Part shown: piece after piece, positions 1 through 64,000 of the stretch | How the letters are laid out: every line of letters starts with the position of its first letter | How positions within the stretch are numbered: the first letter of the stretch is position 1 | Assembly (NCBI GenBank): GCA_018830565.1 | Contig: JAHJRX010000043.1 | Location: 9,755 to 73,754 of the forward strand | Direction: 5' to 3' | Length of the DNA: 64,000 nucleotides | Source: a bacterium | GTDB taxonomy: Bacteria; UBA9089; JAHJRX01 | The notes under the pieces: model-generated | What the model saw: only the letters and a program-made list of their open reading frames with translations | What the model was told of the DNA's origin: nothing | The model's database searches: none | Position numbers and translations under genes: made by a program

Positions 1-633
1 AGTTCCTGCCCCTTCGATCTTAGCTCCCATGAGGTTTAAAAAATTAGCTAAATCTACAATTTCTGGCTCACAAGCCGCATTGTTTATTAATGTCTTTCCA
101 GAAGCTAAAGTAGCAGCCATCATAATATTTTCTGTGGCGCCCACACTAGGAAAGTCTAAATATATTTCACTACCTACTAATCTTTTAGCTTTAAGTTTTA
201 CATATCCTTCACTTAATTTTATCTTAGCTCCTAATTTTTCTAAACCTTTTAAGTGTAAATCAATGGGCCTAGAGCCGATAGCACATCCTCCAGGAAATGA
301 GACACAAACATTACCCATTCTGCCTAAAATAGGTCCCATCACTAAGACTGAAGCTCTCATAGTTTTTACTAACTCATAAGGAGCTTCTATATTCTTATAC
401 TCACTATTATCAATAACTACCTGAGATTTATTCACTTCTATTTTAGATCCAAGATTTCTTAGGACCGCAATCATCGTCGTAATGTCTCTAAGAAGAGTAG
501 GTACATTTTCTATGACAAATTTATCCTTAGTTAGTAAGGTAGCACATAAGATAGGCAAGCTGGCATTTTTAGAACCACTTATTTCAACTTCCCCTTTTAA
601 CCTTCTTCCTCCTAAAATTCTTATCTCATCCAA
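1..633 (-). CDS. murA: UDP-N-acetylglucosamine 1-carboxyvinyltransferase MurA, partial (3' end lies beyond the window start); probable TTG start at 631-633
   Basis: The minus-strand translation reads (M/L)DEIRILGGRRLKGEVEISGSKNASLPILCATLLTKDKFVIENVPTLLRDI...GCAIGSRPIDLHLKGLEKLGA, a typical MurA N-terminal half. The plus-strand ORF 29..379 is antisense to it. Confidence 0.8.
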   Translation of the reverse strand, partial: MDEIRILGGRRLKGEVEISGSKNASLPILCATLLTKDKFVIENVPTLLRDITTMIAVLRNLGSKIEVNKSQVVIDNSEYKNIEAPYELVKTMRASVLVMGPILGRMGNVCVSFPGGCAIGSRPIDLHLKGLEKLGAKIKLSEGYVKLKAKRLVGSEIYLDFPSVGATENIMMAATLASGKTLINNAACEPEIVDLANFLNLMGAKIEGAGT

Positions 634-671
634 ATTAAAACTCTCATCTCCAAATTAAAACACTTTGTCTC

Positions 672-715
672 TTAAAACAAAATAGACCATGGAATTTAAT
701 TGCCATCCATGGTCT
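672..715 (-). terminator. rho-independent terminator downstream of prmC
   Basis: Perfect 10-bp inverted repeat agaccatgga/tccatggtct (684-715) with a 12-nt loop. On the minus strand it is followed by ATTTTGTTTT. Confidence 0.5.
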
Positions 716-844
716 TAATAAGATATTCGACATAAATTCTTTTTTTCTTTAATAAAGAATCTTAGGTAATTGGTAATCAGGTATGTAGGTTACTATTCCC
801 CGATTACCAACTTAATAGCTGGTGTCTGGCTGGTGTCCGAACGA

Positions 845-1720
845 TTATCTTTTTTGAACCTCTAATATTCGATCTATCTTGGCATAATCTTTAATTATTT
901 TAAGATTATGCCAGTCTTTATATTGACTACAAATTTTCTTTAGTATTTCAGCTTGATTTATTCCTAATTCTAAATATAAATATCCTCCTTTTTTTAAATA
1001 AGTTAAGGACTCCTTAATCAAAAAGAGATGATAATCTATCCCGTCTTTACCTCCATCCAAACTATCCAGAGGTTCGTAATCTTTTACTTCGGATGATAAA
1101 TTATTAATTTCATGAGAAGGAATGTAAGGAGGATTAGAAACTATGACCTCAATTTCTTCTTTTAAATTTAATTCTTTTAAAGGATCTAATAAATTACCCT
1201 TTAAAAAGCAGATTTTTTCTTTAACTTTTAAATTCTGAGCATTTTCAGAGGCAATATTTAATATTTCCTCTGAAATATCAATGGCATAAATATAACTATT
1301 TAAATTCTTAGCTAAGGTAACAGCAATACTGCCACTTCCAGTGCCTATATCAACCATTTGATAGCACTTTTTTTCATCTAAACTATTTAATTTCTCAATT
1401 ATCCTTTCTACTAATAATTCTGTTTCTGGTCGAGGAATTAAGACTTTTGGGGTAACTTTAAAATCATAGCCATAAAATTCTTTTCGGCCTACGATATAAG
1501 CAATAGGCTCATAAAAAGAACGCCTCTTAACCAACTGGTGGTAAGAGGCTAATTCATTCTTACTTAAAGGCTGATCATAACTTAAATATATCTTAAGTCT
1601 TGAGTACCCTAAAACTTCTGATAATAATACTTCTGCTTCAAGCCGCGAACTCTTAATTCCTTTTTCTTTAAAGTAGTTAGTCGTCCAATTTAAAGCTTCA
1701 ATTATTGACCATTCCTTCAT
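845..1720 (-). CDS. prmC: release factor glutamine N5-methyltransferase PrmC/HemK
   Basis: Has the class I SAM-binding motif VDIGTGSGSIA and the NPPY motif (VSNPPYIP). Sits immediately downstream of prfA. Confidence 0.9.
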   Translation of the reverse strand: MKEWSIIEALNWTTNYFKEKGIKSSRLEAEVLLSEVLGYSRLKIYLSYDQPLSKNELASYHQLVKRRSFYEPIAYIVGRKEFYGYDFKVTPKVLIPRPETELLVERIIEKLNSLDEKKCYQMVDIGTGSGSIAVTLAKNLNSYIYAIDISEEILNIASENAQNLKVKEKICFLKGNLLDPLKELNLKEEIEVIVSNPPYIPSHEINNLSSEVKDYEPLDSLDGGKDGIDYHLFLIKESLTYLKKGGYLYLELGINQAEILKKICSQYKDWHNLKIIKDYAKIDRILEVQKR

Positions 1721-1721
1721 C

Positions 1722-2789
1722 TCAACTTGCTTTTTTAAGCATTTTCTCTTTTTCGTTTAAAATTAAAGCTTCAATTAGTTCTTCTAACTCTCCCTCCATG
1801 ATATTAGGTAACTTATGTAAAGTAAGATTAATTCGATGATCAGTAACTCTACTTTGAGGATAATTATAAGTCCGAATCCGTTCACTTCGATCACCGCTGC
1901 CTATCATCTCTTTACGTTCTTTAGCCATCTCTTGTTGTTGTTTTAATCTGGCTTGTTCTAATAATCTTGCTTTTAAAACCCTCATCGCTTTAGCTTTATT
2001 TTTATGTTGAGACTTTTCATCTTGGCAGGTAACTATTAATCCAGTAGACAAATGAGTAAGGCGAACGGCTGAATCAGTAGTATTTACACTTTGACCTCCA
2101 GGTCCGCTAGAGCGATAAACATCCACTCTTACCTCATTAGGGTCAATTGTAATCTCTACTTCTTCTGGCTCTACCAAGACAGCTACTGTAACGGTAGAAG
2201 TATGAATCCTGCCACAAGATTCAGTAACTGGAACTCTTTGCACTCTATGAACTCCACTTTCAAGGCGAAGCTTGGAGCAAACTTTTTTACCTTTTAAACT
2301 AAGAGCTACTTCTTTAAAGCCATTTACTCCGGTAGGATGAACATACATCAGTTCCTTTTTCCACCCTTGATTATCAGCATACTTACTATACATTCGTAAT
2401 AAATCTGCCACAAAGAGAGAAGATTCATCCCCTCCTGTACCAGCTCTAATCTCCATAATTACATCCTTATTTTCTTCCTCGTCTTTGGGAAGAATAGCTT
2501 GCTTTAATCTTTCTTCTAAATTCTTCTCTTTCTTCTTTAAGGTTAAAGTTTCTTCTTCCGCCATCTGTTTAAATTCTAGATCTTTTTCGTTTTGAGTTAT
2601 CTCATTTAATTCTTTTAGTTGTTCCACTGTCTCCTTATATTCCTGATATAATAAAGCAATCGGTTCTAATTCAGCTACTCTTTTAGCTAACTCTTGATAT
2701 CTCTCTTGATGAGCTATTACTTCTAGTTTGCTCATTTCTATCATTAAACTATCATATTCTTCTTTTATCCCTTTTAATCTTTCTATCAT
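1722..2789 (-). CDS. prfA: peptide chain release factor 1
   Basis: GGQ motif ([19 protein letters not shown]) and RF1-type PVT tripeptide. Conserved prfA-prmC pairing. Confidence 0.95.
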
Positions 2790-2857
2790 AACTTTCTTCC
2801 ATTGATAAAAATCAAACTTAAGTAGATCAGAATTTTTAGCCTTAAAACACCTTTATA

Positions 2858-3529
2858 TTAAATGTTAAATGGTTCACCACAAGATAATTTACCTTCAGGG
2901 CAATATTTTATACCCTCAATACATTTAGGTCCTGCTTTTTCAAAAATAGTAGGAGCAATATTTTTGATTTGTTTTAACATCTCACCAGCTAAATTTTGTA
3001 TCTCCCATTGGGCTCTATGGCAACATCTAAGCTCAAAAAAATGTAGGAGCGACCGAGCATTCATCGTTACTATAATCTTAGTGGTTATAGCGTTAGGCAA
3101 GAGATAACGAGCATCTTCCGTCTCTACCTTTTTTTCTATTAAGTAACGATAAATCTGATGTGATTGTTCCATTACAGAAATAAAAGCTTTTTTTAATTCT
3201 TCATTCTCTTTAATCTTAGGGGGGATAATGTATTCTAAGTGCTCGTGCTTTACATATCTTTGACTTTGCTGAGAATAAGAAGCTATTCGATGTCTTACTA
3301 ATTGATGACTGGCGGCCCTTGATATTCCTTCTACCCCAAAAGTAAAAGAAACATGCTCAAAGGGAGAAATATGACCACTTTGATAAAGCTTTTGGATAAA
3401 CTCTTTGATTTCGCTTTTACTGGCCTTTTCCTTTAACTGACTAATTTGAATAGAAGAATAACATAACTTAGCAGCTATCGCTACAGCTTTTTCAGGATTA
3501 GGTGTATAGTTTAAAAGCTCAACAAACAT
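2858..3529 (-). CDS. thyX: FAD-dependent thymidylate synthase ThyX
   Basis: ThyX signature RHRIASYSQQSQRY (RHRX7S motif). Length 223 aa. Confidence 0.9.
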   Translation of the reverse strand: MFVELLNYTPNPEKAVAIAAKLCYSSIQISQLKEKASKSEIKEFIQKLYQSGHISPFEHVSFTFGVEGISRAASHQLVRHRIASYSQQSQRYVKHEHLEYIIPPKIKENEELKKAFISVMEQSHQIYRYLIEKKVETEDARYLLPNAITTKIIVTMNARSLLHFFELRCCHRAQWEIQNLAGEMLKQIKNIAPTIFEKAGPKCIEGIKYCPEGKLSCGEPFNI

Positions 3530-3560
3530 AAGGCAAACTAAATATAAATTATTCTCTTTC

Positions 3561-3764
3561 TTATCCTTGTTTTTGGTAACGAGTTCTAAACTTCTCTACT
3601 CTTCCTGCTGTATCTACTAACTTTTGCTTACCGGTAAAAAATGGGTGGCAATTAGAGCAGATCTCTACTTTAATTTGGGGTAAGGTAGATTTAGTGGGAT
3701 AAGTAGCTCCACAACTACACTTAATTTCTATTTCGTAAGACTTAGGATGGATATCTTTCTTCAT
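3561..3764 (-). CDS. rpmE: 50S ribosomal protein L31
   Basis: 67 aa with a CxxC...CxxCHPFFTG zinc-ribbon pattern typical of L31. Confidence 0.9.
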
Positions 3765-3784
3765 AATTCTTAACCTCGCCTCTT

Positions 3785-3900
3785 TATAGTAGTTATTAAC
3801 GAAAACTAGACATAGGAAATAATACCGAGCAATAAAAGATAAACTTGCTTGCCCTCAAATTAATTTGCTCTAGGTCAAATTTTCATTAATAAGTGCTATA
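3785..3900 (+). repeat. MITE-like ~115-bp intergenic repeat, copy A (TIR TATAGYASTTATTAAYGAAAA)
   Basis: Near-identical to 6391-6505. Reverse-complement copies at 11082-11196, 12928-13014 and 27714-27831. The termini are imperfect inverted repeats. Confidence 0.75.
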
Positions 3901-3998
3901 AAGATAAGATCATAAACTTTAATAAAGTAAGGCTATTATATCACAACATCGCGGAGAATCAAGTAAAATAAATTATAGGCAAAATTTTATCTAAGATA

Positions 3999-5108
3999 TT
4001 ATCTAAGATATTGGGCAGGATTTTTAATAGTTCCATGTTTATGGATTTCAAAGTGAAGATGGGGACCAGTAGAAATACCAGAACTTCCTGACAGGGCAAT
4101 ACCTTGCCCTTTTTCGACATAATCCCCTTTCTTAACTAAATTTCTTGAATTATGAGCATATCTAGTCACATAACCCTTATCATGTACAAGCTCTATCATT
4201 TTTCCATAGCCAAAAAACCAACCACTATAAACTACTCTCCCCGACATGGCAGCTTTGATCTTGGTACCATATGGAGTACTAAAATCAACTCCTTTATGGG
4301 CAATAATTCTCCCAAAGATAGGATGCAAACGAAATCCAAATCCTGAAACAATTTTTCCTACCACTGGCCTTATAAAACCAAAAGGTAATTCCTTAAGACG
4401 GTCTTTAAAGGGTTTATTAAGAGATTTAAAGGAACGTTCAAGGATGGCCCCAGGAAGAAAGATAGCTTCCCCCGCTCTTATTTTATATGGATTAAAGATA
4501 TAATTTGCTCTTAAGATGGTGGGAATAGATAAATTATACTTTTTAGAAACAGCCCATAAGGATTCTCCCTTTCTTAATTTATGTAAAATTCCTTTTTTGT
4601 TAGGTATTTTTAGTAATTGTCCTTTAGAAAGAACATTTCTATCTAAATTATTAAAAGAAATAATCGTACTAGGGTCAATTCCATACTTTTTCGAAATAGT
4701 CCATAAATTTTCTTTTCTTCTTACCCGGTGAAGAGTGATAAATAAATTGGCATTATTCAATAAATATTTAGCATCTTTACCAGCATATTGAACTGCTTTA
4801 AGCTGGTCAAGCTCCCTATTAACTAAATTTACAGCTTGATGAGGCTCTTCTTCTATTAAATCAACAATTAATAAATCTTGTTCATTAAGATTTTTTAATT
4901 TACTTACCTGGATAAAATCTCCTGTTTTTTTCCATTGCGTAAAAAATGGAGACAAAGAAAATATATTTATAGAGACAAAGATATGAATTAATACCCAGAC
5001 AAGGTTACCTTTATAGGTATTTTTTTTAGAAAAACCATTTTTCCAGGCAAACTTCCTGACCTTTCTCATAAATACTAACTCGGAAAAAGCACCTTTATTC
5101 TTTAGCAT
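3999..5108 (-). CDS. LysM-domain M23 family metallopeptidase
   Basis: Repeated LysM-like segments followed by an M23 active-site region (HKGVDFSTPYGTKI...GSSGISTGPHLHFEI). Confidence 0.85.
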   Translation of the reverse strand: MLKNKGAFSELVFMRKVRKFAWKNGFSKKNTYKGNLVWVLIHIFVSINIFSLSPFFTQWKKTGDFIQVSKLKNLNEQDLLIVDLIEEEPHQAVNLVNRELDQLKAVQYAGKDAKYLLNNANLFITLHRVRRKENLWTISKKYGIDPSTIISFNNLDRNVLSKGQLLKIPNKKGILHKLRKGESLWAVSKKYNLSIPTILRANYIFNPYKIRAGEAIFLPGAILERSFKSLNKPFKDRLKELPFGFIRPVVGKIVSGFGFRLHPIFGRIIAHKGVDFSTPYGTKIKAAMSGRVVYSGWFFGYGKMIELVHDKGYVTRYAHNSRNLVKKGDYVEKGQGIALSGSSGISTGPHLHFEIHKHGTIKNPAQYLR

Positions 5109-5120
5109 AATTTTAACTCT

Positions 5121-6371
5121 TTAACCTTTATTCATGGAAGCAAAAAACTCTTTATTGCTAGAAGTATTCTTTATCTTCTCAATTAATAACTCCATATTTT
5201 CTACCGAACTTAAAGGGGTAAGTAAATTACGAAGAATCCACATTTTATTTAACTCTTCTTTGGTAAGCAAAAGTTCTTCTTTTCTCGTACCAGAACGAGC
5301 AATATTAATAGCTGGAAACAATCTTCTATCAGATAAGTTACGTTCTAAATGAAGCTCCATATTGCCGGTGCCTTTAAATTCTTCAAATATTACTTCATCC
5401 ATTCTGCTTCCTGTCTCAATAAGAGCAGTAGCTAAAATAGTTAAACTTCCTCCTTTTTCAATATTACGGGCAGCTCCTAAAAATCTTTTCGGCCTATGGA
5501 GGGCATTAGAATCTACTCCTCCCGATAAAATTTTTCCACTAGTTGGAACTACTTGGTTATAAGCCCGAGCTAATCGAGTAATACTATCTAATAATATCAC
5601 GACATCAAACTTATGCTCTACTAATCTCTTAGCTTTTTCAATAACTACCTCAGCTACTTTTACATGACTTTCCGCTGGTTCGTCAAAAGTAGAGCTAACA
5701 ACTTCACCTTTTACCGATCGCTTCATATCTGTTACTTCTTCAGGTCTTTCATCAATAAGAAGAACAATAATCTTGATTTCTGGATGATTAACGCTAACAC
5801 TGTTAGCAATTTCCTGCAACAAAACAGTCTTCCCTGTCCTAGGAGGAGCTACGATTAAACCACGTTGACCTTTTCCAATAGGAGTAATGATATCCATAAT
5901 CCGCATAGAAATTTCATCACCCTCCCTCTCTAATTTTATCCTTTCACAAGGATAAAGAGGAGTGAGGTTATCAAATAAGATACGTTTATTAGCCATTTCA
6001 GGATCTTCATAGTTTACTGTTTCTACTTTAAGTAAGGCAAAAAATCTCTCACTTTCCTTAGGAGAACGAATTTGACCTGAAACAGTATCCCCGGTTTGAA
6101 GATCAAACTTCCTTATTTGAGAAGGCGAAACATAAACATCATCTTGCCCGGGCAAATAATTATAGAGAGAAGATCTCAAAAATCCATAACCATCAGGTAA
6201 CACATCTAAAGTACCTTCTGAAAAGATCAATCCATTCTTCTCGGTATGTTTTTTAAAAATAGCAAAGATTAAGTCTTGCTTCTTCATTCCTCTAACTCCA
6301 GAAATATTTAAATCTGCGATTAATTCATATAATTCCGGAATAGTCTTACTTTGGATTTCTTTAAGATGCAT
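5121..6371 (-). CDS. rho: transcription termination factor Rho
   Basis: Rho N-terminal and cold-shock-like RNA-binding region plus RecA-like ATPase ([12 protein letters not shown]; Walker [14 protein letters not shown]). Confidence 0.95.
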
Positions 6372-6390
6372 ATATTTTGTTCTCCCTCAT

Positions 6391-6505
6391 TATAGTAGTT
6401 ATTAACGAAAATTAGACATAAGAAATAATACCAAGCAATAAAAGATAAACTTGTTTGCCCTCAAATTAATTTGCTCTATGTCAAATTTCATTAATAAGTG
6501 CTATA
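6391..6505 (+). repeat. MITE-like repeat, copy B
   Basis: About 95% identical to copy A over its full length. Confidence 0.75.
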
Positions 6506-6536
6506 GATTTGATTTGCAAACATTTAGGTAGCAGCT

Positions 6537-6971
6537 TTATGTTTCTAAAATTTTGTCCTTATAAAGCAAATAAGTAGCTTTTTCTATTAACTCTCTTTTA
6601 CTCCTTCCATCTTCAGGAAAAGAAGAAAAACCAAAACTAACCTTGATATTTAAACTTTCTTTAAAATAATTTAGATCTTGCTTCAATCGATGAACGAATA
6701 ATACGACTTCCTTCTTATCCATATTAGGAAACACCATAGTCAATTCTTTTAATTTGCTTTTCCCGATTATATCTGCACTACGAGCCCTCCGAGTTAATAA
6801 TTCAATTATCTTTTTTAAATCTTCTTCTTGGTTACTTTCGCTAAGATCTAAGATAACTAAAGAAAGAGATTTTTTGCAAAGACGAGCTTTTTTTATTTCC
6901 TCATTAAACACTTCCTCTAAACTCTCCTTAGCTAATATTTTAAGATCTAACTCATTATGAGAAGAAACCAC
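6537..6971 (-). CDS. hypothetical protein (possible degenerate GGDEF-like C-terminal fragment)
   Basis: ORF only. Weak resemblance to the C-terminal part of GGDEF domains (VSFGFSSFPEDG). Confidence 0.3.
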   Translation of the reverse strand: MVSSHNELDLKILAKESLEEVFNEEIKKARLCKKSLSLVILDLSESNQEEDLKKIIELLTRRARSADIIGKSKLKELTMVFPNMDKKEVVLFVHRLKQDLNYFKESLNIKVSFGFSSFPEDGRSKRELIEKATYLLYKDKILET

Positions 6972-7027
6972 CTACTTTTCCCTCCCTTCTGAGTATTACT
7001 TAAAAATAAAGCTTAGTTAAGCTATTT

Positions 7028-7945
7028 TTAATATGTCATAATATCATTAGATGTCAGATGTAGCTTTTTAATTTTAGACTGCAAAGTCCCTCGGGATACC
7101 TTTAATAAACTAGCACTAGCGCTGATATTGCCTTCTGTCTTTTTTAAAGCCATAGAAATAGCCTCTTTCTCTGCCCTTTTAACTATCTCTTCTAAAGAAA
7201 GAATCTCCTTGTCAAGAATCTCTTTACTGGCACTCTGATCTAAATCTCCACCAGAAAGTTCTCTTAGCAAAAATATCTTTCCTAAAATCTGGTCTTTATC
7301 CCAGACCAAAGCATAACTACAATTATATTTCTTCTCATTTAACTGAACTAAAGCCTCTCTTAGACTTGACCTCTCCCGGATCTTTCTTTTAAATCTTCTA
7401 TCCTTACCTGAAATTTTAGATAATGGGGGAAATAACTCTGAAATCTTTTTCTCGTGAAATTCTAATTTTTTAAAGAGAGACTTTTTGGCTAAATCATTAA
7501 TTAAAACTATCTTTTCTTCTAAATCAGTAATGATAGAAATCACCGGAAGATTATCAAAGACCTTTCTCCATTTAATAGCAGAAAAATCTACCGGATAATC
7601 TAATGATAAAAGTATCTCTTGGATAGTCCAAAAATCTACTAAATTTCCTTCCTCATCAATGATAGGAACCTCTTTAAGATCTTTGTAATTTGAGGCTAAC
7701 TTCAAAAGATCTAAATCTTGGGGAAGATTAATACTGATCATATTCTTTATTACAAACTCCCTGAGAGGCTTTTCTAAACTTTTCAGAGAAGAGGAAGCAG
7801 TAATAAAATCTTCTTTCTTTATTATGCCTATTAATCTCTTATTTTTACCTATTACTGGAAGAGAACAAAGACCATGCCCATAAAAATATTTAAGAAGATC
7901 TCTAACTTTTAACACTTCTTGATCTTTTAAAGGCAAATTTGGCAT
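7028..7945 (-). CDS. CBS-domain protein with C-terminal Fis-type HTH (putative transcriptional regulator)
   Basis: CBS-like pair in the N-terminal half. The C-terminal ASLLKVSRGTLQSKIKKL matches the Fis/NtrC-family HTH pattern. Confidence 0.55.
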   Translation of the reverse strand: MPNLPLKDQEVLKVRDLLKYFYGHGLCSLPVIGKNKRLIGIIKKEDFITASSSLKSLEKPLREFVIKNMISINLPQDLDLLKLASNYKDLKEVPIIDEEGNLVDFWTIQEILLSLDYPVDFSAIKWRKVFDNLPVISIITDLEEKIVLINDLAKKSLFKKLEFHEKKISELFPPLSKISGKDRRFKRKIRERSSLREALVQLNEKKYNCSYALVWDKDQILGKIFLLRELSGGDLDQSASKEILDKEILSLEEIVKRAEKEAISMALKKTEGNISASASLLKVSRGTLQSKIKKLHLTSNDIMTY

Positions 7946-7990
7946 TATGGAAGATTTAGCATCATAGAAAATAAAAATTTGGTTACTAAT

Positions 7991-9646
7991 TTACATCTTA
8001 GCTGGAGCTTGAATAGCCAATATCTTAAAAACACTTCTCATAGCAAGCATAATTGCCTTGCATAAGCAGAGCCGGGCTAAAGTAAGTTCACTATCTTCAG
8101 AAATTACTCTATGTTTAGCATAATAGCTATGAAACATAGCAGCCAGATCAATTAAGTAGTTAGTTAAATGATGTGGTTCTAAGTTATTGGTAATATTAAA
8201 TATTTCATCTGGCAAGATACTTAGTTTAAAGATCATACCTAATTCTTCGGGAAGAAGTAAAAGACTTAAATTAACCTTTGAGACTAAGTATTCCCGAATA
8301 TTCTTTTCTTCTGCTTGTTGAAGAATGCTACATATACGAGCATGGGCATACTGAACATAGTAAACAGGATTATCATCTGATTTCTTTTTAGCTAATTCTA
8401 AGTCAAAGTCTAACTGAGCATCGCTATTCCGCATTAAAAAGAAAAATCTAGCTGCATCTGTGCCTACTTCATTTATTACTTCTTCTAAAGTTACATATTC
8501 ACCAGATCTTGTGGACATAGAAACTTGACGACCATCCCGCACCAAATTTACTAATTGATATAATAAATACCTCAACATCCCTGGTTTATACCCAATTAAA
8601 GAACAGGCAGACTCTATCCTTGGTACATATCCATGATGATCAGCTCCTATGATATTTATCATCCTCTCATATCCTCTTAAAAGCTTATCTTTATGATAAG
8701 CTATATCTCCTGCAAAGTAAGTAAATACCTGATTTTCTCTAACTAAAACTCGATCCTTATCATCGTTAAAAGCACTACTCTTAAACCAAACCGCCCCATC
8801 TTTTTCATAAGTATAACCTTTTTCTTTTAAAAGACTGATACACTCATTCACCTCACCTGATTCATAAAGAGTATTTTCGCTGAAAAAACGATTAAATTTT
8901 ACCCGAAAAGAAAAAAGTACTTTTATAATATCATCTAATATTTCTCTAATCGCAAATCTAGAAAAAAAATCAACTCCCCAGTCTTTATACCTAATGCCTC
9001 CTTTTTTTACTAATTTTTCAGCTAATTCTTTAATATACTCCCCTTTATAACCATCTACCGGAGGTTCTATAGAATCACCTAAAAACTTTTTATAAGCAAC
9101 TTCGAGACATCTCCCTAATAATTCAGCTTGTTTTCCTACATTGTTAATATAATATTCTTTTTCCACCAAATATCCAGTCGCCTCAAAGACATTAGCTAAA
9201 ACATCACCAATTACCGCTCCTCTTCCGTGACCTACATGTAAAGGACCAGTAGGATTAGCGCTGACATATTCTATTAATACTTTCTTATCTTTTCCAAGAC
9301 TACTAAAACCATATTCTTCACCTGCTTCTTCAATGCATCCTAATGTTTTGCCCAAACGATCTTTACTAATAAATATGTTAACAAAACCTCTTCCTGCTAC
9401 CTCAGTTTTTTCAATCACCTCTTTATCTTTTATATTTTCTACAATAATCTTAGCGATCTTAACCACATCTTCCCCTATGCTTTTAGCTAAAATAAAAGCT
9501 ATATTAGAAGAAAGATTTCCATGAGAACTAATCTTAGGGGTTTCTATAATTATTTCAGGCAATTTACATTCAGGAAGCTTTTGCTCTTTTATAGCTCTCA
9601 AGAGAGCTTCCTTGATAATTTTTCTAACTTCTTCTTTAAGAAACAT
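7991..9646 (-). CDS. argS: arginine--tRNA ligase
   Basis: HIGH-class motif (PTGPLHVGHGRG) and MSTRSG (KMSKS-equivalent). 551 aa with ArgS architecture. Confidence 0.95.
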   Translation of the reverse strand: MFLKEEVRKIIKEALLRAIKEQKLPECKLPEIIIETPKISSHGNLSSNIAFILAKSIGEDVVKIAKIIVENIKDKEVIEKTEVAGRGFVNIFISKDRLGKTLGCIEEAGEEYGFSSLGKDKKVLIEYVSANPTGPLHVGHGRGAVIGDVLANVFEATGYLVEKEYYINNVGKQAELLGRCLEVAYKKFLGDSIEPPVDGYKGEYIKELAEKLVKKGGIRYKDWGVDFFSRFAIREILDDIIKVLFSFRVKFNRFFSENTLYESGEVNECISLLKEKGYTYEKDGAVWFKSSAFNDDKDRVLVRENQVFTYFAGDIAYHKDKLLRGYERMINIIGADHHGYVPRIESACSLIGYKPGMLRYLLYQLVNLVRDGRQVSMSTRSGEYVTLEEVINEVGTDAARFFFLMRNSDAQLDFDLELAKKKSDDNPVYYVQYAHARICSILQQAEEKNIREYLVSKVNLSLLLLPEELGMIFKLSILPDEIFNITNNLEPHHLTNYLIDLAAMFHSYYAKHRVISEDSELTLARLCLCKAIMLAMRSVFKILAIQAPAKM

Positions 9647-10109
9647 AATTTCAACCCTTAATTTAATGAAGATTTTATAAAATAATTATCCTGACGGAAG
9701 AAAACTTGAAGATTTTTCTGGTTATGCTTAAACAAATCAGGATAGCCATAAGTGCTATAAGATTTAAAAACTTAGAATAACCTTAATGCTTAATAATTCT
9801 TGATTGGCATTTTTAATTTTGGGGTACTTGCGAAGTAGGTCATTTGATTCTTGATTTAATCTTTAGTCTATCGTCTGATCTCGACAATCTTGGGTCTGTT
9901 TAAATTTTCGTAACCCAATCTTTGTTAAGCATAATGGTAAATGTTCAATGATAAACATTCAATGATAAATGTTCAAGTATTAGCTTTCCAGATAGCAGTT
10001 TTATTAGAGATAAGTCCATTAAGGCAAGAAAGGATTTTTGCCAAACAAACTACTCCCTGATTTTGTTAGCTTTAGCTAACGGCTGAATGTTTACGGATAA
10101 TGTTAATAA

Positions 10110-10988
10110 TTATCTCTCTTCTATAAACTTATCTATGACTTTTTTGACGGTATTAATAGGAATAGCAAACCCAATACCTTGAGCTTGGGCTACAATAGCT
10201 GTATTTATACCTATAACTTCTCCTAACTCATTGACTAAAGGCCCGCCGCTATTTCCTGGATTAATAGAAGCATCAGTTTGGATCAGACCTTTGTAAATTC
10301 GACCAAAACTTTTCACTCCTGGCAATTCTCTTCCTTTAGCGCTAATCACTCCTACCGTGACCGTATGATTTAATCCAAATGGATTCCCCACCGCGATAGC
10401 CCATTCTCCTACTACTAACTGATCAGAATTACCTAAGATAGCACAAGGAAGATCTAAAGATTTTATCTTTAAAAGAGCTACGTCTTCATCGACATTAGAT
10501 CCTACTATTTTAGCAGGAAAACTTCTTCCGTCAAGCAATTTAATTTCTATACCCAAAGCACCCCTAACAACATGCTCATTAGTAACGATATAACCATCTT
10601 TACTAATAATTATACCTGAACCTAAAGAAGTTTGTTCAAACTCTCGGACAGAAAATTCTTCAAAAGAATCTCTAAAAAAATCTCTAAAGAATTGATCATG
10701 AAAATCAAAGAAAGGATCTTTAATCCTAACTTGTCGTTTAATACCAATATTTACTACTGCTTTATTTGCTTTTTCTATAGCGCTTACTAAATTACCTTGA
10801 AATACAGGGGGTTTGTATTGTATCTGATTTGTGTCTACTTGGGGAAATCTTTGTTCAATTAATAAGGTTGAGGATAATAATTTTTTCTTTACTTTATCGA
10901 AGGCTAGGTGAGATGCCCAATAATAACTTACTATAATTCCTACTAATATACCTCCGATAAAATAAGATAATCTATATTCCTTCTTCAT
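10110..10988 (-). CDS. trypsin-like serine protease (S1C, HtrA-like, no PDZ)
   Basis: N-terminal TM segment. Catalytic motifs TNEHVV, D and GNSGGPLVN. Confidence 0.8.
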   Translation of the reverse strand: MKKEYRLSYFIGGILVGIIVSYYWASHLAFDKVKKKLLSSTLLIEQRFPQVDTNQIQYKPPVFQGNLVSAIEKANKAVVNIGIKRQVRIKDPFFDFHDQFFRDFFRDSFEEFSVREFEQTSLGSGIIISKDGYIVTNEHVVRGALGIEIKLLDGRSFPAKIVGSNVDEDVALLKIKSLDLPCAILGNSDQLVVGEWAIAVGNPFGLNHTVTVGVISAKGRELPGVKSFGRIYKGLIQTDASINPGNSGGPLVNELGEVIGINTAIVAQAQGIGFAIPINTVKKVIDKFIEER

Positions 10989-11081
10989 CTTTAAAGTATA
11001 TTTTAAAGATTTTAAAGATTAATGTCAACTAAAAATATCTCTCGGTGTAGTAATTTCTCATCTTATATTAATAACGTTTAA

Positions 11082-11196
11082 TATAGCACTTATTAATGAA
11101 AATTTGACATAGAGCAAATTAATTGAGTGCCAACGAGTTTATCTTTTATTGCTCGGTATTATTTCCTATGTCTAGTTTTCGTTAATAAGTGCTATA
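11082..11196 (-). repeat. MITE-like repeat, copy C (inverted orientation)
   Basis: Reverse complement of copies A and B. Overlaps the last codons of the permease gene. Confidence 0.75.
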
Positions 11197-11980
11197 TATT
11201 CCTCTTGCCGAGAAGTATTCGTAGAATAATAAATATTAACAAAGAAATAAAAATTAAGATTACTCCTACTGGCTGAGCATAAGAAAGACCATAAGATTGA
11301 AATCTTTCAAATAACAACACAGGAGCCACCATCGGATGATAAGCGATAATTAATACGGCTCCAAACTCACTAATTCCTCTGGCCCACATCATCATCATTC
11401 CAGAAATAATACTCCTTTTAGCCAAAGGCAAAGAAACAGTGGAAAAAGCATAAAATCCATTCGCCCCTAAAGTCCGAGCTGCTTTTTCTAATTTTACATC
11501 AACGGCTTGAAAACCTTCTTTAGCAGCATTAATTAAAAAAGGCAAACTCACAAAAGACATGGCTATTATTATCCCAGAGAGGTTACCAATAAATTCTAGA
11601 CCCAAAGAAGCAAATATCTTGCCAACTATAGAATTTCGATGAAAAGCCATTAAGAGAGCAATTCCAGCGGCTGTATGAGGAATGACTACAGGAAGATCAA
11701 TGATTCCTTCAATAATTTCTTTACCTTTAAAATCATAACGAGCTAAACAATAAGCTAATGGAATGCCAAAAATAAAAGCCAATAAAGTAGAGATTAAACC
11801 GGCATACATAGTTAATAAGATGCTCTGGTTAACTACATGGTCATTTAAGGTTTCCCATAGTATTTTAGGATTAGTAGTTATTACTATCTTTATCAAAGGA
11901 AAGAGAATAAAAAAGATAATAATGCTACCTAAAAAGAAGAATAATATCTTTAACTGGTTAAGGTTTCTTATCCTCTTCAT
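11192..11980 (-). CDS. ABC transporter permease, tungstate/molybdate (ModB/WtpB) type
   Basis: Six TM helices with the EAA-like loop (AKRSIISGMMMMWARGISEFGAVL) typical of the ModB/CysTW family. Confidence 0.75.
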   Translation of the reverse strand: MKRIRNLNQLKILFFFLGSIIIFFILFPLIKIVITTNPKILWETLNDHVVNQSILLTMYAGLISTLLAFIFGIPLAYCLARYDFKGKEIIEGIIDLPVVIPHTAAGIALLMAFHRNSIVGKIFASLGLEFIGNLSGIIIAMSFVSLPFLINAAKEGFQAVDVKLEKAARTLGANGFYAFSTVSLPLAKRSIISGMMMMWARGISEFGAVLIIAYHPMVAPVLLFERFQSYGLSYAQPVGVILIFISLLIFIILRILLGKRNI

Positions 11981-12926
11981 CTTTGTTGGAAACTAGATTA
12001 AGATGTCTTAATTCTTTAGGAAGATATTTTAAATTATTAACAATGGCTGGCGTTATCGGCGATTGACCAGATTTTAGGAACACTTTCTCACCTTCTTTAC
12101 TTAATAAATAACTAATAAATTTATAAGCCAAGTCTTTGTTGGGGGCATTTCTAGGAATGGTGAGGGCATAGATAATAGGTTCGCCAAAAACCTTGGTGTA
12201 AGTTCCTGGCTTCTGACCAGAAATCTTTAAAGAAGCTTTTTTATAGTCTTCTTTTAGTCTTATCTTTTCTAAATTTATCTCATCTGGTAATTTTACAAAA
12301 GAAAGACGATGTTGTTTGGCTATCGAAGAATAGCTAAAGACATAATCTAACTCTCCTATTTCTACTAAGGCAATTAAATCTGTTTCTTTAGGTCTTATAT
12401 TCTTAGAAGGACAATTTTGAGATAATTTTTTATATAAACCAGGTAATTGATAATACCTTTCGGCTAATTGCCAAACAAATAAGCTTCTATATCCACAAGG
12501 ATCTAAGTTAGGATCAGAATGTCCATAATTAACTCCTTTTCTAAGCAAAATTTTATACCAGTTATTAGAATTAATCTCCTTGGCATACTTACTATTCTCT
12601 GAATACATAATGACCATTTGATTACTAGCCCAGCATAAATACCAGTTAGTATCCTTAGGCATTAAGATATCGATAATGACTCGATAATCAGAGACAGCCA
12701 CTATATCAGCTTCCTTGTCTAATTCGCTAACACTACGAGCCGCAAGCCTACTTCCCAGTGATTCTCTTAGGACATCAACGTCAGGATACGCTTTCTCAAA
12801 TTGCTCTTCTAATGTTTTAAATGGCCCAGCAAGACTTCCGGCGTGAAAGATGATTAAATTAGCCTTATCAAGATCTTTTGCTTGCCCAGTCTTTAAGTCT
12901 CCTGATAATAAGAAGACGATGACCAT
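11958..12926 (-). CDS. tungstate/molybdate ABC substrate-binding protein (WtpA/ModA-like)
   Basis: IFHAGSLAGPFKTLEEQFEKAYPDVDV...VAVSDY pattern of ModA/WtpA. The ORF-track start at 12962 lies inside MITE copy D. An internal ATG at 12924-12926 (MVIVFLLSG..., signal peptide) is the more plausible start. Confidence 0.7.
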   Translation of the reverse strand: MVIVFLLSGDLKTGQAKDLDKANLIIFHAGSLAGPFKTLEEQFEKAYPDVDVLRESLGSRLAARSVSELDKEADIVAVSDYRVIIDILMPKDTNWYLCWASNQMVIMYSENSKYAKEINSNNWYKILLRKGVNYGHSDPNLDPCGYRSLFVWQLAERYYQLPGLYKKLSQNCPSKNIRPKETDLIALVEIGELDYVFSYSSIAKQHRLSFVKLPDEINLEKIRLKEDYKKASLKISGQKPGTYTKVFGEPIIYALTIPRNAPNKDLAYKFISYLLSKEGEKVFLKSGQSPITPAIVNNLKYLPKELRHLNLVSNKDEEDKKP

Positions 12927-12927
12927 T

Positions 12928-13014
12928 AAAGCACTTATTAATGAAAATTTGACATAGAGCAAATTAATTTAACTCCAAACAAGTTTATCTTTTGTTACTC
13001 GGTATTATTTCCTT
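12928..13014 (-). repeat. MITE-like repeat, copy D (truncated at both ends)
   Basis: Matches the internal part of copy C. Bounded by the binding-protein gene 5' end and the stop of the J-domain gene. Confidence 0.65.
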
Positions 13015-13808
13015 TGATTGATCTTATCTTCTTCAAAATTATATTCTAAAGTTTCTAAGGCTTTCTTAACATTAAATCTTACTTCTTCAGATTCTTGTTC
13101 GTTATAAAATATCTCTAAAAGAGGAGGAATAGCTCTTTTATCCTTTAGTCTTCCTAAGCTTTCCGCGGCATAATTTCTTACTAATTCCCATTTATCCTTT
13201 AATCTTTCTATTAATGGCTCTACCGCTCTAAGATCTCCAATTTCACCTAAAGCCACCGCCGCAAAATACCGAACTTCATGATTTTGGCAACTTAATTCAT
13301 CAATTAAAGGTAACACTGTGGGTTCTCTAATTTCAACTAACTTCATCTTAGCTTTCCAGCGAAATTCAATAGAATTTCGAGGATCTTTGATAATCTTAAG
13401 GAACAACTTTATTCTCTCGTCCTTATTTTCTTCTTCTTTTTTGTAAAATTTTTCTCTCTTAACTTCTTTATGCTTAATTAATTCCTTCAACATCTCTTCT
13501 TCTTTCTTTTTATAATACTCTTCTCTTTCTTTGGATCGATTCAACATTTCTTCTTTGTGTACCTTAAATTGATAAGAATATAAAAAGACATCTTTTTGTT
13601 TATAATAATCTTTATCGAAGGACTTTCTTCTTTCAGGGTCTATCAGGACACCATAAGCTTCAGTAACCTCAATCATCTTTTCTTCCTGCCCTAACATCCG
13701 ATCAGGATGATATCTTAAAGCTAACAATCGATAAGCTCTTCTAATCATAGGAGCCTCGGCATTTGGACTTACTTGTAATACTTGATAATAATCTTTAAAT
13801 CTTGACAT
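13005..13808 (-). CDS. J-domain protein with C-terminal HEAT-like (PBS lyase) repeats
   Basis: N-terminal DnaJ signature YYQVLQVSPNAEAPMIRRAYRLLALRYHPD. The C-terminus has repeated ...VRxxAAxALGxIGDxRAVxPL... HEAT repeats. Confidence 0.7.
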   Translation of the reverse strand: MSRFKDYYQVLQVSPNAEAPMIRRAYRLLALRYHPDRMLGQEEKMIEVTEAYGVLIDPERRKSFDKDYYKQKDVFLYSYQFKVHKEEMLNRSKEREEYYKKKEEEMLKELIKHKEVKREKFYKKEEENKDERIKLFLKIIKDPRNSIEFRWKAKMKLVEIREPTVLPLIDELSCQNHEVRYFAAVALGEIGDLRAVEPLIERLKDKWELVRNYAAESLGRLKDKRAIPPLLEIFYNEQESEEVRFNVKKALETLEYNFEEDKINQRK

Positions 13809-13825
13809 CTTTACTTTCTATGAAG

Positions 13826-14548
13826 CTAAATTAAGGATATTTTTAATATAATACCTAAAGTCAGACTAACTAACACATTAACTAAGAAATCTCTTTTATG
13901 GTTACCCTTTTTTAAAAATTTTCTTAAAATAAACAAGAATGGAATAACTAACAAAAAATATGAAGGTAAAAAGCTTGATAAGAAAGTAATTCCTGCTCTT
14001 TCGGCCATATTATAATAGATATAACTAACCGTAATGGTCTCTCCTATCTCTTGAAAAAATATCTTTTTTAGATAAGGTATCAATATATTCCCTCCGTAGG
14101 TAGCTACAATAAAAATACTCAGACCAAGGATAAATTCGTTGCTCTGATAAGTCTTATTTAATACTTCCCAGGAGAGAAGATGACCAGATACCCTTACTGA
14201 AGAAAGACCAAAGATATCTAAGTAAGATATGGCCCAAATTACTAAAATATGCAAACATTGATCAAGTCCAAAGATAAATAAATTATCACTTTGATACCTA
14301 AAGAAGAAATTAACCTTAGATTTATCGATGAGAAAATGAGTTAGCCAACAAAATATAACCGCTAACCACATTCGCATAGAGATTAAATATGGATAACACA
14401 AGATAGCAGCAGTAGCGGCAAAGATTCCACTATGAATAAGGATACCATAATTATTTTTGATTTTCCATTCAAAGATCTTCTTAGTCTGAAAAGGAAAATC
14501 AGCTAAAAAATGGGCTAATAAAAGTCGATAAGATAAGAATATTTCCAT
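13826..14548 (-). CDS. integral membrane protein, function unknown
   Basis: Multiple hydrophobic helices. No recognisable motif. Confidence 0.4.
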   Translation of the reverse strand: MEIFLSYRLLLAHFLADFPFQTKKIFEWKIKNNYGILIHSGIFAATAAILCYPYLISMRMWLAVIFCWLTHFLIDKSKVNFFFRYQSDNLFIFGLDQCLHILVIWAISYLDIFGLSSVRVSGHLLSWEVLNKTYQSNEFILGLSIFIVATYGGNILIPYLKKIFFQEIGETITVSYIYYNMAERAGITFLSSFLPSYFLLVIPFLFILRKFLKKGNHKRDFLVNVLVSLTLGIILKISLI

Positions 14549-14607
14549 ATTATTCTCTTAATATATTCATATTATTTTTTTAATATATTATTCTTATTTA
14601 TTCTTAT

Positions 14608-16512
14608 TTATTCTTTTAATTTAATGACCTCGTATACTTGAATAAAGTCTTTTTTTCCTTTAACCTTAACTGCCTCTAACTTAACTACTTCCACCAAATC
14701 TTTTATTTTTTGATAAGTACTTTCACTAATAATTATCTGCCCCTCTTGGCTAAGAGACTGTAATCTTGAGCATAGATTAACATTATCGCCAATCACTGTA
14801 TATTCCATCCGTTCTTTTGAGCCAATATTTCCCACCACCACTTCTCCGGTATTAATTCCAATGCCAATATTAAGAGCTGATATATCTTCTCTTTTAAATT
14901 CTTCATTAAGTCTTTTAAGTTCTTCTCTCATCTTAAGAGCTGTAAAGACAGCTTTCTTGGTATGGTCGGGAGTATAAATAGGCGCTCCATAAAAAGCCAT
15001 AATTCCATCTCCTATAAACTTATCTAAGGTTCCTTCGTATTCAAAGATAATCTTAGACATAGAGGTAAAATACCTATTTAAGATAAAGACTACTTTCTCG
15101 GGTAAAAGTTGTTCTGACATAGTAGTAAATTTCCGGATATCAGAAAATAAAATGGTTACTTCTTTCTTTTCTCCTCCTAATTTTAGTCCTTCTGGGTTAT
15201 TTAAGATTTCATTGACTATGCCAAAACTAACATACTTTTCAAAGATACTCCTTATCTTTTTCTTCTCTTTTTCTTCAAACCGATATCGATAAATCCAATT
15301 TCCTAAAAAAGAAAAAAAGATAACCATCAGTGGTTGGACACAAGGTAGCCAAATATTTAAAGCGTTAAAATAGTAAAGGATAAGGATAAGATAAGATAAT
15401 AATATTAAGAAGACTACCAGAATGCCAATCATTAAACTTAAAGAGGCAGAAAAAAAACCAACTAAGATTCCTAAAAAGATAACTAAACAAAGAATAGCCT
15501 TTTCACTAACTTTAACTAAGTAAGTATTATCTTTTATATTCTTAATAATATTAGCATGGATTTCTACCCCTGGATAAGCTGGAGAAAAAGGAGAAGAGCG
15601 AAGGTCCATTAAGCCAGGAGCTGAAGTTCCAAATAAGACTATTTTATCTTTAAAGACCTCACAAGGAACTCTTTTTTCTAATACCCAATGATAAGAAATA
15701 TAACGATAGGAAGGAGTTGGGCCTTTATAATTAATAAGCATTCGACCTGTCTTGTCTATGGGTATCTTTATCTCCTTAATTTTAATATATTTTCCTAAAA
15801 GAATTTCTACTTCCTCCTTCTTGGCTCCTAAATATAATCTAATAATTTCTAAGGCAAAACTTGGGTAGACCCGGCCCTTATATTCTTTAATTAAATAAGT
15901 ATTTCTAACAATTCCATCATCATCAGGCATGGTATCCAGATAACCTAAACCGCCGCTAGCTTCTGTCAAAGAAGGAATAGGTAAAGAAGCAAATTTATTC
16001 TTTAATAGATCTACTTTTCCTCGTTCTTTCATTGGATATGAAAAATTTTTAAAGAAACTTTCTTTTCTAAGGTTTACTACTTCGTCTTTTTCTTTTCCCC
16101 CCATAAAATAAGAATGAACTACCTTTCTGGCTTTCATTGTATCGGCACAGAGAGCTTGATCTTGGGTTATATCTTTATCCTCTTCGATAAATAAGATATC
16201 AAATCCTATCGCTTTTGGCTCTCCTAAGCTTATATAATTTAGAGCCTGTCCATGATAAGAACGTGGCCAGTCATAAAATTTACCTAACTTATCAAGAGAA
16301 ATCTCATCAATATCAACAATAACTATATCTTCAAAGATTATTTCCTTGTTTTTCTCCGCCTGAGTCTTTCCACGAAGTTTAAATCTTAAATCTAAGGTCT
16401 TAAATTCAAAATCTTCAAATATGTAAATATGACTAGTGATAAAGTAAATTAAACAAGCCATTGCCAGGCTTATGATAATTCCGTGAAGAATAAATTTAGC
16501 TCTTTTTTTCAT
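14608..16512 (-). CDS. CHASE2 sensor-containing class III adenylate/guanylate cyclase
   Basis: N-terminal TM, periplasmic CHASE2-like domain and a TM block. C-terminal cyclase domain (ILFSDIRKFTTMSE...FIGDGIMAFYGAP...GINTGEVVVGNIGS). Confidence 0.85.
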   Translation of the reverse strand: MKKRAKFILHGIIISLAMACLIYFITSHIYIFEDFEFKTLDLRFKLRGKTQAEKNKEIIFEDIVIVDIDEISLDKLGKFYDWPRSYHGQALNYISLGEPKAIGFDILFIEEDKDITQDQALCADTMKARKVVHSYFMGGKEKDEVVNLRKESFFKNFSYPMKERGKVDLLKNKFASLPIPSLTEASGGLGYLDTMPDDDGIVRNTYLIKEYKGRVYPSFALEIIRLYLGAKKEEVEILLGKYIKIKEIKIPIDKTGRMLINYKGPTPSYRYISYHWVLEKRVPCEVFKDKIVLFGTSAPGLMDLRSSPFSPAYPGVEIHANIIKNIKDNTYLVKVSEKAILCLVIFLGILVGFFSASLSLMIGILVVFLILLSYLILILYYFNALNIWLPCVQPLMVIFFSFLGNWIYRYRFEEKEKKKIRSIFEKYVSFGIVNEILNNPEGLKLGGEKKEVTILFSDIRKFTTMSEQLLPEKVVFILNRYFTSMSKIIFEYEGTLDKFIGDGIMAFYGAPIYTPDHTKKAVFTALKMREELKRLNEEFKREDISALNIGIGINTGEVVVGNIGSKERMEYTVIGDNVNLCSRLQSLSQEGQIIISESTYQKIKDLVEVVKLEAVKVKGKKDFIQVYEVIKLKE

Positions 16513-16610
16513 CTTTGGTGGTTGCTTTATAAAAAATAACCTCCCTTTTAAAAATAAGGGAGGTTATTTTTATCTTTAACTATTAAGTTCTGTGTTTAAG
16601 ATTATTAAGA

Positions 16611-18623
16611 TTAAAAGTCTACCCTCGTAGACAAGGCTATGTTTCTTACCGGCTTTAACTCACCGTTTTCCTTTTTATAAGTTTGAGTATAAACATAGAC
16701 TAAACTCACCGGACCAGAAAGGCTATAACCTACCTTCCATTCAATATAAGTCTTTTCTGTCTTAAGCTTTAGCCGAGTAACATCATCTTGAAAATAAGAA
16801 GCTTCTGCTAAAGTTATTTGAGGCACTATCTTTTTAAGTAGCTTTACTTTTGCCGATAAGTTAGGATTGGTCTCATTATAATCTTCATAATAAGCACTCA
16901 TAGAAACAAAGTCAAAGATATTTGAGGAAAACTCGGCATAAACACCTTTTTTTGCCTTATTGCTTGACTGAAGAGTATCTTTCTTGGTATCTCTTTCTAG
17001 ATCATAGAGATAATTAAAATATCCTGGAATAAAGTCTTGATCCATAGTTCTATACTCAGCTTTAAACATGGCCATTGGAAGCTTTATTAACAATCCAGGA
17101 ATAGCGCTACCTTTTCCATGGTCTTTTATCTCAGCTATATCTGCATAAAGAATAACATTTAAAATTTTACCTTCTTTTAAGGGCAACTCCACATCAAAAC
17201 CTTTAATAACTAATTCTTTATTGTCACCTTTAGGATCTCTATCTACACAATAAGTTCCTCCAAAAGTAACTTTATTTAACAAGAAGAGAGTCTTCCTGTC
17301 GACCAATGGTCTTGCGTAAGCTCTTATCCCATAAATATTGGTCTTATTTAGATCGTCAACTATGCCCTCTAATCCTAACATTCTGCTGTTTATCCCTAAT
17401 TCTACTCCTTTTTTTCTCACATTAGGATACTTAATTAGATTAGAATACTTATTCATAATCATGCCGTGTCCTAAGGTAACATTACTTATGCCCCCAAGTC
17501 TTATATAAAAAGGCTCTCTCGGCTGCCCATAACGAACGTAGATGACTTTCTCTAAAATATCTGAAGCCTCATCCCAATCTTCCTTCCTGATCTTATTATC
17601 CTTATCAATAAGAATAAAGCCATCTAAACCCACGCCTACCTTTCCTAAACAAAACTCAGGTTGAAATGAAATCCGTTGATATAGTTTTCCATCTATTACC
17701 TCAGTCCCATACTCTCCTGTTAAGCTAACATTTTTTCTCCAGGCAGGTTTTCCTTTTTTCTTTGGCTCTTCTAAAGCTTTTTCTGTTTCTTCAGCTGCTT
17801 TTTCTTCTTTTATCTCTTTTTCTTCAGCTTTCTTTTCAACAAGACCATACTTTATTAGCTCCTCTTCATTAAGATTTCTAGGAGGTGTTGGTTTTTGGTC
17901 TAAACTTACCGTAGTAACTTGACCTTTAGATAAGATAACTTTTTCGTTAAAGACTAAATCATTTACTTCTACCTCTCCATCTAAACAAACTACATTGGTC
18001 ATCTCATCCAAACCTTCGCAGACAATAAAATCTGTACCTCTAACACCAGCTACTGCTTGTAATGTTTCTACTTGATACTTACCTTGACGTTCCCTAAGTC
18101 CTTCCACATGAGATCTTATCTCTCCTAACCAAAGTTTAATGGTTGCCGACCAAGAACCTTTTTCTTCTTTCTCTGACAGAGCTAAAACTATATGAGTATT
18201 AGATTTCACCGTAACCTTATCTTCATTATTTAAAGTAACCACTACCTGAGAATCATAACCGGTACGAATTTCATCTAAAGGCTTTAAATCCATATTTAAC
18301 TTGGCTAAAATCCACTTCTCTTCCCCTGCTTTCTTTACTTTTGCTGATCCAGCTAAAAAAGTAATCTTAGCCGGTAGGGAAAGCTTGAGTACTTTTTCTA
18401 CCTTTTTAACTTCTTCTTTCTTTACTTCTTCTTTAATTTGAGGAATTTGAGGCTTTTCTTTTATTTCTTTGGCAGGATTTATTTTCTCAGCAGGAATAGT
18501 TAAAACTTTTTGTTCCTCAATCCTTTCTCCTGGTGTTTCTTGGGCACAAACTACGCTAATCCCAAAGATAAAGACAAAAATGGTCATTAAAATAATTAAC
18601 TTTTCTTTAGTTAAGTTTATCAT
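16611..18623 (-). CDS. secreted FecR-domain protein
   Basis: Signal peptide, FecR-like segment (VAGVRGTDFIV) and a long C-terminal region. A common partner of CHASE2 cyclases. Confidence 0.55.
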   Translation of the reverse strand: MINLTKEKLIILMTIFVFIFGISVVCAQETPGERIEEQKVLTIPAEKINPAKEIKEKPQIPQIKEEVKKEEVKKVEKVLKLSLPAKITFLAGSAKVKKAGEEKWILAKLNMDLKPLDEIRTGYDSQVVVTLNNEDKVTVKSNTHIVLALSEKEEKGSWSATIKLWLGEIRSHVEGLRERQGKYQVETLQAVAGVRGTDFIVCEGLDEMTNVVCLDGEVEVNDLVFNEKVILSKGQVTTVSLDQKPTPPRNLNEEELIKYGLVEKKAEEKEIKEEKAAEETEKALEEPKKKGKPAWRKNVSLTGEYGTEVIDGKLYQRISFQPEFCLGKVGVGLDGFILIDKDNKIRKEDWDEASDILEKVIYVRYGQPREPFYIRLGGISNVTLGHGMIMNKYSNLIKYPNVRKKGVELGINSRMLGLEGIVDDLNKTNIYGIRAYARPLVDRKTLFLLNKVTFGGTYCVDRDPKGDNKELVIKGFDVELPLKEGKILNVILYADIAEIKDHGKGSAIPGLLIKLPMAMFKAEYRTMDQDFIPGYFNYLYDLERDTKKDTLQSSNKAKKGVYAEFSSNIFDFVSMSAYYEDYNETNPNLSAKVKLLKKIVPQITLAEASYFQDDVTRLKLKTEKTYIEWKVGYSLSGPVSLVYVYTQTYKKENGELKPVRNIALSTRVDF

Positions 18624-18855
18624 TAATCTTCCTCCCTATTGTTCATTATTCTTTAAATAATAATGCACTTTTTATCTTTAATTGTCAACAAAATTTGTTT
18701 AACTGATGTTATGATTTCATAGACCTTTTTTTCTTTGACAGTTGCCAAAGATTTGGCTATAATTAAGAGGTTGGAAAGATTTAAACTTTAAGCAAATAGA
18801 ATGAAAATTATAAGAAAAAATTATAAATTATATGTGTTAATAAATTGGTGAAAAG

Positions 18856-19188
18856 ATGAGCTACCAACATAAAAACCTGGCTGATGGTAGATGGTTTGAA
18901 CTTTCGTTTCCGGTTCAAATGGCTAATATTGGAAGTGAAGTCAATCGGGCTATTAACTGGAAGAATAAAAATAATCCAGAATATAGCAGGCAAGCTTTCG
19001 AACGAGTTTTAGAACTTCTCCATTTAACCATTTCTGACCCAAAAAATAAAAAACGTCTCAGAGAATTAACCCGTCTTTATGAGATCTTAGCTGACTACTT
19101 TGCTTTTGACAATGAATATGGCTCTACTGACCAATCCTGGCAAAATTATTTCTTGGCCTTCAATTATTTAGCACGAGCAAGGTATTGA
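18856..19188 (+). CDS. hypothetical protein
   Basis: 110-aa ORF with a plausible RBS (gaaaagATG). No recognisable domain. Confidence 0.3.
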   Translation: MSYQHKNLADGRWFELSFPVQMANIGSEVNRAINWKNKNNPEYSRQAFERVLELLHLTISDPKNKKRLRELTRLYEILADYFAFDNEYGSTDQSWQNYFLAFNYLARARY

Positions 19189-19281
19189 TATTTGTCAGCT
19201 AACGAGACATTATAGAATAATATTCTTCTCTTCTTTTAGGTATTGAACGAGTGTAACTTATTTTTTTCATATCAAGTTAAT

Positions 19282-20082
19282 TTAAAAGACCATCGTTAAG
19301 CTAAATTGGTTAGTAAAGGAGAGAACAGGATGGCTTACCAAGGCATAATCAAGAAATACCCTTTTTTTCTTTATCCCTAATCCTAAAGTATATCTTTGTG
19401 GTTTGGTCAAAAATCCATTTCGAATGATAAAGCCCTGATCTAAGTATAATTCAATTCCTATATATATTCGTTGATGGCTATCAAGATCACTAACAAATAT
19501 AGCGGCTGGATTAAGATCTAATTTAAGACCAACTCTATAATTAAGAGGCAAGCTTTCTCCTAAAAATGGCTGGTTGATATTTTTGACCATCAGGCCAAAA
19601 GAAAGATTTTTAGTTGCCTCATATAAAAATCCTAGATCAATACCAGTGGAAGAAACTTTTCCGGCCTCAAATATTTCTAATCTTAACCATTTAATATTTA
19701 AACCTAAATAAGAGTTTTTAGATAAAGAAAGAGCATAAGATAAAGACAAACATTTTTCTTGGTAGAGGTCTTTTCCAAAAAATTGGATATCTAAAGCTAA
19801 GGTTTGATGTTTTTTTAAAGGAAGAGTAAGGCTTAGTGATTGATTTCTTAATGGGGAAAGATTAAATAGTGATTGGTAGTTACTACTTATGGTAGGAAGG
19901 ATGAGCTTGCTAAGACCAGCAGGGTTATAGTAAATAGCATTATAATCATTAGCTAAAGCGGTAAAGGCACCACCTAATCCTTGGGCTCTACTCCCCAGTA
20001 TCTTATCTTCAAAAGCAGCAAATATGGAGGTAGGAAAGATTAAGATGATCAGGATAATAATTTTACTGATGAAGGGCATCAA
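19282..20082 (-). CDS. outer-membrane beta-barrel protein (FadL/PorV-like N-terminal motif)
   Basis: Signal peptide, YNPAGL motif, alternating amphipathic strands and a C-terminal Phe. Confidence 0.45.
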   Translation of the reverse strand: MMPFISKIIILIILIFPTSIFAAFEDKILGSRAQGLGGAFTALANDYNAIYYNPAGLSKLILPTISSNYQSLFNLSPLRNQSLSLTLPLKKHQTLALDIQFFGKDLYQEKCLSLSYALSLSKNSYLGLNIKWLRLEIFEAGKVSSTGIDLGFLYEATKNLSFGLMVKNINQPFLGESLPLNYRVGLKLDLNPAAIFVSDLDSHQRIYIGIELYLDQGFIIRNGFLTKPQRYTLGLGIKKKRVFLDYALVSHPVLSFTNQFSLTMVF

Positions 20083-20412
20083 TTGTCTTAATACCTAAAT
20101 TTCCGAATTTTTATAACTATTTTATAGCTATAAGTTGGTAACCCTTTAAAAATAAAGGGAATTAACCCCGGTTATTGTTCCCGGTCATAGTTATAGTAAA
20201 ATTATAATTCGGAAGAAAAAATATGTCAAAATAAAAATAAAGATTATGGCAATCGGTTAGTCATTGGTATTTTTAAACCAATCTTCAAGGCTTGGCTTTT
20301 TTAATCTCTTTTGAGCAGTTGGCCAAACAATTATCAAGATAGATCTGGTTAATATTCCTTTCTTAGGCTGAGAACCAAAACTTACTTTCTTAGCAAGGAC
20401 AGGAGGTCTTAA

Positions 20413-20432
20413 TTTTCGTTAATAAGTGCTAT
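20413..20432 (-). repeat. solo TIR fragment of the MITE-like family
   Basis: ttttcgttaataagtgctat matches the element terminus. Confidence 0.4.
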
Positions 20433-20490
20433 CGACGGCATTAATTTAATTTTCATTGACTAAGAATAGACTTATTTGATATATTTTTTT

Positions 20491-20762
20491 AGTCGTGCTA
20501 GACGGGGAGCCAGCGGTGCCCTGTAACCTGCAATCCGCTATAGCAGGGTTTAATTCCTACCCTAAGTTTTATTAACCATTAGATAAGTTTTTAAAAAGTA
20601 GTGTTGATAGCTAAGTCCTTTGCAATTATTTATTACCTAACTCCGCCAGGTCTGGAAAGAAGCAACGGTAAGTAATGGGTAATTGGCAAGAGGGCTGCTT
20701 AGCTGGAGCTAACCATTAAGAACTTACTTTTAGTTAGAAATTAAAGGTAGGTGCACGACTAA
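20491..20762 (+). ncRNA. ffs: signal recognition particle RNA, long (Bacillus-type) form with Alu domain
   Basis: 5' region GUCGUGCUAGACGGGGAGCCAGCGGUGCCCUGUAACCUGCAAUCCGCUAUAGCAGGG closely parallels the B. subtilis scRNA Alu domain. Domain IV motif CCAGGUCUGGAAAGAAGCAAC is present. The 3' end GGUGCACGAC pairs with the 5' end. It sits immediately upstream of dnaX, as in many Firmicutes-like genomes. Confidence 0.8.
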
Positions 20763-20811
20763 ATTTTTTTAATAAAGATTTTTAATAAAGAGTAAGAAAA
20801 ATAAGAAAATT

Positions 20812-22428
20812 ATGAGTTATGTAGCCTTAGCGAGAAAGTGGCGGCCACAAAGATTTGAAGAATTAATTGGTCAAGAACACATTACTACTTCTTTAAAGAA
20901 TGTGATCTTGGGTAATCGAATAACCCAGGCTTATCTTTTTGCTGGTCCTCGGGGAACAGGTAAGACTACGGCAGCTCGGATCTTAGCGAAAGCTATAAAT
21001 TGTCAAGAAAAAGATCTAAATTTTCGACCTTGCAATAATTGTAACTTTTGTTTAGAAGTTACCAAGGGTAGCTCTTTAGATGTATTAGAGATTGATGGGG
21101 CATCTAATAGAGGAATTGATGAGATTAGAGAGCTTAGAGAAAGAATAAAGTTTGCACCGGTTAGTTTAAAATATAAGATTTATATTATCGATGAAGTCCA
21201 TATGCTTACCGAGCCAGCTTTTAATGCCTTACTTAAAACTTTAGAAGAACCGCCTTCTTATGCAATCTTTATCTTTGCTACTACTGATCCTAATAAGGTT
21301 CCCCTAACCATTCTTTCTCGATGCCAGAGATATGATTTCCGAAGAATTTCCAAGGAAGATATGATTAAGGCTTTAGAAAGAATTGCCCAAGAAGAAGGGG
21401 TAATCGTAGATTCTTCTGCTTTAGATTTAATCTCCCTTAAGGCTACAGGAAGTTTAAGGGATGGTCAAACCATCTTAGAGCAGTTAATTACTTATAAAGG
21501 AGAGGTGATTAAGAAAGAAGATGTCTTATCCTTATTAGGCAAAGCTTCCTACGAAAATTTAATTAATCTTAGCCAGTCCATTAGTTGTCAAGATATTACC
21601 CGTTGTTTAAGTTTAATCAAGGAATTATACTATCAAGGTTTAGATTTAAAACAATTAGTCTTTGATCTTCTGCAATTTTATAAGGATTTATACTTATTAA
21701 AGATTTCGTCTCACCTGGTTGAAGTATTAGAATTATCAAAGAATGAACTTGATCCTTTAATGGAACAGGTAAAAAATTATTCTTTGGAATATTTAAAAAA
21801 TATCATTGAATGTTTAAAGAAACTTTATTCAGAGCTTAAAGGGACAGATCATCCTAAATTAATCTTAGAATTAGGGATGATGGACTTAATAGAGCTTAAA
21901 GATAAAGTTCCTATCTCCCATATTTTAAGCCAATTAAAAGAGATCGAAGAAAGAGGTAAAGCAAAAGAGCTTACTTTTTCTTTAAAGAAAGATGACAGTG
22001 TTTCTTTGTTATCTGAATTATCCGAACATTCTTCTTTGGAAATTATTCCTTCTTTAAATTTAGAAGAAGCTCAGAGAGGATGGTCTTTGTTATTAGAGAG
22101 GTTAAAAAAGAAAAAAGCATCTTTAATTGGTTTTTTAAGCCAAGGAGAGATTATAGGAATTAATAATGATACTCTTATCCTTGGTTTTAAAGAAAGTTTT
22201 TATTCTAAAATGATAGAGAAAAAGGAAAATAAAGAGATTATTGAAGAAGAAATCAGAAATGTGTTTAATCAGGAACTAAGATTAAAGATTGTTGCTCAAA
22301 AAAAGAATGAAGTAAAAAAAGAAGAAGCTGATGAATTAAATTACAGTTTACTATTAGATAGGGAGCCGGTAGTTAAAGAAACTTTAGAAATATTTGAAGG
22401 GCAAATAATAAGCATAAAGAATAAGTAA
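20812..22428 (+). CDS. dnaX: DNA polymerase III subunits gamma/tau
   Basis: Walker A GPRGTGKTT, a zinc module CxxC...CxxC and DEVHML. Confidence 0.95.
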   Translation: MSYVALARKWRPQRFEELIGQEHITTSLKNVILGNRITQAYLFAGPRGTGKTTAARILAKAINCQEKDLNFRPCNNCNFCLEVTKGSSLDVLEIDGASNRGIDEIRELRERIKFAPVSLKYKIYIIDEVHMLTEPAFNALLKTLEEPPSYAIFIFATTDPNKVPLTILSRCQRYDFRRISKEDMIKALERIAQEEGVIVDSSALDLISLKATGSLRDGQTILEQLITYKGEVIKKEDVLSLLGKASYENLINLSQSISCQDITRCLSLIKELYYQGLDLKQLVFDLLQFYKDLYLLKISSHLVEVLELSKNELDPLMEQVKNYSLEYLKNIIECLKKLYSELKGTDHPKLILELGMMDLIELKDKVPISHILSQLKEIEERGKAKELTFSLKKDDSVSLLSELSEHSSLEIIPSLNLEEAQRGWSLLLERLKKKKASLIGFLSQGEIIGINNDTLILGFKESFYSKMIEKKENKEIIEEEIRNVFNQELRLKIVAQKKNEVKKEEADELNYSLLLDREPVVKETLEIFEGQIISIKNK

Positions 22429-22472
22429 TCGTTAGCTAACAATAATGAAGAAAAAATAATGAAAAAGAAATA

Positions 22473-23618
22473 ATGAAGAAGATAAGAATTATAGAATTAA
22501 AAAGAAGTTGGACCATGGCTGGACCTGAAAGCTTAATCTTGTCTGTTGCCAAAAAGATAAATAAAGTACTTTTTGATCCTCTGGTTATCACTTTTGGTCT
22601 TCCTAAGACCCCGTCTCAACCTACTTTATACCAAATAGCCAAATCTATAAATTTAAAAGCCGTTGATCTGCCTTCAAAATCAAAATATAATCCTTCTATT
22701 ATTGCAAAAGTCTTGAGCTTGATTAAAGAATATGATATTAATATTATTCATACTCATGATTTTAAATCTAACCTGATAGGACTTATCACCGCTTTACTTT
22801 ATAAGAAACCACTTATTACTACTATTCATGGTCGTCTTTCTACTCCTTTTAGAGTAAGAATATACGAATCCATTGACTCTTTATTAATTAGATTTTTTGA
22901 TAAGGTAGTGGTAGGATCTAATGATTTAAAAGAAAAGCTAATTAAAAAGTGGAAAATATCTCCTCAAAAGATAGAATTAATTCACAATAGCGTGGATATC
23001 CTTCGATTTAACCTTCCTCTTGATAGTGATCGAATTAAAGCTGAGTTTAAAATCAAAGAAGATGAAATAATAGTTACTACTATAGGCCAGCTCAAAAAAG
23101 AAAAAGGAGTAGAGTATTTATTAGCCGCCGTTCCTAAAGTTATAGAAAAATTTAAAGAAGTGAGATTTTTAATCTGTGGCGAAGGGGAGTATAAAGAAGA
23201 GTTAATTAAGTTAGCTGAAAAATTAAACATTACTAAAAATGTAATCTTTACTGGTTATTATGATGATTTAAGTCAAGTCTTAGGGGTTTCCGATCTATTT
23301 ATTACTCCTTCCTTGATGGAAAGCTTACCTATTGTAATATTAGAGGCAATGTGTGCCGGTCTTCCTATTATCGGAACTAAGGTAGGGGATATTCCATTTT
23401 GTATAAATAGTAAAAATGGTTTATTGATAAAGCCAAAGAGCAGTGAAGAAATTTCTAAGGCCCTAATAAAACTATTAACTAATAAAGAAAAGTTAAAAGA
23501 AATGGGAAAAGAAAGTCGAAATTTAGTTAAGGAAAAATTTTCGGATGAAGTTATGGTGAAAAAGATAGAAGGTATTTATTTAAGTTTAATTAATTCAAGA
23601 GTTAGCCATGGAAGATAA
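22473..23618 (+). CDS. glycosyltransferase family 4 (GT-B)
   Basis: C-terminal E-X7-E-like region (ESLPIVILEAMCAGLPIIGTKVGDIP) of GT4 enzymes. Confidence 0.85.
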   Translation: MKKIRIIELKRSWTMAGPESLILSVAKKINKVLFDPLVITFGLPKTPSQPTLYQIAKSINLKAVDLPSKSKYNPSIIAKVLSLIKEYDINIIHTHDFKSNLIGLITALLYKKPLITTIHGRLSTPFRVRIYESIDSLLIRFFDKVVVGSNDLKEKLIKKWKISPQKIELIHNSVDILRFNLPLDSDRIKAEFKIKEDEIIVTTIGQLKKEKGVEYLLAAVPKVIEKFKEVRFLICGEGEYKEELIKLAEKLNITKNVIFTGYYDDLSQVLGVSDLFITPSLMESLPIVILEAMCAGLPIIGTKVGDIPFCINSKNGLLIKPKSSEEISKALIKLLTNKEKLKEMGKESRNLVKEKFSDEVMVKKIEGIYLSLINSRVSHGR

Positions 23619-24732
23619 AAAAAATGGTCGATTAATAAAAGGCATTAATAGATTAAAGATGCTTTTAACTTCTCCTAATGCCAAGAGCATCACCAGATTT
23701 CAATTTGCGGTCACTTATTTATGTAATAGTCGTTGCGCTACCTGTAATATTTGGAGAATTTATCATAACGATCCTAACTTACTAAAAGAAGAGCTAACCT
23801 TTGAGGAAATTGTAAGAATATTTAGCTCTATAAAGGACATGAAAGACATTAAGCAAATATCCTTCACCGGAGGTGAACCTTTTTTAAGGAAAGATTTTGT
23901 GGATATCTATTTGTTCTTTTCTAAGATATATGAAAATTCTTCTCTCTATCTTGTCACTAATGGCATAAATAATCAACTAATTATAGATAAAATAGAAAGA
24001 ATTAAGAAGGAAAGTAGTCTTTCTCGATTAAAGTTAGGAGTTTCCTTAGATGGCATTGGAAAAAATCATGATAAAATCAGGGGCATAGAAGGTAATTATG
24101 AAAAAGTTTTAAGTTTGGTCAATTTTATAAAAAGTAGTTATCCAGAAATAGAGTTAAATTTAAGCTTTACGATTAGTGAAGGTAATTTTAGAGAAATTGA
24201 AGAAGCTTATCGAATCTCTAAAGAGAATAAAGCTTTGTTTTCCTTTAGATTTGCTCAAGTTAGTGGTAGTTATTATCAAAATAAAGAAATGAATTTTATT
24301 TGGCCCAAAGAGATTTTAAAAGAAGTAAGTTCCACCATAGATAAAATAACAGGTGATATGGATCAACATCGAGATCTATTGGAAAAACTTTTTAGACTTG
24401 ATGTCCATTTCTTAAAAAGACTGGTAAAATATCAAATAGAACAAAGAAGAATCTTTAATTGTTATTCTGGCACTCATTCTTTTTTCCTTGATCCTTACGG
24501 AAAAATATATCCTTGTATTAACTTATCCAGTGTTTATGGAAATGCAAAAGAAGAAGATTTTAATAATTTTTGGTTCTCTAAAAAAACTAAAAGTATTAGA
24601 GAAGGAATAAAGAGAGGTAAGTGCCATTGTTGGACAGAATGCGAAACCATTCCTTCCTTGCAAAGAAGCCCTTTGCCTTTAATAAGTAATTTCCTTAATT
24701 TTATCTTTAAGTTACTAAACTATAAAAATTAA
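23608..24732 (+). CDS. radical SAM protein with C-terminal SPASM/twitch-like Cys cluster
   Basis: CNSRCATC (CxxxCxxC) near the N-terminus. C-terminal CYSG...C...CHCWTEC auxiliary cluster pattern. Confidence 0.8.
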   Translation: MEDKKNGRLIKGINRLKMLLTSPNAKSITRFQFAVTYLCNSRCATCNIWRIYHNDPNLLKEELTFEEIVRIFSSIKDMKDIKQISFTGGEPFLRKDFVDIYLFFSKIYENSSLYLVTNGINNQLIIDKIERIKKESSLSRLKLGVSLDGIGKNHDKIRGIEGNYEKVLSLVNFIKSSYPEIELNLSFTISEGNFREIEEAYRISKENKALFSFRFAQVSGSYYQNKEMNFIWPKEILKEVSSTIDKITGDMDQHRDLLEKLFRLDVHFLKRLVKYQIEQRRIFNCYSGTHSFFLDPYGKIYPCINLSSVYGNAKEEDFNNFWFSKKTKSIREGIKRGKCHCWTECETIPSLQRSPLPLISNFLNFIFKLLNYKN

Positions 24733-24734
24733 AT

Positions 24735-25571
24735 ATGGATAAAAGATTAGATCTTTCTATTACGATCATCAGCCATAACCATGGACATTTTTTAACGCCT
24801 TGCTTAGCATCTCTTTATAAATATGCTCAAGGATTTACTTTTGAAGTCCTTCTAATCGATAATAAATCTGACGATCAGACCGTAGAAATTATAAAGAATA
24901 ATTTTCCAGAAGTAGCTTTAATAGAAAATAAAAAGAGGTATAGTTTTGCTAAAAATAATAATATTGGGATAAAATATTCCAAAGGAAGATATATTTTACT
25001 TTTAAATCCTGACACTACTTTTTCAGATAACGCCTTAAAAAAGGTGATAGAATTTATGGATGAACATGAAGAAGTAGGTATTTCTGCTTGTAAATTACTA
25101 AATCCTGATGGAACTATTCAAGATAGTTGTCGTAAATTTCCAACTCCTTTAGCTATTTTATTTCGAGGTTTTAGACTCGATAGATGGTTTAAGAATGTCC
25201 AATTCTACCAAAATTATTTAATGCACAACTTCGACCATAATTTTTTAAAAGAAATTGATTGGGCTTTAGGAGCTTTTTTATTTGTAAGAAGGGAAGTAAT
25301 TAAAAAGGTAGGGATGATGGATGAAAAATATCCTTTATATTATGAAGATATAGATTGGTGTTTTAGAGTTAAAGAAAGTGGGTGGAAGATATATTATCTA
25401 CCTCATGTTTCTATTACTCATCACTATCTAAGGACTTCAGCAAAAAGTTTTCTTAATAAAAGAAAGATCTTTCATTTGATTAGTATTGGTCATTTTTATA
25501 ATAAACACGCTTTAACCATGTTAAAAAACTCAATATGGAAAAGGAATAAAGAAAATGTCTATAAAAAATAA
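24735..25571 (+). CDS. glycosyltransferase family 2
   Basis: LSITIISHN...LLIDNKSDDQT...LNPD... DxD-containing GT-A fold pattern. Confidence 0.85.
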   Translation: MDKRLDLSITIISHNHGHFLTPCLASLYKYAQGFTFEVLLIDNKSDDQTVEIIKNNFPEVALIENKKRYSFAKNNNIGIKYSKGRYILLLNPDTTFSDNALKKVIEFMDEHEEVGISACKLLNPDGTIQDSCRKFPTPLAILFRGFRLDRWFKNVQFYQNYLMHNFDHNFLKEIDWALGAFLFVRREVIKKVGMMDEKYPLYYEDIDWCFRVKESGWKIYYLPHVSITHHYLRTSAKSFLNKRKIFHLISIGHFYNKHALTMLKNSIWKRNKENVYKK

Positions 25572-26361
25572 TTGTAAAAAGAATAACCTAAAAAAAGTTT
25601 ACGAAAGAGAAAGTAAGTTTTGGGATAATCAAGTAACCTTTTCTCTTAAGGATGAAAAAGATCTATTGGTCGATGAGGATAACTTAAATGAATTAGAAAG
25701 TTTTATTTTTGAAAGATTGGGTGACTTAAGAGATAAAAAAGTTTTAGATTGTGGATGTGGGTCTGGAGTGCTTTCTACTATTTTAGCTAAAAGAGGAGCT
25801 TTGGTCTCTGCTTTTGACATTTCTTCTGAATCAACTAAGCTAACTAAGAAAAGAGCAGAAATAAATGGAGTAGGGGAAAGGGTCGAGGTAAAAGTTATGC
25901 CTTTTGAAAAACTTGGTTATTCTGACCAATGTTTTGACTTAGTGGTTGGTTACTTTATTCTCCATCATATAGATGTAACTAAAGGAGCTCTTGAACTAAA
26001 AAGAGTTTTAAAAGATGAAGGTCGGGCTATATTCTTAGAAAATTCTAGTCGTAACTTTTTATTAATGATGGCTAGGAAACTTCTAACTGGGCGCTTTGGC
26101 ATTCCTAAGCATGGATCGGCAGATGAAATTCCTTTGGGCAATAAAGATATTAAACAAATGGGCAAGATTTTTAGTGAATATAAAGTTCATTATAAGAATT
26201 TCTTCTTTTTTAGGCTTCTAGACGAATTTATTTTTAAGGGAAAAAGTAAAGCCGTGGCTAAAATTTTAAAAATATTAGATGTATTTTTTTATAAATACCT
26301 TCCCCTAATTCGACAATTTAGTTATCTTCAGATTGCAGAGTTTAACAAAGTAAAAAATTAG
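25555..26361 (+). CDS. class I SAM-dependent methyltransferase
   Basis: VLDCGCGSGVLS motif I. Confidence 0.8.
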   Translation: MSIKNNCKKNNLKKVYERESKFWDNQVTFSLKDEKDLLVDEDNLNELESFIFERLGDLRDKKVLDCGCGSGVLSTILAKRGALVSAFDISSESTKLTKKRAEINGVGERVEVKVMPFEKLGYSDQCFDLVVGYFILHHIDVTKGALELKRVLKDEGRAIFLENSSRNFLLMMARKLLTGRFGIPKHGSADEIPLGNKDIKQMGKIFSEYKVHYKNFFFFRLLDEFIFKGKSKAVAKILKILDVFFYKYLPLIRQFSYLQIAEFNKVKN

Positions 26362-26480
26362 CAGCAATTTTAATTATGAAAAAGTTGCCATGAAAAGATT
26401 GTACTTCTTTAAGTGTTGTTATAAAGTTAAAATGTTATAGTTTATTATAGCATATGGCATAAAAATAAAGGTTTAACTTT

Positions 26481-27182
26481 ATGGAAAAGGTATCTATCTT
26501 TGTAGCTTTTACAGCAGGAGTTTTTACCTTTTTTACTCCTTGTTTCTTTCCCCTTGTGCCCACATACCTTGTTTTTATTACCGGCTTATCATTTAATGAT
26601 TTGCTGACCAATACTTCCTTAAAGTTGACCAGGAATAACTTATTAATAAACACCTTCCTCTTTATTTTGGGCTTTTCCATCATTTTTATACTTTTAGGCG
26701 CCTCTATTACTTACTTAAGTAGTTTATTATATGAATATCAGGATATTTTTAAGAAGATAGGCGGAGTGGTAGTAGTTTTCTTAGGTTTGTATATCTTAGG
26801 AGTTTTTAAGATAAGTTTTTTACAAAGAGAATTTAAAATACATTTAAGACAAAAGTCGTGGGGGGTTTTAGGATCTTTTCTGACTGGGGTTACTTTTGCT
26901 CTTGGTTGGTCACCTTGTGTAGGGCCAATCTTAGGATCTCTTTTAGTTTACGCCAGTACCACCGCTACCTTGTATCAAGGAATTTATTTGCTGATTTTTT
27001 ATTCTTTAGGCTTAGGAATACCTTTTTTATTGGTATCTGTCTTGTTAAGCACCTTTATGAGCTATTTTGATAAATTTAAAAAGTCATTACTTTTCATAAA
27101 TAAAGCTTGTGGAGTATTTTTAATCTTAATAGGAATTATCATTTTCTTAGATAAATTTAATGGTCTTCAAAGATTGCTTTAA
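26481..27182 (+). CDS. ccdA: cytochrome c-type biogenesis protein CcdA (DsbD-family thiol-disulfide transporter)
   Basis: Two conserved Cys in TM1 and TM4 (FFTPCFFPLVP ... GWSPCVGPILG). Confidence 0.8.
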   Translation: MEKVSIFVAFTAGVFTFFTPCFFPLVPTYLVFITGLSFNDLLTNTSLKLTRNNLLINTFLFILGFSIIFILLGASITYLSSLLYEYQDIFKKIGGVVVVFLGLYILGVFKISFLQREFKIHLRQKSWGVLGSFLTGVTFALGWSPCVGPILGSLLVYASTTATLYQGIYLLIFYSLGLGIPFLLVSVLLSTFMSYFDKFKKSLLFINKACGVFLILIGIIIFLDKFNGLQRLL

Positions 27183-27212
27183 AAGTAAATTAACTTAAGG
27201 AGGAAATAAAAG

Positions 27213-27656
27213 ATGAAATTCATTCATAGGTTACTACTCTGGCTTGAAGTTGTTTTAGGCATAGTGATTGTAGTCATAGTTGTTTTTGGTTTATACCTGA
27301 TAGTAGTTTCCATTACTCAAGTACAAACTGTTTCCTTAGGTAAGTTTCATATTATTTTTGAAACGATCTTAAGTGATCTTCTTTTGCTAATAGTGGGGCT
27401 GGAAATGGCTGTGATGATGATTCAACGAAGAATGGAACTTTTGCCAGAAATTTTAGCTTTTGTGGTAGGAAGAAAGCTTCTCCTTATGATTCCAAATACT
27501 TATGAACTAATAATTTGGGTATTGGCTGTAGGGGCATTGTTTGCTATTCGGAAGTATTTGACTAAATGTGAAGGCTGCCTTAAATTTGAGCGATTAATAT
27601 TAACAGGAGAAATTAGGCAAGACAAAAAAGATGAAACAGTTAAAACAGTTACTTAA
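27213..27656 (+). CDS. small membrane protein, unknown function
   Basis: Four predicted hydrophobic helices. Confidence 0.4.
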   Translation: MKFIHRLLLWLEVVLGIVIVVIVVFGLYLIVVSITQVQTVSLGKFHIIFETILSDLLLLIVGLEMAVMMIQRRMELLPEILAFVVGRKLLLMIPNTYELIIWVLAVGALFAIRKYLTKCEGCLKFERLILTGEIRQDKKDETVKTVT

Positions 27657-27713
27657 TCATGAGAAATTCTCAGGTTAAAGTTTCGGGTAAAAAAAACATG
27701 TAATCTCTTGTTT

Positions 27714-27831
27714 TATAGCACTTATTAGTCAAAATTTGACTTAGAGCAAATTAATTTTTAACTCCAAGCAAGTTTATCTTTTATTAGTTGGTATTATTTC
27801 CTATTTCCAGTTTTTGTTGATAACGACTATA
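27714..27831 (-). repeat. MITE-like repeat, copy E (divergent, inverted orientation)
   Basis: Same architecture as copy C with more substitutions (ttgttgataacgactata terminus). Confidence 0.65.
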
Positions 27832-27913
27832 TCATTCAAGCTATCACCCAAATAAATCAGGTTTGCAAAAAAAGTAGTTAAAGAAGAAATTCTAAGGAAA
27901 GGAAGGTGCTATT

Positions 27914-28723
27914 ATGGCAATTCGCTATCCTGCAGTAGCAGGAACATTTTATCCTAAAAGTGAAAAAGCTTTAAGAGCCCAAGTAGAATCATTCTTAGAT
28001 TTTACTGCTTCTAAAGAAGAGGTATTAGGAATAGTATCTCCTCACGCTGGATATATCTATTCAGGAGGCACCGCTGGTGAGGTTTTCTCTAAAATTAATT
28101 TAGCTTCAACTTATATCATATTAGGTCCTAATCATTCGGGTTTAGGGCAAGAATATGCAGTTGACAGCAAAGAAACATGGCAAACTCCATTAGGCGATGT
28201 TTTGATAGACAAGGATTTGGCCAATAGCCTACTGAATAATTCTACCCTTTTAAAAGAAGATAATTTAGCCCACATTCAAGAACACTCTATTGAAATCCAA
28301 CTCCCCTTTTTACAATGCTTACATAATGAGCCCTTTATGATTATTCCCATTTGTATAGGAGGTAGAGACTTAGAAGAACTTAAACAACTTGGAAAAGAGA
28401 TTGCTTGGATTGTAAAAGATTCTCCTAAGAAAGTTGTGATTATTGCCAGTAGCGATATGACCCACTACGAATCTCAAAATATAGTCTCTAAAAAGGACAG
28501 TAAGGCTATTGAGGCTATCTTAGACTTAAACGAAGATGAGCTTATGGAAAAGATTAAAAAGTATAACATCTCTATGTGTGGTTATGCCCCCACGGTCATT
28601 ATGTTAAAAGCAACTAAAGAGTTAGGGGCTAAAAAGGCTATCCTGGTAAAATATACTACCTCAGCTGAAGCTTCTGGTGATTATAATCATGTGGTTGGTT
28701 ATGCAGGAATTATGGTAAAATAG
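27914..28723 (+). CDS. Memo-like protein (AmmeMemoRadiSam system protein B family)
   Basis: AGTFYP...SPHAGYIYSGGTAG...GPNHSG...H motif series of the MEMO1 family. Confidence 0.8.
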   Translation: MAIRYPAVAGTFYPKSEKALRAQVESFLDFTASKEEVLGIVSPHAGYIYSGGTAGEVFSKINLASTYIILGPNHSGLGQEYAVDSKETWQTPLGDVLIDKDLANSLLNNSTLLKEDNLAHIQEHSIEIQLPFLQCLHNEPFMIIPICIGGRDLEELKQLGKEIAWIVKDSPKKVVIIASSDMTHYESQNIVSKKDSKAIEAILDLNEDELMEKIKKYNISMCGYAPTVIMLKATKELGAKKAILVKYTTSAEASGDYNHVVGYAGIMVK

Positions 28724-28733
28724 GCTAAACTAA

Positions 28734-29069
28734 GTGATAGAAGATTATAGTTTTGGACAAGTTAAGATAGAGGGCAAGGTTTATAAACATGATCTCATTG
28801 TTTTCCAAGATCAGGTTAGCTCTTGGTGGAGAGTAACAGGCCACCAAGTAGTTAAAAAAGATATTGAAGCTTTGGCAGAGCAAAGACCTGAAATTATTAT
28901 TTTTGGCATGGGTAGCTCTGGGTTAATGAAAGTAACTCCAGAGGTAAAAGATTATTTACACCAAAAAGATATTGAATTTTTAAGTATTCCTACTAAAGAA
29001 GCCACTCTTTATTTTAATCAGCTTTTAAAAGAAAAGAAAGTAGCTGGCGCTTTTCATCTCACTTGTTAA
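28734..29069 (+). CDS. Mth938-like domain protein
   Basis: 111 aa with an IIIFGMGSSG core, resembling the Mth938/AAMDC fold family. Confidence 0.5.
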   Translation: MIEDYSFGQVKIEGKVYKHDLIVFQDQVSSWWRVTGHQVVKKDIEALAEQRPEIIIFGMGSSGLMKVTPEVKDYLHQKDIEFLSIPTKEATLYFNQLLKEKKVAGAFHLTC

Positions 29070-29091
29070 ATAAAAAGAAGTTATTAGTTTA

Positions 29092-29622
29092 TCAATCTTT
29101 TACTTTATGGGCTATATGTCCAAAATACAAAGCCAATGAAATTAAAAGGATTCCCCCAGCCAGACAAAGAATATTAAGAGGTTCTTCAAATGAAGTATAG
29201 AGAACATGTTTAAAGAACATTACTATCAAGATCATTATAATTACTTTAGCTAATCTATCCTTTAGGTCATCTAAGGTCTTTATTAGTAAAACATTAGAAC
29301 CACGAGTATCGCTTTCTGCTACTTCAATCTTGCTGATAAATAATTCGTAAAGGCCAAATGAAAAAATAAGAAGAACTACCGCTAAAAGATAGTCATCTAT
29401 CGCTCCAATAATACGTCCTACCAGGGCATCATGAAATGCACCATATGGTTCTGTGAAGTGACCCAACATGTAATTCCAGGCGTGAATAGCTATTCCTAAT
29501 ACATCATAGGTAGCTAAAAGAAAGAGAATAATAGCTGAAACCAAGCTGGCAATTACTGCTAAGATAACAATAAACTTACTATTCCACAAAAATGATTCAA
29601 ATATCTTTTCTAACCAATTCAT
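29092..29622 (-). CDS. YqhA-family (UPF0114) membrane protein
   Basis: Topology and N-terminus resemble the YqhA family. Confidence 0.45.
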   Translation of the reverse strand: MNWLEKIFESFLWNSKFIVILAVIASLVSAIILFLLATYDVLGIAIHAWNYMLGHFTEPYGAFHDALVGRIIGAIDDYLLAVVLLIFSFGLYELFISKIEVAESDTRGSNVLLIKTLDDLKDRLAKVIIMILIVMFFKHVLYTSFEEPLNILCLAGGILLISLALYFGHIAHKVKD

Positions 29623-29796
29623 TTCTATATTTCTCCTTACCGAGTATCTTCTTCGTCATCCAATAAACGTTCAGCTATCAGCTTTTAGTTTTTTAACTTA
29701 GAAAGAATCACTTGTTTTTTCATTTATTTCACCGCCTTTGCAGGATTTTCTCTTCCTTTTTGCTGGCAACTGACCGCTGACTGCTGACTATATTTC

Positions 29797-30528
29797 CTAC
29801 AAATCTACCGGCTTGACGCAACGAAAACCTATGTTATTAAATCTATAATCTGGCTTCATAAAACCTCTATAGTTACACTTACAACATTCTTCTCTATCAG
29901 CAAAAGAGCCACCTCTGATTACCTTATATCTCCCTTCTTTAACGCCAACAGGATTGATAATTACTCCTTTCTCATGGCATTGACTATAATAATTCCAATC
30001 ATACCAATCCAGACACCATTCCCATATATTTCCAGCCAGATCAAAACATCCATAACAAGATCTTCCCTGCGGATAAGTAGCGACTGGAGAAGTTTTTCCT
30101 ATGTTACTTCTTCCTCCATTACAAACATTATCCTTCCATTCATCACCCCAGGGATAAGCTTTTTTATTCTCTCTTCCCTCTACCCATCTTTCTCCTCGAG
30201 CTGTTTTTTCCCACTCTGCTTCCGTCGGTAGTCTTTTTTCTGCCCAATAAGCAAACATTAAAGCTTCATGCCAACTAATATTTACTACCGGCTGGTAAGG
30301 TTCATCAAAATCAGGCACAGGCTGATGGTCAGGATTAAACAGTTTATATTGAGCATTGGTAACAAGATACTTATCTACCCAATAATCACTTAAGAACACC
30401 ACATGGATGGGGCTTTCACTTTCATACTCCTCTCCTCCCATCATAAACTCTCCTTTAGAAATTAGCACCATATCCTTAGGTGTATCTCCTTGGTAAAACA
30501 AATCTCTTTCAAAGGGTAATATCTTCAT
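29797..30528 (-). CDS. formylglycine-generating enzyme family (FGE-sulfatase domain) protein
   Basis: C-terminal RVIRGGSF...FRCV hallmark of SUMF1/EgtB/PvdO family proteins. WEW/GNIWEW motifs. Confidence 0.85.
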   Translation of the reverse strand: MKILPFERDLFYQGDTPKDMVLISKGEFMMGGEEYESESPIHVVFLSDYWVDKYLVTNAQYKLFNPDHQPVPDFDEPYQPVVNISWHEALMFAYWAEKRLPTEAEWEKTARGERWVEGRENKKAYPWGDEWKDNVCNGGRSNIGKTSPVATYPQGRSCYGCFDLAGNIWEWCLDWYDWNYYSQCHEKGVIINPVGVKEGRYKVIRGGSFADREECCKCNYRGFMKPDYRFNNIGFRCVKPVDL

Positions 30529-30541
30529 TATTTCTCTTGAC

Positions 30542-30970
30542 TCAACTGGAGGATAGGATATTAATTTTCGATGATCTCTTCTCCAAAGCTTCTCTAATTA
30601 TATTTATTACCTCTTCACTAGAGAAGGGCTTTTTTAAAACCCCAACCACTCCTATTTCCATAGCTTTCTCCAAGGTTTCTGGATTAACATTTCCTGAGAT
30701 AATTATAGTAGTTGGATAATATTTCTTCATACTAGACATCTTCTTTAACCACTTTAAGCCATCTTCTTGATTTAAGAATAGATCTAACATTATAAGACTA
30801 ATTTCTTCAGTAAGCAAAATCTTTTCTGCTTCGACTAATCTTTCTGCTAAAAATATTTTATATCCATAGTCCTTTAGTAAATTTCCTAAAGTAACTCTTA
30901 CATTCTTTTCATCATCAATAATTAAGATACTATAACTCACTTTCTTCTCTCTGACTAGGTAAATAGACAA
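30542..30970 (-). CDS. single-domain response regulator (CheY-like receiver)
   Basis: ILIIDDE...D (phospho-acceptor in IMLDLFL)...K pattern. Confidence 0.85.
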   Translation of the reverse strand: MSIYLVREKKVSYSILIIDDEKNVRVTLGNLLKDYGYKIFLAERLVEAEKILLTEEISLIMLDLFLNQEDGLKWLKKMSSMKKYYPTTIIISGNVNPETLEKAMEIGVVGVLKKPFSSEEVINIIREALEKRSSKINILSSS

Positions 30971-32123
30971 TAAATTTAGTACCCTTGTTTTCTTTGCTTT
31001 CTACTTTAATCTTACCTTGATGTTCCTCAATAATGCTTTTGACAATAGATAATCCTAATCCCATTCCTCCCCATTTTTTACTATAATAAGGCTCAAAGAT
31101 TAAAGACAAATCTTCTTCTTTAATCCCACAACCATTATCCACTACTTCTATTTTAATCATATTTTGGTCTTGTTCTGTCTTAAAAAAGACTATCCCTCCC
31201 TCGTACATCGACTCCACGCTATTCTTGGCTAAATTAGTAAAAGCTCTCTTCAGAGAATTTTTATCTAAAACCATCAAAGACAAATTCTTTGAAAACTCTC
31301 TATGAAATTCAACTTCAGGATATAACTTTTCCTGAATCTCGATTACCTCTTCTATTATTTTATTAATATTGTTTAATTTAAACTCTAATTTAGGTAACTT
31401 AGCAAATTCTGAAAACCCATGGGTAAGTCGGTATAGTTCTTCCACTTCTTCTAAGATAATCTGGCTACCTTCTTTTAAGATCTGTTCAAATTCAGGGTCC
31501 TTTTCTTCTTGTTTTCGAATAATTCTCTCTATAGATAATTTAATAGGCGTTAAAGGATTTTTTATTTCATGAGCTACCTTTTGAGCTACTGCCTGCCAAG
31601 TAGTTTCCTTTTCTGATTCAATAAGTTTCTTTTGAGCTTCGACTAAATCTTCTTTCCCTTTTTTAATTCTGGCTATCATATTATTAAAAGCCTTAGTTAA
31701 TTTTACGATCTCATAAATCTTACTTCTTTCTCTTATTTGGCAATCTACATCTCCTAAGGATAGTTTTTTAGTTCCTTCTAATAAATACAGAATGGGGGTA
31801 GTAATAGCTTTAGAAATTAACCTTCCCGCCACTATAGCTACTATAACCATCAAAAATAAGACCAACAAAGATCCTATATAGATACTCTTCTCTATAGTTT
31901 CTTGGAAAAACTTTAACTTTTTATATTCTAGAGATAGTTTTTTTACAGACTCTTCTTGGCCTTTGGTCTTAATTAAGGATTGATCAATAAGTCTTTCTAT
32001 GTCAGGATTAATGAATAATTTAATATTTTCTCTTAGTAAAATATTACTAATTAAGAATATAGGTAAGGCAGAAACAAGTGCTACGATTAAGAAGATAATG
32101 GTCAGCTTTATACGAAGTTTCAT
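30930..32123 (-). CDS. sensor histidine kinase (TM-HAMP-HisKA-HATPase_c, NtrY-like)
   Basis: H-box HEIKNPLTPI. N, G1 and G2 boxes (DNGCGI, GGMGLGL). Confidence 0.9.
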   Translation of the reverse strand: MKLRIKLTIIFLIVALVSALPIFLISNILLRENIKLFINPDIERLIDQSLIKTKGQEESVKKLSLEYKKLKFFQETIEKSIYIGSLLVLFLMVIVAIVAGRLISKAITTPILYLLEGTKKLSLGDVDCQIRERSKIYEIVKLTKAFNNMIARIKKGKEDLVEAQKKLIESEKETTWQAVAQKVAHEIKNPLTPIKLSIERIIRKQEEKDPEFEQILKEGSQIILEEVEELYRLTHGFSEFAKLPKLEFKLNNINKIIEEVIEIQEKLYPEVEFHREFSKNLSLMVLDKNSLKRAFTNLAKNSVESMYEGGIVFFKTEQDQNMIKIEVVDNGCGIKEEDLSLIFEPYYSKKWGGMGLGLSIVKSIIEEHQGKIKVESKENKGTKFIVYLPSQREESEL

Positions 32124-32662
32124 TTTTTCATAACCTCTGACTTTATCTTTGGAATTTGATTAGCCCAGTATTTCATCAAATCTAGCTCTAAATGAGAAAT
32201 AGTCTTAATTTTACCTAATCTTGCCGAAATTTGATAGCAATAACCTTCTCCACTATTAATTTTCTCTAAAGGAAAAGAGATCTCTATGGTGTTCCAAAAC
32301 TTTTTAGCTTCTTGAAAAGAAATAGCTTCCTCTTTTTTGCCATTAGCTACTATTTTATACTTCTTACTTATCAGGTCATAACTTATGGTTTTGGTAAGCA
32401 TCTCACTTCTTACCACTTCTTTTCTCTTCCTTAACACTCTTATTTGCTCAATCGTATAATCTATCTTTACTAAAACCCCACTTTCAATTAATTCTATAAG
32501 TTCTTTAGCAGTAGCATTTCTTAATTCTGCCGAGAGATTATCCTTTATTTCCTCATGACAGACCACCAGAGAGACAAAATGAGGAATATCAGTAGAACGA
32601 AATATCACGGGCACTAAGAAAGTTTGAATAAGACTATAAATAAGAACAAATTTGCCTAACAT
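32120..32662 (-). CDS. DUF4390-like protein
   Basis: Small secreted protein immediately upstream of, and translationally coupled to, the NtrY-like kinase. Confidence 0.45.
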   Translation of the reverse strand: MLGKFVLIYSLIQTFLVPVIFRSTDIPHFVSLVVCHEEIKDNLSAELRNATAKELIELIESGVLVKIDYTIEQIRVLRKRKEVVRSEMLTKTISYDLISKKYKIVANGKKEEAISFQEAKKFWNTIEISFPLEKINSGEGYCYQISARLGKIKTISHLELDLMKYWANQIPKIKSEVMKK

Positions 32663-32713
32663 TATCTCTAAGTTTTACCTTTCATCCTAACCATTTCTTT
32701 TTTTTATTAGTGG

Positions 32714-33442
32714 TCAAAAATTAATTCGAGGTCCTATAGAGACTATCACTCCTGACAGATCAATTTTTGGTGCTCCTTCTGCTACCTTGCCGGCTTGCTT
32801 TAAATTATCTATTTTGGCTTGAAGATAAAAAATGCTTGTTCCAATATCTATCCAGCGAGCTAATTTATAACTACCTTCTAAAATAATTTGATATCCTATG
32901 GTGTCTCCACTAACAAAAGCACTCTTAGTATAGTTTGTTTTGTCTTCACTGTCTTCACTTACTTCCCTTACTTCTTTCCATAAAGGTTCTATAAGTTTTT
33001 CATAGTCTACACCATACCAGCCTACTCCTGCTCCAATGGCATAGTTAAACTTTCCTTTGGGCACTTTATAAAAAGCATTTAGGGTGTGAAACCCTCCGCT
33101 TAAAAGTGCACTTTTGCATTTTTTGTTTTGGTCAGAAAAACCACTACTTTCACCATAAAACCAACTACCTATATAACCTAACTGGAGATATTCATAAAAA
33201 GTCCACCTAAGAGTTCCTCCACCCATTGTTAATCTTTTAATCTCACTTAATTGTAAGCTATTCTTCAAATCATCATTTAATTCTTTTAAAGATGGACTAT
33301 AATAAATTGCCCAAAAAGGTGCCCCGCCAAATCCTCCATAATTAGGATCCAACCAAGCAGGAAGCTCATTTTGAGCCTTTGCTGTTGAATAACTTATTAA
33401 GATTACTAAGAACATTAAAGAGAATATCTTGCTTAACTTCAT
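32714..33442 (-). CDS. secreted/outer-membrane beta-barrel protein, unknown function
   Basis: Signal peptide, alternating beta-strand pattern and a C-terminal Phe. Confidence 0.4.
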   Translation of the reverse strand: MKLSKIFSLMFLVILISYSTAKAQNELPAWLDPNYGGFGGAPFWAIYYSPSLKELNDDLKNSLQLSEIKRLTMGGGTLRWTFYEYLQLGYIGSWFYGESSGFSDQNKKCKSALLSGGFHTLNAFYKVPKGKFNYAIGAGVGWYGVDYEKLIEPLWKEVREVSEDSEDKTNYTKSAFVSGDTIGYQIILEGSYKLARWIDIGTSIFYLQAKIDNLKQAGKVAEGAPKIDLSGVIVSIGPRINF

Positions 33443-33628
33443 CTTAACCTCCAGGTGTTAAATAGATTTTTCTTTAAAAACTTATCATAGAAAATCATAG
33501 AAGTAATATAATTCTTAATCTTAAACTCGTCAAGGTTTTTTACAGCAATTCTAATTATGAAAATTTAGGTTCTTTCGTATTTATTGTGGATATCTCCTAG
33601 GATTTAACAAGCCTCAATGTTGTGATGC

Positions 33629-34153
33629 TTAATACTCAATCCCCTTTCTTCTCTGAATTCCCACATCATATGGATGCTTTATTGCTTCTATCCTGCTCAC
33701 TAAGTCTGCTTTTTCAATGATTTTTTGTGATGCACCCCTGCCTGTCAGGACTAACTCCAGATTCTCCGGCTTAGCCTCCAATATATCCAATACCTCATCC
33801 TCTTTCAGAAAACCATCACGCAAGGAGATGTTTATCTCATCCAATATGAGCAGGTCGTATTTGTTTTCCCTGTACAGCCCTTTGATAACCCCTAATCCTT
33901 CAAGGCATTCATGCCGTATCTCATCAGCGGTAATATCCTTATGAAAATGTGGATGTTTTTTGGCAAAACCGAAGATATCTACACCGAGTTTTGTTAAAAT
34001 CCCATGTTCAGCATATCCCCATCTTTCTGGTTCTTTATGAAAATAGATATAGCCGACCCGAAGGTTCTGTCCCCTTGCCCTTATTGCAAGCCCTATTGCC
34101 GCAGTTGTCTTACCCTTGCCATCACCTGTATAGATGTGGATTAAACCTTTCAT
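33629..34153 (-). CDS. cobO: cob(I)yrinic acid a,c-diamide adenosyltransferase (CobO/BtuR)
   Basis: P-loop GDGKGKTTAAIGLA and LLILDEIN of CobA/CobO. Confidence 0.9.
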   Translation of the reverse strand: MKGLIHIYTGDGKGKTTAAIGLAIRARGQNLRVGYIYFHKEPERWGYAEHGILTKLGVDIFGFAKKHPHFHKDITADEIRHECLEGLGVIKGLYRENKYDLLILDEINISLRDGFLKEDEVLDILEAKPENLELVLTGRGASQKIIEKADLVSRIEAIKHPYDVGIQRRKGIEY

Positions 34154-34209
34154 GCCTGTCCTCCTCGTATGTATGCAATATGTAGAGACAGGTCTAAGAT
34201 CTGTCTCTA

Positions 34210-35031
34210 CTATTTTTTAAGATTATACCCGCGAGGGGTAATCATAAATTTACCCTTTACATAAGTTTTGGAATTGCCTATAATTATAGTTGTAAGCATG
34301 TCAACCTTCTCTGAAGAAAGCATTTCCTTAAGGGTAGTTATCTCTATTTCCTGGTTTTCTCGATATGCGTTCCTGACTATGCCTACCGGGGTCTGGGGGT
34401 TTCTGTGTCTCATCAAGATATTCCATGCAGATTTTAACGGCTCTATCCTCTTTTTACTTTTGGGATTATAAAGTACTATCACAAAATCTGCTTGTGCTGT
34501 CAGCTCAATCCGTTGTTCTATCAATGCCATATCTGTCAATAGGTCGCTTAAGGAGATAACGGCAAAATCATGCATCAATGGTGCGCCAAGCAAACCAGCA
34601 CATCCGGAGGCAGCTGAAATCCCTGGAATTATCTCTATCTCAAGCCTGCCTATCTCCTCTTCACTTAAAAGCTCCAAAATCAGTCCTGCCATGCCATAGA
34701 TACCGGCATCCCCGCTTGAGATAACACATACCCTTTTTCCTTCCAATGCCTTATTTATCGCCTTCTTTGCCCTTTTTATCTCCTCGGTCATGCCGGAAGA
34801 GATAATTTCCTTGTTATTTACCAGTTCCTTGAGGAGACTTACATAGGTTTTATACCCAACAATAACCTCGCACCCATCTATTGCCTCCCTTGCCCTTTGA
34901 CACAAAAGACTCATATCACCGGGACCTATTCCTACAATACTCAGCCTTCCATGGCTATGGCTATAGTCACACCATTTAATTTCTGTTTTTTTACTATTAA
35001 TCCCGCATTCCTGCCAGCTAATAATGCACAT
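34210..35031 (-). CDS. cbiH: cobalt-precorrin-3B / precorrin-3B C17-methyltransferase
   Basis: Tetrapyrrole methylase signature SIVGIGPGDMSLL. Gene context. Confidence 0.85.
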   Translation of the reverse strand: MCIISWQECGINSKKTEIKWCDYSHSHGRLSIVGIGPGDMSLLCQRAREAIDGCEVIVGYKTYVSLLKELVNNKEIISSGMTEEIKRAKKAINKALEGKRVCVISSGDAGIYGMAGLILELLSEEEIGRLEIEIIPGISAASGCAGLLGAPLMHDFAVISLSDLLTDMALIEQRIELTAQADFVIVLYNPKSKKRIEPLKSAWNILMRHRNPQTPVGIVRNAYRENQEIEITTLKEMLSSEKVDMLTTIIIGNSKTYVKGKFMITPRGYNLKK

Positions 35032-35681
35032 GGCTCACACACCCCCTTTAATCCAACATGTCGTTCAACAACATCACTATGAGATATTTCCCCATGGAAA
35101 CATCTAATCTGTTCGTTTGGGATAAAGATCAGGGGAAGGTTTAGTTCCTCACATGCCTCTATCAACCCAATCTCACCCTTTTTCAGAGAGGCTGTTGCTG
35201 CCAACCGTATCCCTTCTATTTCTAACCCTTGTCTATCCAATGTGTTAAGGATGGCATCCCTTACCGTATCATGGGTTATCCCTTTCCGGCAGCCTATTCC
35301 AAGGATTAACCTCTTGCGAGCCTCTGTCCCTGTGGTAATAACAGGTATAGCATCCAATACAGCAGCCACCCTGAACGCAAGCTCATTTGCCCTGCCTTCG
35401 TGCCCGGAGAGTACGCTTATGGCAAATCGTCCGCTGGTATCCACGCAAACAATCGCCGGGTCAGTATGCTTACTCTTAATAAAAGGACTAATCACACGAA
35501 CCACAATCCCTAACGCCGCAATAAATATCAATCCCTCGTATTTATGAAAGATACGAGCAACCATGCTTGCAAGAGATTCATTCTCATCCCTCTTAATAAC
35601 CGTTATCCCATCAAGCCCTTTTAATAGCCGTTCTGCCAATGCCTCACCATGTTCATTTATCACCAAAACAGCAACCATCAT
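34941..35681 (-). CDS. cbiG: cobalt-precorrin-5A hydrolase CbiG
   Basis: CbiG-like N-terminal region (LVINEHGE...) and C-terminal LGIGCRKG segment. Lies between cbiF and cbiH. Confidence 0.75.
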   Translation of the reverse strand: MMVAVLVINEHGEALAERLLKGLDGITVIKRDENESLASMVARIFHKYEGLIFIAALGIVVRVISPFIKSKHTDPAIVCVDTSGRFAISVLSGHEGRANELAFRVAAVLDAIPVITTGTEARKRLILGIGCRKGITHDTVRDAILNTLDRQGLEIEGIRLAATASLKKGEIGLIEACEELNLPLIFIPNEQIRCFHGEISHSDVVERHVGLKGVCEPCALLAGRNAGLIVKKQKLNGVTIAIAMEG

Positions 35682-36442
35682 TTCTGTCCTACCCGATAAA
35701 GGTGCGTGAATTCCTGAGCATAGAGCCTGCTTTTCTCAAACCCTTCCCTTTTCAGCACATCCCCTACGATAATCAATGCCTGCCTTTTTATCCCTTCATT
35801 CTTCACCTTATCGCTAATATCTGCAAGTGTACCCCTGATTATCCTCTCATCATCCCATGATGCCTTATAGACTACGGCTACGGGTGTTGTTTTCTCATAG
35901 CCGCAAGCAATCTTATCAACAATCTCATCTATCCTGTCTACACTCAAGAAAATAATAAGGGTCGCTTTTATCTGAGCAAGCCTTGCTATATCCTCGTTAT
36001 CCGGCACAGCCGTTCTTCCGGAAGCCCTGGTGATGATTACTGTTTGACTTATCCCGGGGAGGGTCAGCTCTTGTTTCAGGGCAGCGGCAGCAGCACAAAA
36101 TGAGCTTACACCAGGGACAACCTCATACTCAATTCCTTGTTCCTCACACCACTCTATCTGTTCAGCAATAGCACTGTACAGGGATGTATCCCCAGTATGG
36201 ATTCGGGCTATAGCAGCGTCTGTGTCCTTATATTGCCTATATATTCCCACAACCTCTTCTAAGGTCATGGCAGCAGAATTGTATATCTGAACAGCTTTAT
36301 TATGGGCAAATTCAAGTATCTTCTCATTAACTAAAGAGCCGGCGTAGATAATAATATCTGCGTTTTCTATAACCCTTTTGCCTTTTAATGTTAACAATTC
36401 AGGGTCACCAGGACCTGCACCAATAAAATAAACCTTAGCCAC
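35678..36442 (-). CDS. cbiF: cobalt-precorrin-4 / precorrin-4 C11-methyltransferase
   Basis: VYFIGAGPGDPELLTLKG... and IHTGDTSLY motifs. Confidence 0.9.
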   Translation of the reverse strand: MAKVYFIGAGPGDPELLTLKGKRVIENADIIIYAGSLVNEKILEFAHNKAVQIYNSAAMTLEEVVGIYRQYKDTDAAIARIHTGDTSLYSAIAEQIEWCEEQGIEYEVVPGVSSFCAAAAALKQELTLPGISQTVIITRASGRTAVPDNEDIARLAQIKATLIIFLSVDRIDEIVDKIACGYEKTTPVAVVYKASWDDERIIRGTLADISDKVKNEGIKRQALIIVGDVLKREGFEKSRLYAQEFTHLYRVGQK

Positions 36443-36499
36443 TTTTTAGTACCTCCATATCAGGTAAGGTAAGCGTTCAGCCGTCAGCTATCAGCAGTC

Positions 36500-36660
36500 A
36501 GAGAGAGCACCATTTCGAATTTCGAATTGCGAATTGCGAATCTGAAGAAACAGAACAGAATCTCAAATTGTGAATTGCATGGAGCACCCCTGGCAGAAAT
36601 TGCGAATCTGTTCCATTTCTACAGATTCACAATTCGAGATTCGAGATTCGCGATCTTACT
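36500..36660. repeat. hairpin-forming heptamer-periodic repeat element (AATTGCG units and inverse)
   Basis: cgaatttcgaattgcgaattgcgaatctg ... cagattcacaattcgagattcgagattcgcgat. The two arms are mutually complementary tandem 7-mers. Confidence 0.7.
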
Positions 36661-38162
36661 ATCACCATTGAAAAATAATTCAAATCCCCTGCCCTTACAT
36701 CCCTGATGTCCTTAAATATTGCCTCATCTTCCATTCCTGCCCTTGAGATATATGTTGCCCTATCCAGCATACCCATAGAGGTAAGGGCTTTTACAATATC
36801 GCCAAATACCTTGTGAACCTTCATAAGTATAACAGTATCAAATTGTTGCAGCGTTTTCTTCAAATTGTCTATTGTCAAGGGTGCTGCCGCATAATTTGCC
36901 GGGAGGATGGCAATCTTTTCATCAGCAAGACCAAGGGGTATCTTTAGCCTTGATGCGGCTGCAGTTATGGATGATACGCCAGGGATTATCTGAATATCCA
37001 TCCCAGACCTGAGTTCAAGCAGCCTATCGCAGATATAAAAGAATGTGCTGTAAAGGGTAGGGTCACCAAGTGTAATAAATGCCACATCCATTCCCTTATT
37101 AATCCTGTCAAGGATTGAGTCTGCTATCTTTTGCCATCCTGCATCCATCTCACAAGAGTCAGATGACAGATTTTTTTCTTCATCTGCCTCCTGCCTCCTT
37201 GTCTTTCTCATCGGGAAATATGCAGAGATAATCTCCTTGCCTTCAAGGTTCAATGCCCCCTCTACAATAGACAAGGCAAGGCTTTTGCCTTCTTCCCTGC
37301 CCATAGGAACACAGATACAGGAGACGCGATTAAGAATCCGTATTGCTTTCAGGGTCAATAATTCAGGATCCCCAGGTCCTACCCCTATAACAAAAAGGCT
37401 GGCTCTGGATTTTGTCTCAAGGGTTTGGTGTTTGGAACCAGAATTCTGAAGCTTGAGAATAACCACACTTGGTTCTGAAAAAGCCGCATCAATAAACCCT
37501 TGCGGTTTTCCCTCTACAACCCTTTCATCCTTGCAGCCTAATCTTTCACAAACATACATTGTTATTGGAAGGTTGTCGGTAAGGGGTGAGGTATCGAGTA
37601 TCTTTGCTATGACAGAAGGGGTAGTCATTCTGTCTGTAAGAATAGCCATCTTGTTGTGTTTTATAAGGAATGACGGCACATCCCGTATTCCATATCCAAG
37701 CCTTTTTGGGTCAGAGATTCCATGAAGACTCATCAGGAAGGCATCATCCCATGTCTCCCGTATCCTTGCAAATGCCGCCTGAATACTCGATAAATCAGGA
37801 AGTATCTCCACCATCTCCCTTCCAAACTCACCTATAATCTTCCTGCCAATCCCAAAGAACAACGGATCCCCGGAGCAAAGAATGGTAATGATTGCTGAGG
37901 GTTGGCAGGAAAGGGCAGAGCGAATGGCGTTGATAATTTTACCTACGGCTATCACTGTTACCTTGTCTTTGGGAAAATTGGGAAAATTACCGATATCCTC
38001 GTTTTTCAGCAGGACATCAAGAAGCCTGTCAGATGGGAGAATAATCATTGTTGAATTGCAAATTATCTCCCTTGCCCTTGCATCAAAGGGTCGATAACCA
38101 ATACCAATAAGATAGATTTTACCCATCATACCTTCCTTAAAATATATGTGTCCATCAGCCAA
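36627..38162 (-). CDS. fused corrin-ring methyltransferase (CbiE-like N-domain + CbiL/CobI-like C-domain)
   Basis: Two tetrapyrrole-methylase domains. The second starts LFVIGVGPGDPELLTLKAIRIL. Confidence 0.65.
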   Translation of the reverse strand: MADGHIYFKEGMMGKIYLIGIGYRPFDARAREIICNSTMIILPSDRLLDVLLKNEDIGNFPNFPKDKVTVIAVGKIINAIRSALSCQPSAIITILCSGDPLFFGIGRKIIGEFGREMVEILPDLSSIQAAFARIRETWDDAFLMSLHGISDPKRLGYGIRDVPSFLIKHNKMAILTDRMTTPSVIAKILDTSPLTDNLPITMYVCERLGCKDERVVEGKPQGFIDAAFSEPSVVILKLQNSGSKHQTLETKSRASLFVIGVGPGDPELLTLKAIRILNRVSCICVPMGREEGKSLALSIVEGALNLEGKEIISAYFPMRKTRRQEADEEKNLSSDSCEMDAGWQKIADSILDRINKGMDVAFITLGDPTLYSTFFYICDRLLELRSGMDIQIIPGVSSITAAASRLKIPLGLADEKIAILPANYAAAPLTIDNLKKTLQQFDTVILMKVHKVFGDIVKALTSMGMLDRATYISRAGMEDEAIFKDIRDVRAGDLNYFSMVIVRSRISNLEL

Positions 38163-38887
38163 CCCTTTTCCTTTTTAGCCTCACCCTTTAATCTTTTAAT
38201 CTCCTCGATTACATCCCTTAATTTCCCGGAGATTAAGATTTCATCTTCGGTCCCCAGATAGCCTCCCCAGTAAATATCAATATCGGTCTCCTGAAAGCGT
38301 TTATAGGCAGAATAGGAATCCAACATGACAATGGCATTTGTAACCTCATCAGCCGAATATTCTTTCAATTTTCTGCCGGTAGTAATCACAATTGGCTCCC
38401 CGATACGATTTAGGGGAATTTTATGCCTTGCAGTCAAAACCTGAATACTGGTTATTCCTGGTATCACCTCATACTCAAAATCTATTATTCCTTCTCTAAG
38501 TATGTGTTGTATCATTTCTAAATGTCCATCATATAACGAAGGGTCGCCCCAGACAAGGATAGCCCCGTTTTCATCTTCATTCATCTCATTTTTGATTAAT
38601 CCGGCAATAACTGCTGATGTTTCCTGACGCCACACCTTAATCTCCTCAGAATATGGCTTGCAACCCTTTTTGCGTCCGGGAATCTTTGCGATTACAACCC
38701 TATATGTACCACTATCCAGATACTTTTCTAATATCTCCTTCCTTATCTCAAGAAGCTCTTTTCTGCCCCGTCCTTCTTTGTCTAAGAGGAAAAAGACATC
38801 TACCTTTTTCATCGTGTTTATCGCCTGAACAGTAAGGTAATCAGGGCTACCAGGCCCAATTCCAATAAGATATATCTTCTTCATCAT
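38126..38887 (-). CDS. tetrapyrrole methylase, CobF-like (precorrin-6A synthase family)
   Basis: IYLIGIGPGSPDYLT...WGDPSLYD, ~250 aa. Confidence 0.55.
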   Translation of the reverse strand: MMKKIYLIGIGPGSPDYLTVQAINTMKKVDVFFLLDKEGRGRKELLEIRKEILEKYLDSGTYRVVIAKIPGRKKGCKPYSEEIKVWRQETSAVIAGLIKNEMNEDENGAILVWGDPSLYDGHLEMIQHILREGIIDFEYEVIPGITSIQVLTARHKIPLNRIGEPIVITTGRKLKEYSADEVTNAIVMLDSYSAYKRFQETDIDIYWGGYLGTEDEILISGKLRDVIEEIKRLKGEAKKEKGWLMDTYILRKV

Positions 38888-40068
38888 TCACCGCCTTTTT
38901 CTCTCAAGCATGTTGCAAAGAGTGTGCCATTTCCATCTTCGGGAATATCCTTTAATGGAAGAGCAGTAACATTATCAGCAAGTCTGTAAACTTCTTTGCC
39001 GGGATATACCACCCAGAGATGTTCAATCTTTAGATTTTCCAAAGCAATCTTCATGGATTTCGTCAACCGAGGGGCATCTACATATTTAAATTCAACGCCC
39101 CAGTTTTTCCCTCTATGCTGCCAGAATAAATCTATCTCAGCGCCTGAGTGGGTACTCCAGAAATAAAACTCCTGCTCTCTTTTTCCAACGCTTCGGCATA
39201 CACACTCTAAGGCAAAGCCTTCCCATGAAGTACCCAGTTTATTATGCAGATAAAGCTGGCTTAAGGTTTCAATACCTATGAGAGAATGAAACAAGCCTGA
39301 GTCTTGAAGGAATATTTTGGGTCTTTTAACAAGCCGTTTCCCAATGTTAAGATACCATGGCGGCAAAATCCTTACCATGAAGGTCCCTGCCAAAATCTCA
39401 AGATATTTTCGGACTGTCATATCGGAGATTCCAAAAGAGCGGGCAACCTCCGAATAATTAATGATTTGCCCATGGTAGTGGCTGATCATAGTCCAAAACC
39501 GCCTGAGCGTATAAGCTGGAATATTGATACCTAATTGCGGTATATCTCGTTCAAGAAATGTCGTAATGTAGTTTTCCCGCCAGAGCGTGCTTTGTTCCTC
39601 GGTTTCAGCCATGTAGGAGTCAGGTAATCCACCCCGAATCCAAAGTCTAAAAATGTTTTCCCGGCTAACATCGTCTATCCTGAACCCACCAAGATAATAG
39701 TAACCAATCCTGCCGGCAAGCGATTCGGAACTCTGCCTTATCAGATTACCTGAAACATTGCCAAGTATTAAATATTTCTGGCTGGGGTTGTTATCCACCA
39801 GATAACGAATGATAGGAAATAAATTCGGTAGCCGTTGAATTTCATCAATAACAATTAATCCTTTCAAGTCTTCAAGTGCAAGCTGTGGTTGTTCCAACCT
39901 GGCAATATCTCTCGGATTTTCAAGATCAAAATAATGACTATAATCAAATCCCCGAGCTATGGTTGTTTTTCCGCACTGACGAGGTCCCAGTATTGCAGTA
40001 ACCGGAAACATACCGATTCGCTTTAAGATATTCTGAAAATCAATCTTCCTCTCAATTATCTTCATCAT
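38884..40068 (-). CDS. AAA-family ATPase with DUF4143-like C-terminal domain
   Basis: Walker A GPRQCGKTT and Walker B VIDEIQ. Confidence 0.75.
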   Translation of the reverse strand: MMKIIERKIDFQNILKRIGMFPVTAILGPRQCGKTTIARGFDYSHYFDLENPRDIARLEQPQLALEDLKGLIVIDEIQRLPNLFPIIRYLVDNNPSQKYLILGNVSGNLIRQSSESLAGRIGYYYLGGFRIDDVSRENIFRLWIRGGLPDSYMAETEEQSTLWRENYITTFLERDIPQLGINIPAYTLRRFWTMISHYHGQIINYSEVARSFGISDMTVRKYLEILAGTFMVRILPPWYLNIGKRLVKRPKIFLQDSGLFHSLIGIETLSQLYLHNKLGTSWEGFALECVCRSVGKREQEFYFWSTHSGAEIDLFWQHRGKNWGVEFKYVDAPRLTKSMKIALENLKIEHLWVVYPGKEVYRLADNVTALPLKDIPEDGNGTLFATCLREKGGE

Positions 40069-40079
40069 AAAAGCCCTCT

Positions 40080-40130
40080 AACCGTTCAGCTATCAGCAGT
40101 CAGCGGATGAAGGCTGACACCTGAACGGTT
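40080..40130. repeat. hairpin repeat (aaccgttcag...ctgaacggtt) with CAGCNNN 7-nt periodic core
   Basis: 10-bp perfect stem. The core ctatcagcagtcagcgg recurs at 36470-36500, 42000-42025 and 42108-42135. Confidence 0.6.
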
Positions 40131-40235
40131 ACAAAGGATACCATAACATCATTGAAATATCAAGCAGAAAATATGATTTTTCAAGCAATGTGCAATTCCT
40201 TCTTAGGCATATAGTATCTACTCAATTATGATGGG

Positions 40236-40340
40236 GAAGGTCGGTAACCGGTAATCGGTAAATGGTAATCGGTAAGAGAAACAATTACCTGATTACCTGC
40301 TTACCCGATCACCCGATAACTGATTACCGATTACCACGAT
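40236..40340. repeat. hairpin of GGTAATC-type heptamer arrays
   Basis: ggtaaccggtaatcggtaaatggtaatcggtaag ... ttacccgatcacccgataactgattaccgattacc. Confidence 0.7.
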
Positions 40341-41225
40341 TTATTGAGAAGATACTGCATATAATCTTAATATCTCCCTTCTCGCCTCACCAATTGTGAG
40401 TGGGATTCTACCAAATGGAATATTATCCTCATGCTTCAATCTATAAATCAACTCTGCCATTTGAGGCAATCTTAGCCTTACATTCTCCATATCCTCCGGT
40501 GCGGTAAATACATCCTCAGGAGTGCCGCCTCTGACAATATGCCCCTTGCTCAAAATATAAAGCCTGTCAAGGAATAAAGGGACAAGGTCAACTGAGTGTG
40601 TCGCCATAACAATGGTAACGCCATTTTCCTTATTTAACCTTGTCAGGAGATTCATCATTTTATATTCACCCATTGGGTCAAGTCCGGCAGTCGGCTCATC
40701 AAGGAGCAATATCTCGTGTCCCATAGATAAAAGTCCGGCAATACATGCCCGTTTCTTTTGCCCAAAACTAAGATTGTGGATTGATTTTCCTGCATAATCG
40801 TCCATCTCAACAGCCTTTAGTGCCTCCTTAACACGGCTGATAACCTCATCTTCCGCAAACCCCATATTTATTGGTCCAAATGCCACATCCTCAAAGACGC
40901 TTGTAGCAAAGAGCTGGTCATCAGGGTTTTGAAAGACAAGCCCGATTTTTTTATATATCTCCTTTGGCGATAGCTTTTTAATGTTAACACCGTCAAGAAG
41001 GATATTTCCCTCAATATCTTTTAACAGTCCGTCTATTGCCTTTAGCAGGGTTGTTTTCCCTGAGCCGTTTGAGCCGAGAATGCCTGTAAACTCTCCCCTT
41101 TTTATCTCAAGGCTTATGTCAGACAAGGCTATTGTCCCATCCGGATATTTGAACGAGTTTATCTGAACAGACAATCTTCTGACTTCTGACTCCTGACTTC
41201 TGTATTCTGATTTCACATCTTCCAT
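40341..41225 (-). CDS. cbiO: energy-coupling factor transporter ATPase (CbiO/NikO-like)
   Basis: Walker A GSNGSGKTT, signature LSFGQKKR and Walker B LLLDEPTAGLD. The N-terminal ~20 aa (KSEYRSQESEVRRL) are encoded by CTGACTT-type heptamer repeats at 41177-41214. Confidence 0.85.
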   Translation of the reverse strand: MEDVKSEYRSQESEVRRLSVQINSFKYPDGTIALSDISLEIKRGEFTGILGSNGSGKTTLLKAIDGLLKDIEGNILLDGVNIKKLSPKEIYKKIGLVFQNPDDQLFATSVFEDVAFGPINMGFAEDEVISRVKEALKAVEMDDYAGKSIHNLSFGQKKRACIAGLLSMGHEILLLDEPTAGLDPMGEYKMMNLLTRLNKENGVTIVMATHSVDLVPLFLDRLYILSKGHIVRGGTPEDVFTAPEDMENVRLRLPQMAELIYRLKHEDNIPFGRIPLTIGEARREILRLYAVSSQ

Positions 41226-41980
41226 ACAACCCCCACAACAATAACGAACAGGACAGAGAATATAACCTCAACAGTTTTGAAGGGTTTGTGCTTGAGTATC
41301 GGTATGTTACCGTCATAACCCCTTTGAATCATGGCTACTGTGATATGGTGGCTATGGTCAAATGCCTTAAGAATGAGAGAGCCTGTAAGGGTGCCGAATG
41401 AACCCAATCCACACTTTATATTGGAGTATCCAAGTCGATTCTTCTGGGCGTTATAAATAACCATTGCATCCTCAAGGAGAACAAAAATATACCTGTAGGC
41501 AAACATCAATATCTCAATAAATCCTTGCGGAACTCTCATCCAGGAAAGTCCTGCTGCAAACTCCACAAACGGCATAGAAAAGCTCATAAAAACAACAATT
41601 GATACCGCACCCAGAATTCTGCTTGCTATCATTAAGCCCTCTATCAATCCATCGCTATGCCCAAAGATTTTTATGCCCATAATATCCAATGAGAATAACA
41701 CATCGCTTCCAGAGAAAAAGAATTTCAACAAGACTATTATTGAGGCGATAAAGACAGGCTCTAAAAATCTCAGGACAAAGACCCTCAAGGGTATCCGTAT
41801 CCTTATGCAGAGAGCAAGACAAAGGATTGTCATGAATATTGGGAGGACAAATCCCTTATAGCTTAGAACCATGGCAAGAATAGCCAGACTGATCATGATC
41901 TTTATCCTTGCATCGATTTTTGAAAGCAGAGAACGGTTACGACCATTCCCTGCGGTAAAGTATTCTGAAAATATTTCCAT
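41213..41980 (-). CDS. cbiQ: energy-coupling factor transporter transmembrane component (CbiQ/EcfT)
   Basis: ~250 aa, five TM helices. Position upstream of cbiO. Confidence 0.8.
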   Translation of the reverse strand: MEIFSEYFTAGNGRNRSLLSKIDARIKIMISLAILAMVLSYKGFVLPIFMTILCLALCIRIRIPLRVFVLRFLEPVFIASIIVLLKFFFSGSDVLFSLDIMGIKIFGHSDGLIEGLMIASRILGAVSIVVFMSFSMPFVEFAAGLSWMRVPQGFIEILMFAYRYIFVLLEDAMVIYNAQKNRLGYSNIKCGLGSFGTLTGSLILKAFDHSHHITVAMIQRGYDGNIPILKHKPFKTVEVIFSVLFVIVVGVVWKM

Positions 41981-41997
41981 AATCTTTATAGGTAAGT

Positions 41998-42135
41998 ATT
42001 CAGCGGTCAGGTATCAGCACTCAGCCAGAACCAGGAAAATCAAACGCAAAGATGAACTCCACAATTTTACACTTTCTTGCTTTTCTGCTCTAACATCGCT
42101 AAAAATTGATACCTGACCGCTGATAGCTGAACGCT
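41998..42135. repeat. inverted pair of CAGCNNN-periodic repeat units
   Basis: ttcagcggtcaggtatcagcactcagcc ... cctgaccgctgatagctgaacgc. Confidence 0.6.
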
Positions 42136-42138
42136 TAC

Positions 42139-46228
<4,090 letters not shown>

Positions 46229-46257
<29 letters not shown>

Positions 46258-46567
46258 TCTTTAGCTGATATGCAATTCCAAGTCTCGTGCCTTCACCGCT
46301 TAGCTGCGTATCAGTTACCTTTTTCACCTTAATCTCTTTGCCCTTCTTGGTAATTATCTCTATCTGACCGTCAGCGGTCTTTTTGGTAATGGTTACCTCT
46401 GATTTTGGGTCCAGCAGGTCAACCATATCATAAGCCATAAATAAGGCAATCATCATGCTGACAATAAAGACTACGCTGGCGTCGAAAAGATTTGCCACTC
46501 CGGCAATAGGGTCCTCAAGCAGCTGTTCGTATTTTTCAAATCTTTTGTGTCTTTTCAAAAATCTCAT
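46229..46567 (-). CDS. DUF2149-like small membrane protein (ExbD/TolR-like topology)
   Basis: Single N-proximal TM (ANLFDASVVFIVSMMIALFMAY) followed by a soluble domain. Sits directly downstream of the ExbB-like gene. Confidence 0.55.
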
Positions 46568-46596
46568 GCTTAGCTCCTGATTTGTAATAGTTCAGC

Positions 46597-46768
46597 TAAC
46601 CGCAAAGGCGCAGAGACGCAGAGAAAAACTTAAAGTTTATTGGCTATACGCTTAATTCCATTCCTTAAGACAGAAATATTGAAATTGATCAATAGGCTGC
46701 ACCAAGAAAGTCTTTTTCCTGTGTCTGATTAATTTCCATACTCTGTGCCTCTGCGTCTCTGCGGTGAA
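46597..46768. repeat. long-range inverted repeat with CGCAGAG heptamer units
   Basis: ccgcaaaggcgcagagacgcagag ... ctctgtgcctctgcgtctctgcgg, about 120 bp apart. Confidence 0.6.
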
Positions 46769-46771
46769 CCA

Positions 46772-47326
46772 TTACCTTGATTTTACATCTGCATTTCGCA
46801 GCGTCAGCTCTGTAAGATATTCCATCTCCCTCATATCAGCTCTGAGCCATTTTTCTTTTACTATAGACATAAGATATGCGGCCACGCTACAGGCAAGTCC
46901 CACAACAACGGTTGTAAATGCAGTTACCATACTTCCAGCCATTTTAGGCATATCACCCTGTGCCATGGCAGAAAGGGCAATGCCCATAGGTATCAATGTC
47001 CCCATGAGACCAAGGGCAGGTCCAACCCGAATGGCAAATCTAACCCTATCCAATGATTTGACCAAATCAAGCTCTGCTGACTGAAGGAGTCTCTCCAGCT
47101 TGATGTCTAATTCCGCTGCCTTGTCTTTGCACTCACATTCAAGCATCAATTGATACCTGCGTAATGGCAGTGATATACCCTGCACCCTCTCGATATATTC
47201 ACGCAAGAATCCCCCAAACGAAATAACCATCCAGAATGTAAGCAAAGCAATCCCGGCAACCACCGGGTAAAAAAGGACAGAGGAGACGATATACAGATAT
47301 GTCTCAAGTCCCGCAAGAATATTCAT
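46772..47326 (-). CDS. MotA/TolQ/ExbB proton-channel family protein
   Basis: Three TM helices with conserved ...GPALGLMGTLIPMG... TM2/TM3 region. Confidence 0.85.
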   Translation of the reverse strand: MNILAGLETYLYIVSSVLFYPVVAGIALLTFWMVISFGGFLREYIERVQGISLPLRRYQLMLECECKDKAAELDIKLERLLQSAELDLVKSLDRVRFAIRVGPALGLMGTLIPMGIALSAMAQGDMPKMAGSMVTAFTTVVVGLACSVAAYLMSIVKEKWLRADMREMEYLTELTLRNADVKSR

Positions 47327-48024
47327 TGTTTAATCCCCCCTTGTGTTCTCTTTGCGAAAAACCCAATCAGCATTGCTGAAAAAAGCAGAGCAAATACCCC
47401 AATACTATTATTCAAATCAATATTGTTTGTCCCTGTTAGAAACGATCCGTATATCCCCTTTGCCTCTTCAATCTTTGGCGGTAGAACCAGTGTTGCAAGA
47501 AAATAAAGACCTATGCCTATCATACTCAGTCCAATGTTCACATTTGAATTACTGATGCAATTCATCCTTATCATGATAATGATAAGAAGGGTTAAAACAA
47601 CAAAGGATGTGCCAATGCACAATCCCACAACTGGTGCAGGGAGTTTAATCACATTTAATGCTGCCCATGTAGAAAAGGTTATAGCAGCAACGCAAACAGG
47701 GCAGGGAATCCACAGAAATATTGCAGAGTATTTAGAGCAATGCTTGTGCTTTGTATTGTGCAGTAGATATATCCCCCATATCATCAATCCTGTTGCCATC
47801 AGCATGTGAAGGTATGGACCCTTTCTTAACACAGGCTCAAACAACTGGAACAGGCGACCTGAAAATGTCGCGATAAGTACAAAGGCAGCAAGATAACACA
47901 AGAGAATCAAGACTATGCCTTTTTTCCTTAGCCCTCCAAACCCAAGCCCAAAGCCAACCTTAACAGCAAATATGCTTAAGGTAAAGAGCATTCCGCCAAT
48001 CCATAGAATAATGCTTAAATCCAT
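47323..48024 (-). CDS. polytopic membrane protein (DUF2162-like?)
   Basis: Six or seven hydrophobic helices. Translationally coupled to the exbB-like gene. DUF assignment is from memory of archaeal cobN neighbourhoods and is low confidence. Confidence 0.35.
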   Translation of the reverse strand: MDLSIILWIGGMLFTLSIFAVKVGFGLGFGGLRKKGIVLILLCYLAAFVLIATFSGRLFQLFEPVLRKGPYLHMLMATGLMIWGIYLLHNTKHKHCSKYSAIFLWIPCPVCVAAITFSTWAALNVIKLPAPVVGLCIGTSFVVLTLLIIIMIRMNCISNSNVNIGLSMIGIGLYFLATLVLPPKIEEAKGIYGSFLTGTNNIDLNNSIGVFALLFSAMLIGFFAKRTQGGIKQ

Positions 48025-48028
48025 GTTA

Positions 48029-48847
48029 TTATCCCTCTAACCTAAAGGCTATATTTACCCTTAGACTCAACTCCTCTCTCTTTAGTCCCTCTGGAATACA
48101 CAAAAATGGGCTTGCCTTCTTTACGCTCATGACAGCCTCATCATCCAGAATTTTGCAGCCTGATGAAGCGGCTATCTCAACATTCTTTAATCTTCCATCA
48201 TTAGAAATACAAAATTGAACCCTTACCACCCCTTCAATCTCTTTTCTTCTTGCAACCTGAGGGTATTTTTTATTTCTTTCTATCTTTGCCTTAACCTTAA
48301 CTGTATATTCCTGCAGCAAATTATCTTTAATAATCCCCTCTTGAGAGGGGTGGCTGCGAAGCAGACGGGGTGTGTTATCCCCTATAATCCGGGATTGTAA
48401 TGGTTCAATGCCCTGAAATTCTTCTGCACAGGGCATACCCTGAACAGCACAGCTTTCTGTAGGGCTCGGTCCCTGACCGAGCCTATTTTCTTCTACTGCC
48501 TGAGTTTCAGCCGCACATGTGAGTACATGAGGTGTATCAAGTAAGGTTTTAGACAGTACTTGTGGATCCAGCATCTCATTTGTCACAGCAGGACTTGAGG
48601 TTTCGGTCAATGTCTGTGGTATCTCCTTCGGCATAGGAGCTGCCTCTGTTTTATGTAATGCCTGCGTTCTATGCAGCTGGACATCTTTAGCATCAGCTTG
48701 CATGCCCTTATCGTCCAAATTTTCTAGTAGTGAAACCATTATCAATCTCTCGGTATTCTTTTGCACCTGATCAGGATTACTGAAAATATTTCCCATCGTA
48801 AAAAAAATGATGTGCAATAAAGCAGAGATGATGAGACTACGATTCAT
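48029..48847 (-). CDS. TonB-family energy transducer
   Basis: N-terminal TM, Pro-rich linker and a C-terminal TonB_C-like domain (KYPQVARRKEIEGVVRVQFCISNDGRLKNVEI). Confidence 0.7.
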   Translation of the reverse strand: MNRSLIISALLHIIFFTMGNIFSNPDQVQKNTERLIMVSLLENLDDKGMQADAKDVQLHRTQALHKTEAAPMPKEIPQTLTETSSPAVTNEMLDPQVLSKTLLDTPHVLTCAAETQAVEENRLGQGPSPTESCAVQGMPCAEEFQGIEPLQSRIIGDNTPRLLRSHPSQEGIIKDNLLQEYTVKVKAKIERNKKYPQVARRKEIEGVVRVQFCISNDGRLKNVEIAASSGCKILDDEAVMSVKKASPFLCIPEGLKREELSLRVNIAFRLEG

Positions 48848-48885
48848 CTTTTCCTTTTCCTTCTTGCTGCAATAATGCTACTCCT

Positions 48886-48955
48886 TCGGGGTTGCTTATT
48901 TTTTCCTTCCATCTTCTGTATTTAATCCCGAAGGAGTAGCATTATTATAGCATTC
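48886..48955. repeat. palindromic element AATAATGCTACTCCTTCGGGGTT / AATCCCGAAGGAGTAGCATTATT
   Basis: Perfect 23-bp arms. Related copies at 53160-53230 and 60098-60125. Confidence 0.65.
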
Positions 48956-49096
48956 ATTAATTAATCAACTATAATTATTTTATCTGTTGGTGCTGCTTCC
49001 CATGCAACACAAGATTTGTTTATACCCATAAAACCGAAAACTATCAATATATGGATTAGGGCAGATATTAGAATAGATACCTGAATGCCTGAGTAG

Positions 49097-49942
49097 TTAC
49101 TCATAATTCATAATTCCCTTCACCATTACCTGTAATGTTTGGAGGATCTCACTATACTCAACATTCACCTCTACCTCATACGCCTCCAGGAGATTTTTGG
49201 GGGTAAGTACTTGTTGAGAAATACCATCACACAGAATCCTGTGATTATGCAATAAGATGAGCCTGTCGCAGAATCTTGCGGCTAAATTCAAATCATGAAT
49301 AACCATGACTGTGGTAATTCCATGTTCACGAACTAATGTCTTCACCAGCCCAAGTACCCTCATCTGGTGTTTTATATCTAAGTTTGCCGTTGGTTCATCC
49401 AGCATAAGTATCTTGGGTTCCTGAGCAAGTGCCCTGGCAATGATTACAGCCTGCCGCTCACCACCACTTAACTCATTTATTTGTCGATGTCGAAAGCCAA
49501 TGGTATCGGTTTTTCTCATTGCCTCTTCACACACCGCTAAATCTTGTTTGGTGACACCAAACCTATTTTCTTGATGGGCATATCTACCCATTAACACTAC
49601 ATCCTCAACCGTAAACAGGGGTGGAATGAATATGCTTTGCGGCACCACAGCCATAATTTTGGCAATCTCTTTTCGGGAAAGGCTGCTTATATCTTTGTCA
49701 TCCAACATAATCTTTCCGTTTAATGCACGCTTTACACCGGTCATTACCTTAAGCAAGGTAGTTTTACCCGCACCATTTGGACCGATAATGCCTAAGAATT
49801 CTCCCTCAGAAACATGGAAGTTAATCCCTTCAAGCACGGAAAATTCACTATAGGATGCTTTTATGTTTTCTAACCTGATCATTTTACCACCAACTAACTG
49901 ATTTTTTCCTTCGCCGTAATAGATACACAAAATATGGTGCAC
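49097..49942 (-). CDS. ABC transporter ATP-binding protein, iron/corrinoid (FecE/BtuD) type
   Basis: Walker A GPNGAGKTT, LSGGERQ and ILMLDEPTANLD. Confidence 0.9.
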   Translation of the reverse strand: MHHILCIYYGEGKNQLVGGKMIRLENIKASYSEFSVLEGINFHVSEGEFLGIIGPNGAGKTTLLKVMTGVKRALNGKIMLDDKDISSLSRKEIAKIMAVVPQSIFIPPLFTVEDVVLMGRYAHQENRFGVTKQDLAVCEEAMRKTDTIGFRHRQINELSGGERQAVIIARALAQEPKILMLDEPTANLDIKHQMRVLGLVKTLVREHGITTVMVIHDLNLAARFCDRLILLHNHRILCDGISQQVLTPKNLLEAYEVEVNVEYSEILQTLQVMVKGIMNYE

Positions 49943-50921
49943 CGATAGCTGCCGTGATAATACCTATAGGTATCTCCATCGGCTGAGTAACTGTTCTGGC
50001 TAATATATCAGCCAGAACAAGAAATATGCCACCACCCAGGGCAGATGCCGGCAGAAGGATATAGTAGTTAGGACCAACTATTAATCGGGCTATATGAGGG
50101 ATAACCAATCCTACAAACCCAATTATTCCAGAGACAGCAACAGAAACAGCTGTAACAAGGCTTGCGGCTATTAAGAGTATTCGCTTACACCATTCAACAT
50201 CTACCCCAAGATGTAATGCCTGTTCCTCACCAAAGGCAAGGACATTCAGTTCCCTTGAGAACAGATAAAGCACTATAATCCCACAAAGTATGGGCAGAGC
50301 CACAATCTTGACATCCTGCCAACTACCTGAGGCAAATGAGCCCATCAACCATAACACTATGTCCCGCAAGGTATGTTCAGAGGCAATCAGCTTCAGGAAT
50401 GAAACAGCTGCATAAAGAAAGAATCCCACAGCAATGCCTGATAAAAGCAGTGTTTCAGTTGGAATCCTGCCCTCGGTTCTGGCGATATTATAAACCACAA
50501 ATATGGTTGCTGTAGCACCCAAGAAAGCCATAGCCGGTATGGTTAGTCCACCAAACACCGTACCAATACCCAGTACCATGGCCAAGGCTGCCCCGCAAGC
50601 CGCACCTGCAGACATACCCAAAACATAAGGCTCGGCCATGGGATTACGGAATAAGCCTTGCATGGCTGCCCCTGATATGGACAGCCCCATACCTACAAGC
50701 ATGGCAAGTATAACCCGCGGTGTGCGAATATCGAGCACAATTGTCTCTGCAATACTATTCCAGTCAGGCTGAAAAAATAACCCGCAGGAAATCTTATGTC
50801 CCCATATCTTGAGAATGACTAATGGATGGATAAATACAGGACCTATCATTACCCCAATGATACACGCCATGACTACGCCAATAACTAATATAAAAAGATA
50901 TTTCTTTTGTTTACGGCTCAT
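49884..50921 (-). CDS. FecCD/BtuC-family ABC permease
   Basis: Ten TM helices and a ...TGIAVGFFL...GPIGFVGLVIPH... FecCD signature region. Confidence 0.9.
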   Translation of the reverse strand: MSRKQKKYLFILVIGVVMACIIGVMIGPVFIHPLVILKIWGHKISCGLFFQPDWNSIAETIVLDIRTPRVILAMLVGMGLSISGAAMQGLFRNPMAEPYVLGMSAGAACGAALAMVLGIGTVFGGLTIPAMAFLGATATIFVVYNIARTEGRIPTETLLLSGIAVGFFLYAAVSFLKLIASEHTLRDIVLWLMGSFASGSWQDVKIVALPILCGIIVLYLFSRELNVLAFGEEQALHLGVDVEWCKRILLIAASLVTAVSVAVSGIIGFVGLVIPHIARLIVGPNYYILLPASALGGGIFLVLADILARTVTQPMEIPIGIITAAIGAPYFVYLLRRRKKSVSWW

Positions 50922-51658
50922 CTATTTGCCCTCTTGATAGTTACTATTCCCCAACAGAAACAAAGGATAAATACAAGAATCATAATTACAAGGGAATTTA
51001 TATTCACTGGCTGTCCGAGAAAACTTGCCCGCAAGGCACTACTTGCATGGGTTAGTGGTAAAAAATTGAGTCCTGCCTGAATAAAATACGGCAGTTTATT
51101 TATCGGGAAAAATGTTCCACAGAAAAAAGACATGGGCATAATGAAAAAGTTAGAGAATGTAGCTGTGTCCTCATGTGATTTGGCTAAAAAGCCGGAGATA
51201 ACACCAAAGCAGGCAAAGATTAAGCAATTCAATATCCAGACAGCCCAAAAGACATGATTGACAGGAAATCCTGCCCCAAATATGCTTGCGGCTATTAAAA
51301 CAAGGGATGAGGCAAAAAGACCCCGCACTACGCCGGATAAGACCTCACCAAGCATAATATCGACAGCCGTTACAGGGCTTACCAAATACTCATCAAAGGT
51401 CTTAAAGTGGAGTCTTCCAACCGTAATCGAGGTAGCAATCCATGTGTAAGAGTTGGTCATAGAGCTCATGGCACAAATCCCCGGCACAACAAAGGCAAGA
51501 TAAGAAACACCATCAACACTCATCCCTCTACCCAATCCTAATCCAAAAGCAATCAGATAAAGCAGAGGGGTAATCATGGTAGAGAATAGATAGCCAAGCT
51601 TGGCTATCCTTTGCCTGAATATGATCATCTCTCGCAAGAATATAGGGTAAAAATTCAT
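50918..51658 (-). CDS. ABC-2 type transporter permease
   Basis: Six TM helices. Coupled to the ABC-2 ATPase upstream. Confidence 0.65.
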   Translation of the reverse strand: MNFYPIFLREMIIFRQRIAKLGYLFSTMITPLLYLIAFGLGLGRGMSVDGVSYLAFVVPGICAMSSMTNSYTWIATSITVGRLHFKTFDEYLVSPVTAVDIMLGEVLSGVVRGLFASSLVLIAASIFGAGFPVNHVFWAVWILNCLIFACFGVISGFLAKSHEDTATFSNFFIMPMSFFCGTFFPINKLPYFIQAGLNFLPLTHASSALRASFLGQPVNINSLVIMILVFILCFCWGIVTIKRANR

Positions 51659-52488
51659 CTCTCAATCCTCTCCCCTGTAAGTTTAATAAACGCATCCTCT
51701 AAGTTTGACTTTCTGATAACCACATCATCAACCCGCTTTTCTGCAAACTCATACGCTGACTCTCTGGTATCAAACAGCCTGTAATTTGTTACTCCATCAT
51801 CGAGTGATTCAACGACAAAGCCGCCTATTTTTGCCTTGAGTTCGGAAGGATTGCCAAGGGCAATTAGCTTACCATGGCTAAGGATGCCAACCTGCCGGCA
51901 AAGAAACTCTGCCTCTTCAATGTAATGTGTAGTAATCAGGATAGTTACCCCTTGCCGGTTTAAGTCGCGTATAAGATCCCATATCTGGCGTTTTATCTGT
52001 GGGTCAAGCCCTACGGTTGGCTCATCCAGAAACAACACCCCTGGTCTGTGCATAATAGCCCGACAAATAAGCAGCCGCCTTTGCATACCACCGGAAAATG
52101 TTGAAACCTTGCTGCCTGCCCGAGCTGAAAGCTCAGCCCACTTGAGTAACTCATCTATCCTTTCTTTTATTTGCTTCATCCTATGGAGCAAGCCATGGAT
52201 ATAAAGATTTTCATAGCAAGTAAGTTCTTTGTCAATATTATTCTCCTGTGGGCAGACACCAATCAATTGCTTTACTCTGCCAGCCTCTTTGACTACATCA
52301 AACTCATTGATTTTTGCCTGACCAGAGGTTGGTTGAATCAGTGTATTAAGCATTCGCATGCAAGTAGTCTTCCCGGCACCATTTGGCCCCAAAAGCCCAA
52401 AAATCTCACCCTTCTCAATATCCAGATTCAATTCATCTACGGCAACGAGATCCCCAAATCTTTTGCTTAAGTTTTCAATATGTATCAT
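51655..52488 (-). CDS. ABC transporter ATP-binding protein (ABC-2/DrrA-like)
   Basis: GPNGAGKTT, FSGGMQRR and LFLDEPTVGLD. Confidence 0.9.
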   Translation of the reverse strand: MIHIENLSKRFGDLVAVDELNLDIEKGEIFGLLGPNGAGKTTCMRMLNTLIQPTSGQAKINEFDVVKEAGRVKQLIGVCPQENNIDKELTCYENLYIHGLLHRMKQIKERIDELLKWAELSARAGSKVSTFSGGMQRRLLICRAIMHRPGVLFLDEPTVGLDPQIKRQIWDLIRDLNRQGVTILITTHYIEEAEFLCRQVGILSHGKLIALGNPSELKAKIGGFVVESLDDGVTNYRLFDTRESAYEFAEKRVDDVVIRKSNLEDAFIKLTGERIER

Positions 52489-52603
52489 AATTTTATTCCT
52501 TTAATTAAAATTAATTAAAATTTCTCTTGACAAAAAGTATTATTTGATATATACTTTATATAGAATTACGATGAGAGGGCACACCTAAGGTTTCGTCCGA
52601 AGG

Positions 52604-53110
52604 TTACTCCCTCTCCTTTTTTTTGCCCAATTTTTTCTCCAAGTGATTGATGTAAATGTAATACTTATGAAATTTCCTCAAAAGAGCTGAATATTTGTTA
52701 GGATTGGGAATAAGAATATGCAGAAGTTTTCTTTTCTTCTCTAAGTATTCAATCAAACAATGGAAATCACCATCACCAGAAACAATAACTGCTTTGTCGT
52801 AGTTAGGATATTCAATCATTGTATGCAAAACTAATTCTGCATCAACATTTCCTTTTGCACGCTCTACCCCTTCTTTTTTATAGTAGAGCGTTGGCTTAAA
52901 GATGATTATATATCCCGCCTTTTGCAAAAATGTATATAATGCTTCGTTCCCTGCAACATAACCAATAAAAAGAAATGCTTTTGTAACTTTGTATTTGTCT
53001 TTCAAATAAATGTAAAATCTGGCAAAATCTAACTCCCAACCGCAATCTTTAATCGCCAGGTTTAAGTTTTGACTATCTATAAAGGCATAATTATTTTCCA
53101 AGGGTCTCAT
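52604..53110 (-). CDS. NYN-domain (LabA-like) protein
   Basis: AFIDSQNL...VIVSGDGDF pattern of NYN/LabA nucleases. The gene is conspicuously AT-rich relative to its neighbours. Confidence 0.75.
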   Translation of the reverse strand: MRPLENNYAFIDSQNLNLAIKDCGWELDFARFYIYLKDKYKVTKAFLFIGYVAGNEALYTFLQKAGYIIIFKPTLYYKKEGVERAKGNVDAELVLHTMIEYPNYDKAVIVSGDGDFHCLIEYLEKKRKLLHILIPNPNKYSALLRKFHKYYIYINHLEKKLGKKKERE

Positions 53111-53159
53111 TTAACACCTCCCTCCACAATAGCAATCTCTTCTTCGGTCAAGCCATAAA

Positions 53160-53230
53160 AGCTATAATAATGCCACCCCGTTGGGGTTGTGGTTTGCTTG
53201 TTAAACCCCGAAGGGGTGACATTATTGTAG
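53160..53230. repeat. palindromic element (same family as 48886-48955) immediately upstream of the NYN gene
   Basis: tataataatgccaccccgttggggttg ... aaccccgaaggggtgacattattgtag. Confidence 0.6.
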
Positions 53231-54142
53231 CTCTGGATGAATAAATTTAATCAAATTCCGCAATGCCTCTGGAAACCGCACTACGCTATGAACCGAGCTG
53301 CCGTCTATGGCATACACACGGTTATTTTTTATTGCCTTTACTTGATTAAAGTATGGTTTTTCTTTTATCGCGGCTATCCTGGTTTTTTTGTCTTTCTCTG
53401 CCCAATAGGTAATAACAATCACATCAGGATCCTTGCTGATTATATATTCATGTGAGATCTCTGGAGTCTGTCGATTGATATCACCAGCTAAATTAATTCC
53501 ACCCGCCATCTCAATTAGTTCGTTGACAAGCGTTGGTTTACCATAAGTCAGATTGCCAGAACCCCACCAAAAATAAACAAGAGGCTTATATGATAGAGGC
53601 ATCACCCTCTCTTGCAGCTTAGAGTTTTCTGTCTGTATCCTTTTAGTTATATTTTCTGCCTCTTTTTTCTTGCCAAGCAGCACCCCTAATCTTTTTATCT
53701 GCTCAATCCCATGGGACACATCCCGGGCAGTTCCAAACGAGGCATAGGGAATACCCCATTTCTTAAAACCTTGAGTATATTTTCCCGGTGCCTCAAGGGA
53801 GTCATAGAGAATAACCAAGTCCGGGGAAAGTGAAACAATCTTCTCAATATTGATATTGCTAAACCCTCCTACCCTTGGTTTATCAAGCACTTGAGGATAT
53901 TTTTCGCAAACCCATGTATAAGACAAATCTATTTTTTCCGGCACACCAACGATCTTGCTGCCTGCACCCATTTCAAATATTGCAGGTATAAGCGTCGCAC
54001 TTACAGCCACAATCCGCTTTGGTATTTTATCCAAAACTATTACCCTGCCAAAGTCATCCTTGCCTATGATCTCTGCATTGACAGGAAGAAGATTTACAAA
54101 AACACTAATGATAGATAGCAAAATTATCGAATTAATCCTCAT
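53222..54142 (-). CDS. periplasmic substrate-binding protein, BtuF/FecB (class III) type
   Basis: Signal peptide. IVAVSATLIPAIFEMGAGSKIVGV... pattern of iron-siderophore/cobalamin binding proteins. Confidence 0.8.
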   Translation of the reverse strand: MRINSIILLSIISVFVNLLPVNAEIIGKDDFGRVIVLDKIPKRIVAVSATLIPAIFEMGAGSKIVGVPEKIDLSYTWVCEKYPQVLDKPRVGGFSNINIEKIVSLSPDLVILYDSLEAPGKYTQGFKKWGIPYASFGTARDVSHGIEQIKRLGVLLGKKKEAENITKRIQTENSKLQERVMPLSYKPLVYFWWGSGNLTYGKPTLVNELIEMAGGINLAGDINRQTPEISHEYIISKDPDVIVITYWAEKDKKTRIAAIKEKPYFNQVKAIKNNRVYAIDGSSVHSVVRFPEALRNLIKFIHPELQ

Positions 54143-54144
54143 TT

Positions 54145-56112
54145 CTACAGTACCCCCTTGATACCTGCGACAATCTGTTCACGATTCAAATCCTCAAGCT
54201 CTAAATATTTTGCACCCATTGCCTCTGCTATCTCCAATGCCTTACTAAGACTAAGAAAGCCTTTTTCCGTATTAATCACTAAGGATCTTATCCCTGCCTC
54301 TTTTATCCTCAAGGCAATATCCTTTGCCTCTTCTATGGGCGATTTTGTCTTGTCTGTTCCTGCATTTGCCCTGCCATCTGTCAAAACTACCAGCAGGGGA
54401 TAACAATTTGTATCCCTTTTCTTCTCCTGCATTAACACCTCATACCCTCGTAACAATCCTTGTGGAAGCGGTGTTTTTCCGCCGGTTGGCAATTCCTTGA
54501 GCTTATCCTTTGCCATCTCTACACTCGATGTAGGTGGAAGTAGAAGTTCAGCCTGATTACCCTTAAAAGCTACCAGCCCTACCTTATCCCTTTTTTGATA
54601 GGCATCGATCAACAATGAAAGTATGGCACCCTTAGTTTCAACCATCCTTTGATTTGCACCCATAGAACCTGATGCATCAACCACAAACAGGATGGTATTA
54701 CCTATCTTTTTCTTTCTCACCTTTTGGCGAATATCCTCTTGCCTTATATTCAGGGCAACCCCATTTTTATCCCGATGTGCCTGATATGGTGATGCAGCCC
54801 TAAGGGTAGCATCAAAAGCCAGATCAGTGCATTTACCATCAGGCAGGGTGCTTCTTACATACCTGCCTGATTTAGAATCCGTGCAGGTGGTGCTTCGTCT
54901 GCCGGATGATGACCGAACATTACGATCCTGAGGCAGGATTATCCTCTGAACATTGTATGGTTCGCCTACCTCAAAATGTGTCTCTGTAGAGGCATCAGAG
55001 GATTGTCTTTCTGTCTGTTCATCCGATGGCGATTGGTCTTTTTTTTCCTGTTCCTGTTGTTGCTGCTGTTCTGTCTGTTGTTGTTGCTGCTTATGCTTAT
55101 TCATGGTTTCCTGTAGTTTTTCTGTATCCATCTTCTGTTCCTGAAACGGCTTTCTTCGCATACGGTGTGGCAGTACCAATTCTGCTGCCTCCTTCACATC
55201 ATCCTCAGTCACCTGTGTTCTGGAATGATACGCAGTCAATGTCTCTGCTGTTTTCATCATCACAATATCTGCCCGATGCCCGTCAACACCCATATCAACA
55301 GCAATTTGGGCAATCAAATTCAGCAGCTCATCAGCTATAGCCACCCTCTTCAACAACTCTTTTGCCTTTACTATTGTCTCTGAAAGTCGTTTTTCCTCTG
55401 CCTTCCATTCATGATAAAAGGAATGCGGATCCTGTTCATATCTTGCCCTGCGTTTGATAATCTCAACCCGCAGAGCAGTCTCCTTCACCCCCTCAATATC
55501 CACACACAACCCAAATCGGTCAACAATCTGGGGTCTTAGCTCACCCTCCTCAGGGTTCATGGTACCAACCAGCATAAAATGTGCCGGATGTGAAAACGAG
55601 ACACCTTCCCGTTCTACTATATTTACGCCCATAGCCGCAGAATCCAATAGAACATCCACCAGATGGTCATCCAACAGATTAACCTCATCAATATAGAGTA
55701 TTCCCCGATTAGCCGAAGCCAACACACCCGGTTCAAAGTGTTTTTCCCCTTTCTTGATTGCCTTCTCAATATCAAGGGTACCCACCACCCGGTCCTCGGT
55801 AGCCGATACCGGCAGATTAACCACCTTCATCTTCCGCTTGATAACCAATAAATCTTTATTCTGCCGGCAGCTTTCACACATCAGATGCACATCCCCTGGA
55901 CTGCAGCCAAAAGGGCAGTCTTCTACCACCTCAATCTCTGGCAGCAGATTGGCTAATGCCCTCACAGCAGTGGACTTAGCCGTCCCCTTCTCACCGCGGA
56001 TAAGCACACCGCCAATCCGTGGATTAATGGCTACCAATATAAGTGCCAGCTTCATCTTATCCTGACCAACTAATCCGGTAAATGGATAGACAGTATCTGC
56101 AAAACAACTCAT
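54145..56112 (-). CDS. Mg-chelatase-type ChlI/ChlD fusion protein (AAA+ ATPase + poly-Q/acidic linker + vWA/MIDAS)
   Basis: N-terminal [15 protein letters not shown] Walker A and ChlI-like AAA module. [15 protein letters not shown] linker. C-terminal vWA domain with MIDAS (DASGSM). Confidence 0.9.
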
Positions 56113-56118
56113 GTTATT

Positions 56119-59100
56119 TTATCCTCCCCATTTTGCCTTAATCTCCTGCATCTTAGCCCCCCAGTCAGCCACATCCTCGGCAGTCAGAATATCTATTGAG
56201 CCGCCCTGAAAGTCACCGGTTACATCGCCCATTTTTTCTTCAATCCAGCCCTCAATCTCAAGATATGCGTCCTTGAGTCCGGCTAAGACATCCGGATCAG
56301 CATCCCACAGACCACGCTGGTGGGCTTCCAACAGCCGGCGGCCGATTTCTTCTAATGCCCAGGGGTTATTTTCCTCAAAGAATTTTTTGTTCTCCTCATT
56401 CAGGACAAAGGTGCTGGTAATGTCATCGAATATCCAGTCATCTACCTCTTGAGTAGTTGCCTCCCAGCCATAAACCCTGCCAATGCGTTTGGATATATCA
56501 CCAGCCCCTTTGTAGCCATGTTGTTTCATCCCCTCAATCCATTTTGGATTGAGTAGTTTTGTTCGGACAACTCGTCTGACTTCATCTGCCATATCCCGAA
56601 CCTCAATATGCTCTGGCTCACGGGTATCACCATAGTATGTCCTGACCTCTTTACCGGATAGATGTCTTGCCGCAGCAGTCATCCCTCCATGTGTACCAAA
56701 GTAACCGCAGCAGCCAAACAAATCGTACTCATCGCTGACTACCTTATTGTAAGTTATATCTACACTCTTCAGATTATCAGCCAATTGTTTGTGTTTCTCC
56801 TCCCCAAATATCCCTTTACCGTAGGCATAGCCATTCCAATAAACAAAGACATCGGACAAGTCCTTTTCCTCCTTCCATGCTGAGGCATAGACGGCAAGTT
56901 GCGTTCCTGCCTGATATGTCCCGGGCTTTGAGGCAAAGACGCGAAGGGTGGCATTTCGCCAGGCATCTTTGTTTTCTTCGCTCTCTCCTGCCTCTGCTAT
57001 TTGAGCCAATGAATGCTTCCGCACAAAGTTCATCCGGGCCGGCTCCGGCAGGGAGGCCACGGCCTGAATAGCCTCATCAACAAGCTCCATACAGTTAGGG
57101 AAGTTGTCCCTGGTAATGCCTGAAACACGGATAGTAACATCTATTCGTGGTCTGCCCAATTCCTCAAGTGGAATAATATCAAATCCCTTTACCCTACCGT
57201 TTGGCTGCCAGAGAGGCTTTACCCCCAGGAGGTAAAATATTTGTGCCATGCCCTCGCCATCAGCCCACATAATATCCGAGCACTGCCAATAGATAGCAAC
57301 ATTCTCAGGGATTTTACCTTCTTCCTGCTTATGTTTTTTAATCACTGCATCAGCCAATTTCTGCCCTATCTGCCAGGCTGCCTTTGTTGGAATCCGATGA
57401 GGGTCAAGCGAATAAAAATTCCTGCCTGTTGGCAGAATATCATCCCTTCCGCGGGTAATCAACCCTGATGGACCAGGCAGGATATAGCCGCCGTCAAACC
57501 CATGCAGCAACGACTCAATCTCCTGAGATTCATCAATCCGCTTGTTCAAATCAACCAACCTTTCCTTGATTACCACAAGCGAGTCTATATATTCCACCTT
57601 CTTCAGCCTCTCACCAAGTATATCCTTAGCGAGCCTGTCCATGTCTTTTTCATCGATTGTCATCCTGCGGATAAATTCCCTGCAAAGGGTATTAATTTCC
57701 TCTAATAACTCCCCGTAAGCTTGATGGTGATGCGGACAAACCTTGCCGCTGTCTGCCAGCATATCAGACAGATTCATACCCATCATCCCGGCAACTATCT
57801 TTCGCAGCGAAACCTTTTCACCGGTGTCGTATCGCAAAATGGAGTTGATGAAGTCTAACCGCTTCTCACCTTCCGGCAACTGACCAAAGATATGCATCCC
57901 ATCCTGAATCTGGGTATTTCTGATTTTAGACAGGATACCATGGGTTGCCTGAACTATTTCACCAAAAGGTAATGAATGAACCTCTGAATCACCTAATTCG
58001 GCAAGCGATAATTTTTTAAATTCGCAATTCGCAATTCGCAATTCGCAATTAACTTTTATCTCTTTGTCCAGATTGGTCTTCTGGATGGCATCCATAATCA
58101 GATGCTGCAAGGCATGAGCCCGTCCATGGTCAATGTCCTTCAACTGTTCATACTCCCCCAAGAACCTGCCGAGCTCCTCCAACTCCTCATAAAGCCCGCC
58201 TTGGGTCATCACCGTTTGCATGTGGTCAACCAGGGTGGCATAGCTGCGACGCTTAGCAATGGTGCCCTCCGGGGGGTTATCCGCATTGTAGATGTAAAGG
58301 TGCGGGATGTCGCCAATCCCAATGTCCGGATAGCAATCACCAGACAGGGCAGTGCCTTTGCCGGGCAAGAATTCCAGGTTGCCGTGTGTGCCGACATGGA
58401 CAATCGCATCTACACCAAAATCGTATTCCAGATAACGATAAGTCGCCATATATTGATGTGGTGGAGGAATATCCGGATCATGTAGGATTTTGCAGACCTG
58501 TCCATCGCATCTTGCCCCGGCACAGCCACGCTTTGGCTGAACACAGACAACCGTATTCCCATACGCTACACCTGTAACTAATATTCGTCCATCGTAAACC
58601 ATAGCCGGCGGCACACCATTTACCTCCTCACCCGGTGGATTTCCCCATGCATCACACATCCGCTGCCTGACCATTGGTGAAAGGGTATTAAACCATTCCT
58701 CGTATTCCTCTTTGGTTACCTGCTTCAGCACACCACCCTTTTTGACTATCTCATCCGTAGTTGTCCAGCGAAACTCACTGATTGCCTTGCGGTCCATAAT
58801 CGTGGTGATAAGCTCCTTGCCGTCAGTTGGCGGCTCGACGGCATATCCCGCCTCTTTCATGCGATGCATTATTCGGGCAACACTTTCCAGGGTATCCAGA
58901 TGAGCACCCCCTCCTACCGTGGCTTCTACTGAGGCACAAGGGTTGTTGTTCAGGATAAAAGCCACCTTACGCTCGGCGACTGGCTTTTGTCGAAGCTTTA
59001 CCCAGTTAGCAATCCGGCGGACAACCTTACGGCACCGCTCCTCGATCGGCATCCGCTGTTGCAAGCCGCCCTTTTCATCACTTAAGCCACCAATGATAAA

Positions 59101-60081
59101 AGGCTCAATTACCCCCTCAAACTCAGGCATAGCAATACTCCAACCAACGCTGGTGCCTAATCCATGGGAGTCATTCTGCCACTCATCTATGGTTTTGTAA
59201 TAAGAGGTTATGGGTGAGAACACCGGCACATCAAGCCTTTTTAGTATCTCCACCCCACTGGAAGCAACCTCCTTGTCGTCAAAATCTTTCCCCTGTGTAT
59301 TACCTATGAAGAAATTCTGGAGCTTGATAAGGGCATCAATTCGTGGTGTTCCATCCTCACGCAGGAAATATTCACAAACCACCTCACCGCTCCCCTTGCA
59401 GCCTTGTTCTTCATTCTTGACTGAGTACGAAAATGCCGGGATGACATTCAAACCCAATGCCTCTAATTCACGAATAAGGGCATCTTCAACCTCAAGATTG
59501 TTATTTACCCAGTAGTGGCGGGAAAAAAGGATACCGACAGTAGGAATTTTGGATTGCGAATTGCGAATTGCGGATTTATGAAGATGATACCAATTCAGGT
59601 ATTCCTCAATAGTGCCAAAGATTGATGGGGCATCCGGGTGATACAGCCCTTCCCATGGCACATGTTTTGGCTCTGCCGCCGATAGATCAAGCCCAACAAC
59701 CTCATGGGCAATATATTTCAGCATATTGGTGAAATTTTCCTCACCACCAATTATTATATAGGAATAAGTTTTGGCAGCAACCTCCGGTTTAACGGTAGAA
59801 AGCATCCAGTAGGACGGGTCATATCCAATACAGACAATAGGAATCTTTTTGCCTATCTCCTGTAGCTTTGCCTCAATCGTCTCCCAAAAACCCTCGCTTG
59901 AGCGATAGAGAAGAATGGCATCAGCCTTCGCTGCCTCCTCAAGCACTGCCTCAAGAATATCCGGCTCATCAGCAAGTTTTTTGGCAGAATAAGCCTTAAG
60001 CTCAACTGATTCGGCAACATTTTTGCTTGCCTTGACAAGCATATTTAGATGGCTGTGCCACATAATAGCGACTATTCGCAT
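56119..60081 (-). CDS. cobN: cobaltochelatase CobN-family large subunit, paralog 2 (canonical, no signal peptide)
   Basis: 1320 aa with CobN blocks throughout. Partnered with the ChlI/ChlD gene immediately downstream. Contains two in-frame AATTGCG heptamer insertions (58021-58049 encoding NCELRIANCEF; 59557-59580 encoding SAIRNSQS). Confidence 0.9.
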   Translation of the reverse strand: MRIVAIMWHSHLNMLVKASKNVAESVELKAYSAKKLADEPDILEAVLEEAAKADAILLYRSSEGFWETIEAKLQEIGKKIPIVCIGYDPSYWMLSTVKPEVAAKTYSYIIIGGEENFTNMLKYIAHEVVGLDLSAAEPKHVPWEGLYHPDAPSIFGTIEEYLNWYHLHKSAIRNSQSKIPTVGILFSRHYWVNNNLEVEDALIRELEALGLNVIPAFSYSVKNEEQGCKGSGEVVCEYFLREDGTPRIDALIKLQNFFIGNTQGKDFDDKEVASSGVEILKRLDVPVFSPITSYYKTIDEWQNDSHGLGTSVGWSIAMPEFEGVIEPFIIGGLSDEKGGLQQRMPIEERCRKVVRRIANWVKLRQKPVAERKVAFILNNNPCASVEATVGGGAHLDTLESVARIMHRMKEAGYAVEPPTDGKELITTIMDRKAISEFRWTTTDEIVKKGGVLKQVTKEEYEEWFNTLSPMVRQRMCDAWGNPPGEEVNGVPPAMVYDGRILVTGVAYGNTVVCVQPKRGCAGARCDGQVCKILHDPDIPPPHQYMATYRYLEYDFGVDAIVHVGTHGNLEFLPGKGTALSGDCYPDIGIGDIPHLYIYNADNPPEGTIAKRRSYATLVDHMQTVMTQGGLYEELEELGRFLGEYEQLKDIDHGRAHALQHLIMDAIQKTNLDKEIKVNCELRIANCEFKKLSLAELGDSEVHSLPFGEIVQATHGILSKIRNTQIQDGMHIFGQLPEGEKRLDFINSILRYDTGEKVSLRKIVAGMMGMNLSDMLADSGKVCPHHHQAYGELLEEINTLCREFIRRMTIDEKDMDRLAKDILGERLKKVEYIDSLVVIKERLVDLNKRIDESQEIESLLHGFDGGYILPGPSGLITRGRDDILPTGRNFYSLDPHRIPTKAAWQIGQKLADAVIKKHKQEEGKIPENVAIYWQCSDIMWADGEGMAQIFYLLGVKPLWQPNGRVKGFDIIPLEELGRPRIDVTIRVSGITRDNFPNCMELVDEAIQAVASLPEPARMNFVRKHSLAQIAEAGESEENKDAWRNATLRVFASKPGTYQAGTQLAVYASAWKEEKDLSDVFVYWNGYAYGKGIFGEEKHKQLADNLKSVDITYNKVVSDEYDLFGCCGYFGTHGGMTAAARHLSGKEVRTYYGDTREPEHIEVRDMADEVRRVVRTKLLNPKWIEGMKQHGYKGAGDISKRIGRVYGWEATTQEVDDWIFDDITSTFVLNEENKKFFEENNPWALEEIGRRLLEAHQRGLWDADPDVLAGLKDAYLEIEGWIEEKMGDVTGDFQGGSIDILTAEDVADWGAKMQEIKAKWGG

Positions 60082-60187
60082 AAAAATACCTCCCTCTATA
60101 ATAATGCCGCCTTGTTGGGGTTACAGGGATACTATCCCCCTTGTCTTCCTGCATTCACAGGGGCAGGCTCTGTCCGTGAAGGCAAGC

Positions 60188-60220
60188 AGACTTCCGAAGT
60201 TTTCAAAACTTCGGAAGTCT
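60188..60220 (-). terminator. perfect 16-bp palindrome downstream of the TonB-dependent receptor gene
   Basis: agacttccgaagtttt/caaaacttcggaagtct. Confidence 0.45.
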
Positions 60221-60248
60221 AAGCGTTTTCCCTCACAAGGGGATACAA

Positions 60249-62489
60249 TTAATATTTACATTTTACCTCAAAAGTAACCGTCCTCCTGGGTGCCTTGTAG
60301 TACTGGTAATACTCTTTGTCAAGGAGATTATCCACAGCCAGCGACAGTCCTATATTTCCCCTCAAGGCATATCCAATTCGGACATCCACTGTGTCCACCG
60401 TATCATACGCCCCATACACACCCTTTACCACATCGATATTATCAGAAGCAGCGTACATCTCCTTTACCCAGTGCCATGTGCAAGAGGCATCTAAGGCATT
60501 TCTATGAAAAGAAACCCCGAGATTATACATCTTTTCAGGCACATACTCAAAATCCTTTCCAACTGTTTTGGGTTCTGCTGGATTTGAGGTAATCTCTGTA
60601 TCCTGCAATGTATAATTAGCAAAGGCATCTAACCCGGCAGCCAGTTTCATCTTACCCTCCATTTCAAACCCGGCTATCTGTCCACGACCTGCATTCTCCC
60701 GGATAGAATATGTCTCGGTAACCCATTTGTTATAAATAAGGTCATCTATCTTACTCTGAAAATATGTTGCGGAAATAGCTATTTTACTTAAGTGCTGGTC
60801 AATACCTATCTCCCAGCTTTGTGTGGTTTCGCAAGAAAGCTCAGGATTACCCACATAAGTTTTACTGCCGGATTTCCATGTTCTATACAATTCATAGATT
60901 GTTGGTGGTCTAAATGCCTTGCCCCATGAGGCACGAATACCATCCAACTTGTATAATCCTTTCTCAAATTCCGGCTTGTAGAGGAGACCTACCTTAGGAG
61001 AAAATGCCTGCTTTTCTTTATCTTCATATATCGTTGATTTGGTGCCATCAATCAACGAGGCATCGTAGTTTTTCCATGTATCGTATCGTGCGCCCAGGAA
61101 TAGTTTCAGGGCATTAATCAGTTGAACCTCACCCTGAGTATAGAAGGCAATGGTTCTTGCCTTTCCTCCTACCTCATAGGTCGGATTACCTGTGCCTATG
61201 GACGACTCATCCTTCCAGTTACTAACCTTCCAATCCTTAGCTCTGGCAGAATCATCCCTGTAGGTCAGACCACAGGTGATGAGATTGGTCTCCATTAACG
61301 GAATGTCGAGCTGCACCTCACCAAAAAGGGTATCCCTTGGAGAGGTCTTGGACAATTTTCCTGAACCCCCAGAATAATTTGCTCCGGTTTCCGGGCTTAC
61401 ATAGAAACTATTGGAATCACTAAAATTGAGCCGCCCTTTTAAGGCAATCTCTCCGAGCAAGGTATCATAACACAATCCATAGGTATTATCTTCCAATTCT
61501 CCCCATGTGCCTAAGAAATCCTTCGGAGAAAGCGTCATCGTTCCTTCACCCGGCAACTCAACCTTACCACTATCAACAGGTTTTCCGCTTCCATCCACAA
61601 GATTACTTTGTGGGTCACGATACCCATATTCCCGACTGTTTCCTTTATACGAAAAGGAAAGATTGGATGCCGGGTTCAGGGAATAAAAAAGCCTGAAACC
61701 ATATTGATCTTGGTCCCAGTAGTTTTTGCCCTTATCCCCAAGCAAATAGGTAGTGTTGCCCTTGTTATCCGTTGTCTTTGTCCAACCCGTAACCTGAGCA
61801 GCTGAAGTGCCTGGGGTTACAGATTTAGTCACCAAATCCGTTCTATCTCCCTTACTTATTTTCTTCTCAAGGTTAACGGAAAAGGATAGTTTGCCGATCT
61901 TATTTCCATAGCTTAGGATGTGGCGATAAGTATTGTAAGCAGAGGCAGAGCTTTTGACCTCAAAGCCCTCCTTTTTAGGTATTTTGGTGATAACATTTAT
62001 GACACCACCCATTGCCTCTCCGCCGTAAAGGCTTGAAGATGGACCCTTGACCACCTCTATCTTTTCTATATCTCCAATTGGTAAGTTGCTCAAATATGTT
62101 CCACCGTTATAGGCATCATTTAGCGGCATTCCATCAAGCAGCACCAAAGTCCTCTGTTCCCCGCTAAACCCACGAAGCGTAGCCCTGCTCCTTGTATCTG
62201 CAAATTTGGTTCGTTTCTGCACTACCCCTGGCTCATACTTGAGTGCCTCATCCACAAATGTAACCCTTTTCTTCTCCATCTCATCCCTTGTTATTACTGA
62301 GGCACTTACAGGCAGATCACTAATCTTCTGTTCAATCTTTGTTGCGGTAACCACAACCTCCTCTAATTCAATCACCCCTGTTGAGGCAGCACCTCTGGCA
62401 ACTGTCCCTTGTTGTCCTGCAAAACCAATCCCAGACAAGATAGTAACCAAACTCATCCCAAAGCCCATCCTTAACCAAAATCTTTTCAT
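60249..62489 (-). CDS. TonB-dependent outer-membrane receptor (BtuB/CirA-like)
   Basis: Signal peptide, TonB box (EEVVVTAT), plug domain and a 22-strand barrel pattern. Confidence 0.9.
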   Translation of the reverse strand: MKRFWLRMGFGMSLVTILSGIGFAGQQGTVARGAASTGVIELEEVVVTATKIEQKISDLPVSASVITRDEMEKKRVTFVDEALKYEPGVVQKRTKFADTRSRATLRGFSGEQRTLVLLDGMPLNDAYNGGTYLSNLPIGDIEKIEVVKGPSSSLYGGEAMGGVINVITKIPKKEGFEVKSSASAYNTYRHILSYGNKIGKLSFSVNLEKKISKGDRTDLVTKSVTPGTSAAQVTGWTKTTDNKGNTTYLLGDKGKNYWDQDQYGFRLFYSLNPASNLSFSYKGNSREYGYRDPQSNLVDGSGKPVDSGKVELPGEGTMTLSPKDFLGTWGELEDNTYGLCYDTLLGEIALKGRLNFSDSNSFYVSPETGANYSGGSGKLSKTSPRDTLFGEVQLDIPLMETNLITCGLTYRDDSARAKDWKVSNWKDESSIGTGNPTYEVGGKARTIAFYTQGEVQLINALKLFLGARYDTWKNYDASLIDGTKSTIYEDKEKQAFSPKVGLLYKPEFEKGLYKLDGIRASWGKAFRPPTIYELYRTWKSGSKTYVGNPELSCETTQSWEIGIDQHLSKIAISATYFQSKIDDLIYNKWVTETYSIRENAGRGQIAGFEMEGKMKLAAGLDAFANYTLQDTEITSNPAEPKTVGKDFEYVPEKMYNLGVSFHRNALDASCTWHWVKEMYAASDNIDVVKGVYGAYDTVDTVDVRIGYALRGNIGLSLAVDNLLDKEYYQYYKAPRRTVTFEVKCKY

Positions 62490-62524
62490 TCTTACACGTC
62501 CTCCTTTGTGTTACGATTTTAGAA

Positions 62525-62553
62525 ATTATAGCACAAGATGTGAATTGTGTCAA
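62525..62553 (-). promoter_or_regulatory. canonical sigma70 promoter (TTGACA-17 bp-TATAAT) for the TonB-dependent receptor gene
   Basis: Minus-strand ttgacacaattcacatcttgtgctataat, then ~30 nt, AAGGAGG and ATG. Confidence 0.7.
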
Positions 62554-62565
62554 GTAAAATTTCGA

Positions 62566-62595
62566 GTAAGGGCAACCGCAGGGGGTTGTCCTTAC
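62566..62595 (-). terminator. hairpin downstream of cbiMN
   Basis: gtaagggcaacc-gcaggg-ggttgtccttac, one mismatch. A U-rich tract on the minus strand is weak. Confidence 0.4.
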
Positions 62596-62612
62596 AATTC
62601 ACGGAGGGATTG

Positions 62613-63755
62613 TTACAGATGCTCCTTTCCGGCTTTATTTGGTTTTTCAGCAATAAGTATCCTCCAGCAGTATCCACCAATAAATCCTCCAACCGTACCT
62701 GCAAGGAGAAAGACAAAAAGGAGCAGGTCGCCTTGATCGGTATTAATAATTGGCTGCCTTGCCTCTCTGCCATGCTCTGCGGCGTATTTTTCAACAACCG
62801 ATTCATCAACCCCGCTCCATTTAGATTCTTTTGCAAATGCAGGGGTAGAAAATAACAAGGACAGAAGGGTTAAGAGGATTAACAAGGGTGTGGTTATGTT
62901 CTGACTTCTGTATTCTGTCTTCTGTCTTCCATCTTCTGTCTTCTGACTTCTGTCTCCTATATTCTGACTCCTATATTCTGACTTCTGAATTCTGACTTCC
63001 ATTTTCACTACCCCCAATTTCATAAGCATATCCGGCCTCTTTTTGTAAAGCAGCACAATCATGCCTGCTGTCATAGCCCCCTCAAGGATTCCCAATGGAA
63101 GCTGTGTTGGGATGAAGGCAATGAGTATCTTCCAGAAAAGCGGTAAGAATGGTGAATCCCCCCTTATGCCTGAGGCAAGTTCAATGGATGTAGTGGTATA
63201 TGTTGCCCAATCTGCAAGCAGTCCTGCCGCAAAGCCTGCAATCCAGAGGTTAGCCTTTAACGCCCTCAATCCCTTGAAGGTTAAATATCCTGCAAATGAG
63301 CCCATCACACCCATGGAGACAATATCCGCACCCCAGGTACTCAAACCACCGTGAGCAAGGAAGAGGGCTTGAATAAGAAGAGCCGCGGCTGAGACAAGTA
63401 TGCTGACATAAGGGCCAAGTAATATCCCTGATATGCCTGTCCCGCACGGATGGGAACATGTGCCTGCAGTCGGTACTGGTATGGGCATACAAGAGATAAT
63501 GAAAACCACTGCGGCCATTAATCCTATGAGTGGCTTGAACGATAGGTCAACACTTGAGAGTTTCTTCACCTTGTACAACCCAAATGCCACAAATGGCATG
63601 GCAATAGCAAGCCAGAAAACTGCCCAATTGAGCGGCAGTATCCCCTCTGAGATGTGCATGGCATGGGCATTGTTCCTAATCAATAAAAACCCAATGGTTA
63701 AGAGCAATCCTGCAAACAATCTGTCTCTCATCTTAATGTTTCGTTTATTTTGCAT
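62613..63755 (-). CDS. cbiMN: CbiM-CbiN fusion (ECF-type Co/Ni uptake substrate component); MHISEG follows a predicted signal peptide
   Basis: CbiM core (AHA|MHISEGILP..., ~220 aa, seven TM helices). A 35-aa low-complexity linker (EYRSQNIGDRSQKTEDGRQKTEYRSQNI) is encoded entirely by CTGACTT/CTGTCTT heptamer repeats. A C-terminal CbiN-like two-TM module follows. Confidence 0.8.
   Translation of the reverse strand: MQNKRNIKMRDRLFAGLLLTIGFLLIRNNAHAMHISEGILPLNWAVFWLAIAMPFVAFGLYKVKKLSSVDLSFKPLIGLMAAVVFIISCMPIPVPTAGTCSHPCGTGISGILLGPYVSILVSAAALLIQALFLAHGGLSTWGADIVSMGVMGSFAGYLTFKGLRALKANLWIAGFAAGLLADWATYTTTSIELASGIRGDSPFLPLFWKILIAFIPTQLPLGILEGAMTAGMIVLLYKKRPDMLMKLGVVKMEVRIQKSEYRSQNIGDRSQKTEDGRQKTEYRSQNITTPLLILLTLLSLLFSTPAFAKESKWSGVDESVVEKYAAEHGREARQPIINTDQGDLLLFVFLLAGTVGGFIGGYCWRILIAEKPNKAGKEHL
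62899..63000. repeat. heptamer tandem array inside the cbiMN ORF (encodes the inter-domain linker)
   Basis: ttctgacttctgtattctgtcttctgtcttccatcttctgtcttctgacttctgtctcctatattctgactcc... Confidence 0.75.
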
Positions 63756-63789
63756 TTTTACCTCCTTTTATTTTGTAAGTGTTCGTAAC

Positions 63790-63831
63790 TACTCAGGTAT
63801 TCAAGATTCTGTATTTTTGCTACCTGAGTAA
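63790..63831. promoter_or_regulatory. 10-bp perfect inverted repeat TACTCAGGTA-N22-TACCTGAGTA in the cbiMN promoter region (candidate operator)
   Basis: Lies between a TG-TATAAT-like -10 element and the RBS of cbiMN. The half-site recurs at 49078-49099. Confidence 0.4.
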
Positions 63832-63869
63832 TTATACATATTCAGCTATCAACTAGATTTATCTTCTTT

Positions 63870-63914
63870 CCTCAAAAACAAAAAACCCAACCTTCACTAA
63901 GAAGATTGGGTTTT
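63870..63914 (-). terminator. rho-independent terminator for the gene upstream of cbiMN (beyond the window end)
   Basis: aaaacccaa / ttgggtttt 9-bp stem with a 15-nt loop, followed on the minus strand by TTTGTTTTTG. Confidence 0.55.
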
Positions 63915-64000
63915 ATTTCCCTTTCATTTCCTTCCCGCGAAGATATAAGATTAGGTAATCGACCGGACTTGTCACTAACTAAGTGATATTACCGTTGCGG

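Follow-up and report, generated by a model that had tools for sequence, protein, structure and literature searches.

Intergenic ~116-bp repeats of an uncultured groundwater bacterium are very probably MITEs derived from an IS630-family insertion sequence

In the 64,000-nucleotide stretch of bacterial DNA analysed here (hereafter the window), a sequence of ~116 bp recurs in the spacers between genes, raising the question of whether it is a mobile element, a regulatory DNA motif or a structured RNA. The initial annotation had described it as a non-autonomous, MITE-like element, possibly bearing a promoter or terminator or specifying a small RNA. Comparison with full-length relatives suggests, with high confidence, that the repeats are a MITE that arose by internal deletion from an IS630-family insertion sequence (IS) of ~1087 bp. 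They belong to an uncultured bacterium, low in GC and of diderm type, known from groundwater metagenomes.

A profile search of the window, using an nhmmer model built from the five copies, recovered all five previously reported ~116-bp copies with E-values of 1e-27 to 1e-35. They are listed below with two shorter matches; the plus strand denotes that the left (orfA-side) end, TATAGTAG, lies at the low coordinate.

3785..3900, plus strand: copy A, full length, 116 bp (nhmmer E=1.8e-35)
6391..6505, plus strand: copy B, full length, 115 bp (nhmmer E=1.2e-31)
9748..9759, plus strand: terminal scrap of 12 nt, the last of the right end, ATAAGTGCTATA (read from the sequence; undetected by nhmmer)
11082..11196, minus strand: copy C, full length, 115 bp, both ends of the GCAC type (nhmmer E=3.7e-33)
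12927..13028, minus strand: copy D, without the left inverted repeat (nhmmer model positions 15-115, E=1.7e-27)
20411..20433, plus strand: solo terminal inverted repeat (TIR), TTTTCGTTAATAAGTGCTATC (19/21 match to the TIR)
27714..27831, minus strand: copy E, full length, 118 bp, the most divergent (nhmmer E=4.7e-30)

The right end of copy D reads GTGCTTTA; its remnant reaches about 13,000-13,028 rather than stopping at 13014 as first annotated, and the left end is absent. Copy E represents a subfamily whose right end, TTTTGACTAATAAGTGCTATA, is identical to the IS right end in locus L063. The solo TIR, earlier placed near 20413-20432, is real and is the leftover of a lost copy. The weaker fragment reported near 9746-9762 amounts to a match of 12 nt, either a leftover end or a coincidence. 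Overall, the window contains 10 matches to a 19-nt end motif when as many as 3 mismatches are allowed, versus 0.07 expected from shuffles. The copies had been described as confined to the AT-rich half, with none after ~28 kb, and the profile search of the whole window likewise gave no match at E<1 past 27,831. In the GC-rich half, a 19-mer at 48946-48964 weakly resembles an end (16/19), a level of similarity that chance could produce.

As to whether the GC-rich half is a mis-join, the sole contig found to span the junction is L080, the window's own source contig, and a Logan contig ends 45 bp beyond cobO. Coordinate arithmetic suggests that two sibling contigs cross the AT-rich/GC-rich boundary.

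The element is 115-118 bp long and has no coding capacity, with stop codons in six of six frames. Across the 44 full-length copies collected, its TATAG...CTATA boundaries are sharp and conserved. The terminal inverted repeats, first given as ~22 bp, are longer and less perfect, with the two ends complementary at 27 of their first 36 positions. They are also asymmetric in a conserved manner: the left end reads TATAGTAG..., versus ...CACTATA for the right end in reverse complement. This asymmetry is that of the full-length IS and is common to 30/44 MITE copies, in which a conserved G-G mismatch occupies the asymmetry positions. The repeats thus show the features expected of a MITE, namely a short noncoding unit with terminal inverted repeats, dispersed in multiple copies and in both orientations.

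Public metagenomes, scanned once with an exact 22-nt core, yielded 56 loci with 83 instances at ~64 distinct sites (44 full-length) from many contigs in three samples; at least 45 distinct sites came from one sample. Because the loci were gathered by an exact core, these counts are minimum values and well-conserved copies are over-represented. According to the initial annotation, a restriction of the copies to the window, together with the lack of target-site duplications or of any full-length autonomous relative, would argue for a conserved regulatory motif; the number and spread of the sites speak against such a restriction. Pairwise identity among the 44 full-length copies has a median of 90%, within the 85-95% first reported, but spans a wider range (73-99%). 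Every site found is intergenic and both orientations occur, as had been noted for the window. The same core gave 0 matches to viral contigs and 0 matches to GTDB representative genomes; the host species is therefore not among the GTDB representatives. Searches for exact protein records of the window's Rho and TP_methylase likewise gave nothing.

The link to an autonomous element came from longer sequences with the same ends. One of these (L046:2485-2774) is a 290-bp element whose interior translates to ...DNTGWHKT...YSPDLNPIEELW..., the C-terminal part of a DDE_3 transposase, and matches DDE_3 with 34.4 bits (cutoff 28.6). It is a deletion relic of an IS with matching ends. The product of its 64-aa ORF (MBU2599145.1) is close in accession to the Rho protein of the window (MBU2599591.1), which suggests that relic and window belong to the same MAG. 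Full-length ISs of exactly 1087 bp were found in three loci from other uncultured bacteria (L062, L067 and L061). Each encodes a 121-aa orfA product (helix-turn-helix, HTH) and a 203-aa orfB product (DDE_3), joined across a run of A8-9, and this split gene would presumably require frameshifting or transcriptional slippage. A conceptual frameshift fusion of orfA and orfB matched the model NF033545 (IS630 family transposase) at positions 1-296/299 with 204 bits (cutoff 100), and Pfam matches were to DDE_3 and HTH_23/28/29/33. In common with IS630/ISY100 elements, the IS is ~1.1 kb long, aligns along the whole of NF033545 with its HTH domains preceding DDE_3, carries ~30-bp imperfect inverted repeats with the transposase stop inside the right one, and has termini compatible with TA duplication. 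It differs in its gene split at the A8-9 run and in sharing only about 30% identity with annotated IS630-family plasmid transposases.

The ends of these ISs are also those of the MITE. Compared with the MITE consensus, L062 and L067 agree at 19/21 positions on the left and at 21/21 and 20/21, respectively, on the right, extending to 31-32 of the last 34 nt. Moreover, frame +0 of the MITE reads ...ICSMSNFH followed by two stops, versus ...SICSMSNYD and a stop at the C-terminus of the transposase. The last ~42 bp of the MITE correspond to the last ~42 bp of the IS, with the final 8 transposase codons and the stop retained, and the ~30-bp imperfect terminal inverted repeats of the IS are preserved. 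Since transposase codons are kept in the MITE, its origin by internal deletion appears documented in its own sequence. The central ~30 bp gave only short, unconvincing aligned blocks with the IS and no confident mapping. Together, the full-length ISs and the relic support the reading as a non-autonomous MITE, and they supply a cognate-type IS with matching TIRs and the full-length relatives on which it had been made to depend. Among ~570 kb of host contigs, the search for an intact autonomous partner returned only solo ends and the relic, so that current mobility is unproven.

Intact copies and the three full-length ISs all begin with TA-TAG and finish with CTA-TA. IS630/Tc1-mariner elements insert at TA and duplicate it (PMC2170065). 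The immediate flanks here are A/T-rich, with no G at position -1 and one C at position +1. No direct repeat flanks the copies outside TATAG/CTATA, which leaves the TA within the termini as the sole candidate duplication. A TA target duplication, indistinguishable from conserved element ends, is consistent with these data and follows from family membership; it is not proven, since the searches turned up no empty site whose flanks were near-identical. The proposed check for target-site duplications therefore yielded a candidate but no demonstration. Flank-to-flank BLAST across all fetched loci returned self matches only. Apparent nested insertions in five loci (L054, L025, L044, L043 and L020), considered for reading the target site, were really local duplications or solo ends.

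The following course of events would account for the family. A transposase supplied in trans would bind both ends through its N-terminal HTH domains, and the element proper (TAG...CTA, flanked by TA) would be excised by double-strand cuts and pasted into a TA dinucleotide, which would be duplicated. Insertions would survive in intergenic spacers only. Most copies are probably co-transcribed with their neighbours, as 40/47 sites lie between co-directional genes, and their transcripts would fold as long imperfect hairpins.

Copies A and B are lineage-specific insertions. The syntenic relatives L057 and L058, whose Rho proteins are 86% and 84% identical, lack both; their flanks are too diverged for the exact junctions to be read. 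The spacer orthologous to that of copy B contains no element and has a length of 33 bp (L057) or 118 bp (L058). Conversely, all seven sibling assemblies carrying Rho variant P0243 have both copies at identical spacing, giving no sign of recent movement.

Several copies lie close to, or inside, functional signals. Copy A separates the rpmE ribosome-binding site from the conserved rpmE promoter (3935-3962, minus strand) and thus falls inside the rpmE 5' UTR; the promoter-like site, TTGATT-16-TGaTATAAT, is conserved in the element-free L057 and L058. Copy B occupies the spacer between a GGDEF-like gene and rho, with its left end adjoining the rho ribosome-binding site. Copy C does overlap the permease stop, as noted earlier: the permease gene (11192..11980) ends on a stop codon provided by the terminal TA-TAG of the copy, which lies upstream of the promoter-like site (11028-11000) of an HtrA-like gene. 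The right end of copy D adjoins ATG 12926 of the WtpA-like gene, which has no Shine-Dalgarno sequence, while its interior offers TTG 12962 with GGAG 9 nt upstream, a possible longer start that would add a signal-peptide-like N-terminus. This makes it doubtful that copy D extends the WtpA-like ORF artificially, as the initial annotation had it. The upstream gene (13005..13808) has its stop codon within the copy D remnant. Finally, ~60 bp separate the solo TIR from the SRP RNA gene (20493-20758) downstream of it, and the TIR sits just upstream of that gene's promoter-like site (20456-20485).

This proximity to genes raises the question of whether many copies, although MITEs by origin, are kept for a function, acting at the RNA level or as promoter modules in the way reported for the Correia elements of Neisseria (RNase III-processed hairpins with an effect on mRNA stability; terminal TATA+NN junctions forming -10 boxes for adjacent genes). 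At the RNA level, the rpmE-strand transcript of copy A is predicted to form a hairpin of -29.2 kcal/mol (z=-4.5), more stable than shuffled sequence, and most copies probably lie inside operons. However, variation at paired positions broke the pair in 102 cells, was one-sided in 52 and was compensatory in only 4. No Rfam family matched the element at gathering thresholds, and the best match at the E-value threshold was sub-threshold (the plant miRNA hairpin MIR1514, 23.7 bits versus 90). At the promoter level, the right end, TGcTATA+NN, resembles an extended -10 motif whenever the flank gives A/T; the left junction of copy B makes TATAAT immediately ahead of the rho ribosome-binding site, and a weak inward site, TTAACG-16-AATAAT, recurs in every copy. 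Against this, counts of promoter-like sites in the copies were no higher than in shuffled sequence, a terminator scan found no terminator-like site within them, and rpmE, the HtrA-like gene and the SRP RNA gene have native promoters apart from the elements. Copies A and B are fixed across all sibling assemblies, and copies C and D now supply stop and possibly start codons. Yet orientation splits about evenly with respect to transcription, and the 47 sites (40 tandem, 4 divergent, 3 convergent) match the background mix of 414/25/33. Without covariation, an Rfam family, strand bias or a convincing promoter or terminator, nothing points to a selected RNA or regulatory role, and the earlier suggestion that the element carries a promoter or terminator, or a small RNA, found no supporting evidence. 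We therefore consider retention for a function improbable, though the strongest of the alternatives.

Two further explanations can hardly be correct. A conserved, immobile operator or promoter cassette of a common regulator, the fallback offered by the initial annotation, would suit a palindromic sequence that is always intergenic near gene starts or ends, but is very difficult to reconcile with a sharp-edged 116-bp unit of 90% identity beside unrelated housekeeping genes (rpmE, rho, htrA, wtpA and others) in both orientations, with the same spacers being empty in syntenic relatives, and with ends and last codons homologous to an IS630-family IS. Equally remote is a structured small or cis-acting RNA under fold selection, or a REP/REPIN mobilised by a RAYT tyrosine transposase: the hairpin is significantly more stable than shuffled sequence and a GTAG near the left end looks superficially REP-like, but covariation is essentially nil, Rfam and strand bias are as negative as above, the G-G mismatch shared by 30/44 copies and the full-length IS suits transposase-binding ends better than an RNA stem, and the ends are those of a DDE (IS630-family) element rather than of a Y1 element.

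As a MITE, the family is an already well-known kind of bacterial element and implies no new mechanism. Its copies seem to be slowly decaying passengers, neutral or of mild consequence, rather than a selected regulatory device, and the family is otherwise an ordinary genome parasite. It nevertheless provides a clear series of MITE, relic and full-length IS of the IS630 family outside cultured bacteria. For the annotation of this lineage, it explains recurrent assembly breaks and ORF-track artefacts at gene ends; the stop codons of several genes are element-derived and, in one case, so possibly are a ribosome-binding site, a start codon and part of a signal peptide.

The closest parallel in organisation is RUP (repeat unit of pneumococcus) of Streptococcus pneumoniae, an intergenic MITE whose repeats match IS630-Spn1, by which it is presumably mobilised in trans, with insertion at TA (PMC2229807). 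Both families are non-coding intergenic MITEs of ~107-116 bp with tens to hundreds of copies, and the evidence follows the same logic in both, namely ends shared with an IS630-family IS plus TA. In contrast to RUP, to which it has no sequence relationship, the present family resides in an uncultured groundwater bacterium, its parent-type IS has split orfA/orfB with an A-run, no intact partner was found in the same genome, and the insertion preference for other ISs reported for RUP was not seen.

A resemblance in sequence exists to the Correia elements (CREE/NEMIS) of Neisseria, which are described as IS630-derived MITEs (PMC2817692) with the repeat sequence tatagtggattaacaaaaaccgg (PMC5039591). 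They are reported to be Neisseria-specific, with promoter, IHF-site and RNase III roles (PMC5039591; PMC2229807). Both families measure ~105-155 bp and have TATAG...CTATA termini with TA at the ends; in both, a -10-like box can arise where terminus meets flank, and RNA copied from the element would be a long hairpin. In one MITE subfamily the left end, TATAGTAGTTATTAACGAAAACCGG, matches tatagtggattaacaaaaaccgg at 21/23 positions with one 2-nt gap, in an alignment anchored at position 1, a score reached by 0/5000 shuffles in a comparison made after the resemblance had been noticed. The comparison covered the ends, where the likeness is partial, and the ends of the full-length IS resemble Correia far less. 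With partial end similarity in one subfamily and a non-Neisseria host, the family does not belong to the Correia elements, and as a wider hook the similarity is suggestive but weak. To our knowledge, no autonomous parent of the Correia elements has ever been identified. There is a slim chance, judging from the end sequences, that the 1087-bp split-transposase IS630 subgroup with TATAGTAG...ATTAA... ends is a close relative of that parent; if so, transposases of this subgroup would be candidates to mobilise Correia elements experimentally.

The ~116-bp unit could be read directly in the sequence at all five positions where the initial annotation had placed a miniature element:

3785-3900, plus strand: copy A
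6391-6505, plus strand: copy B
11082-11196, minus strand: copy C
12927-13028, minus strand: copy D, in which the left repeat is missing
27714-27831, minus strand: copy E, the most divergent

A profile built from these copies matched exactly the same five positions in the 64-kb window (E = 1e-27 to 1e-35), and no match with E < 1 was obtained past 27,831. In the five-copy alignment, long invariant blocks are present and similarity ends abruptly at TATAG... and ...CTATA. Allowing up to three mismatches, the terminal 19-mer occurs ten times in the window, compared to 0.07 occurrences expected from shuffles. The solo end previously reported near 20413 was confirmed at 20411-20433 (19/21 positions match), while the "weaker fragment" near 9746-9762 is present but comprises merely the final 12 nt of the right end (9748-9759). 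Likewise, the terminal inverted repeats are real, but they are imperfect and ~30 bp long (27 of the first 36 positions match) rather than ~22 bp.

A search for stray ends retrieved a 290-bp element with MITE termini and another interior (L046:2485-2774). The translation of this interior (DNTGWHKTKRLNWEILEPMYLLTYSPDLNPIEELW...) matches Pfam DDE_3 with 34.4 bits against a curated threshold of 28.6. Its 64-aa ORF is NCBI protein MBU2599145.1 and the Rho of the window is MBU2599591.1; these neighbouring accession numbers suggest that both derive from the same MAG, and thus that a relic left by deletion from the parent insertion sequence (IS) is present in the host. The source contig of this MAG is ENA ERZ27247117 k141_336465, and GCA_043814425.1 and GCA_018823545.1 are its siblings. 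With relatives of the relic fragment as seed, a profile search revealed many 203-aa DDE_3 proteins on 1-2-kb contigs, each preceded by a 121-aa helix-turn-helix (HTH) ORF. Three complete elements with matching ends could be delimited, each exactly 1087 bp long:

L061: full-length IS, GCA_017973895.1
L062: full-length IS, ENA ERZ23498405
L067: full-length IS, uncultured bacterium DRR093003_bin.2, from an end-motif scan of GTDB genomes

In all three, a run of A8-9 lies at the overlap of orfA (HTH) and orfB (DDE_3), at IS position 408, which would imply programmed frameshifting or transcriptional slippage yielding the full transposase. The conceptual -1 fusion of L067 contains the expected HTH and DDE_3 domains and scores 204 bits (cutoff 100) against NCBIfam NF033545 'IS630 family transposase', with positions 1-296 of 299 covered. 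Annotated plasmid relatives of the transposase, at ~30% identity, are also named 'IS630 family transposase'. A 28-bp sequence, TA-ctttaggttacaaaatactccttc-TA, borders the L061 element on both sides (137-164 and 1250-1277). Either this is a genuine long duplication, or the assembly looped through two neighbouring insertion alleles.

The ends of the full-length elements correspond closely to those of the MITE. L062 and L067 share the left end TATAGTAGTTATTAATCAAAA, which agrees with the MITE sequence TATAGTAGTTATTAACGAAAA at 19 of 21 positions, and their right ends match ...TTTTCATTAATAAGTGCTATA at 21/21 (L062) and 20/21 (L067), with 31-32 of the final 34 positions matching. The two IS ends differ from each other at positions 6 and 8 (left TAG, right CAC as reverse complement), and this asymmetry is kept in 30 of 44 MITE copies. 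Furthermore, the transposase ORF finishes inside the right repeat (...S-I-C-S-M-S-N-Y-D-stop), and the MITE read in the same frame gives ...I-C-S-M-S-N-F-H-stop-stop. The left 41 bp of the MITE can be aligned to the corresponding end of the relic in two blocks (26/32 and 7/7), and the variant right end of copy E is identical to the IS right end of locus L063. The earlier reading of a non-autonomous MITE is thus supported and can be refined to an IS630-family-derived MITE, a type of element known from other bacteria.

Related ends were also found in other MAGs. In 'Yes70-06' (GCA_030017825.1), the source of the syntenic locus L058, there are six of these IS ends, most of them where a contig stops, along with one pseudogenised IS copy. 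A Nitrospira sp. MAG (SBAY01000292.1, L071:7767-7957) carries a 191-bp MITE-like element with IS630-subgroup ends as in the window MITE and an unrelated, internally palindromic core. The window family is therefore not the only short element to have been derived from this widespread IS630 subgroup, but one among several. In the MAG of an Asgard archaeon, Ca. Hodarchaeum mangrovi, there is one right-end match (L066:6024-6048), which could be a remnant, contamination or chance.

The nearest functional counterparts are pneumococcal RUP, with IS630-Spn1, and the Correia elements in Neisseria, both described in published work as IS630-derived MITEs with TA at their ends (PMC2229807, PMC2817692). At its terminus, one MITE subfamily agrees with the published Correia repeat (PMC5039591) in 21 of 23 bases, with a single 2-nt gap. 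The full-length IS ends are much less similar to that repeat. The subfamily's similarity score was reached by 0 of 5000 shuffles in a comparison made after the resemblance had been noticed, and we regard it as a lead rather than a finding.

Two syntenic relatives of the window, L057 and L058 (Rho identities of 86% and 84%), keep the gene order argS, HTH8, GGDEF, rho, M23 peptidase, rpmE, thyX, prfA. Both lack an element at the sites of copy A and copy B (the latter in the spacer between the GGDEF-like gene and rho). The rpmE promoter, TTGAT-N16/17-TGnTATAAT, is common to the window and both relatives; copy A lies between this promoter and the ribosome-binding site and therefore inside the rpmE 5' UTR. 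Copies A and B are both present in 7/7 sibling assemblies of the same population.

Of the target-site duplications that had been anticipated, only TA is a candidate: the copies have no other flanking direct repeat, and the TA-TAG...CTA-TA termini are invariant in MITEs and full-length ISs. IS630 elements are established to duplicate TA on insertion (PMC2170065). The fetched loci included no empty site whose flanks were nearly identical, and TA duplication by the MITE is therefore still inferred from the family behaviour, the invariant termini and the lack of any other direct repeat. At several loci, only the final 13-20 nt of the right end are repeated directly after a full copy (L044:~1712-1732, L043:~507-527, L020:~11749-11765, L071:7970-7990). 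Local duplication may explain this, as may transposition that was aberrant or abortive. Locus L025 (11170-11366) contains an 82-bp tandem duplication of a half-element.

The family is not restricted to the window. The invariant 22-nt core had no match in GTDB representatives (one genome per species) and was found at 56 loci in JGI metagenome contigs of three related samples (Ga0180007, Ga0180008, Ga0180009); three of these loci are the window's own region in a sibling strain (99% identity). A profile search of the fetched loci and the window gave 83 MITE instances, or ~64 distinct sites once identical flanks were merged, with at least 45 contributed by one sample alone; these numbers are lower bounds because only loci with the exact core were fetched. 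Forty-four copies are full length (115-118 bp), with a median pairwise identity of 90% (range 73-99%). The fetched loci have a median GC of 34%, resembling the first half of the window.

Within the window, all copies do lie in the AT-rich half. In the spacer before cobO (33.55-33.63 kb), GC jumps over ~100 bp from 30-34% to a level of 40-49%, and positions 34000-64000 hold a tightly packed cobalamin, CobN-chelatase, TonB-receptor and CbiM cluster without MITE copies. At a density of five copies in 34 kb, the other 30 kb should hold ~4, and finding none is mildly unusual (P ~0.01, Poisson estimate). An assembly join, short operon spacers or the recent acquisition of an island would each be consistent with this. 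The only junction-spanning contig found was the window's own source contig; a Logan contig stops 45 bp beyond cobO. One 250-bp spacer in the GC-rich half contains a 16/19 match to the MITE end at 48946-48964 (TATAGCATTCATTAATTAA). It could be a chance match, with 0.07 expected per window, or else a solo end of great age.

The suggestion that the element carries a promoter, a terminator or a small RNA was not borne out. The consensus RNA forms one long hairpin with imperfect pairing (-27 to -32 kcal/mol; z = -4.5 for copy A), as inverted repeats give such a fold automatically. Across the paired positions of 44 copies, variation mostly breaks pairs (102 cells pair-breaking, 52 one-sided yet pairing, 4 compensatory). 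No Rfam family matched at curated thresholds, and the sole match at a permissive threshold was to a plant miRNA hairpin of generic type, with a score well short of its cutoff. Promoter-like sites do not exceed their frequency in shuffled sequence. Every copy has a weak inward TTAACG-16-AATAAT site. Terminator-like sites are absent from the copies. Depending on the flank, the right terminus (TGcTATA+NN) can resemble an extended -10 box, a feature also described for Correia elements. Given the absence of strand bias and the separate native promoters, there is no sign that this box is used. We therefore take the copies to be passengers whose side effects are local, at the ends of genes.

The first half of the window encodes housekeeping genes (prmC, prfA, thyX, rpmE, M23 peptidase, rho, argS, htrA-like, wtpB/wtpA-like, SRP RNA). 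With a crude ORF-based gene call, 47 copies were scorable and none interrupts a gene, in line with the intergenic location initially described. Forty lie between co-directional, four between divergent and three between convergent genes, the same proportions as in background spacers (414, 25 and 33), and orientation relative to transcription is roughly even. In about 8 of the 47, the upstream ORF terminates within the element, the MITE thus giving the stop codon. In the window, element sequence contributes the following ORF stops and start:

11192..11980: permease gene, stop = TAG in the copy C terminus (11192-11196)
13005..13808: DnaJ/HEAT-like gene, stop TAA inside the copy D remnant (13005-13028)
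12962, minus strand: TTG start of the longest WtpA-like ORF, with GGAG 9 nt upstream, both MITE-derived

The overlap of copy C with the permease stop was therefore correctly noted. Copy D had been thought to extend the WtpA-like ORF artificially; the longest ORF does start in the MITE, but the extension may be genuine. The TTG start adds MLYVKFSLISAL and gives a more typical signal peptide than ATG 12926, which has no Shine-Dalgarno sequence. Copy D may thus provide this ORF with its ribosome-binding site and start codon, as well as with part of the signal peptide.

The solo end at 20411-20433 lies just upstream of an SRP RNA promoter-like site, TTGACT-18-TGtTATATT (region 20456-20758). This SRP RNA is of the large bacterial type (RF01854, 161.6 bits). 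Taken with a TonB-dependent receptor encoded at another place in the window, it indicates a diderm lineage of an unusual kind.

Follow-up and report, generated by a model that had tools for sequence, protein, structure and literature searches.

Why would a bacterium encode two CobN-family proteins, one of them membrane-anchored, among genes for TonB-dependent uptake, cobalt import and corrin synthesis? The window analysed here, a 64,000-nucleotide stretch of contig JAHJRX010000043.1, holds such an arrangement, and an earlier note made from its letters had read it as a pathway that imports a tetrapyrrole, corrinoid or heme, and handles its metal. Every gene named there is present on the minus strand at the coordinates given, including the ABC-2 pair (50918-52488), and 24/24 genes across 33629-63755 are co-directional (Table 1). 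Its gene list overlooked one member, the DUF2162 gene between tonB and motA/exbB. The canonical CobN plus ChlI/ChlD chelatase that it described is upheld by family scores above the cut-offs; hydrophobic termini were not found in this CobN, which reads FGCCGY where CobN and the anchored paralogue read DD.

Table 1. Features of the window, in the order of transcription (bit scores are followed by cut-offs where given)
Feature	Position	Strand	Match or remark
AdoCbl riboswitch aptamer, 3' part	63925-64000	-	Complete element is window 64057-63925, cut by window end
Terminator-like hairpin, 14-bp stem and T-run	63882-63914	-	Between aptamer and cbiM
CbiM, ECF cobalt S component	62613-63755	-	PF01891, 177 bits; NF006184, 256 vs 180
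Consensus sigma-70 promoter-like site	62525-62553	-	TTGACA-17-TGnTATAAT, 12/12 positions; upstream of receptor gene
TonB-dependent outer-membrane receptor	60249-62489	-	Plug and barrel domains
Cytoplasmic class I cobaltochelatase large subunit CobN	56119-60081	-	NF004646, 2055 bits vs 1468
ChlI/ChlD-type AAA+/VWA fusion, CobN motor subunit	54145-56112	-	TIGR02442, 854 vs 779
BtuF/FhuD-type periplasmic binding protein (Peripla_BP_2)	53222-54142	-	PF01497, 110 bits
NYN-domain gene	52604-53110	-	PF01936; interrupts transporter genes
ABC-2 type ATPase	51655-52488	-	DrrA/NodI-like, below cut-offs
ABC-2 type permease	50918-51658	-	Pair with the ATPase; below cut-offs
BtuC/FecCD permease	49884-50921	-	PF01032, 327 bits; best NCBIfam match BtuC, 341/461
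BtuD/FecE-type ATPase	49097-49942	-	Best NCBIfam match corrinoid ABC ATPase, 263/537
Palindromic intergenic element, ~90 nt	48859-48957		Repeat families D5, I6, I8
TonB	48029-48847	-	PF03544, 66 bits
DUF2162 polytopic inner-membrane protein	47323-48024	-	194 bits
MotA/TolQ/ExbB-family proton-channel protein	46772-47326	-	PF01618, 39 bits; HmuU counterpart
DUF2149	46229-46567	-	PF09919, 109 bits; HmuV counterpart
Exported CobN-like protein (predicted)	42139-46257	-	PF02514, 1051 bits
CbiQ, ECF T component	41213-41980	-	PF02361, 127 bits
CbiO, ECF A component	40341-41225	-	PF00005
AAA_14/DUF4143 gene	38884-40068	-	
CobF	38126-38887	-	
CbiE-CobI fusion	36627-38162	-	
CobM/CbiF	35678-36442	-	
CbiG-like	34941-35681	-	
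CobJ/CbiH	34210-35031	-	
CobA/BtuR adenosyltransferase	33629-34153	-	

The second CobN-like protein is a divergent paralogue, as had been proposed, and not a tandem duplicate: it shares 28-31% identity with the neighbouring cytoplasmic CobN and 60-72% with orthologues from other phyla. It keeps the six-domain PF02514 architecture over ~1300 aa and falls under all NCBIfam CobN/BchH cut-offs. The C-terminal membrane anchor expected from the letters is borne out, as a helix followed by a basic tail that is conserved in the orthologues, and a signal-type segment ending in AHA lies at the N-terminus; the N-terminal hydrophobic segment is kept in 65/70 orthologues and the C-terminal one in 63/70. 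The protein is predicted to be exported, with its C-terminal membrane helix as the anchor. In the PDB it is matched best by HmuS (9d26, E 8.5e-148), a demonstrated periplasm-facing heme dechelatase with transmembrane helices at both ends (PMC12583661). It falls in a separate clade at ~29-30% identity to HmuS, and its sequence assigns it to the 'BtuS'-type, B12-regulated clade.

The residues proposed to bind Co(II) in CobN, whose site holds two such ions (H554/E593/D1100; bioRxiv 10.64898/2026.07.21.739949), align with GTHG, VGEG and LDNDD in the CobN-like protein, and the catalytic-site residues of its clade are highly conserved. In the corresponding alignment with HmuS, the heme ligand His-254 is replaced by Leu and 'DH(1209)' by 'DD', and the Met-rich insertion of the HmuS clade (186-519 residues, 6-18 Met) has as its counterpart a stretch of ~100 residues with a single Met.

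The cluster did not come together by chance, since its core was recovered at 80 further species-level genome loci. Over 81 loci, MotA adjoins DUF2149 in 71/71 and the CobN-like gene follows downstream in 75/76, which confirms the tie between the anchored paralogue and the exbB/DUF2149 genes; a TonB-dependent receptor lies directly upstream in 54/60, and DUF2162 is present in 53/68. The conserved module consists of receptor, DUF2162, MotA/ExbB, DUF2149 and CobN-like protein. Conservation, which had been raised as a check, holds for this core and not for the whole supercluster: neighbourhood counts over 81 loci place TonB near the module in 9, and a canonical CobN with ChlID adjoins it in only one other locus (L034), so that the full arrangement is rare, with one comparable locus in 81. 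The neighbours found over the same 81 loci were CbiZ (18), Cbi ECF genes (15), corrin biosynthesis (12), BtuFCD (10) and CbiK (8). The module's CbiZ copies have N-termini that resemble signal peptides, and one copy is a fusion with a BtuF-like protein, which suggests corrinoid chemistry in the periplasm.

The claim of a complete ExbB-ExbD-TonB set stands for MotA/ExbB and for TonB, whose N-terminal helix carries an S-x3-H motif. It does not stand for ExbD, as hhalign detected no sequence similarity between DUF2149 and an ExbD; the 'ExbD-like' label derives from where the gene lies and from the protein's single N-terminal helix with its invariant Asp29. DUF2149 is ~80% identical across phyla, its low-confidence AF2 model suggests a small beta-rich periplasmic domain, and its gene overlaps the start of the CobN-like gene by 29 nt. 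The TonB gene ends 4 nt upstream of the DUF2162 gene, whose product has an invariant P-C-P-x-C (C108, C111) and His73 and sits in the slot taken by HmuT in hmu operons. Three unrelated polytopic proteins fill this DUF2162/HmuT slot, by clade; in Runella pRUNSL01 it is a NicO/DsbD_2-like permease.

The control elements point to the likely substrate. The complete riboswitch element at the head of the cluster matches RF01482 with 55.3 bits (gathering score 50) at 9699-9831 of our locus L086, where 11143 nt agree with the window at 100% identity, and the hairpin that follows is probably its expression platform. Cobalamin riboswitches immediately precede the receptor gene of the module in 10/14 close loci scanned, often in tandem, and likewise in T. 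lovleyi pSZ77; they were absent from the region scanned in three betaproteobacterial loci, and none was found in sister-clade loci or in one canonical hmu operon. These riboswitches are the decisive evidence on regulation, which the earlier account lacked although one heads this cluster, and they indicate corrinoid or cobalt rather than heme. The receptor gene in the window has no riboswitch of its own. The strong promoter ascribed to it is present as a 12/12 match, although promoter-like matches over the region are not above chance in total; this internal consensus promoter and hairpins separate the receptor and the tonB-to-cbiO block from cbiM.

The receptor reaches no NCBIfam cut-off (hemin family 200/317, B12 family 182/600), its PDB matches are generic, and it lies 11 kb from the rest of the module. 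The cbiM and cbiQO genes are 20 kb apart and bracket the module. The proposed CbiMN is confirmed as to CbiM, which has a signal-type N-terminus (AHA before MHISEG); for the CbiN half only the two-helix topology of the C-terminal extension fits, as the C-terminal 131 aa gave no Pfam match and BLASTP against a CbiN from Geobacteraceae found nothing. The CbiM linker is encoded by heptamer repeats.

The cluster stands out from its chromosome with a GC content of 43-48% against 32%, and its gene order is retained in a 94%-identical relative (L001) with another flank. The NYN-domain gene, probably unrelated to the system, occupies the same place in L004 and L086, which are both this contig, and L001 ends short of that position. 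Copies related to the palindromic element occur at 53155-53231 and 60096-60122; the Rfam matches of the element itself, on both strands, are hairpin-type noise.

Together, these observations lead to an explanation that we hold, as a whole, with about even confidence: that ~33.6-64.06 kb of the window (~30 kb) is one horizontally acquired island with an AdoCbl riboswitch at its head, that its module corresponds, under cobalamin regulation, to the HmuR/T/U/V/S heme system of Bacteroidota, and that it most likely serves to scavenge cobalt or corrinoids across the outer membrane and periplasm, under repression by B12. With AdoCbl in short supply, the island's genes would be expressed, and the receptor, powered via TonB and the MotA/DUF2149 proton channel, would take a cobalt-tetrapyrrole (corrinoid) or other cobalt complex into the periplasm. 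There the CobN-like protein would act on the metal-macrocycle bond, most simply, by analogy with HmuS, by freeing Co(II) from corrinoids that are not directly usable. Co(II) could then enter via CbiM(N)QO and/or DUF2162 and intact corrinoids by the BtuFCD-type importer, while cytoplasmic CobN-ChlID would put cobalt into the ring made de novo by the island's CobF/CobI/CobM/CobJ. The analysis shows what the genes are, their predicted topology, how far the module is conserved, its riboswitch control and its subfamily; within this scheme we infer the substrate, metal removal as the direction, and the partner driven by MotA/DUF2149. The general proposal of tetrapyrrole import with metal handling agrees with all findings and with the HmuS precedent (PMC12583661).

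Several points count against scavenging: the distant receptor, which has a consensus promoter to itself and lacks a riboswitch, receptor and binding-protein specificities that cannot be read from sequence, and the three riboswitch-free betaproteobacterial loci. Cobalt is also held very tightly in corrin, and we know of no enzymatic removal of it, both of which weigh against release of the metal. To our knowledge B. fragilis is unable to make corrin rings, and could then gain nothing for B12 from free cobalt. This species carries a riboswitch-linked Hmu-like operon (PMC10100974).

Somewhat unlikely, in our view, is that the ECF importer, BtuFCD importer, CobN-ChlID and receptor module are independent units joined by rearrangement in one lineage, with no specific functional coupling past a common B12 theme. 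The single other locus with adjoining CobN-ChlID, the interspersed unrelated genes (NYN, AAA_14/DUF4143, ABC-2 pair), the promoter, hairpins and repeats in the gaps and the distance between cbiM and cbiQO would all fit. Such a mosaic is harder to reconcile with 24 co-directional genes behind a single riboswitch in a compositionally uniform island, with unchanged order in L001 despite its different flank, and with units that each serve cobalt or B12 supply; it is compatible with our best explanation of the core module.

The module might also relay metal without any tetrapyrrole, which we judge unlikely: the receptor would take up Co(II), in relatives Ni(II), as the ion or in weak complexes, and the CobN-like protein would be a high-affinity acceptor or chaperone passing it to DUF2162 (PCPxC), CbiM(N)QO or a NicO-like permease. 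The Runella pRUNSL01 module, which lies between hypABF and hypCDE beside a NiFe hydrogenase, fits metal-ion handling of this kind and counts against scavenging. A relay also draws support from the unrelated proteins in one slot, the invariant Cys-x-x-Cys and His of DUF2162, the Cbi ECF genes that adjoin the module in 15/81 loci and flank it here, the two Co(II) bound by CobN at the retained site, and the fact that a cobalt-specific outer-membrane receptor is so far unconfirmed (PMC7689651). On the other side, nickel context was not found for the two proteins nearest to that of Runella, which leaves a single locus behind the nickel link; a whole six-domain chelatase kept at 60-72% identity seems beyond a carrier's needs, and exported CbiZ, a corrinoid-acting enzyme, is in the module at 18/81 loci.

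Corrinoid salvage without metal removal appears quite unlikely. Here the CobN-like protein would receive cobamides or cobinamide from the receptor in the periplasm, or act as a scaffold for them, let exported CbiZ trim them and hand them on to BtuF/BtuCD or DUF2162. Riboswitch control resembling that of btuB, the export-signal CbiZ and BtuFCD genes in or beside the module, and its usefulness even to organisms unable to make the ring all speak for it, as does the fact that CobN's substrate is a corrin without nucleotide loop, roughly CbiZ's would-be product. The conserved catalytic site argues otherwise, passive binding leaves the tight, universal proton-channel coupling unexplained, and the nearest characterised relative is a metal-removing enzyme (PMC12583661). 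That the module is an ordinary HmuS system taking iron from heme, its B12 setting incidental, is very improbable: the best structural match, identical topology, MotA/DUF2149 partners and the impaired growth of a B. fragilis BtuS1/BtuS2 double mutant with heme as sole iron source (PMC6460266) are outweighed by the lost Met-rich insertion and altered ligands (PMC12583661), the missing HmuY, cobalamin riboswitch control and the separate clade.

Our preferred reading, B12-repressed scavenging, can be set against four known systems. Class I cobaltochelatase CobN of the aerobic, late-insertion B12 pathway, working with CobST or ChlID, shares the six PF02514 domains and the proposed Co(II)-site His/Glu/Asp, and the island itself encodes a true CobN and ChlID at a distance of 8 kb; being exported, the paralogue would act without ATP or an AAA+ motor, unlike class I CobN, and it is under all curated CobN cut-offs and always paired with the MotA/DUF2149 proton-channel pair. 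TonB-ExbB-ExbD nickel and cobalt uptake (H. pylori FrpB4 and predicted B12-riboswitch-regulated cobalt receptors; PMC7689651) has in common the receptor, TonB, a MotA/ExbB-family protein and metal- or cofactor-responsive control, but the window has DUF2149 in the ExbD position, and a giant periplasmic chelatase homologue is obligatory in modules of its type.

The Hmu systems (PMC12583661; PMC13227078) share the receptor, MotA/ExbB (HmuU), DUF2149 (HmuV), a periplasm-facing member of the CobN family (~1300-1450 aa) that has a membrane helix at each end, and a further polytopic membrane protein in the operon; in B. finegoldii hmuYRSTUV, HmuU is a MotA_ExbB protein and HmuV a DUF2149 protein. The combination had been held to differ from the Porphyromonas hmu locus, whereas it has the same architecture as HmuR/U/V/S in a sister subfamily. 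The differences are the absence of HmuY, a T-U-V-S rather than S-T-U-V order, DUF2162 with no detectable relation to HmuT, the lack of the Met-rich insertion and His-254, DD for DH as second metal ligand, and a cobalamin riboswitch with cobalt/B12 neighbours in place of heme/iron neighbours.

Nor is the combination without precedent: the cluster is a new example of uncharacterised B12-linked CobN-like/TonB clusters noted in 2003, 2012 and 2023, among them the B12-regulated CobN-like proteins classed as 'BtuS' (Rodionov 2003, cited by PMC6460266), riboswitch-bearing Hmu-like operons (PMC10100974) and the cobN-exbB-exbD-tonB cluster Glov_3667-3675 on pSZ77 of T. lovleyi SZ (Trichlorobacter/Geobacter), whose function was stated as unknown (PMC3403914). 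The pSZ77 CobN-like protein is of the same clade (60.8% identity over 96% of the protein), receptor, DUF2162, MotA, DUF2149 and CobN-like genes follow the module's order, and cobalamin riboswitches, CbiMNQO and B12 synthesis genes lie close by, as here. In the window, cobN-chlID, tonB and the btuFCD-type genes displace the receptor by 11 kb in the upstream direction, the riboswitch stands before cbiM instead of the receptor, and cbiM and cbiQO flank the module, whereas pSZ77 carries in addition a canonical exbB-exbD-tonB set right after its CobN-like gene.

The membrane-anchored CobN-like protein is 28-31% identical to the cytoplasmic CobN encoded 8 kb away, versus 60-72% identical to homologues from Nitrospirota, Desantisbacteria, Desulfobacterota, Planctomycetota and elsewhere. 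The two genes are not tandem duplicates; these identities, together with a comparison of 131 full-length sequences, rule out such an origin. The CobN-like protein falls below all nine curated CobN/BchH models (best NF004645, 955 bits against a cut-off of 1619) and is predicted to be exported and anchored, which excludes it as a class I cobaltochelatase CobN. Its best solved relative is the heme dechelatase HmuS (PDB 9d26, E 8.5e-148), with CobN structures close behind. An exact-sequence look-up of the 1372-aa open reading frame returned no match.

Judged by hydropathy, the CobN-like protein begins with a basic segment followed by a hydrophobic segment with AHA at its end, and finishes with a hydrophobic helix followed by RRRKIKN. 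The N-terminal segment recurs in 65 of 70 orthologues and the C-terminal membrane anchor, which had been proposed from the sequence at the outset, is kept in 63 of 70; the same measure finds no hydrophobic termini in the cytoplasmic CobN. The public gene call for the protein (L004, a record of the same contig, position 10506; window position 46062) begins at Met66, giving 1307 aa and omitting the signal segment, and a 94%-identical relative of the window (L001) has the protein called in its long form. We prefer the long-form start, since orthologues too have a hydrophobic segment at the N-terminus. By alignment, the protein retains the Co(II)-holding residues proposed for CobN (H554, E593 and D1100; bioRxiv 10.64898/2026.07.21.739949), and the motifs GTHGTHEW and LDNDD are both conserved in the CobN-like clade.

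Every open reading frame from 33629 to 63755 lies on the minus strand, and the gene list and coordinates of the earlier note were borne out by Pfam and NCBIfam, with the addition of a DUF2162 gene, overlooked there, between the TonB and MotA/ExbB genes. The cytoplasmic CobN is a CobN equivalog (NF004646, 2055 bits; cut-off 1468), and its gene is separated by 6 nt from that of the ChlI/ChlD fusion (TIGR02442, 854 bits; cut-off 779), which places the pair in class I CobN-ChlID. CbiM, CbiQ and CbiO of the ECF cobalt transporter were likewise confirmed; the CbiN half of a proposed "CbiMN" was not, the C-terminal extension of CbiM having neither a Pfam nor a BLASTP match. The receptor (TonB-dependent receptor, TBDR) gave no substrate-specific match in NCBIfam and PDB comparisons.

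Features of the island and of compared loci (genes numbered in order of transcription; positions are those of the window unless a locus is named)
Feature	Position	Strand
1 CbiM with C-terminal extension		-
2 TBDR	60249-62489	-
3 CobN	56119-60081	-
4 ChlI/ChlD fusion	54145-60081 (with CobN)	-
5 BtuF/FhuD-type binding protein		-
6 NYN-domain gene	52604-53110	-
7 ABC-2 ATPase and permease		-
8 BtuC/FecCD permease and its ATPase		-
9 TonB		-
10 DUF2162	48024-42139 (genes 10 to 13)	-
11 MotA/ExbB		-
12 DUF2149		-
13 CobN-like	42139-46257	-
14 CbiQ and CbiO		-
15 AAA_14/DUF4143 gene	38884-40068	-
16 CobF	38126-38887	-
17 CbiE-CobI fusion		-
18 CobM/CbiF		-
19 CbiG-like	34941-35681	-
20 CobJ/CbiH		-
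21 CobA/BtuR adenosyltransferase		-
AdoCbl riboswitch	64057-63925	
Hairpin between riboswitch and cbiM	63914-63882	
7-nt tandem repeats	36512-36541, 40241-40340, 41176-41214, 42360-42428, 46117-46223, 58019-58050, 59544-59577, 62899-62999	
~90-nt palindromic element, ATPase/tonB	48859-48957	
~90-nt palindromic element, btuF/NYN	53155-53231	
~90-nt palindromic element, TBDR/cobN	60096-60122	
Inverted heptamer-repeat arrays, motA/DUF2149	46568-46771	
Inverted heptamer-repeat arrays, CobN-like/cbiQ	41981-42138	
Inverted heptamer-repeat arrays, cbiO/DUF4143	40069-40340	
CbiZ in the module, other genomes	L002 14066-15028; L018, L019, L027, L028, L036, L041, L043, L048, L063, L064, L080, L083	
CbiZ behind BtuF-like domain	L042 5675-7723	

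The corrin genes carry a mixed pathway signature, in which CobF and a CbiG-like gene accompany CobN-ChlID. CobF (precorrin-6A synthase), a marker of late cobalt insertion, scores above its cut-off (TIGR02434, 314 bits; cut-off 196), which points to the late-insertion route; the CbiG-like gene, near CobF and CobN-ChlID, falls below its cut-offs, and CbiK/CbiX is absent from the island. At residues ~1117-1130 the cytoplasmic CobN, like its orthologue in another locus (L034), reads LFGCCGYF in place of the Asp-Asp metal-site motif of CobN structures and of the periplasmic paralogue, implying that the ChlID-partnered type of CobN would have a Cys-Cys variant of the metal site. The NYN and AAA_14/DUF4143 ATPase genes interrupt a block otherwise dedicated to cobalt and B12; the DUF4143 gene is retained in L001, which ends before the NYN position.

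G+C content is 0.31-0.36 outside this block and 0.43-0.48 inside, the rise extending exactly from the start of cbiM to the end of cobA with both flanks low; these steps at both ends therefore delimit an island of ~30.4 kb whose composition is foreign to the low-GC chromosome around it. The flanks encode housekeeping genes (RF-1, Rho, ArgRS, DnaX, SRP RNA, TrmE), neither border has a tRNA gene as an integration site, and L001 has the same gene order with another downstream flank. A long GC-rich nested palindrome lies at the island edge just beyond the window (~9440-9640 of L086, a contig described next). To read past the window end we used contig ena:ERZ27247117:k141_336465 (L086), which is 100% identical to the window over 11143 nt. 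There, Rfam places an AdoCbl riboswitch ~170 nt upstream of cbiM (RF01482, 55.3 bits; gathering score 50), of which the last 76 nt alone lie within the window. Because the element is truncated by the window end, scans of the window alone gave no cobalamin riboswitch, either at the Rfam gathering score or permissively over 33000-64000; the permissive scan also found none before the TBDR or tonB genes. A hairpin with a 14-bp stem, followed by a T-run, stands between riboswitch and cbiM.

The island is also marked by tandem repeats of 7-nt units (ATTGCGA, CTGCCGA, GACTCCT and TTCTGTC among them), of which there are none in 33 kb of low-GC flank. Several arrays form in-frame coding blocks, in the CbiO N-terminus, the CbiM linker and both ends of the CobN-like protein, where one block includes the hydrophobic core of the signal segment; an array in the cytoplasmic CobN encodes IANCELRIANCEF. 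A ~90-nt palindromic element with arms ...TATAATAATGC..CCCCG..GGGGTT occupies three intergenic gaps and may serve as a terminator or processing site or represent a MITE, and inverted heptamer-repeat arrays surround AT-rich cores in three further gaps. The motA/DUF2149 gap, 204 nt long and shared by L001 and L004, looks like a lineage-specific insertion because the two genes overlap in most other taxa.

Since DUF2149 is ~80% identical across phyla, it was used as the handle for a search that yielded 80 loci from different species genomes, annotated by BLASTP with the window proteins; counts out of 81 add L002, a Trichlorobacter metagenome locus fetched earlier. MotA/ExbB adjoins DUF2149 in 71/71 loci, the CobN-like gene follows downstream in 75/76, DUF2162 is present in 53/68 (it is missing from a betaproteobacterial variant), and a TBDR lies upstream on the same strand in 54/60. 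The window preserves the order DUF2162, MotA/ExbB, DUF2149, CobN-like, with DUF2149 overlapping the CobN-like start by 29 nt, but its co-directional receptor lies 11 kb upstream with nine genes between, rather than adjacent as in those 54 relatives. Genes found nearby include CbiZ (18/81), Cbi ECF genes (15/81), corrin biosynthesis genes (12/81), BtuFCD-type genes (10/81), TonB (9/81) and CbiK (8/81); canonical CobN and ChlID accompany the module in a single locus (L034). Of the "supercluster" that the earlier note described, the core module is strongly conserved, and the full assembly is a rare arrangement.

Cobalamin riboswitches were detected by Rfam in 11 of 14 close loci, directly upstream of the module receptor in 10 and often in tandem. 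Tandem copies precede the receptor in several genomes (L034, L002, L021, L023, L088); L034 has riboswitches at 5144-5331 and 8317-8504, a second one standing after its receptor gene and ahead of DUF2162. Judged by eye, CbiZ proteins (adenosylcobinamide amidohydrolases) embedded in the module have N-termini that resemble signal peptides, and in one case CbiZ forms the rear part of a fusion with a BtuF-like binding domain, itself bearing a signal peptide, which suggests corrinoid trimming in the periplasm. In one metagenomic relative (L094 648-12038), two CobN-like proteins of 1336 and 1345 aa flank a single TBDR-MotA-DUF2149 set.

Cultured carriers include Geotalea uraniireducens and Trichlorobacter lovleyi SZ. 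Plasmid pSZ77 of T. lovleyi SZ (module Glov_3667-3671) has two riboswitches, TBDR, DUF2162, MotA, DUF2149 and a CobN-like protein that is 60.8% identical to that of the window and clusters with it in a distance tree. Directly downstream come canonical exbB-exbD-tonB genes, then another TBDR, and a third riboswitch lies upstream of cbiMNQO genes. On Runella slithyformis plasmid pRUNSL01 (L089 5028-13062), a sister-clade module of 39% identity, comprising TBDR, a NicO/DsbD_2-like protein, MotA, DUF2149 and CobN-like, sits beside a NiFe hydrogenase, between hypA-hypB-hypF and hypC-hypD-hypE. This one locus hints that the machine may have a nickel-serving form; its two nearest relatives have no nickel context. 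In Runella the NicO/DsbD_2-like membrane protein fills the DUF2162 slot, so that HmuT, DUF2162 and a NicO-like protein, three unrelated polytopic proteins, take the same place in an iron, a cobalt/B12 and a nickel context. The pattern suggests an inner-membrane carrier at this position for whatever the machine releases.

How the module is energised bears on DUF2149, which had been labelled ExbD-like. That label did not hold: Pfam at E<=10 gives PF09919 only, and hhalign against bona fide ExbD (PF02472) gives nothing. What DUF2149 does share with ExbD is a single N-terminal helix, containing an invariant Asp, and adjacency to a MotA/ExbB gene; its AF2 model (pLDDT 55) is too poor for a fold search. 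The window TonB (PF03544, 66 bits) has an S-x3-H motif, SALLH, in its N-terminal helix, and 4 nt separate the end of tonB from the DUF2162 gene; for these reasons it is plausible that TonB, MotA and DUF2149 energise the receptor in the window. A further reading, which we rate as improbable, is that MotA/ExbB-DUF2149 is, rather than a generic TonB energiser, a dedicated proton-motive-force motor for the periplasmic CobN-like protein, replacing the ATP-driven ChlI/ChlD (CobS/CobT) of cytoplasmic class I chelatases. It is allowed because no sampled clade departs from the MotA, DUF2149, CobN-like triad (one locus, L093, has it with no adjacent receptor), because the DUF2149 and CobN-like genes overlap, because pSZ77 has a separate exbB-exbD-tonB set, and because TonB is rarely adjacent to the module (9/81). 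If the motor reading were true, the machine in the B12-regulated clade would take the cobalt out of imported corrinoids, after trimming by exported CbiZ in genomes that have it, and pass the metal on to CbiMNQO or DUF2162; such a machine, the first dechelatase for cobalt, would open a way to draw cobalt from other organisms' cofactors, and sister clades would do likewise for iron (Hmu) and possibly for nickel (Runella).

Gene identities, predicted topology, conservation, regulation and subfamily placement come directly from the comparisons above; what the substrate is, which way the reaction runs and which partner the MotA/DUF2149 channel serves we infer. In the most likely mechanism, low AdoCbl would raise expression; the receptor would import a corrinoid or another cobalt complex; and the periplasmic CobN-like protein would act on the bond between metal and macrocycle, the simplest action being release of Co(II), in the way that HmuS sets Fe(II) free. 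The metal would then enter via CbiM(N)QO and/or DUF2162, intact corrinoids would enter by BtuFCD, and cytoplasmic CobN-ChlID would metallate the de novo ring. One rival is a tetrapyrrole-free metal relay; DUF2162 has an invariant P-C-P-x-C and a His that would suit a soft metal ion. A second is corrinoid salvage without metal removal, to which the BtuFCD-type importer is relevant: its permease and ATPase are best matched by BtuC (341 bits; cut-off 461) and a corrinoid ABC ATPase (263 bits; cut-off 537), both below cut-off, and the periplasmic binding protein is nearest to generic, heme or B12 families, all below cut-off, NCBIfam and PDB comparisons pointing to no one substrate for it. A third is that the island is a mosaic of independent units; several of its gaps hold hairpins and repeat elements and a 12/12 consensus promoter precedes the TBDR gene, and against it, all its genes share one strand and one compositional block. 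An ordinary heme-iron harvest is unlikely: B12 control is specific to the CobN-like clade of the window, Rfam finding no riboswitch in one canonical hmu operon and four sister-clade loci.

Systems of this kind were on record before. Rodionov et al. 2003 distinguished B12-regulated CobN-like proteins ("BtuS") from CobN and ChlH, according to the passage of PMC6460266 that cites them; a 2012 description of the pSZ77 cluster called its "exact biochemical role unknown" (PMC3403914), and Hmu-like operons with cobalamin riboswitches were noted in 2023 (PMC10100974). The window therefore adds one more system of a known, uncharacterised kind, and little that is new beyond an unusually complete and compact arrangement, in which both CobN systems, the periplasmic and the cytoplasmic one, stand behind one riboswitch together with two inner-membrane importers. 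A 2021 review recorded that a cobalt-specific outer-membrane receptor had not been confirmed by then (PMC7689651), and the 2025 HmuS paper that most other superfamily members could not yet be annotated (PMC12583661). The periplasmic CobN-like family is large (1384 clusters at 50% identity match at E<=1e-30), and within it function is known for the heme branch, HmuS, only. Because the window clade has a wide distribution among anaerobes (Nitrospirota, Desulfobacterota, Syntrophia, anammox Planctomycetota and Verrucomicrobiota), extends to some Betaproteobacteria and is controlled by B12 riboswitches, it is an obvious next target for asking how cells get cobalt, or reuse corrinoids, when little free cobalt is available.

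The closest characterised counterpart is the Bacteroidota heme system. HmuS is a membrane-bound dechelatase, NADH-dependent in vitro and with transmembrane helices at both ends, that converts heme to protoporphyrin IX and Fe(II); HmuT, HmuU and HmuV are still uncharacterised (PMC12583661, PMC13227078). In the hmuYRSTUV operon of B. finegoldii, HmuU belongs to MotA_ExbB and HmuV to DUF2149, so the window has counterparts of HmuR (TBDR), HmuU and HmuV; it has no HmuY, and its DUF2162 is unrelated to HmuT, which falls in no Pfam family and which hhalign does not match to DUF2162. To place the CobN-like protein we compared 131 full-length sequences from among the 150 closest representative clusters, along with named comparators. 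Nearly all have hydrophobic termini, and they split into subfamilies by residues at the second metal-site position. The HmuS clade, including the B. finegoldii and Aureibacter proteins, has LSLDHV and GTHGSLEF with an insertion of 186-519 residues containing 6-18 Met, whereas the window clade, with GTHGTHEW and LDNDD, has an insertion of ~100 residues that is not Met-rich (1 Met); other subfamilies have TSDDP, NHHV and further variants, with varied insertions. The Met-rich insertion in domain IV of HmuS (PMC12583661) is thus absent from the window protein, whose PDB alignment passes over HmuS residues ~690-890. Of the HmuS heme ligands, His-254 at the head/neck interface aligns with Leu (GMSLKIG), and Met-79 aligns with Met126 in a region poorly conserved within the clade; of the cation-site residues, His-538 has an equivalent (GTHG), whereas His-1209 (LSLDHV) is replaced by Asp (LDNDD), as in the SDD of CobN. 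The missing Met-rich insertion and His-254 and the change of His-1209 to Asp exclude the protein from the HmuS family. It shares with HmuS the membrane segments at both ends and the periplasmic body, predicted here by hydropathy, and the CobN-like protein is predicted to work in the same kind of machine as HmuS while standing outside the HmuS family.

Follow-up and report, generated by a model that had tools for sequence, protein, structure and literature searches.

Spacer hairpins with 7-nt-phased arms in a cobN locus are probably IS66-derived MITEs, with related arrays read as protein segments

Introduction

Tandem repeats with a period of 7 nt crowd the second half of the 64-kb stretch of DNA analysed here (the window), where they occur both in spacers and inside the open reading frames of a cobN-containing gene cluster. 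The initial annotation of this locus described them as hairpin-forming units that are tolerated in frame and proposed that slippage might make the chelatase and transport genes phase-variable. The transposon nature of the spacer hairpins, with their IS66-type ends and 8-bp target duplications, was missing from that annotation. The locus raises the question of where such arrays come from and whether they act as switches. We find that the hairpin-forming elements represent one state and the in-frame arrays another. It is probable that the spacer hairpins are non-autonomous MITEs from an IS66-family insertion sequence; related arrays are read as protein segments.

Results

Period-7 arrays are concentrated in one island

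We located the period-7 arrays with Tandem Repeats Finder and our own self-match scans of the window (Table 1). At a threshold of at least 12 self-matches in 14, the region from 34 to 64 kb contains 12 period-7 arrays covering 417 nt, compared with 0–2 for periods 8–12 in the same region and a single period-7 array in the first 34 kb of the window, confirming the strong enrichment in the second half that had been described. Exact arrays of at least 2.5 copies number 10 for period 7 and 0 for periods 8–14, and tandem MTYCTGA is matched 14 times in the window against 0.47 expected. Every array but one lies in a 30-kb island with a GC content of 0.41–0.48, surrounded by a backbone of 0.30–0.36. 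As initially reported, the same units recur in spacers and in ORFs.

Table 1. Heptamer arrays and hairpin elements in the window
Positions	Strand	Feature	Ends, units or product	Fold z-score
29663–29790	.	Decayed family copy; low-GC backbone, outside island	ATAAACGTTCAGCTATCAGC ... CTGACCGCTGACTGCTGAC
36469–36659	.	Composite element; spacer arrays 36511–36543/36630–36655	Left end GTAAGCGTTCAGC + three nnTCAGC heptamers; right end ...GATCTTAC; interior AATTGCG-type hairpin, 36508–36657	−7.3
40078–40132	.	Mini-element, 55 nt	Both IS66-type ends, CTAACCGTTCAGC ... CCTGAACGGTTAC	−7.2
40236–40340	.	Hairpin directly after cbiO stop codon; spacer arrays 40241–40275/40284–40340		−5.7
41175–41214	−	cbiQ/cbiO array, at overlap of cbiQ stop and cbiO start
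41992–42138	.	MITE, 147 nt	GTAAGTATTCAGC / GTAAGCGTTCAGC; nnTCAG heptamer arms	−5.5
42357–42427	−	CobN-like tail array	Sense TCGGCAG, about 9 copies; 21 protein letters
46112–46226	−	Complete heptamer-arm hairpin, 5' coding end of secreted CobN-like gene; arrays 46115–46150/46168–46223		−4.2
46584–46775	.	MITE, 192 nt; spacer arrays 46601–46624/46741–46763	GTAATAGTTCAGC / GTAATGGTTCACC; inner CGCAGAG arrays	−5.2
58017–58053	−	cobN loop-2 array	Sense GCGAATT, 4.6 perfect copies; VNCELRIANCEFKK, CobN residues about 676–689	−2.6
59550–59577	−	cobN loop-1 array	Sense TCGCAAT, 3.4 copies; KSAIRNSQSK, residues about 168–178	−0.7, no local structure
62899–62999	−	CbiM–CbiN linker array	~14 degenerate units, sense GAAGTCA/GAATTCA/GGAGTCA...	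−0.01, no fold

Spacer hairpins have IS66-type ends

The hairpin elements form long folds, with z-scores between −4.2 and −7.3, and several of those in spacers terminate in GTAAGCGTTCAGC...GCTGAACGCTTAC. The proposal that the arrays pair into hairpins in spacers thus holds for the spacer elements, but one of the pairs so assigned, at 46112–46226, falls within the CobN-like ORF, in its 5' coding end. The end motif GTAASCGTTCAGS is matched 10 times in the window against 1.9 expected, and 7 of these matches are at the ends of hairpin elements. Hairpins built from quite different units still terminate in GTAAG...CTTA(C/T), and an element in another locus (L120) is nearly all one expanded array between ends of this type.

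A methylase gene (36627–38162) takes its final ~9 codons (RSRISNLEL) and its stop codon from an arm of 36469–36659, and the terminal GTAA of 46584–46775 supplies the TAA stop codon of the gene at 46772–47326. The latter element is bordered by a 7/8 direct repeat, CCTGATTT and CTTGATTT, which we read as its target duplication, and intact relatives with the same nested CGCAGAG arrays are found in L109 and L170. The MITE at 41992–42138, which has the modal length of the family, lies directly past the CobN-like gene's stop codon; neither there nor at 40078–40132 did we find a recognisable target duplication. The arms of 40236–40340 consist of the tandem terminal heptamer itself (GTAACCG GTAATCG GTAAATG GTAATCG...). 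This hairpin is missing from the orthologous spacer of L085. In L085 the site orthologous to 40078–40132 is occupied by a composite of 279 nt whose ends match those of the mini-element.

Scanning metagenomes with the end motif recovered at least 120 loci; because they were chosen by that motif, they speak only for arrays with such ends and give no estimate of heptamer arrays elsewhere. At least 38 complete elements of 86–247 nt (mode 147 nt) were obtained, with arms of the form GTAAGCGTTCAGC(nnTCAGC)x3 and, for the 38 listed, the consensus GTAAGCGTTCAGCnnTCAGCnnTCAGCnnTCAGC. All 38 listed copies are intergenic, 11 of them lying no more than 15 nt from the 3' end of an ORF. Perfect 8-bp direct repeats flank 16 of the 41 paired-end candidates listed, with about 10 more matching at 7 of 8 positions, and the listed loci include multicopy sets with a conserved interior, among them two copies in L131. 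A 1,512-nt element with the same ends (L163) codes for a protein in which DDE_Tnp_IS66 (E 1e-30) and zf-IS66 domains were recognised; no IS66 transposase gene was found within the 64-kb window. Element ends, target duplications, multicopy dispersal and a cognate transposase are established by these observations. Published IS66 terminal inverted repeats begin GTAAGCG and are accompanied by 8-bp direct repeats (PMC11946415), and published ends of the family include GTAAGCGTCC... and GTAACCGTCC... (PMC12888890). The combination of GTAAGCG ends with 8-bp duplications therefore points to MITEs of IS66 origin whose arms are phased at 7 nt. When the arms of one element are compared, the variable nn positions agree at 27% (chance 25%) and the conserved positions at 79%, which indicates that the phased motif is kept rather than base pairing. 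A non-exhaustive literature search found no description of a MITE family with arms phased in this way.

Coding arrays are insertions at permissive sites

Arrays within ORFs occur only at permissive positions: two CobN loops, the linker between CbiM and CbiN, the N-terminus of CbiO and, in the CobN-like protein, the signal peptide and the tail linker. Their status as insertions, which had been suspected, is borne out by alignments of CobN, CbiMN, CbiO and CobN-like proteins: orthologues have gaps or unrelated segments at these hypervariable sites, and so do not carry the same peptides without the periodicity. Other lineages either have no array or have different units at the same site. The idea that the arrays form hairpins within ORFs does not hold, because, with the exception of 46112–46226, they are single arms with z-scores of +0.24 to −3.6 and no notable hairpins.

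The two cobN arrays, initially described as identical units, are both present but are oppositely oriented: the + strand reads AATTCGC at 58019–58050 and ATTGCGA at 59553–59576, the loop-1 unit being the reverse complement of the loop-2 unit. Loop 2 is hypervariable in length among orthologues, and the M. tuberculosis CobN structure (7c6o) has a gap where the array aligns; GATTGCG units occupy the site in L006, and copy number is the same in L001 and L086. Loop 1 ranges from 0 to 25 aa in orthologues and holds other heptamer arrays in L004, L005 and L010 (CAGAGGT, GTCGGAG, CTCAAAA). With its array the CbiM–CbiN linker reaches ~36 aa, compared with 0–20 aa in relatives. The array had been credited with the whole linker, but the fusion is ancestral (Geobacter and others) and only the extra length is added; in L086 the array has equal length and 9 substitutions.

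The array at 41175–41214 supplies the cbiQ TGA stop codon and gives the CbiO N-terminus a net 33 nt (VKSEYRSQESEV, in place of one Ile codon), in agreement with the extension first proposed; the L085 orthologue lacks this insert. The hairpin at 46112–46226 begins right after the DUF2149 stop codon, and its 5' arm codes for the charged n-region of a signal peptide (19 protein letters) and its 3' arm (ATTCTGG units) for the hydrophobic core (12 protein letters). The equivalent place in L085 has CAGGGGT and ATTCTRC arrays (FCILHSTFCIL). In the tail of the CobN-like protein, the CTGCCGA array recognised at the outset lies in the linker joining the CobN-like domain to a C-terminal membrane anchor, and most of 45 orthologues encode this linker with arrays (ESGVRSQ, EDRGQKTD and similar). 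Neither a MITE terminus nor a duplication was found at the arrays inside cobN, at the cbiMN linker or at the CobN-like tail; their derivation from MITE arms is suggested by shared units and a weak resemblance (GTTAATTGCGAATT vs GTAAGATCGCGAAT).

Alternative explanations

The contig is a short-read metagenome assembly whose GC content shifts sharply at ~34 kb, as might be expected of an assembly artefact or chimerism in repetitive DNA. The probability of this is negligible: the same arrays are present in five independent assemblies (ERZ27247117 in ENA, which is the window itself, ERZ27247128, GCA_018823665.1, GCA_018818825.1 and Logan SRR6514730), the island is bordered by the same low-GC backbone in L082 and L086, and every ORF remains open through its array. 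It is also very unlikely that the arrays are contingency repeats, retained because slippage by a single unit turns the chelatase and transport genes off and on. In favour of this reading, 7 is not divisible by 3, so that a one-unit change would cause a frameshift; the cobN loop-2 array is perfect; and one array has more homogeneous units than would be expected from its L006 orthologue, which shows that units do turn over across long times. However, we found no copy-number change at 11 or more array sites with 0–7% flanking divergence, mostly in one strain pair per site and between consensus assemblies, in which low-frequency slippage within a population would escape detection. An orthologue with 94% aa identity (P0241) has identical array peptides, and no frameshifted alleles occur among 9 CobN cluster members, all 9 being full length. 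The arrays have few copies (3–5) or are degenerate, as most coding arrays are (72–88% matches), they occupy mid-gene or linker positions in metabolic genes, and the TonB-dependent outer-membrane receptor of the cluster carries none. What turns over between near-identical strains is whole elements, gained or lost: between cobN and chlD, L001 and L086 have a spacer element of ~130 nt, with a GTAACCGTTCAG end and CAGGAGT/CAGAATT arrays, that the window lacks. The arrays are therefore stable in length over evolutionary time, and a role as phase-variation switches is not supported.

The coding arrays could instead be ordinary SSRs that arose in situ by polymerase slippage in unconstrained loops, unrelated to the spacer hairpins, with the shared units reflecting a heptamer mutational bias. 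Among longer SSRs, heptanucleotides are reported to be the commonest class in many bacteria (Mrazek 2007, as quoted in PMC4679880 and PMC4692102), and coding arrays that are single-armed, do not fold and lack MITE ends or target duplications would fit this origin. We nevertheless consider it rather unlikely, because period-7 arrays are rare elsewhere (21 in all in 1.19 Mb of cobN loci of other lineages) and concentrated in relatives that also carry the MITEs, and because units in ORFs match nearby MITE arms (AATTGCG with 36469–36659; CGCAGAG/CACAGAG with 46584–46775) or the L001 element (CAGGAGT/CAGAATT). Moreover, several coding arrays lie exactly at the stop/start junctions where MITEs insert, and one coding case, 46112–46226, is a full two-armed hairpin. 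Selection by the host for regulatory sites (IHF/HU-like) or intercistronic mRNA stabilisers is an unlikely reason for the paired arrays, even though the hairpins lie inside the operon right after stop codons, have strong predicted folds and, in 6/6 cases, have sense RNA that is more stable than the antisense, with more G–U pairs. In the 3' arm of 46112–46226, CTGG replaces CTGA, which removes stops and keeps G–U pairing, and regulator binding has been proposed for MTYCTGA pairs (Aklujkar 2009, PMC2700814). However, the strand asymmetry could be compositional, reflecting a G-rich coding strand, no hairpin is followed by a T-run or matches Rfam, and there is no co-variation between the arms at their variable positions. 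Whole elements come and go, orthologous spacers contain different elements, and the 8-bp target duplications together with a cognate transposase show spread by transposition.

Discussion

If the spacer hairpins are MITEs that descend from an insertion sequence of the IS66 family, each arm would combine an IS66-type terminus (GTAAGCG/GTAACCG) with a pentamer (TCAGC or a variant) every 7 nt. An IS66-family DDE transposase encoded elsewhere would mobilise the elements in trans, with 8-bp target duplications at AT-rich sites, which in a compact operon would be mostly the few bases around stop codons. The 7-nt phasing would be a property of the transposon end, and probably reflects reiterated binding sites, with the transposase presumably recognising the phased pentamers. 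Amplification, shrinkage and homogenisation of the phased units in 7-nt steps over evolutionary time would produce the many unit variants (AATTGCG, CTGACTT, GGTAATC, CGCAGAG). An arm would be read through where genes abut or overlap, or where it enters a loop or linker, and we infer that internal single-arm arrays such as those of the cobN loops derive from MITE arms in this way. The surviving coding versions would be stop-free and of a total length divisible by 3, and would become neutral or mildly useful peptides such as linkers, N- or C-terminal tails and even a signal-peptide core. Transcribed spacer copies would fold and may affect mRNA decay or translational coupling, like REP elements, should they have a role at the RNA level.

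Phase-variable SSRs, such as the contingency tetranucleotides of Haemophilus and the heptanucleotide repeats that precede the hmw adhesin genes, resemble the arrays here in having a unit indivisible by 3 in or beside genes. The arrays here differ in lacking copy-number polymorphism between strains, in their short or degenerate tracts, in lying in metabolic and transport genes and in being fixed in frame.

The cyanobacterial STRR heptamers, the TAACTGA repeats of Beggiatoaceae (MacGregor 2015, PMC4679880) and the GGGAATC/GGGGAYT heptamers known from Xanthomonas and Nostoc (Rehm 2015, PMC4692102) are likewise tandem heptanucleotides, mostly intergenic near start or stop codons, some overlapping ORF ends, with ORF orientation limited by stop codons. 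They are mainly direct repeats without a complementary arm, have other unit sequences and are not known as transposon ends. The likeness to STRRs initially drawn is valid only as an analogy; neither unit sequences nor host group match. On the opposite strand TAACTGA reads TTATCAG, which is an nnnTCAG unit as here, a likeness of unit sequence only. Geobacter metallireducens has class 3 paired sites of five MTYCTGA units on opposite strands and elements of four GGACCGG units within and between genes (Aklujkar 2009, PMC2700814). Compared by description, the window shares opposite-strand pairs at variable distance, intragenic copies and units that fit MTYCTGA (CTTCTGA, ATTCTGA, CTCCTGA), but the G. 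metallireducens sites were read as sites for global regulators (IHF/HU), with no transposon ends or target duplications reported.

MITEs are a known kind of element, and in-frame selfish DNA is known from Rickettsia, whose palindromic elements are selfish hairpin repeats lying in frame in genes (Ogata et al. 2000, 2002, as quoted in PMC5896051), at tolerated protein positions as here. Coxiella QMITEs overlap gene 3' ends and provide C-terminal residues and stops, as do 36469–36659 and 46584–46775. Unlike these elements of obligate intracellular bacteria, those described here occur in free-living anaerobes, belong to an unrelated sequence family with 7-nt-periodic units, and have coding copies of which most are single arms or bare arrays and not complete palindromes. 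With IS66-family insertion sequences and IS-derived MITEs the elements share GTAAGCG/GTAACCG termini, 8-bp target duplications, an autonomous relative with a DDE_Tnp_IS66 and zf-IS66 transposase, and small, non-coding, multicopy derivatives. IS66 inverted repeats as quoted in PMC11946415 and PMC12888890 are 15–24 bp long without internal periodicity, whereas the arms here extend over 35–45 nt with a pentamer every 7 nt and arrays expandable to 5–14 copies.

Period-7 arrays in a cobalamin and cobalt island

Tandem Repeats Finder and a self-match scan agreed in placing heptamer arrays where the initial annotation had reported them. The self-match scan found 12 period-7 arrays, covering 417 nt, between 34 and 64 kb, against 0-2 for periods 8-12, and only one period-7 array in the first 34 kb. 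When only exact arrays with 2.5 or more copies were counted, ten had period 7 and none had periods 8-14. Such arrays are rare in other lineages, with 21 in 1.19 Mb of cobN loci, and cluster mainly in the closest relatives of the island, which carry the labels Desantisbacteria or Nitrospirota. No exact match was found for the window CobN or for the protein P0373. The arrays comprise 3-5 copies or are degenerate with 72-88% matches, and in the genes for the chelatase, the ECF transporter and the methylase they occupy mid-gene positions, linkers or tails.

All genes of the array region lie on the minus strand and form a cobalamin and cobalt-uptake cluster that comprises a cbiM-cbiN fusion and genes for a TonB-dependent receptor, cobN, a chlD-like protein, ABC transporters, ExbB/DUF2162/DUF2149 proteins, a secreted CobN-like protein, cbiQ, cbiO and corrin methylases. 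Because this 30-kb island has a GC content of 0.41-0.48 and is flanked on both sides by backbone DNA of 0.30-0.36, the cluster was probably acquired horizontally. The compositional island spans 34150-64000 of the window, which is contained in ENA contig ERZ27247117 k141_336465, and in locus L082 it runs on to about 64250. The close strain L084 departs from the window past 33616, where it has a Cas_TM1802 gene. Positions 42139-48847 hold a conserved module of TonB-like, DUF2162, MotA/ExbB and DUF2149 proteins and the secreted, C-terminally anchored CobN-like protein (~1360 aa), whose conserved MCRN/MYRN start is overlapped by the stop codon of DUF2149; the module looks like an envelope-located, chelatase-like system for the uptake of metal or corrinoid.

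Repeat features of the window (window coordinates unless a locus is named; TRF, Tandem Repeats Finder)
Feature	Position	Size or copies	Remarks
Candidate MITE, decayed copy	29663-29790		in backbone
Candidate MITE, composite element	36469-36659		
Period-7 arrays, spacer and methylase end	36512-36541, 36632-36654		TRF
Candidate MITE, mini-copy	40078-40132	55 nt	no target duplication found
Period-7 array after cbiO	40241-40275		TRF
Period-7 array, cbiO 5' end	41176-41214		TRF
Candidate MITE copy	41992-42138	147 nt	no target duplication found
Period-7 array, CobN-like tail	42360-42420		TRF
Period-7 arrays, CobN-like 5' end	46117-46150, 46168-46218		TRF
Candidate MITE copy	46584-46775		nested CGCAGAG arrays; 7/8 duplication, CCTGATTT and CTTGATTT
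cobN array	58019-58050	4.6 perfect copies	TRF; AATTCGC on the plus strand
cobN array	59553-59576		TRF; ATTGCGA on the plus strand
cbiM-cbiN linker array	62899-62999	14.4 copies	TRF
MTYCTGA arrays	41176-41210; 46130-46150(-)/46170-46204(+); 62933-62995		
CCCC-TTCG-GGGG family	48865-48952, 53111-53221, 60082-60130; L085 5431-6263; L006 3459-3478		

Spacer hairpins as putative IS66-derived MITEs

Several hairpins that begin right after stop codons have in common the end motif GTAASCGTTCAGS, which has ten matches in the window against 1.9 expected, seven of them at element ends. The IS66-type end of the heptamer hairpins is also written GTAASCGTTCAG, and ends of the GTAAGCG/GTAACCG type, arranged as inverted repeats, occur in the window at 36469, 40078, 40120(-), 41992, 42126(-), 46584 and 46775(-). 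IS66-family elements have terminal inverted repeats of 20-30 bp beginning GTAAGCG and 8-bp duplications (PMC11946415), with ends such as GTAAGCGTCC... and GTAACCGTCC... (PMC12888890). The termini GTAAG...CTTA(C/T) are kept even in hairpins built from other units, and the hairpin at 40236-40340 consists of tandem copies of the terminal heptamer GTAAnCG.

Scanning metagenome contigs with GTAANCGTTCAGNNNTCAG returned at least 120 loci, including at least 38 complete two-ended elements that are 86-247 nt long, most often 147 nt; the consensus of 38 copies is GTAAGCGTTCAGC nnTCAGC nnTCAGC nnTCAGC. Perfect 8-bp direct repeats flank 16 of the 41 paired-end candidates among the matches listed, a set in which the island is represented by its elements of 55 nt and 279 nt, and about ten more have repeats matching at seven of eight positions. 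Target sites of the elements with duplications are AT-rich. A 147-nt subfamily with a conserved interior occurs on at least eight contigs, twice in L131. The elements are thus small (55-280 nt), non-coding, multicopy and dispersed, as MITEs are. An autonomous element of 1512 nt in locus L163, GTAAGCGTTCAG...CTGAACGCTTAC, has the same type of end, and its ORF encodes DDE_Tnp_IS66 (E 1.2e-30) and zf-IS66 domains; no IS66 transposase is encoded within the window or its island. Taken together, the ends, the 8-bp duplications, the multicopy dispersal and the cognate transposase indicate that the heptamer hairpins are IS66-derived MITEs. Strains that are 98-99% identical differ in whether they carry certain whole elements, which is indirect evidence for mobilisation by a putative transposase.

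All 38 complete metagenomic copies among the matches listed are intergenic, and 11 of these 38 lie within 15 nt of the 3' end of an ORF. The window hairpins likewise start at, or a few bases from, stop codons, and the gene upstream of the element at 46584-46775 ends in a TAA stop codon provided by the terminal GTAA of that element. Where genes overlap (DUF2149/CobN-like and cbiQ/cbiO), a site just after a stop codon falls inside the downstream ORF, which accounts for array-coded N-termini.

Comparison of the two arms in the 38 copies gave 79% agreement at the conserved positions and 27% at the variable dinucleotides, for which chance is 25%. Hence both ends preserve a pentamer that recurs with a 7-nt phase; base pairing is not preserved. 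The phased pentamers may be reiterated transposase-binding sites. That arm units can expand is clear: L120 is nearly all one array with IS66-type ends on either side, L085 has a nested composite of 279 nt in place of the 55-nt window copy, and the ~130-nt element of the close strains L001 and L086 has CAGGAGT/CAGAATT arrays beside a GTAACCGTTCAG end.

Arrays within coding sequences

The initial annotation took the coding arrays to be insertions, and this was borne out by orthologues of CobN, CbiMN, CbiO and the CobN-like protein, which lack the segments or have other ones in their place. Its description of the repeats as hairpin-forming held for the spacer elements, whose long-hairpin folds have z-scores of -4.2 to -7.3, but not for the arrays within ORFs, which are single arms with no unusual folding (z +0.24 to -3.6). 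The hairpin that it assigned to a spacer at 46117-46222 in fact lies within the CobN-like gene, in its 5' coding end (46112-46226). AATTGCG-type cobN units are open in all three frames of both orientations; for units that contain CTGA only one orientation is readable, since TGA arises in the other.

In an alignment of 40 CobN orthologues, both arrays fall in loops of 0 to ~25 residues, and at loop 2 the solved structure of Mycobacterium tuberculosis CobN shows a gap. The same loops contain other units at other loci, namely CAGAGGT x5 (L004), GTCGGAG (L005), CTCAAAA (L010) and GATTGCG (L006). At the loop-2 site, the window has AATTGCG x4.6 (58017-58053) and L006 has GATTGCG x3 (3450-3505), which indicates that the units evolve in concert while the reading frame is kept. 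The A/G change is identical in every unit. An in-frame insertion of a 20-nt palindrome is also present in L006. This CCCAC-TTCG-GTGGG copy, within the loop-2 array, belongs to a second palindrome family, a CCCC-TTCG-GGGG stem-loop found in spacers upstream of genes and often followed by a GGCATTATTATAG-like box. Shared units, together with the weak resemblance of the loop-2 flank GTTAATTGCGAATT to the MITE end GTAAGATCGCGAAT, suggest that the internal cobN arrays may derive from MITE arms. The two cobN arrays, 1.5 kb apart, are reverse complements of each other; we considered long-range pairing between them and rejected it, as L006 lacks that complementarity.

The CbiM-CbiN linker is ~36 aa long in the window and 0-20 aa elsewhere. 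The array did not create the fusion, which is widespread without it and ancestral, occurring in Geobacter and many others. In CbiO, the array codes for a net insertion of 33 nt (11 codons), VKSEYRSQESEV, that the L085 orthologue lacks, and it also supplies the stop codon of cbiQ. A GAAGAT repeat at this insert, examined as a possible target duplication, proved to be coding sequence shared by homology. The stretch from the conserved start (MCRN/MYRN) to the signal-peptide core of the secreted CobN-like protein is array-coded in most of 45 orthologues, with peptides that include ESGVRSQ, SEVRSQK and EDRGQKTD, and the same holds for the linker preceding the C-terminal membrane anchor. The hydrophobic core is encoded by ATTCTGG units in the window, and its counterpart in L085, FCILHSTFCIL, by ATTCTRC units. 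The methylase gene at 36627-38162 takes its last nine codons and its stop codon from a hairpin arm. In L085, whose island is 80% identical, a fused corrin methylase (12247-13710) has four arrays (GGGATAC, CCTTCAG x5, AAATTCG x6 and CAGGAGG) in loops and an inter-domain linker. The poly-Gln/Glu linker of the ChlD-like protein (55048-55091) comes from CTGTTGCTG, an ordinary 9-nt repeat that stays in frame and has no relation to the heptamers.

Array stability between strains

The initial annotation had proposed that slippage at the heptamers could produce phase variation. This mechanism is not supported by the comparison of consensus assemblies between strains, in which no array indel relative to the window was found in L084, L001, L086 or L083. 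Over the 19 kb in which L084 shares 97.5% identity with the window, in a mosaic pattern of divergence, it has no indel at any of ~10 arrays and hairpins. Both cobN arrays are unchanged in L001 and L086, whose cobN is 98% identical, and the array peptides are identical in P0241, an orthologue with 94% amino acid identity. All nine members of the CobN cluster are full length. The cbiMN linker of L086 keeps its length despite nine substitutions; the 7-aa difference of L086 CbiMN, which could be read as slippage of three units, reflects only start-codon calling. Nor do the arrays show the hallmark of contingency loci, in which a surface or contingency gene has a long and perfect tract close to its 5' end or promoter. 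Homogenisation within arrays, AATTGCG in the window and GATTGCG in L006, implies that units do turn over across longer distances, with only frame-preserving outcomes seen. On these comparisons, the arrays behave as exonised selfish DNA apparently under purifying selection for frame, unlike a contingency locus.

Whole spacer elements do differ. The cobN-chlD spacer holds a ~130-nt hairpin element in L001 and L086 and is 6 nt long in the window; no clean target duplication was found around the L001 insertion. The element in the tonB-cobN spacer of these two strains also differs from that of the window. A perfect 16+16-nt palindrome in this spacer of the window (60188-60220, AGACTTCCGAAGTTTT / AAAACTTCGGAAGTCT) is replaced in both strains by a CAGCnnn-heptamer arm. 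Comparison of L086 with the window places a recombination breakpoint near 62940 in the cbiMN linker, and this array may be a recombination junction. Across 62893-62940, identity falls from ~99.6% to ~93% at the breakpoint inside the array.

Possible RNA-level effects

For all six heptamer hairpins, the predicted sense fold is more stable than the antisense fold and has more G-U pairs. In the 3' arm of the 46112-46226 hairpin, CTGG takes the place of CTGA, so that stop codons are lost and wobble pairing is kept. By analogy with REP elements, the asymmetry could reflect a role in mRNA stabilisation or translational coupling. It could equally be a consequence of the G-rich coding strand, which makes it weak evidence for such a role. 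Because none of the heptamer hairpins is followed by a T-run in a consensus terminator scan, they are not canonical intrinsic terminators. At the Rfam gathering threshold, no hairpin was matched and no cobalamin riboswitch was found in the window. The sole Rfam match in the window is a bacterial large SRP RNA (RF01854, 20493-20758, 161.6 bits).

Interpretation and implications

We consider it likely that the best explanation of the arrays is a family of IS66-derived MITEs with 7-nt-phased arms, whose arrays would have become part of coding sequence where insertion is tolerated. A free-living bacterium would thereby have turned selfish DNA into a signal-peptide core, the linker of a fused ECF transporter, chelatase surface loops and stop codons taken from transposon ends. 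This reading also gives repeats earlier termed 'putative regulator sites' or 'heptamer SSRs' a concrete, testable origin, as the termini of a widespread MITE family derived from IS66. For annotation, the arrays carry the risk of spurious low-complexity 'hypothetical proteins' and, in MAGs, of shifted start and stop calls. They may also serve as markers of recombination and insertion hot-spots within operons, and heptamer arrays should not be taken for phase-variation switches without population data.

A more general proposal, which we regard as rather improbable, is that IS66-type MITE arms are a source of the heptanucleotide-repeat excess in many bacteria and raw material for new protein segments, their phasing reflecting cooperative transposase binding. 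The segments may include signal-peptide cores, inter-domain linkers and N- or C-terminal tails, and the proposal would extend to the MTYCTGA pairs of Geobacter and possibly to TAACTGA (= TTATCAG) of Beggiatoaceae and cyanobacteria. To our knowledge, cooperative binding of transposase to reiterated subterminal sites has been described mainly for eukaryotic transposons, Ac/Ds and En/Spm.

Comparison with known systems

The class-3 pairs of Geobacter metallireducens, about five tandem MTYCTGA units on opposite strands at variable distance, have been interpreted as regulator sites (PMC2700814). The window arrays fit this description, as judged against the published consensus; tandem MTYCTGA has 14 matches in the window against 0.47 expected. 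Heptanucleotide elements inside genes are likewise described for G. metallireducens.

The likeness to cyanobacterial STRR sequences drawn in the initial annotation is a fair analogy, as it is for the TAACTGA and GGGAATC heptamer repeats, but goes no further. STRR units are CCCCAGT, TTGGTCA and CAACAGT and belong to heterocystous cyanobacteria, whereas the units here are nnnTCAG, AATTGCG, GTAAnCG and CGCAGAG and the host is a low-GC bacterium.

Rickettsia palindromic elements and Coxiella QMITEs are unrelated in sequence, and the arrays are not members of the former. Like the Rickettsia elements, however, the arrays lie in frame at tolerated sites, with orthologues that lack them, and like QMITEs they appear to be selfish DNA carried in frame.

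Follow-up and report, generated by a model that had tools for sequence, protein, structure and literature searches.

Natural fusions of the M and N components of CbiMNQO-type and NikMNQO-type transporters are already known. The Nik(MN) fusion of the Rhodobacter capsulatus Nik(MN)QO system is active, and the same work describes what the N-terminus and His67 do in NikM (PMC3945884). Geobacter likewise has fused cbiM-N genes in its B12-regulated cbi clusters, a system that is named CbiMNQO in PMC545781. CbiM plus CbiN constitutes the minimal transport unit, in which CbiN contributes two helices and an extracytoplasmic loop that sits above the CbiM metal site (PMC7689651). The gene described here, cbi(MN), is an ordinary member of this known class. 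Unlike the other fused relatives that we compared, its two modules are joined by a linker that is 14-33 aa longer and is encoded by a heptanucleotide array, and we consider the context of this array to be worth more than the fused gene itself.

Families of heptamer repeats have been described in several bacterial groups, including the cyanobacterial STRR elements and the GGGAATC/GGGGAYT units of Xanthomonas and Nostoc (PMC4692102), as well as the TAACTGA family of Beggiatoaceae, Cyanobacteria and Bacteroidetes (PMC4679880). As with these families, period-7 arrays of few copies are over-represented in the DNA analysed here and often lie near start codons. The described families are mostly intergenic and under-represented in coding regions, and in each of them one unit or a small number of units prevails, whereas the arrays discussed below are made from many different units and lie within genes that read them in frame. 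Neither strand of the window contains a tandem doublet of the STRR, GGGAATC/GGGGAYT or TAACTGA units, by which window we mean the whole 64,000-nucleotide stretch of contig JAHJRX010000043.1 that was analysed. A search of the literature on Nitrospirota and Thermodesulfovibrio gave nothing relevant on heptamer repeats, and we found no description of in-frame coding behaviour of heptamer arrays in the searchable literature.

The gene and its parts were assigned as follows:

62613..63755, minus strand: cbi(MN) fusion ORF of 380 aa, a single uninterrupted reading frame
63660..63755, minus strand: signal-peptide-like leader, aa 1-32, read from the sequence, with an AHA end before M33-H34
63003..63659, minus strand: CbiM module, aa 33-251 (MHISEG...GVVK), matched by PF01891 and NF006184
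62898..63002, minus strand: linker, aa 252-286, MEVRIQKSEYRSQNIGDRSQKTEDGRQKTEYRSQN, which opens with an in-frame ATG (M252) and continues as 14 degenerate heptamer units
62616..62897, minus strand: CbiN-like module, aa 287-380, assigned by conserved motifs, AF2 helices and sub-threshold NCBIfam matches

The M and N modules reproducibly share one unbroken frame. The in-frame CbiM-CbiN fusion announced by the first-pass annotation of this DNA is thus real as a 380-aa ORF, with the proviso that its C-terminal half is only CbiN-like and stays below curated cut-offs. NCBI annotations begin the gene at another start codon, M9 (63731). Membership of the N-terminal half in the CbiM family is clear from Pfam CbiM (PF01891), which spans aa 34-243 (E 5.9e-52, 176.9 bits where the cut-off is 23.1), and from NCBIfam NF006184 (255.7 bits, above its cut-off of 180); TIGR00123 comes slightly under its cut-off (173.4 versus 184.15). 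The boundary between leader and module falls between ...NNAHA and MHISEG, and the residues A32, M33, H34, I35, E37, G38 and H102 are invariant among 24 homologues. The sequence therefore has both the Met-His-x-x-x-Gly motif after a leader and the conserved internal His (H102) of a CbiM, and the arrangement of signal peptide and Met-His that had been claimed to be retained is indeed present. On the pattern of published work on CbiM and NikM, the leader would be cleaved after AHA, with Met33-His34 becoming the metal-binding N-terminus.

The C-terminal module should be read, on the strength of its sequence, as 'divergent CbiN-like', because it has no match to Pfam CbiN, even at E <= 10, and its NCBIfam CbiN matches are sub-threshold. 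Among the CbiN family models compared (TIGR01165, NF002780 and PF02553), NF002780 gives the window module 16.1 bits against a curated cut-off of 84. Across the family, NF002780 matches 11 of 14 members (best E 6.6e-5) and TIGR01165 matches nine of 14, all below the curated cut-offs. Searches of this module with PDB sequence profiles returned noise only, and its identity was informed solely by scanning the entire family with NCBIfam. Its loop carries the motifs KWxGVDExVVEK...INTDQGD, which stay conserved whether the relatives are fused or split. An AF2 model of modest quality (mean pLDDT 67) places long helices at residues 288-301 and 339-368 and a short loop helix at 318-327. The module thus resembles CbiN in being small with two predicted helices, and its split homologue of ~100-130 aa is encoded between cbiM and cbiQ. 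Published work on CbiM, NikM and CbiN suggests that the C-terminus of CbiM would be cytoplasmic and that the CbiN-like hairpin, composed of two helices and an outward loop, would use this loop to cap the CbiM metal site.

Between these modules lies a period-7 array of 14.4 copies (62899-62999), to which Tandem Repeats Finder gives a score of 90 (108 when reported at period 21). The units read GAAGTCA, GAAGACA or GAATATA on the coding strand and correspond to the CTGACTT family on the plus strand. Directly after M252, 14 of them fill aa 253-286 (62898-62999), which agrees with the earlier claim that the linker DNA is purely an array of this family. Identity within the array is 0.72 at lag 7 and 0.82 at lag 14, compared with 0.17-0.33 at other lags, and in 20,000 shuffles the lag-7 identity never exceeded 0.53. 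The encoded linker has eight K or R residues, six D or E residues and just four hydrophobic ones, and pLDDT in the AF2 model is below 50 over residues 257-286. From the comparison of sequences, the best interpretation of the linker is that it represents the N-terminal, cytoplasmic part of CbiN ahead of the first helix, a part which is array-encoded in this lineage, because 34 of 53 split relatives have a strong lag-7 array at that place, immediately past the cbiN start. Such a charged segment of 35 aa, probably disordered, would stay in the cytoplasm and tether the CbiN-like hairpin, and the array would be a tolerated filler within a length-insensitive tether. A stop-free heptamer would give one seven-residue repeat in all frames, and only multiples of three units would keep the downstream frame. 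The gene mainly confirms that the tether between M and N withstands large changes of length and of sequence, a useful point for engineering Cbi(MN) and Nik(MN) fusions.

The overall design matches that of the Nik(MN)QO and Geobacter fusions: one polypeptide combines an M module, with a presumably processed Met-His N-terminus, and a two-helix N module; the partners are a T component (Q) and an ATPase (O); and the setting is one of B12 genes with a B12 riboswitch. The Geobacter sulfurreducens protein P0055 has a homologous C-terminal module and is 62% identical overall. Unlike in those systems, the nearest relatives of the window gene are mostly split, and cbiQ and cbiO lie 20 kb away rather than adjacent. 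Compared with the canonical split CbiM and CbiN (the CbiMNQO systems of Salmonella and Rhodobacter; TIGR00123, TIGR01165), the design and the inferred roles are the same, whereas the window has a single ORF whose N module remains below the curated CbiN models.

The genes surrounding cbi(MN) fit a role in cobalt supply. The elements considered, all within the window, are:

63925..64000, minus strand: aptamer of an AdoCbl (B12) riboswitch, Rfam RF01482, cut by the window end so that its 3' part remains
63872..63914, minus strand: terminator-like hairpin of 14 pairs, then TTGTTTTTGA, from a consensus scan
62568..62597, minus strand: stable hairpin right behind the stop codon, without a clear T-tract, from a fold of 62530-62615
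62525..62553, minus strand: sigma-70 consensus TTGACA-17-TATAAT with an upstream TG, 12 of 12 positions, a consensus match only
41213..41980, minus strand: cbiQ, T component of the ECF transporter, PF02361, E 1.2e-36
40341..41225, minus strand: cbiO, ATPase component, PF00005, E 8.9e-33

The aptamer was absent from the whole-window Rfam scan because it is truncated at the window end. On a longer copy of the contig (L003), RF01482 is found at 9699-9831 (E 2.9e-9) with 55.3 bits, above the gathering score of 50, which places the full aptamer at ~63925-64057 in window positions (73756 minus the L003 position). Given its location between the aptamer and the start codon, the terminator-like hairpin is likely the expression platform of the riboswitch. 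Behind the gene, the fold of the region that includes the post-stop hairpin has a minimum free energy of -19.8 kcal/mol (z = -3.8), and the sigma-70 consensus site precedes a gene for a TonB-dependent receptor. This putative promoter suggests that cbi(MN) may form its own transcription unit. The T component and the ATPase are both present on the same strand, 20 kb downstream, and their co-expression with cbi(MN) is not guaranteed, because they are that far off and behind an apparent separate promoter. The N-terminus of cbiO (SEYRSQESEVRRL) is likewise heptamer-encoded, by an array at 41174-41209. With an AdoCbl riboswitch upstream and with CobN, corrin methylases, CbiG and CobA as neighbours, the product of cbi(MN) is predicted to be the membrane parts of an importer of cobalt rather than nickel.

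Comparison with relatives bears on how the two genes came to be joined. Twenty-two of 75 classified loci are fused, and close relatives (mainly Nitrospirota/Thermodesulfovibrionales MAGs) mostly have cbiM and cbiN as separate genes. In split relatives the two genes are translationally coupled, with the Shine-Dalgarno sequence inside the tail codons of cbiM and an ATGA overlap. Some of their arrays belong to the unit family of the window linker and encode peptides such as MRSQKSEVRSQ and MRKKKSEVRIQ. Arrays or their remnants also occupy the junction in most of the window's own fused clade (WIN, the window itself, L001, L089 and, weakly, L009). Fusion without an array is widespread, as in Geobacter sulfurreducens (L007, with no period-7 array in 11 kb) and in Syntrophales loci, and it occurs at L005, L006 and L011 too. 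L005 belongs to the window's own fused clade and runs from GVVKK directly into NITILLL, where the window has GVVKM, 34 aa and NITTPLL. At least one other fusion, L088, came about when ~14 nt were lost relative to L002 (a Shine-Dalgarno remnant, the stop and the start), at the edge of an array. Judged by these sequences, the cbiM/cbiN boundary is evolutionarily labile in this lineage.

The first-pass annotation had proposed that a repeat element created the fusion by inserting or expanding over the cbiM stop and the cbiN start. We conclude that the heptamer repeat probably did not do so, because most close split relatives carry 7-base repeats at the same spot. Compared with split pairs, the linker corresponds to the start of CbiN, which is array-encoded in 34 of the 53. 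Moreover, fused relatives without repeats, which had been named as the observation that would count against the proposal, do exist (L007, the Syntrophales loci and L005). Slippage changes copy number and cannot alone delete a flanking stop codon. Whether this clade kept an old fusion or fused again, insertion of the array is not the joining event. The fusion would rest instead on the missing segment that holds the tail, Shine-Dalgarno sequence, stop and start in split relatives, and the absence of this segment would be either ancestral or the outcome of a small deletion as in L088. Overall, we favour, as the reading with a reasonably good chance of being correct, an M-N fusion with an array-encoded CbiN N-terminal tether that came about by loss or absence of this segment and resides on a transferred block of DNA.

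Even if insertion is set aside, instability of an array at the boundary might have made the fusion through unequal exchange or adjacent deletion and then absorbed the difference in frame, an explanation that we regard as unlikely but worth weighing. An array could absorb such a difference because it has no stop in any frame and each unit gained or lost shifts the frame by one. The junction arrays of WIN, L001 and L089 lie exactly on the boundary, the segment missing from L088 stops at the first unit of an array, and the ATG of M252 right before the window array resembles a former cbiN start. Furthermore, the fused singletons L006, L011 and L088 are scattered among split genes, which implies repeated transitions, and the window's fused clade sits among split relatives in most trees: it is nested among split genes in a BLOSUM neighbour-joining tree, and it groups with some of them in Kimura-distance bootstraps with 73-81% support. 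However, the trees disagree on this position, since a concatenated tree with Fitch parsimony gives the clade a split sister group in 77% of replicates but places it near the base, and the 'GVVK' tail of the clade is common to distant fused genes, which suggests a retained fusion. The array-free fusions (L006 and L011 among them), the many loci that remain split despite an array at the junction, and the inability of slippage to remove flanking unique sequence also speak against a repeat-driven origin. What survives of the original proposal is the labile boundary and the deletion at an array edge in L088. The array may have had a facilitating role, because most members of the fused clade have an array or its remnants and L005 could have lost its array secondarily.

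Three other explanations were weighed. An internal start at M252 would yield a free CbiN of 129 aa, besides or instead of the fusion protein. The possible internal start for which a check had been advised does have an in-frame ATG (63002-63000) with GGGGG upstream at a spacer of 8 nt, the product would start with MEVRIQKSEYRSQ, much as split CbiN proteins do (for instance MRKKKSEVRIQ and MRSQKSEVRSQ), and P0004 too has Met there. GGGGG is nevertheless a weak Shine-Dalgarno sequence compared with the GAGGAGG of split relatives, and in other clade members M252 is replaced by E, K, N or S, which leaves this alternative rather improbable. We give considerably less credence to a phase-variable switch, in which slippage of the array would toggle the CbiN half and cobalt uptake. 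Phase variation in other bacteria is indeed driven by heptanucleotide tracts, whether these lie in coding sequence or in promoters (PMC2651432, PMC8262952), and the window shares with the Haemophilus influenzae tracts treated in the former a non-triplet repeat inside a reading frame. Simulated gain or loss of one or two units truncates the protein at aa 284-313, before the CbiN module, and a change of three units remains in frame. Unlike such contingency loci, however, the window tract is short and imperfect, with heterogeneous units and a longest perfect tract of 17 nt (~2.4 units), and it comes without observed length polymorphism or a host-interaction context. Four near-identical sequences, including P0121-P0123 from other samples, differ by substitutions within the array and have the same copy number; the array is identical in two independent assemblies; and array-like linkers vary among species yet stay in frame. 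With this 17-nt tract and no length variants (from four sequences only), classification as a phase-variable SSR contingency locus was rejected. Finally, repeats are prone to error and the contig is metagenomic, such that a sequencing or assembly frameshift might have falsely merged two genes. We see almost no room for this artefact, given that a stretch of 2018 nt that contains the array matches with 100% identity in L004, an independent Logan assembly, that the NCBI/JGI proteins P0121-P0123 from other samples have the same architecture, that several clade members are fused with different linkers, and that the window sequence has no stop/start remnant.

The array that encodes the tether is one of many. 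Ten strong arrays occur in the window at lag 7, whereas any other lag, apart from the doubled lag 14, has zero to two, and seven of these ten fall within ORFs that are 150 aa or longer. In ~400 kb of loci from related MAGs, most of them Nitrospirota, arrays of period 7 exceed those of other periods ~30-fold, and at L002 almost all period-7 arrays are within called genes. Stop-to-stop ORFs (at least 100 codons) hold 94% of arrays, although this figure is uninformative, since such ORFs cover 96% of the sequence. The units are diverse (GTCAGAA, GTCAGGA, ACTGTTC, AAAGTTC, AATTGCG and others), and the arrays, routinely read in frame, encode signal-peptide-like leaders, membrane-anchor starts, linkers and insertions. 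Because a stop-free heptamer has the same seven-residue repeat in each frame, such arrays would be readable wherever they are inserted. We tentatively suggest that in genomes of the Thermodesulfovibrionales type short heptamer arrays could systematically give rise to new coding sequence, serve as frame adaptors at coupled genes and be island-borne. They would supply charged N-termini (MKIQSSKFK, MRSQKSEVR), hydrophobic cores of signal peptides or membrane segments (LFTVHCSLFT) and linkers, and as frame adaptors between coupled genes they would ease fusion and fission, with the cbiM/cbiN junction and its several independent transitions as a worked example. If general, this would amount to a simple and testable route from non-triplet microsatellites to gene fusions and targeting sequences. 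It would also give a compositional marker to trace transferred DNA of these lineages and a reason for caution with gene callers and signal-peptide predictors on these genomes.

All 10 strong arrays of the window are confined to a block of ~31 kb with 42-48% GC, whereas both flanks have 30-35% GC and are nearly array-free. We believe that this cobalt/B12 block, together with its arrays, was probably transferred horizontally from a heptamer-rich Nitrospirota-like donor into a low-GC host. The notion that the island arrays are a decaying fossil, more degenerate than those of donor-type DNA, was rejected, as the lengths of perfect tracts are alike (Mann-Whitney p = 0.6). The host TrmE is at most ~55% identical to any taxon-named protein and does not indicate a clear phylum, and the CbiM core is 77-88% identical to split sequences of the Nitrospirota type.

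The first-pass annotation described an in-frame CbiM-CbiN fusion with a linker encoded by heptamer repeats, and this description is borne out. One 380-aa open reading frame, cbi(MN), carries both modules; an independent Logan assembly is identical to the window across 2018 nt, and P0121-P0123, which come from other samples and are 97-100% identical, have this architecture too. The fused gene with its array linker is a real feature.

62613..63755, minus strand: cbi(MN) fusion ORF, 380 aa
62899-62999, linker of cbi(MN): period-7 array of 14.4 copies (Tandem Repeats Finder)

Pfam places CbiM at aa 34-243 (E 5.9e-52), and the protein scores 255.7 bits against NCBIfam NF006184, above the cut-off of 180. 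The arrangement of a leader followed by MHISEG, which had also been pointed out, is present: the leader ends in ...NNAHA, then MHISEG, and A32, M33, H34, I35, E37, G38 and H102 are invariant across 24 aligned homologues. On the coding strand, array units 1-7 are GAAGTCA, GAATTCA, GAAGTCA, GAATATA, GGAGTCA, GAATATA and GGAGACA, and units 8-14 are GAAGTCA, GAAGACA, GAAGATG, GAAGACA, GAAGACA, GAATACA and GAAGTCA; together they encode aa 253-286, and an in-frame ATG (M252) stands immediately before them. Self-identity is 0.72 at lag 7 and 0.82 at lag 14 (0.17-0.33 at other lags), none of 20,000 shuffles matched the lag-7 value, and the periodicity is thus far above chance. With 8 K+R, 6 D+E and four hydrophobic residues, the linker would suit a cytoplasmic tether from the CbiM C-terminus to the first CbiN helix, a topology taken from the published architecture.

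The further proposal, that a repeat inserted or expanded over the cbiM stop and cbiN start and thereby created the fusion, is not upheld as stated. Among 75 classifiable loci, 53 are split, chiefly in Nitrospirota/Thermodesulfovibrionales MAGs, and 22 are fused, including loci from Syntrophales, Geobacter, Planctomycetes and Omnitrophota. Split cbiM genes end in ...V[LI]KPEEVAI*, where the 'PEE' codons double as the cbiN Shine-Dalgarno sequence (GAGGAGG) and the cbiM stop codon overlaps the cbiN start in ATATGA. The window belongs to a small fused clade with L001, L009, L005 and L089, and three other fused loci (L006, L011 and L088) are singletons. Fused relatives free of arrays exist: no period-7 array occurs in the Geobacter sulfurreducens locus, whose fused-gene linker is GGPGAGPRRATVVM, or in the Syntrophales loci, and the clade member L005 reads GVVKK/NITILLLTLL where the window reads GVVKM, 34 residues and NITTPLLILLTLL, so that an in-frame block of 99 nt is present in the window at a junction that is homologous in all other respects. 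Such array-free fusions are what the first-pass annotation itself had named as refuting its proposal. In L089, a perfect (GTCAGGA)x4 array occupies the GVVK junction, as the linker array does in the window.

Arrays at this boundary also occur where the genes are separate. A strong lag-7 array lies in the junction segment of 34 of the 53 split relatives (other lags, 0-3), starting immediately 3' of the cbiN start codon. Many split CbiN N-termini are array-encoded, such as MKIQSSKFKIK, built from AAAGTTC units and continued by the first helix LFTVHCSLFTV from ACTGTTC units, and others (MRSQKSEVRSQNTEH, MRRQMTEVRSQKNQYRIQ and MRKKKSEVRIQNPGE) use the unit family of the window linker. By comparison with these N-termini, the window linker, M252-EVRIQKSEYRSQN..., is the equivalent of CbiN's cytoplasmic N-terminal region, often array-encoded in this lineage.

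How the two frames became joined may be illustrated by L088 (protein P0010). The split junction of L002, a Thermodesulfovibrionales MAG contig, is AAACCAGAG/GAGGTAGCTATATG/AAAATTCAAAGTTC..., and relative to it L088 (junction at L088 3700-3800) is missing about 14 nt bordering an AAAGTTC array, a segment that holds what is left of the Shine-Dalgarno sequence together with the stop codon and the ATG. Its cbiM tail runs directly into the array (KPEKK-VQNSKFKFQ), and the cbiM-cbiN fusion in L088 is an independent one. By a deletion of this kind, about 17 nt long, the window's GTG AAA ATG GAA GTC AGA could have arisen from a split ancestor. Alternatively, the window's clade might have retained an older fusion, as suggested by the 'GVVK' tail that it shares with distant fused genes and by its position near the base of a concatenated tree; however, other analyses nest the clade among split genes, and its sister group is in the split state in 77% of bootstraps. 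Under both histories, the genes were not joined by array insertion. Given that the cbiM/cbiN boundary is labile and array-rich, instability next to an array might nonetheless have facilitated the fusion, although we regard this as rather improbable.

Changes in array copy number could also be imagined to act as a phase-variable switch, since a gain or loss of one or two units would end translation at aa 284-313, ahead of the CbiN module, and a three-unit change would keep the frame. This role is unlikely: the longest perfect tract is only 17 nt, the differences among close variants are all substitutions, and the array is the same in two assemblies. A possible, if tenuous, internal translation start at M252 is suggested by the GGGGG ahead of it (8-nt spacer) and by the CbiN-like N-terminus that it would yield.

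Pfam found no CbiN domain in cbi(MN), and we treat the C-terminal module as a predicted divergent CbiN. The module is strongly conserved: fused and split relatives share the motif KWxGVDExVVEKxAxEHGR...INTDQGDLLLFVFLLAG.VGGF..GY.WR, and split relatives encode it in a gene of its own, of about 100-130 aa, that lies between cbiM and cbiQ. The CbiN equivalog NF002780 is matched by 11 of 14 family members (best E 6.6e-5) and TIGR01165 by nine of the 14, over almost the whole length, yet every match falls under the curated cut-offs. An AlphaFold model of cbi(MN) (mean pLDDT 67) places long helices at 288-301 and 339-368; the loop joining them contains a short helix, and linker residues 257-286 fall below 50. 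This modelled helix-loop-helix matches the published topology of CbiN, in which two helices flank an extracytoplasmic loop positioned over the metal site of CbiM; CbiM and CbiN form the minimal transport unit (PMC7689651).

The gene is flanked by the following elements, the aptamer scoring 55.3 bits (gathering score 50) on L003, a longer copy of the contig; the whole-window riboswitch scan was negative because the window end cuts the aptamer.

About 63925-64057: AdoCbl riboswitch (RF01482), upstream of cbi(MN)
63914..63882, minus strand: terminator-like hairpin with T-tract, between aptamer and cbi(MN) start codon
62568-62597, minus strand: stable hairpin (z = -3.8), after the cbi(MN) stop and before the sigma-70 consensus
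62553..62525, minus strand: perfect 12/12 sigma-70 consensus promoter with extended -10 TG, between the cbi(MN) stop and the TonB-dependent receptor start
42139-62489, minus strand: about 20 kb of intervening genes, between cbi(MN) and cbiQ/cbiO
41980..40341, minus strand: cbiQ and cbiO, 20 kb downstream of cbi(MN)

In relatives, cbiQ and cbiO directly follow cbiM(N). The intervening block encodes a TonB-dependent receptor, two CobN proteins, a ChlI/D-type chelatase subunit, Peripla_BP_2, NYN, ABC-2, FecCD, ABC ATPases, TonB, DUF2162 and ExbB; corrin methylases, CbiG and CobA lie past cbiQ/cbiO. In L001, the nearest of the fused relatives, cbi(MN) and cbiQ are separated by an inserted AAA_15/AAA_21 ATPase gene plus a DUF4276 gene (7144-8891). 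Natural Nik(MN) fusions (PMC3945884) and the Geobacter CbiMNQO system (PMC545781) are known, and as a Cbi(MN) fusion the window gene is of an established kind, whereas its array-encoded tether is unusual. We consider it an ordinary B12-riboswitch-controlled Cbi(MN) fusion that is probably functional.

GC content is 30-34% in roughly the first 32 kb, rises to 42-48% between about 36 kb and the window end, and is again 31-35% past the riboswitch, with a sharp compositional break between 1-33000 and 33500-64000 and the other flank at L003 1-9300. The higher-GC block (about 31 kb) holds the B12/cobalt genes and all ten strong period-7 arrays, and both flanks have next to none. The flanking housekeeping TrmE reaches at most about 55% identity to any taxon-named protein, with named matches from mixed phyla; split Nitrospirota-type sequences, by contrast, share 77-88% identity with the CbiM core. 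Contigs of about 101 kb with cbi(MN) in at least two data sources argue against chimeric assembly, and the pattern as a whole is that of a probable horizontally acquired island. The low-GC host part carries a bacterial large SRP RNA (RF01854, 161.6 bits, 20493-20758, plus strand).

A more noteworthy lead than the gene itself is the in-frame use of heptamer arrays across the lineage. In 408 kb of loci from split-type relatives, 207 strong arrays occur at lag 7, a density of 5.1 per 10 kb, against about 0.16 per 10 kb for each other period. Almost all of the roughly 20 period-7 arrays in L002 1-12756 (12.7 kb) fall within called genes, among them those for CobD, an aminotransferase, CbiA, CbiX/CbiC and CbiD. 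The published heptamer families STRR, GGGAATC/GGGGAYT and TAACTGA are mostly intergenic and dominated by one or few units (PMC4692102; PMC4679880), and no unit of theirs occurs in tandem in the window. A literature search for such arrays in Nitrospirota/Thermodesulfovibrio found nothing, which is no proof that the phenomenon is undescribed. In high-GC Geobacteraceae MAGs (L048 and L032), fused-gene linkers are also period-7 structured, such as KREQGTGNRERGTGNGGQG; in-frame heptamer linkers thus occur beyond Nitrospirota-type DNA. The cbiM leader region bears a strong array in 22 of the 53 split relatives, typically as the hydrophobic core (LFTVHCSLFT or LFTIHYSLFT). Further arrays lie within window genes:

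42139-46257, minus strand: second CobN-like ORF (1372 aa), signal-peptide-like N-terminus from two heptamer arrays
46115-46257, minus strand: its N-terminal arrays, (GTCAGGA)n for a hydrophilic stretch and (GGATTCT)n for a hydrophobic core
42351-42430, minus strand: its third array, near the C-terminus
58013-58058 and 59544-59581, minus strand: two in-frame arrays inside the first CobN (1320-aa ORF)
41174-41209, minus strand: cbiO N-terminal array, encoding MEDVK-SEYRSQESEVRRL

The second CobN begins with its hydrophilic stretch (19 letters), followed by the hydrophobic core (13 letters) and AHA/Q. One of the first CobN's arrays is a perfect AATTGCG x4.6 encoding NCELRIANCEF, and the cbiO units are of the GTCAGAA/GTCAGGA family, as in the cbi(MN) linker.
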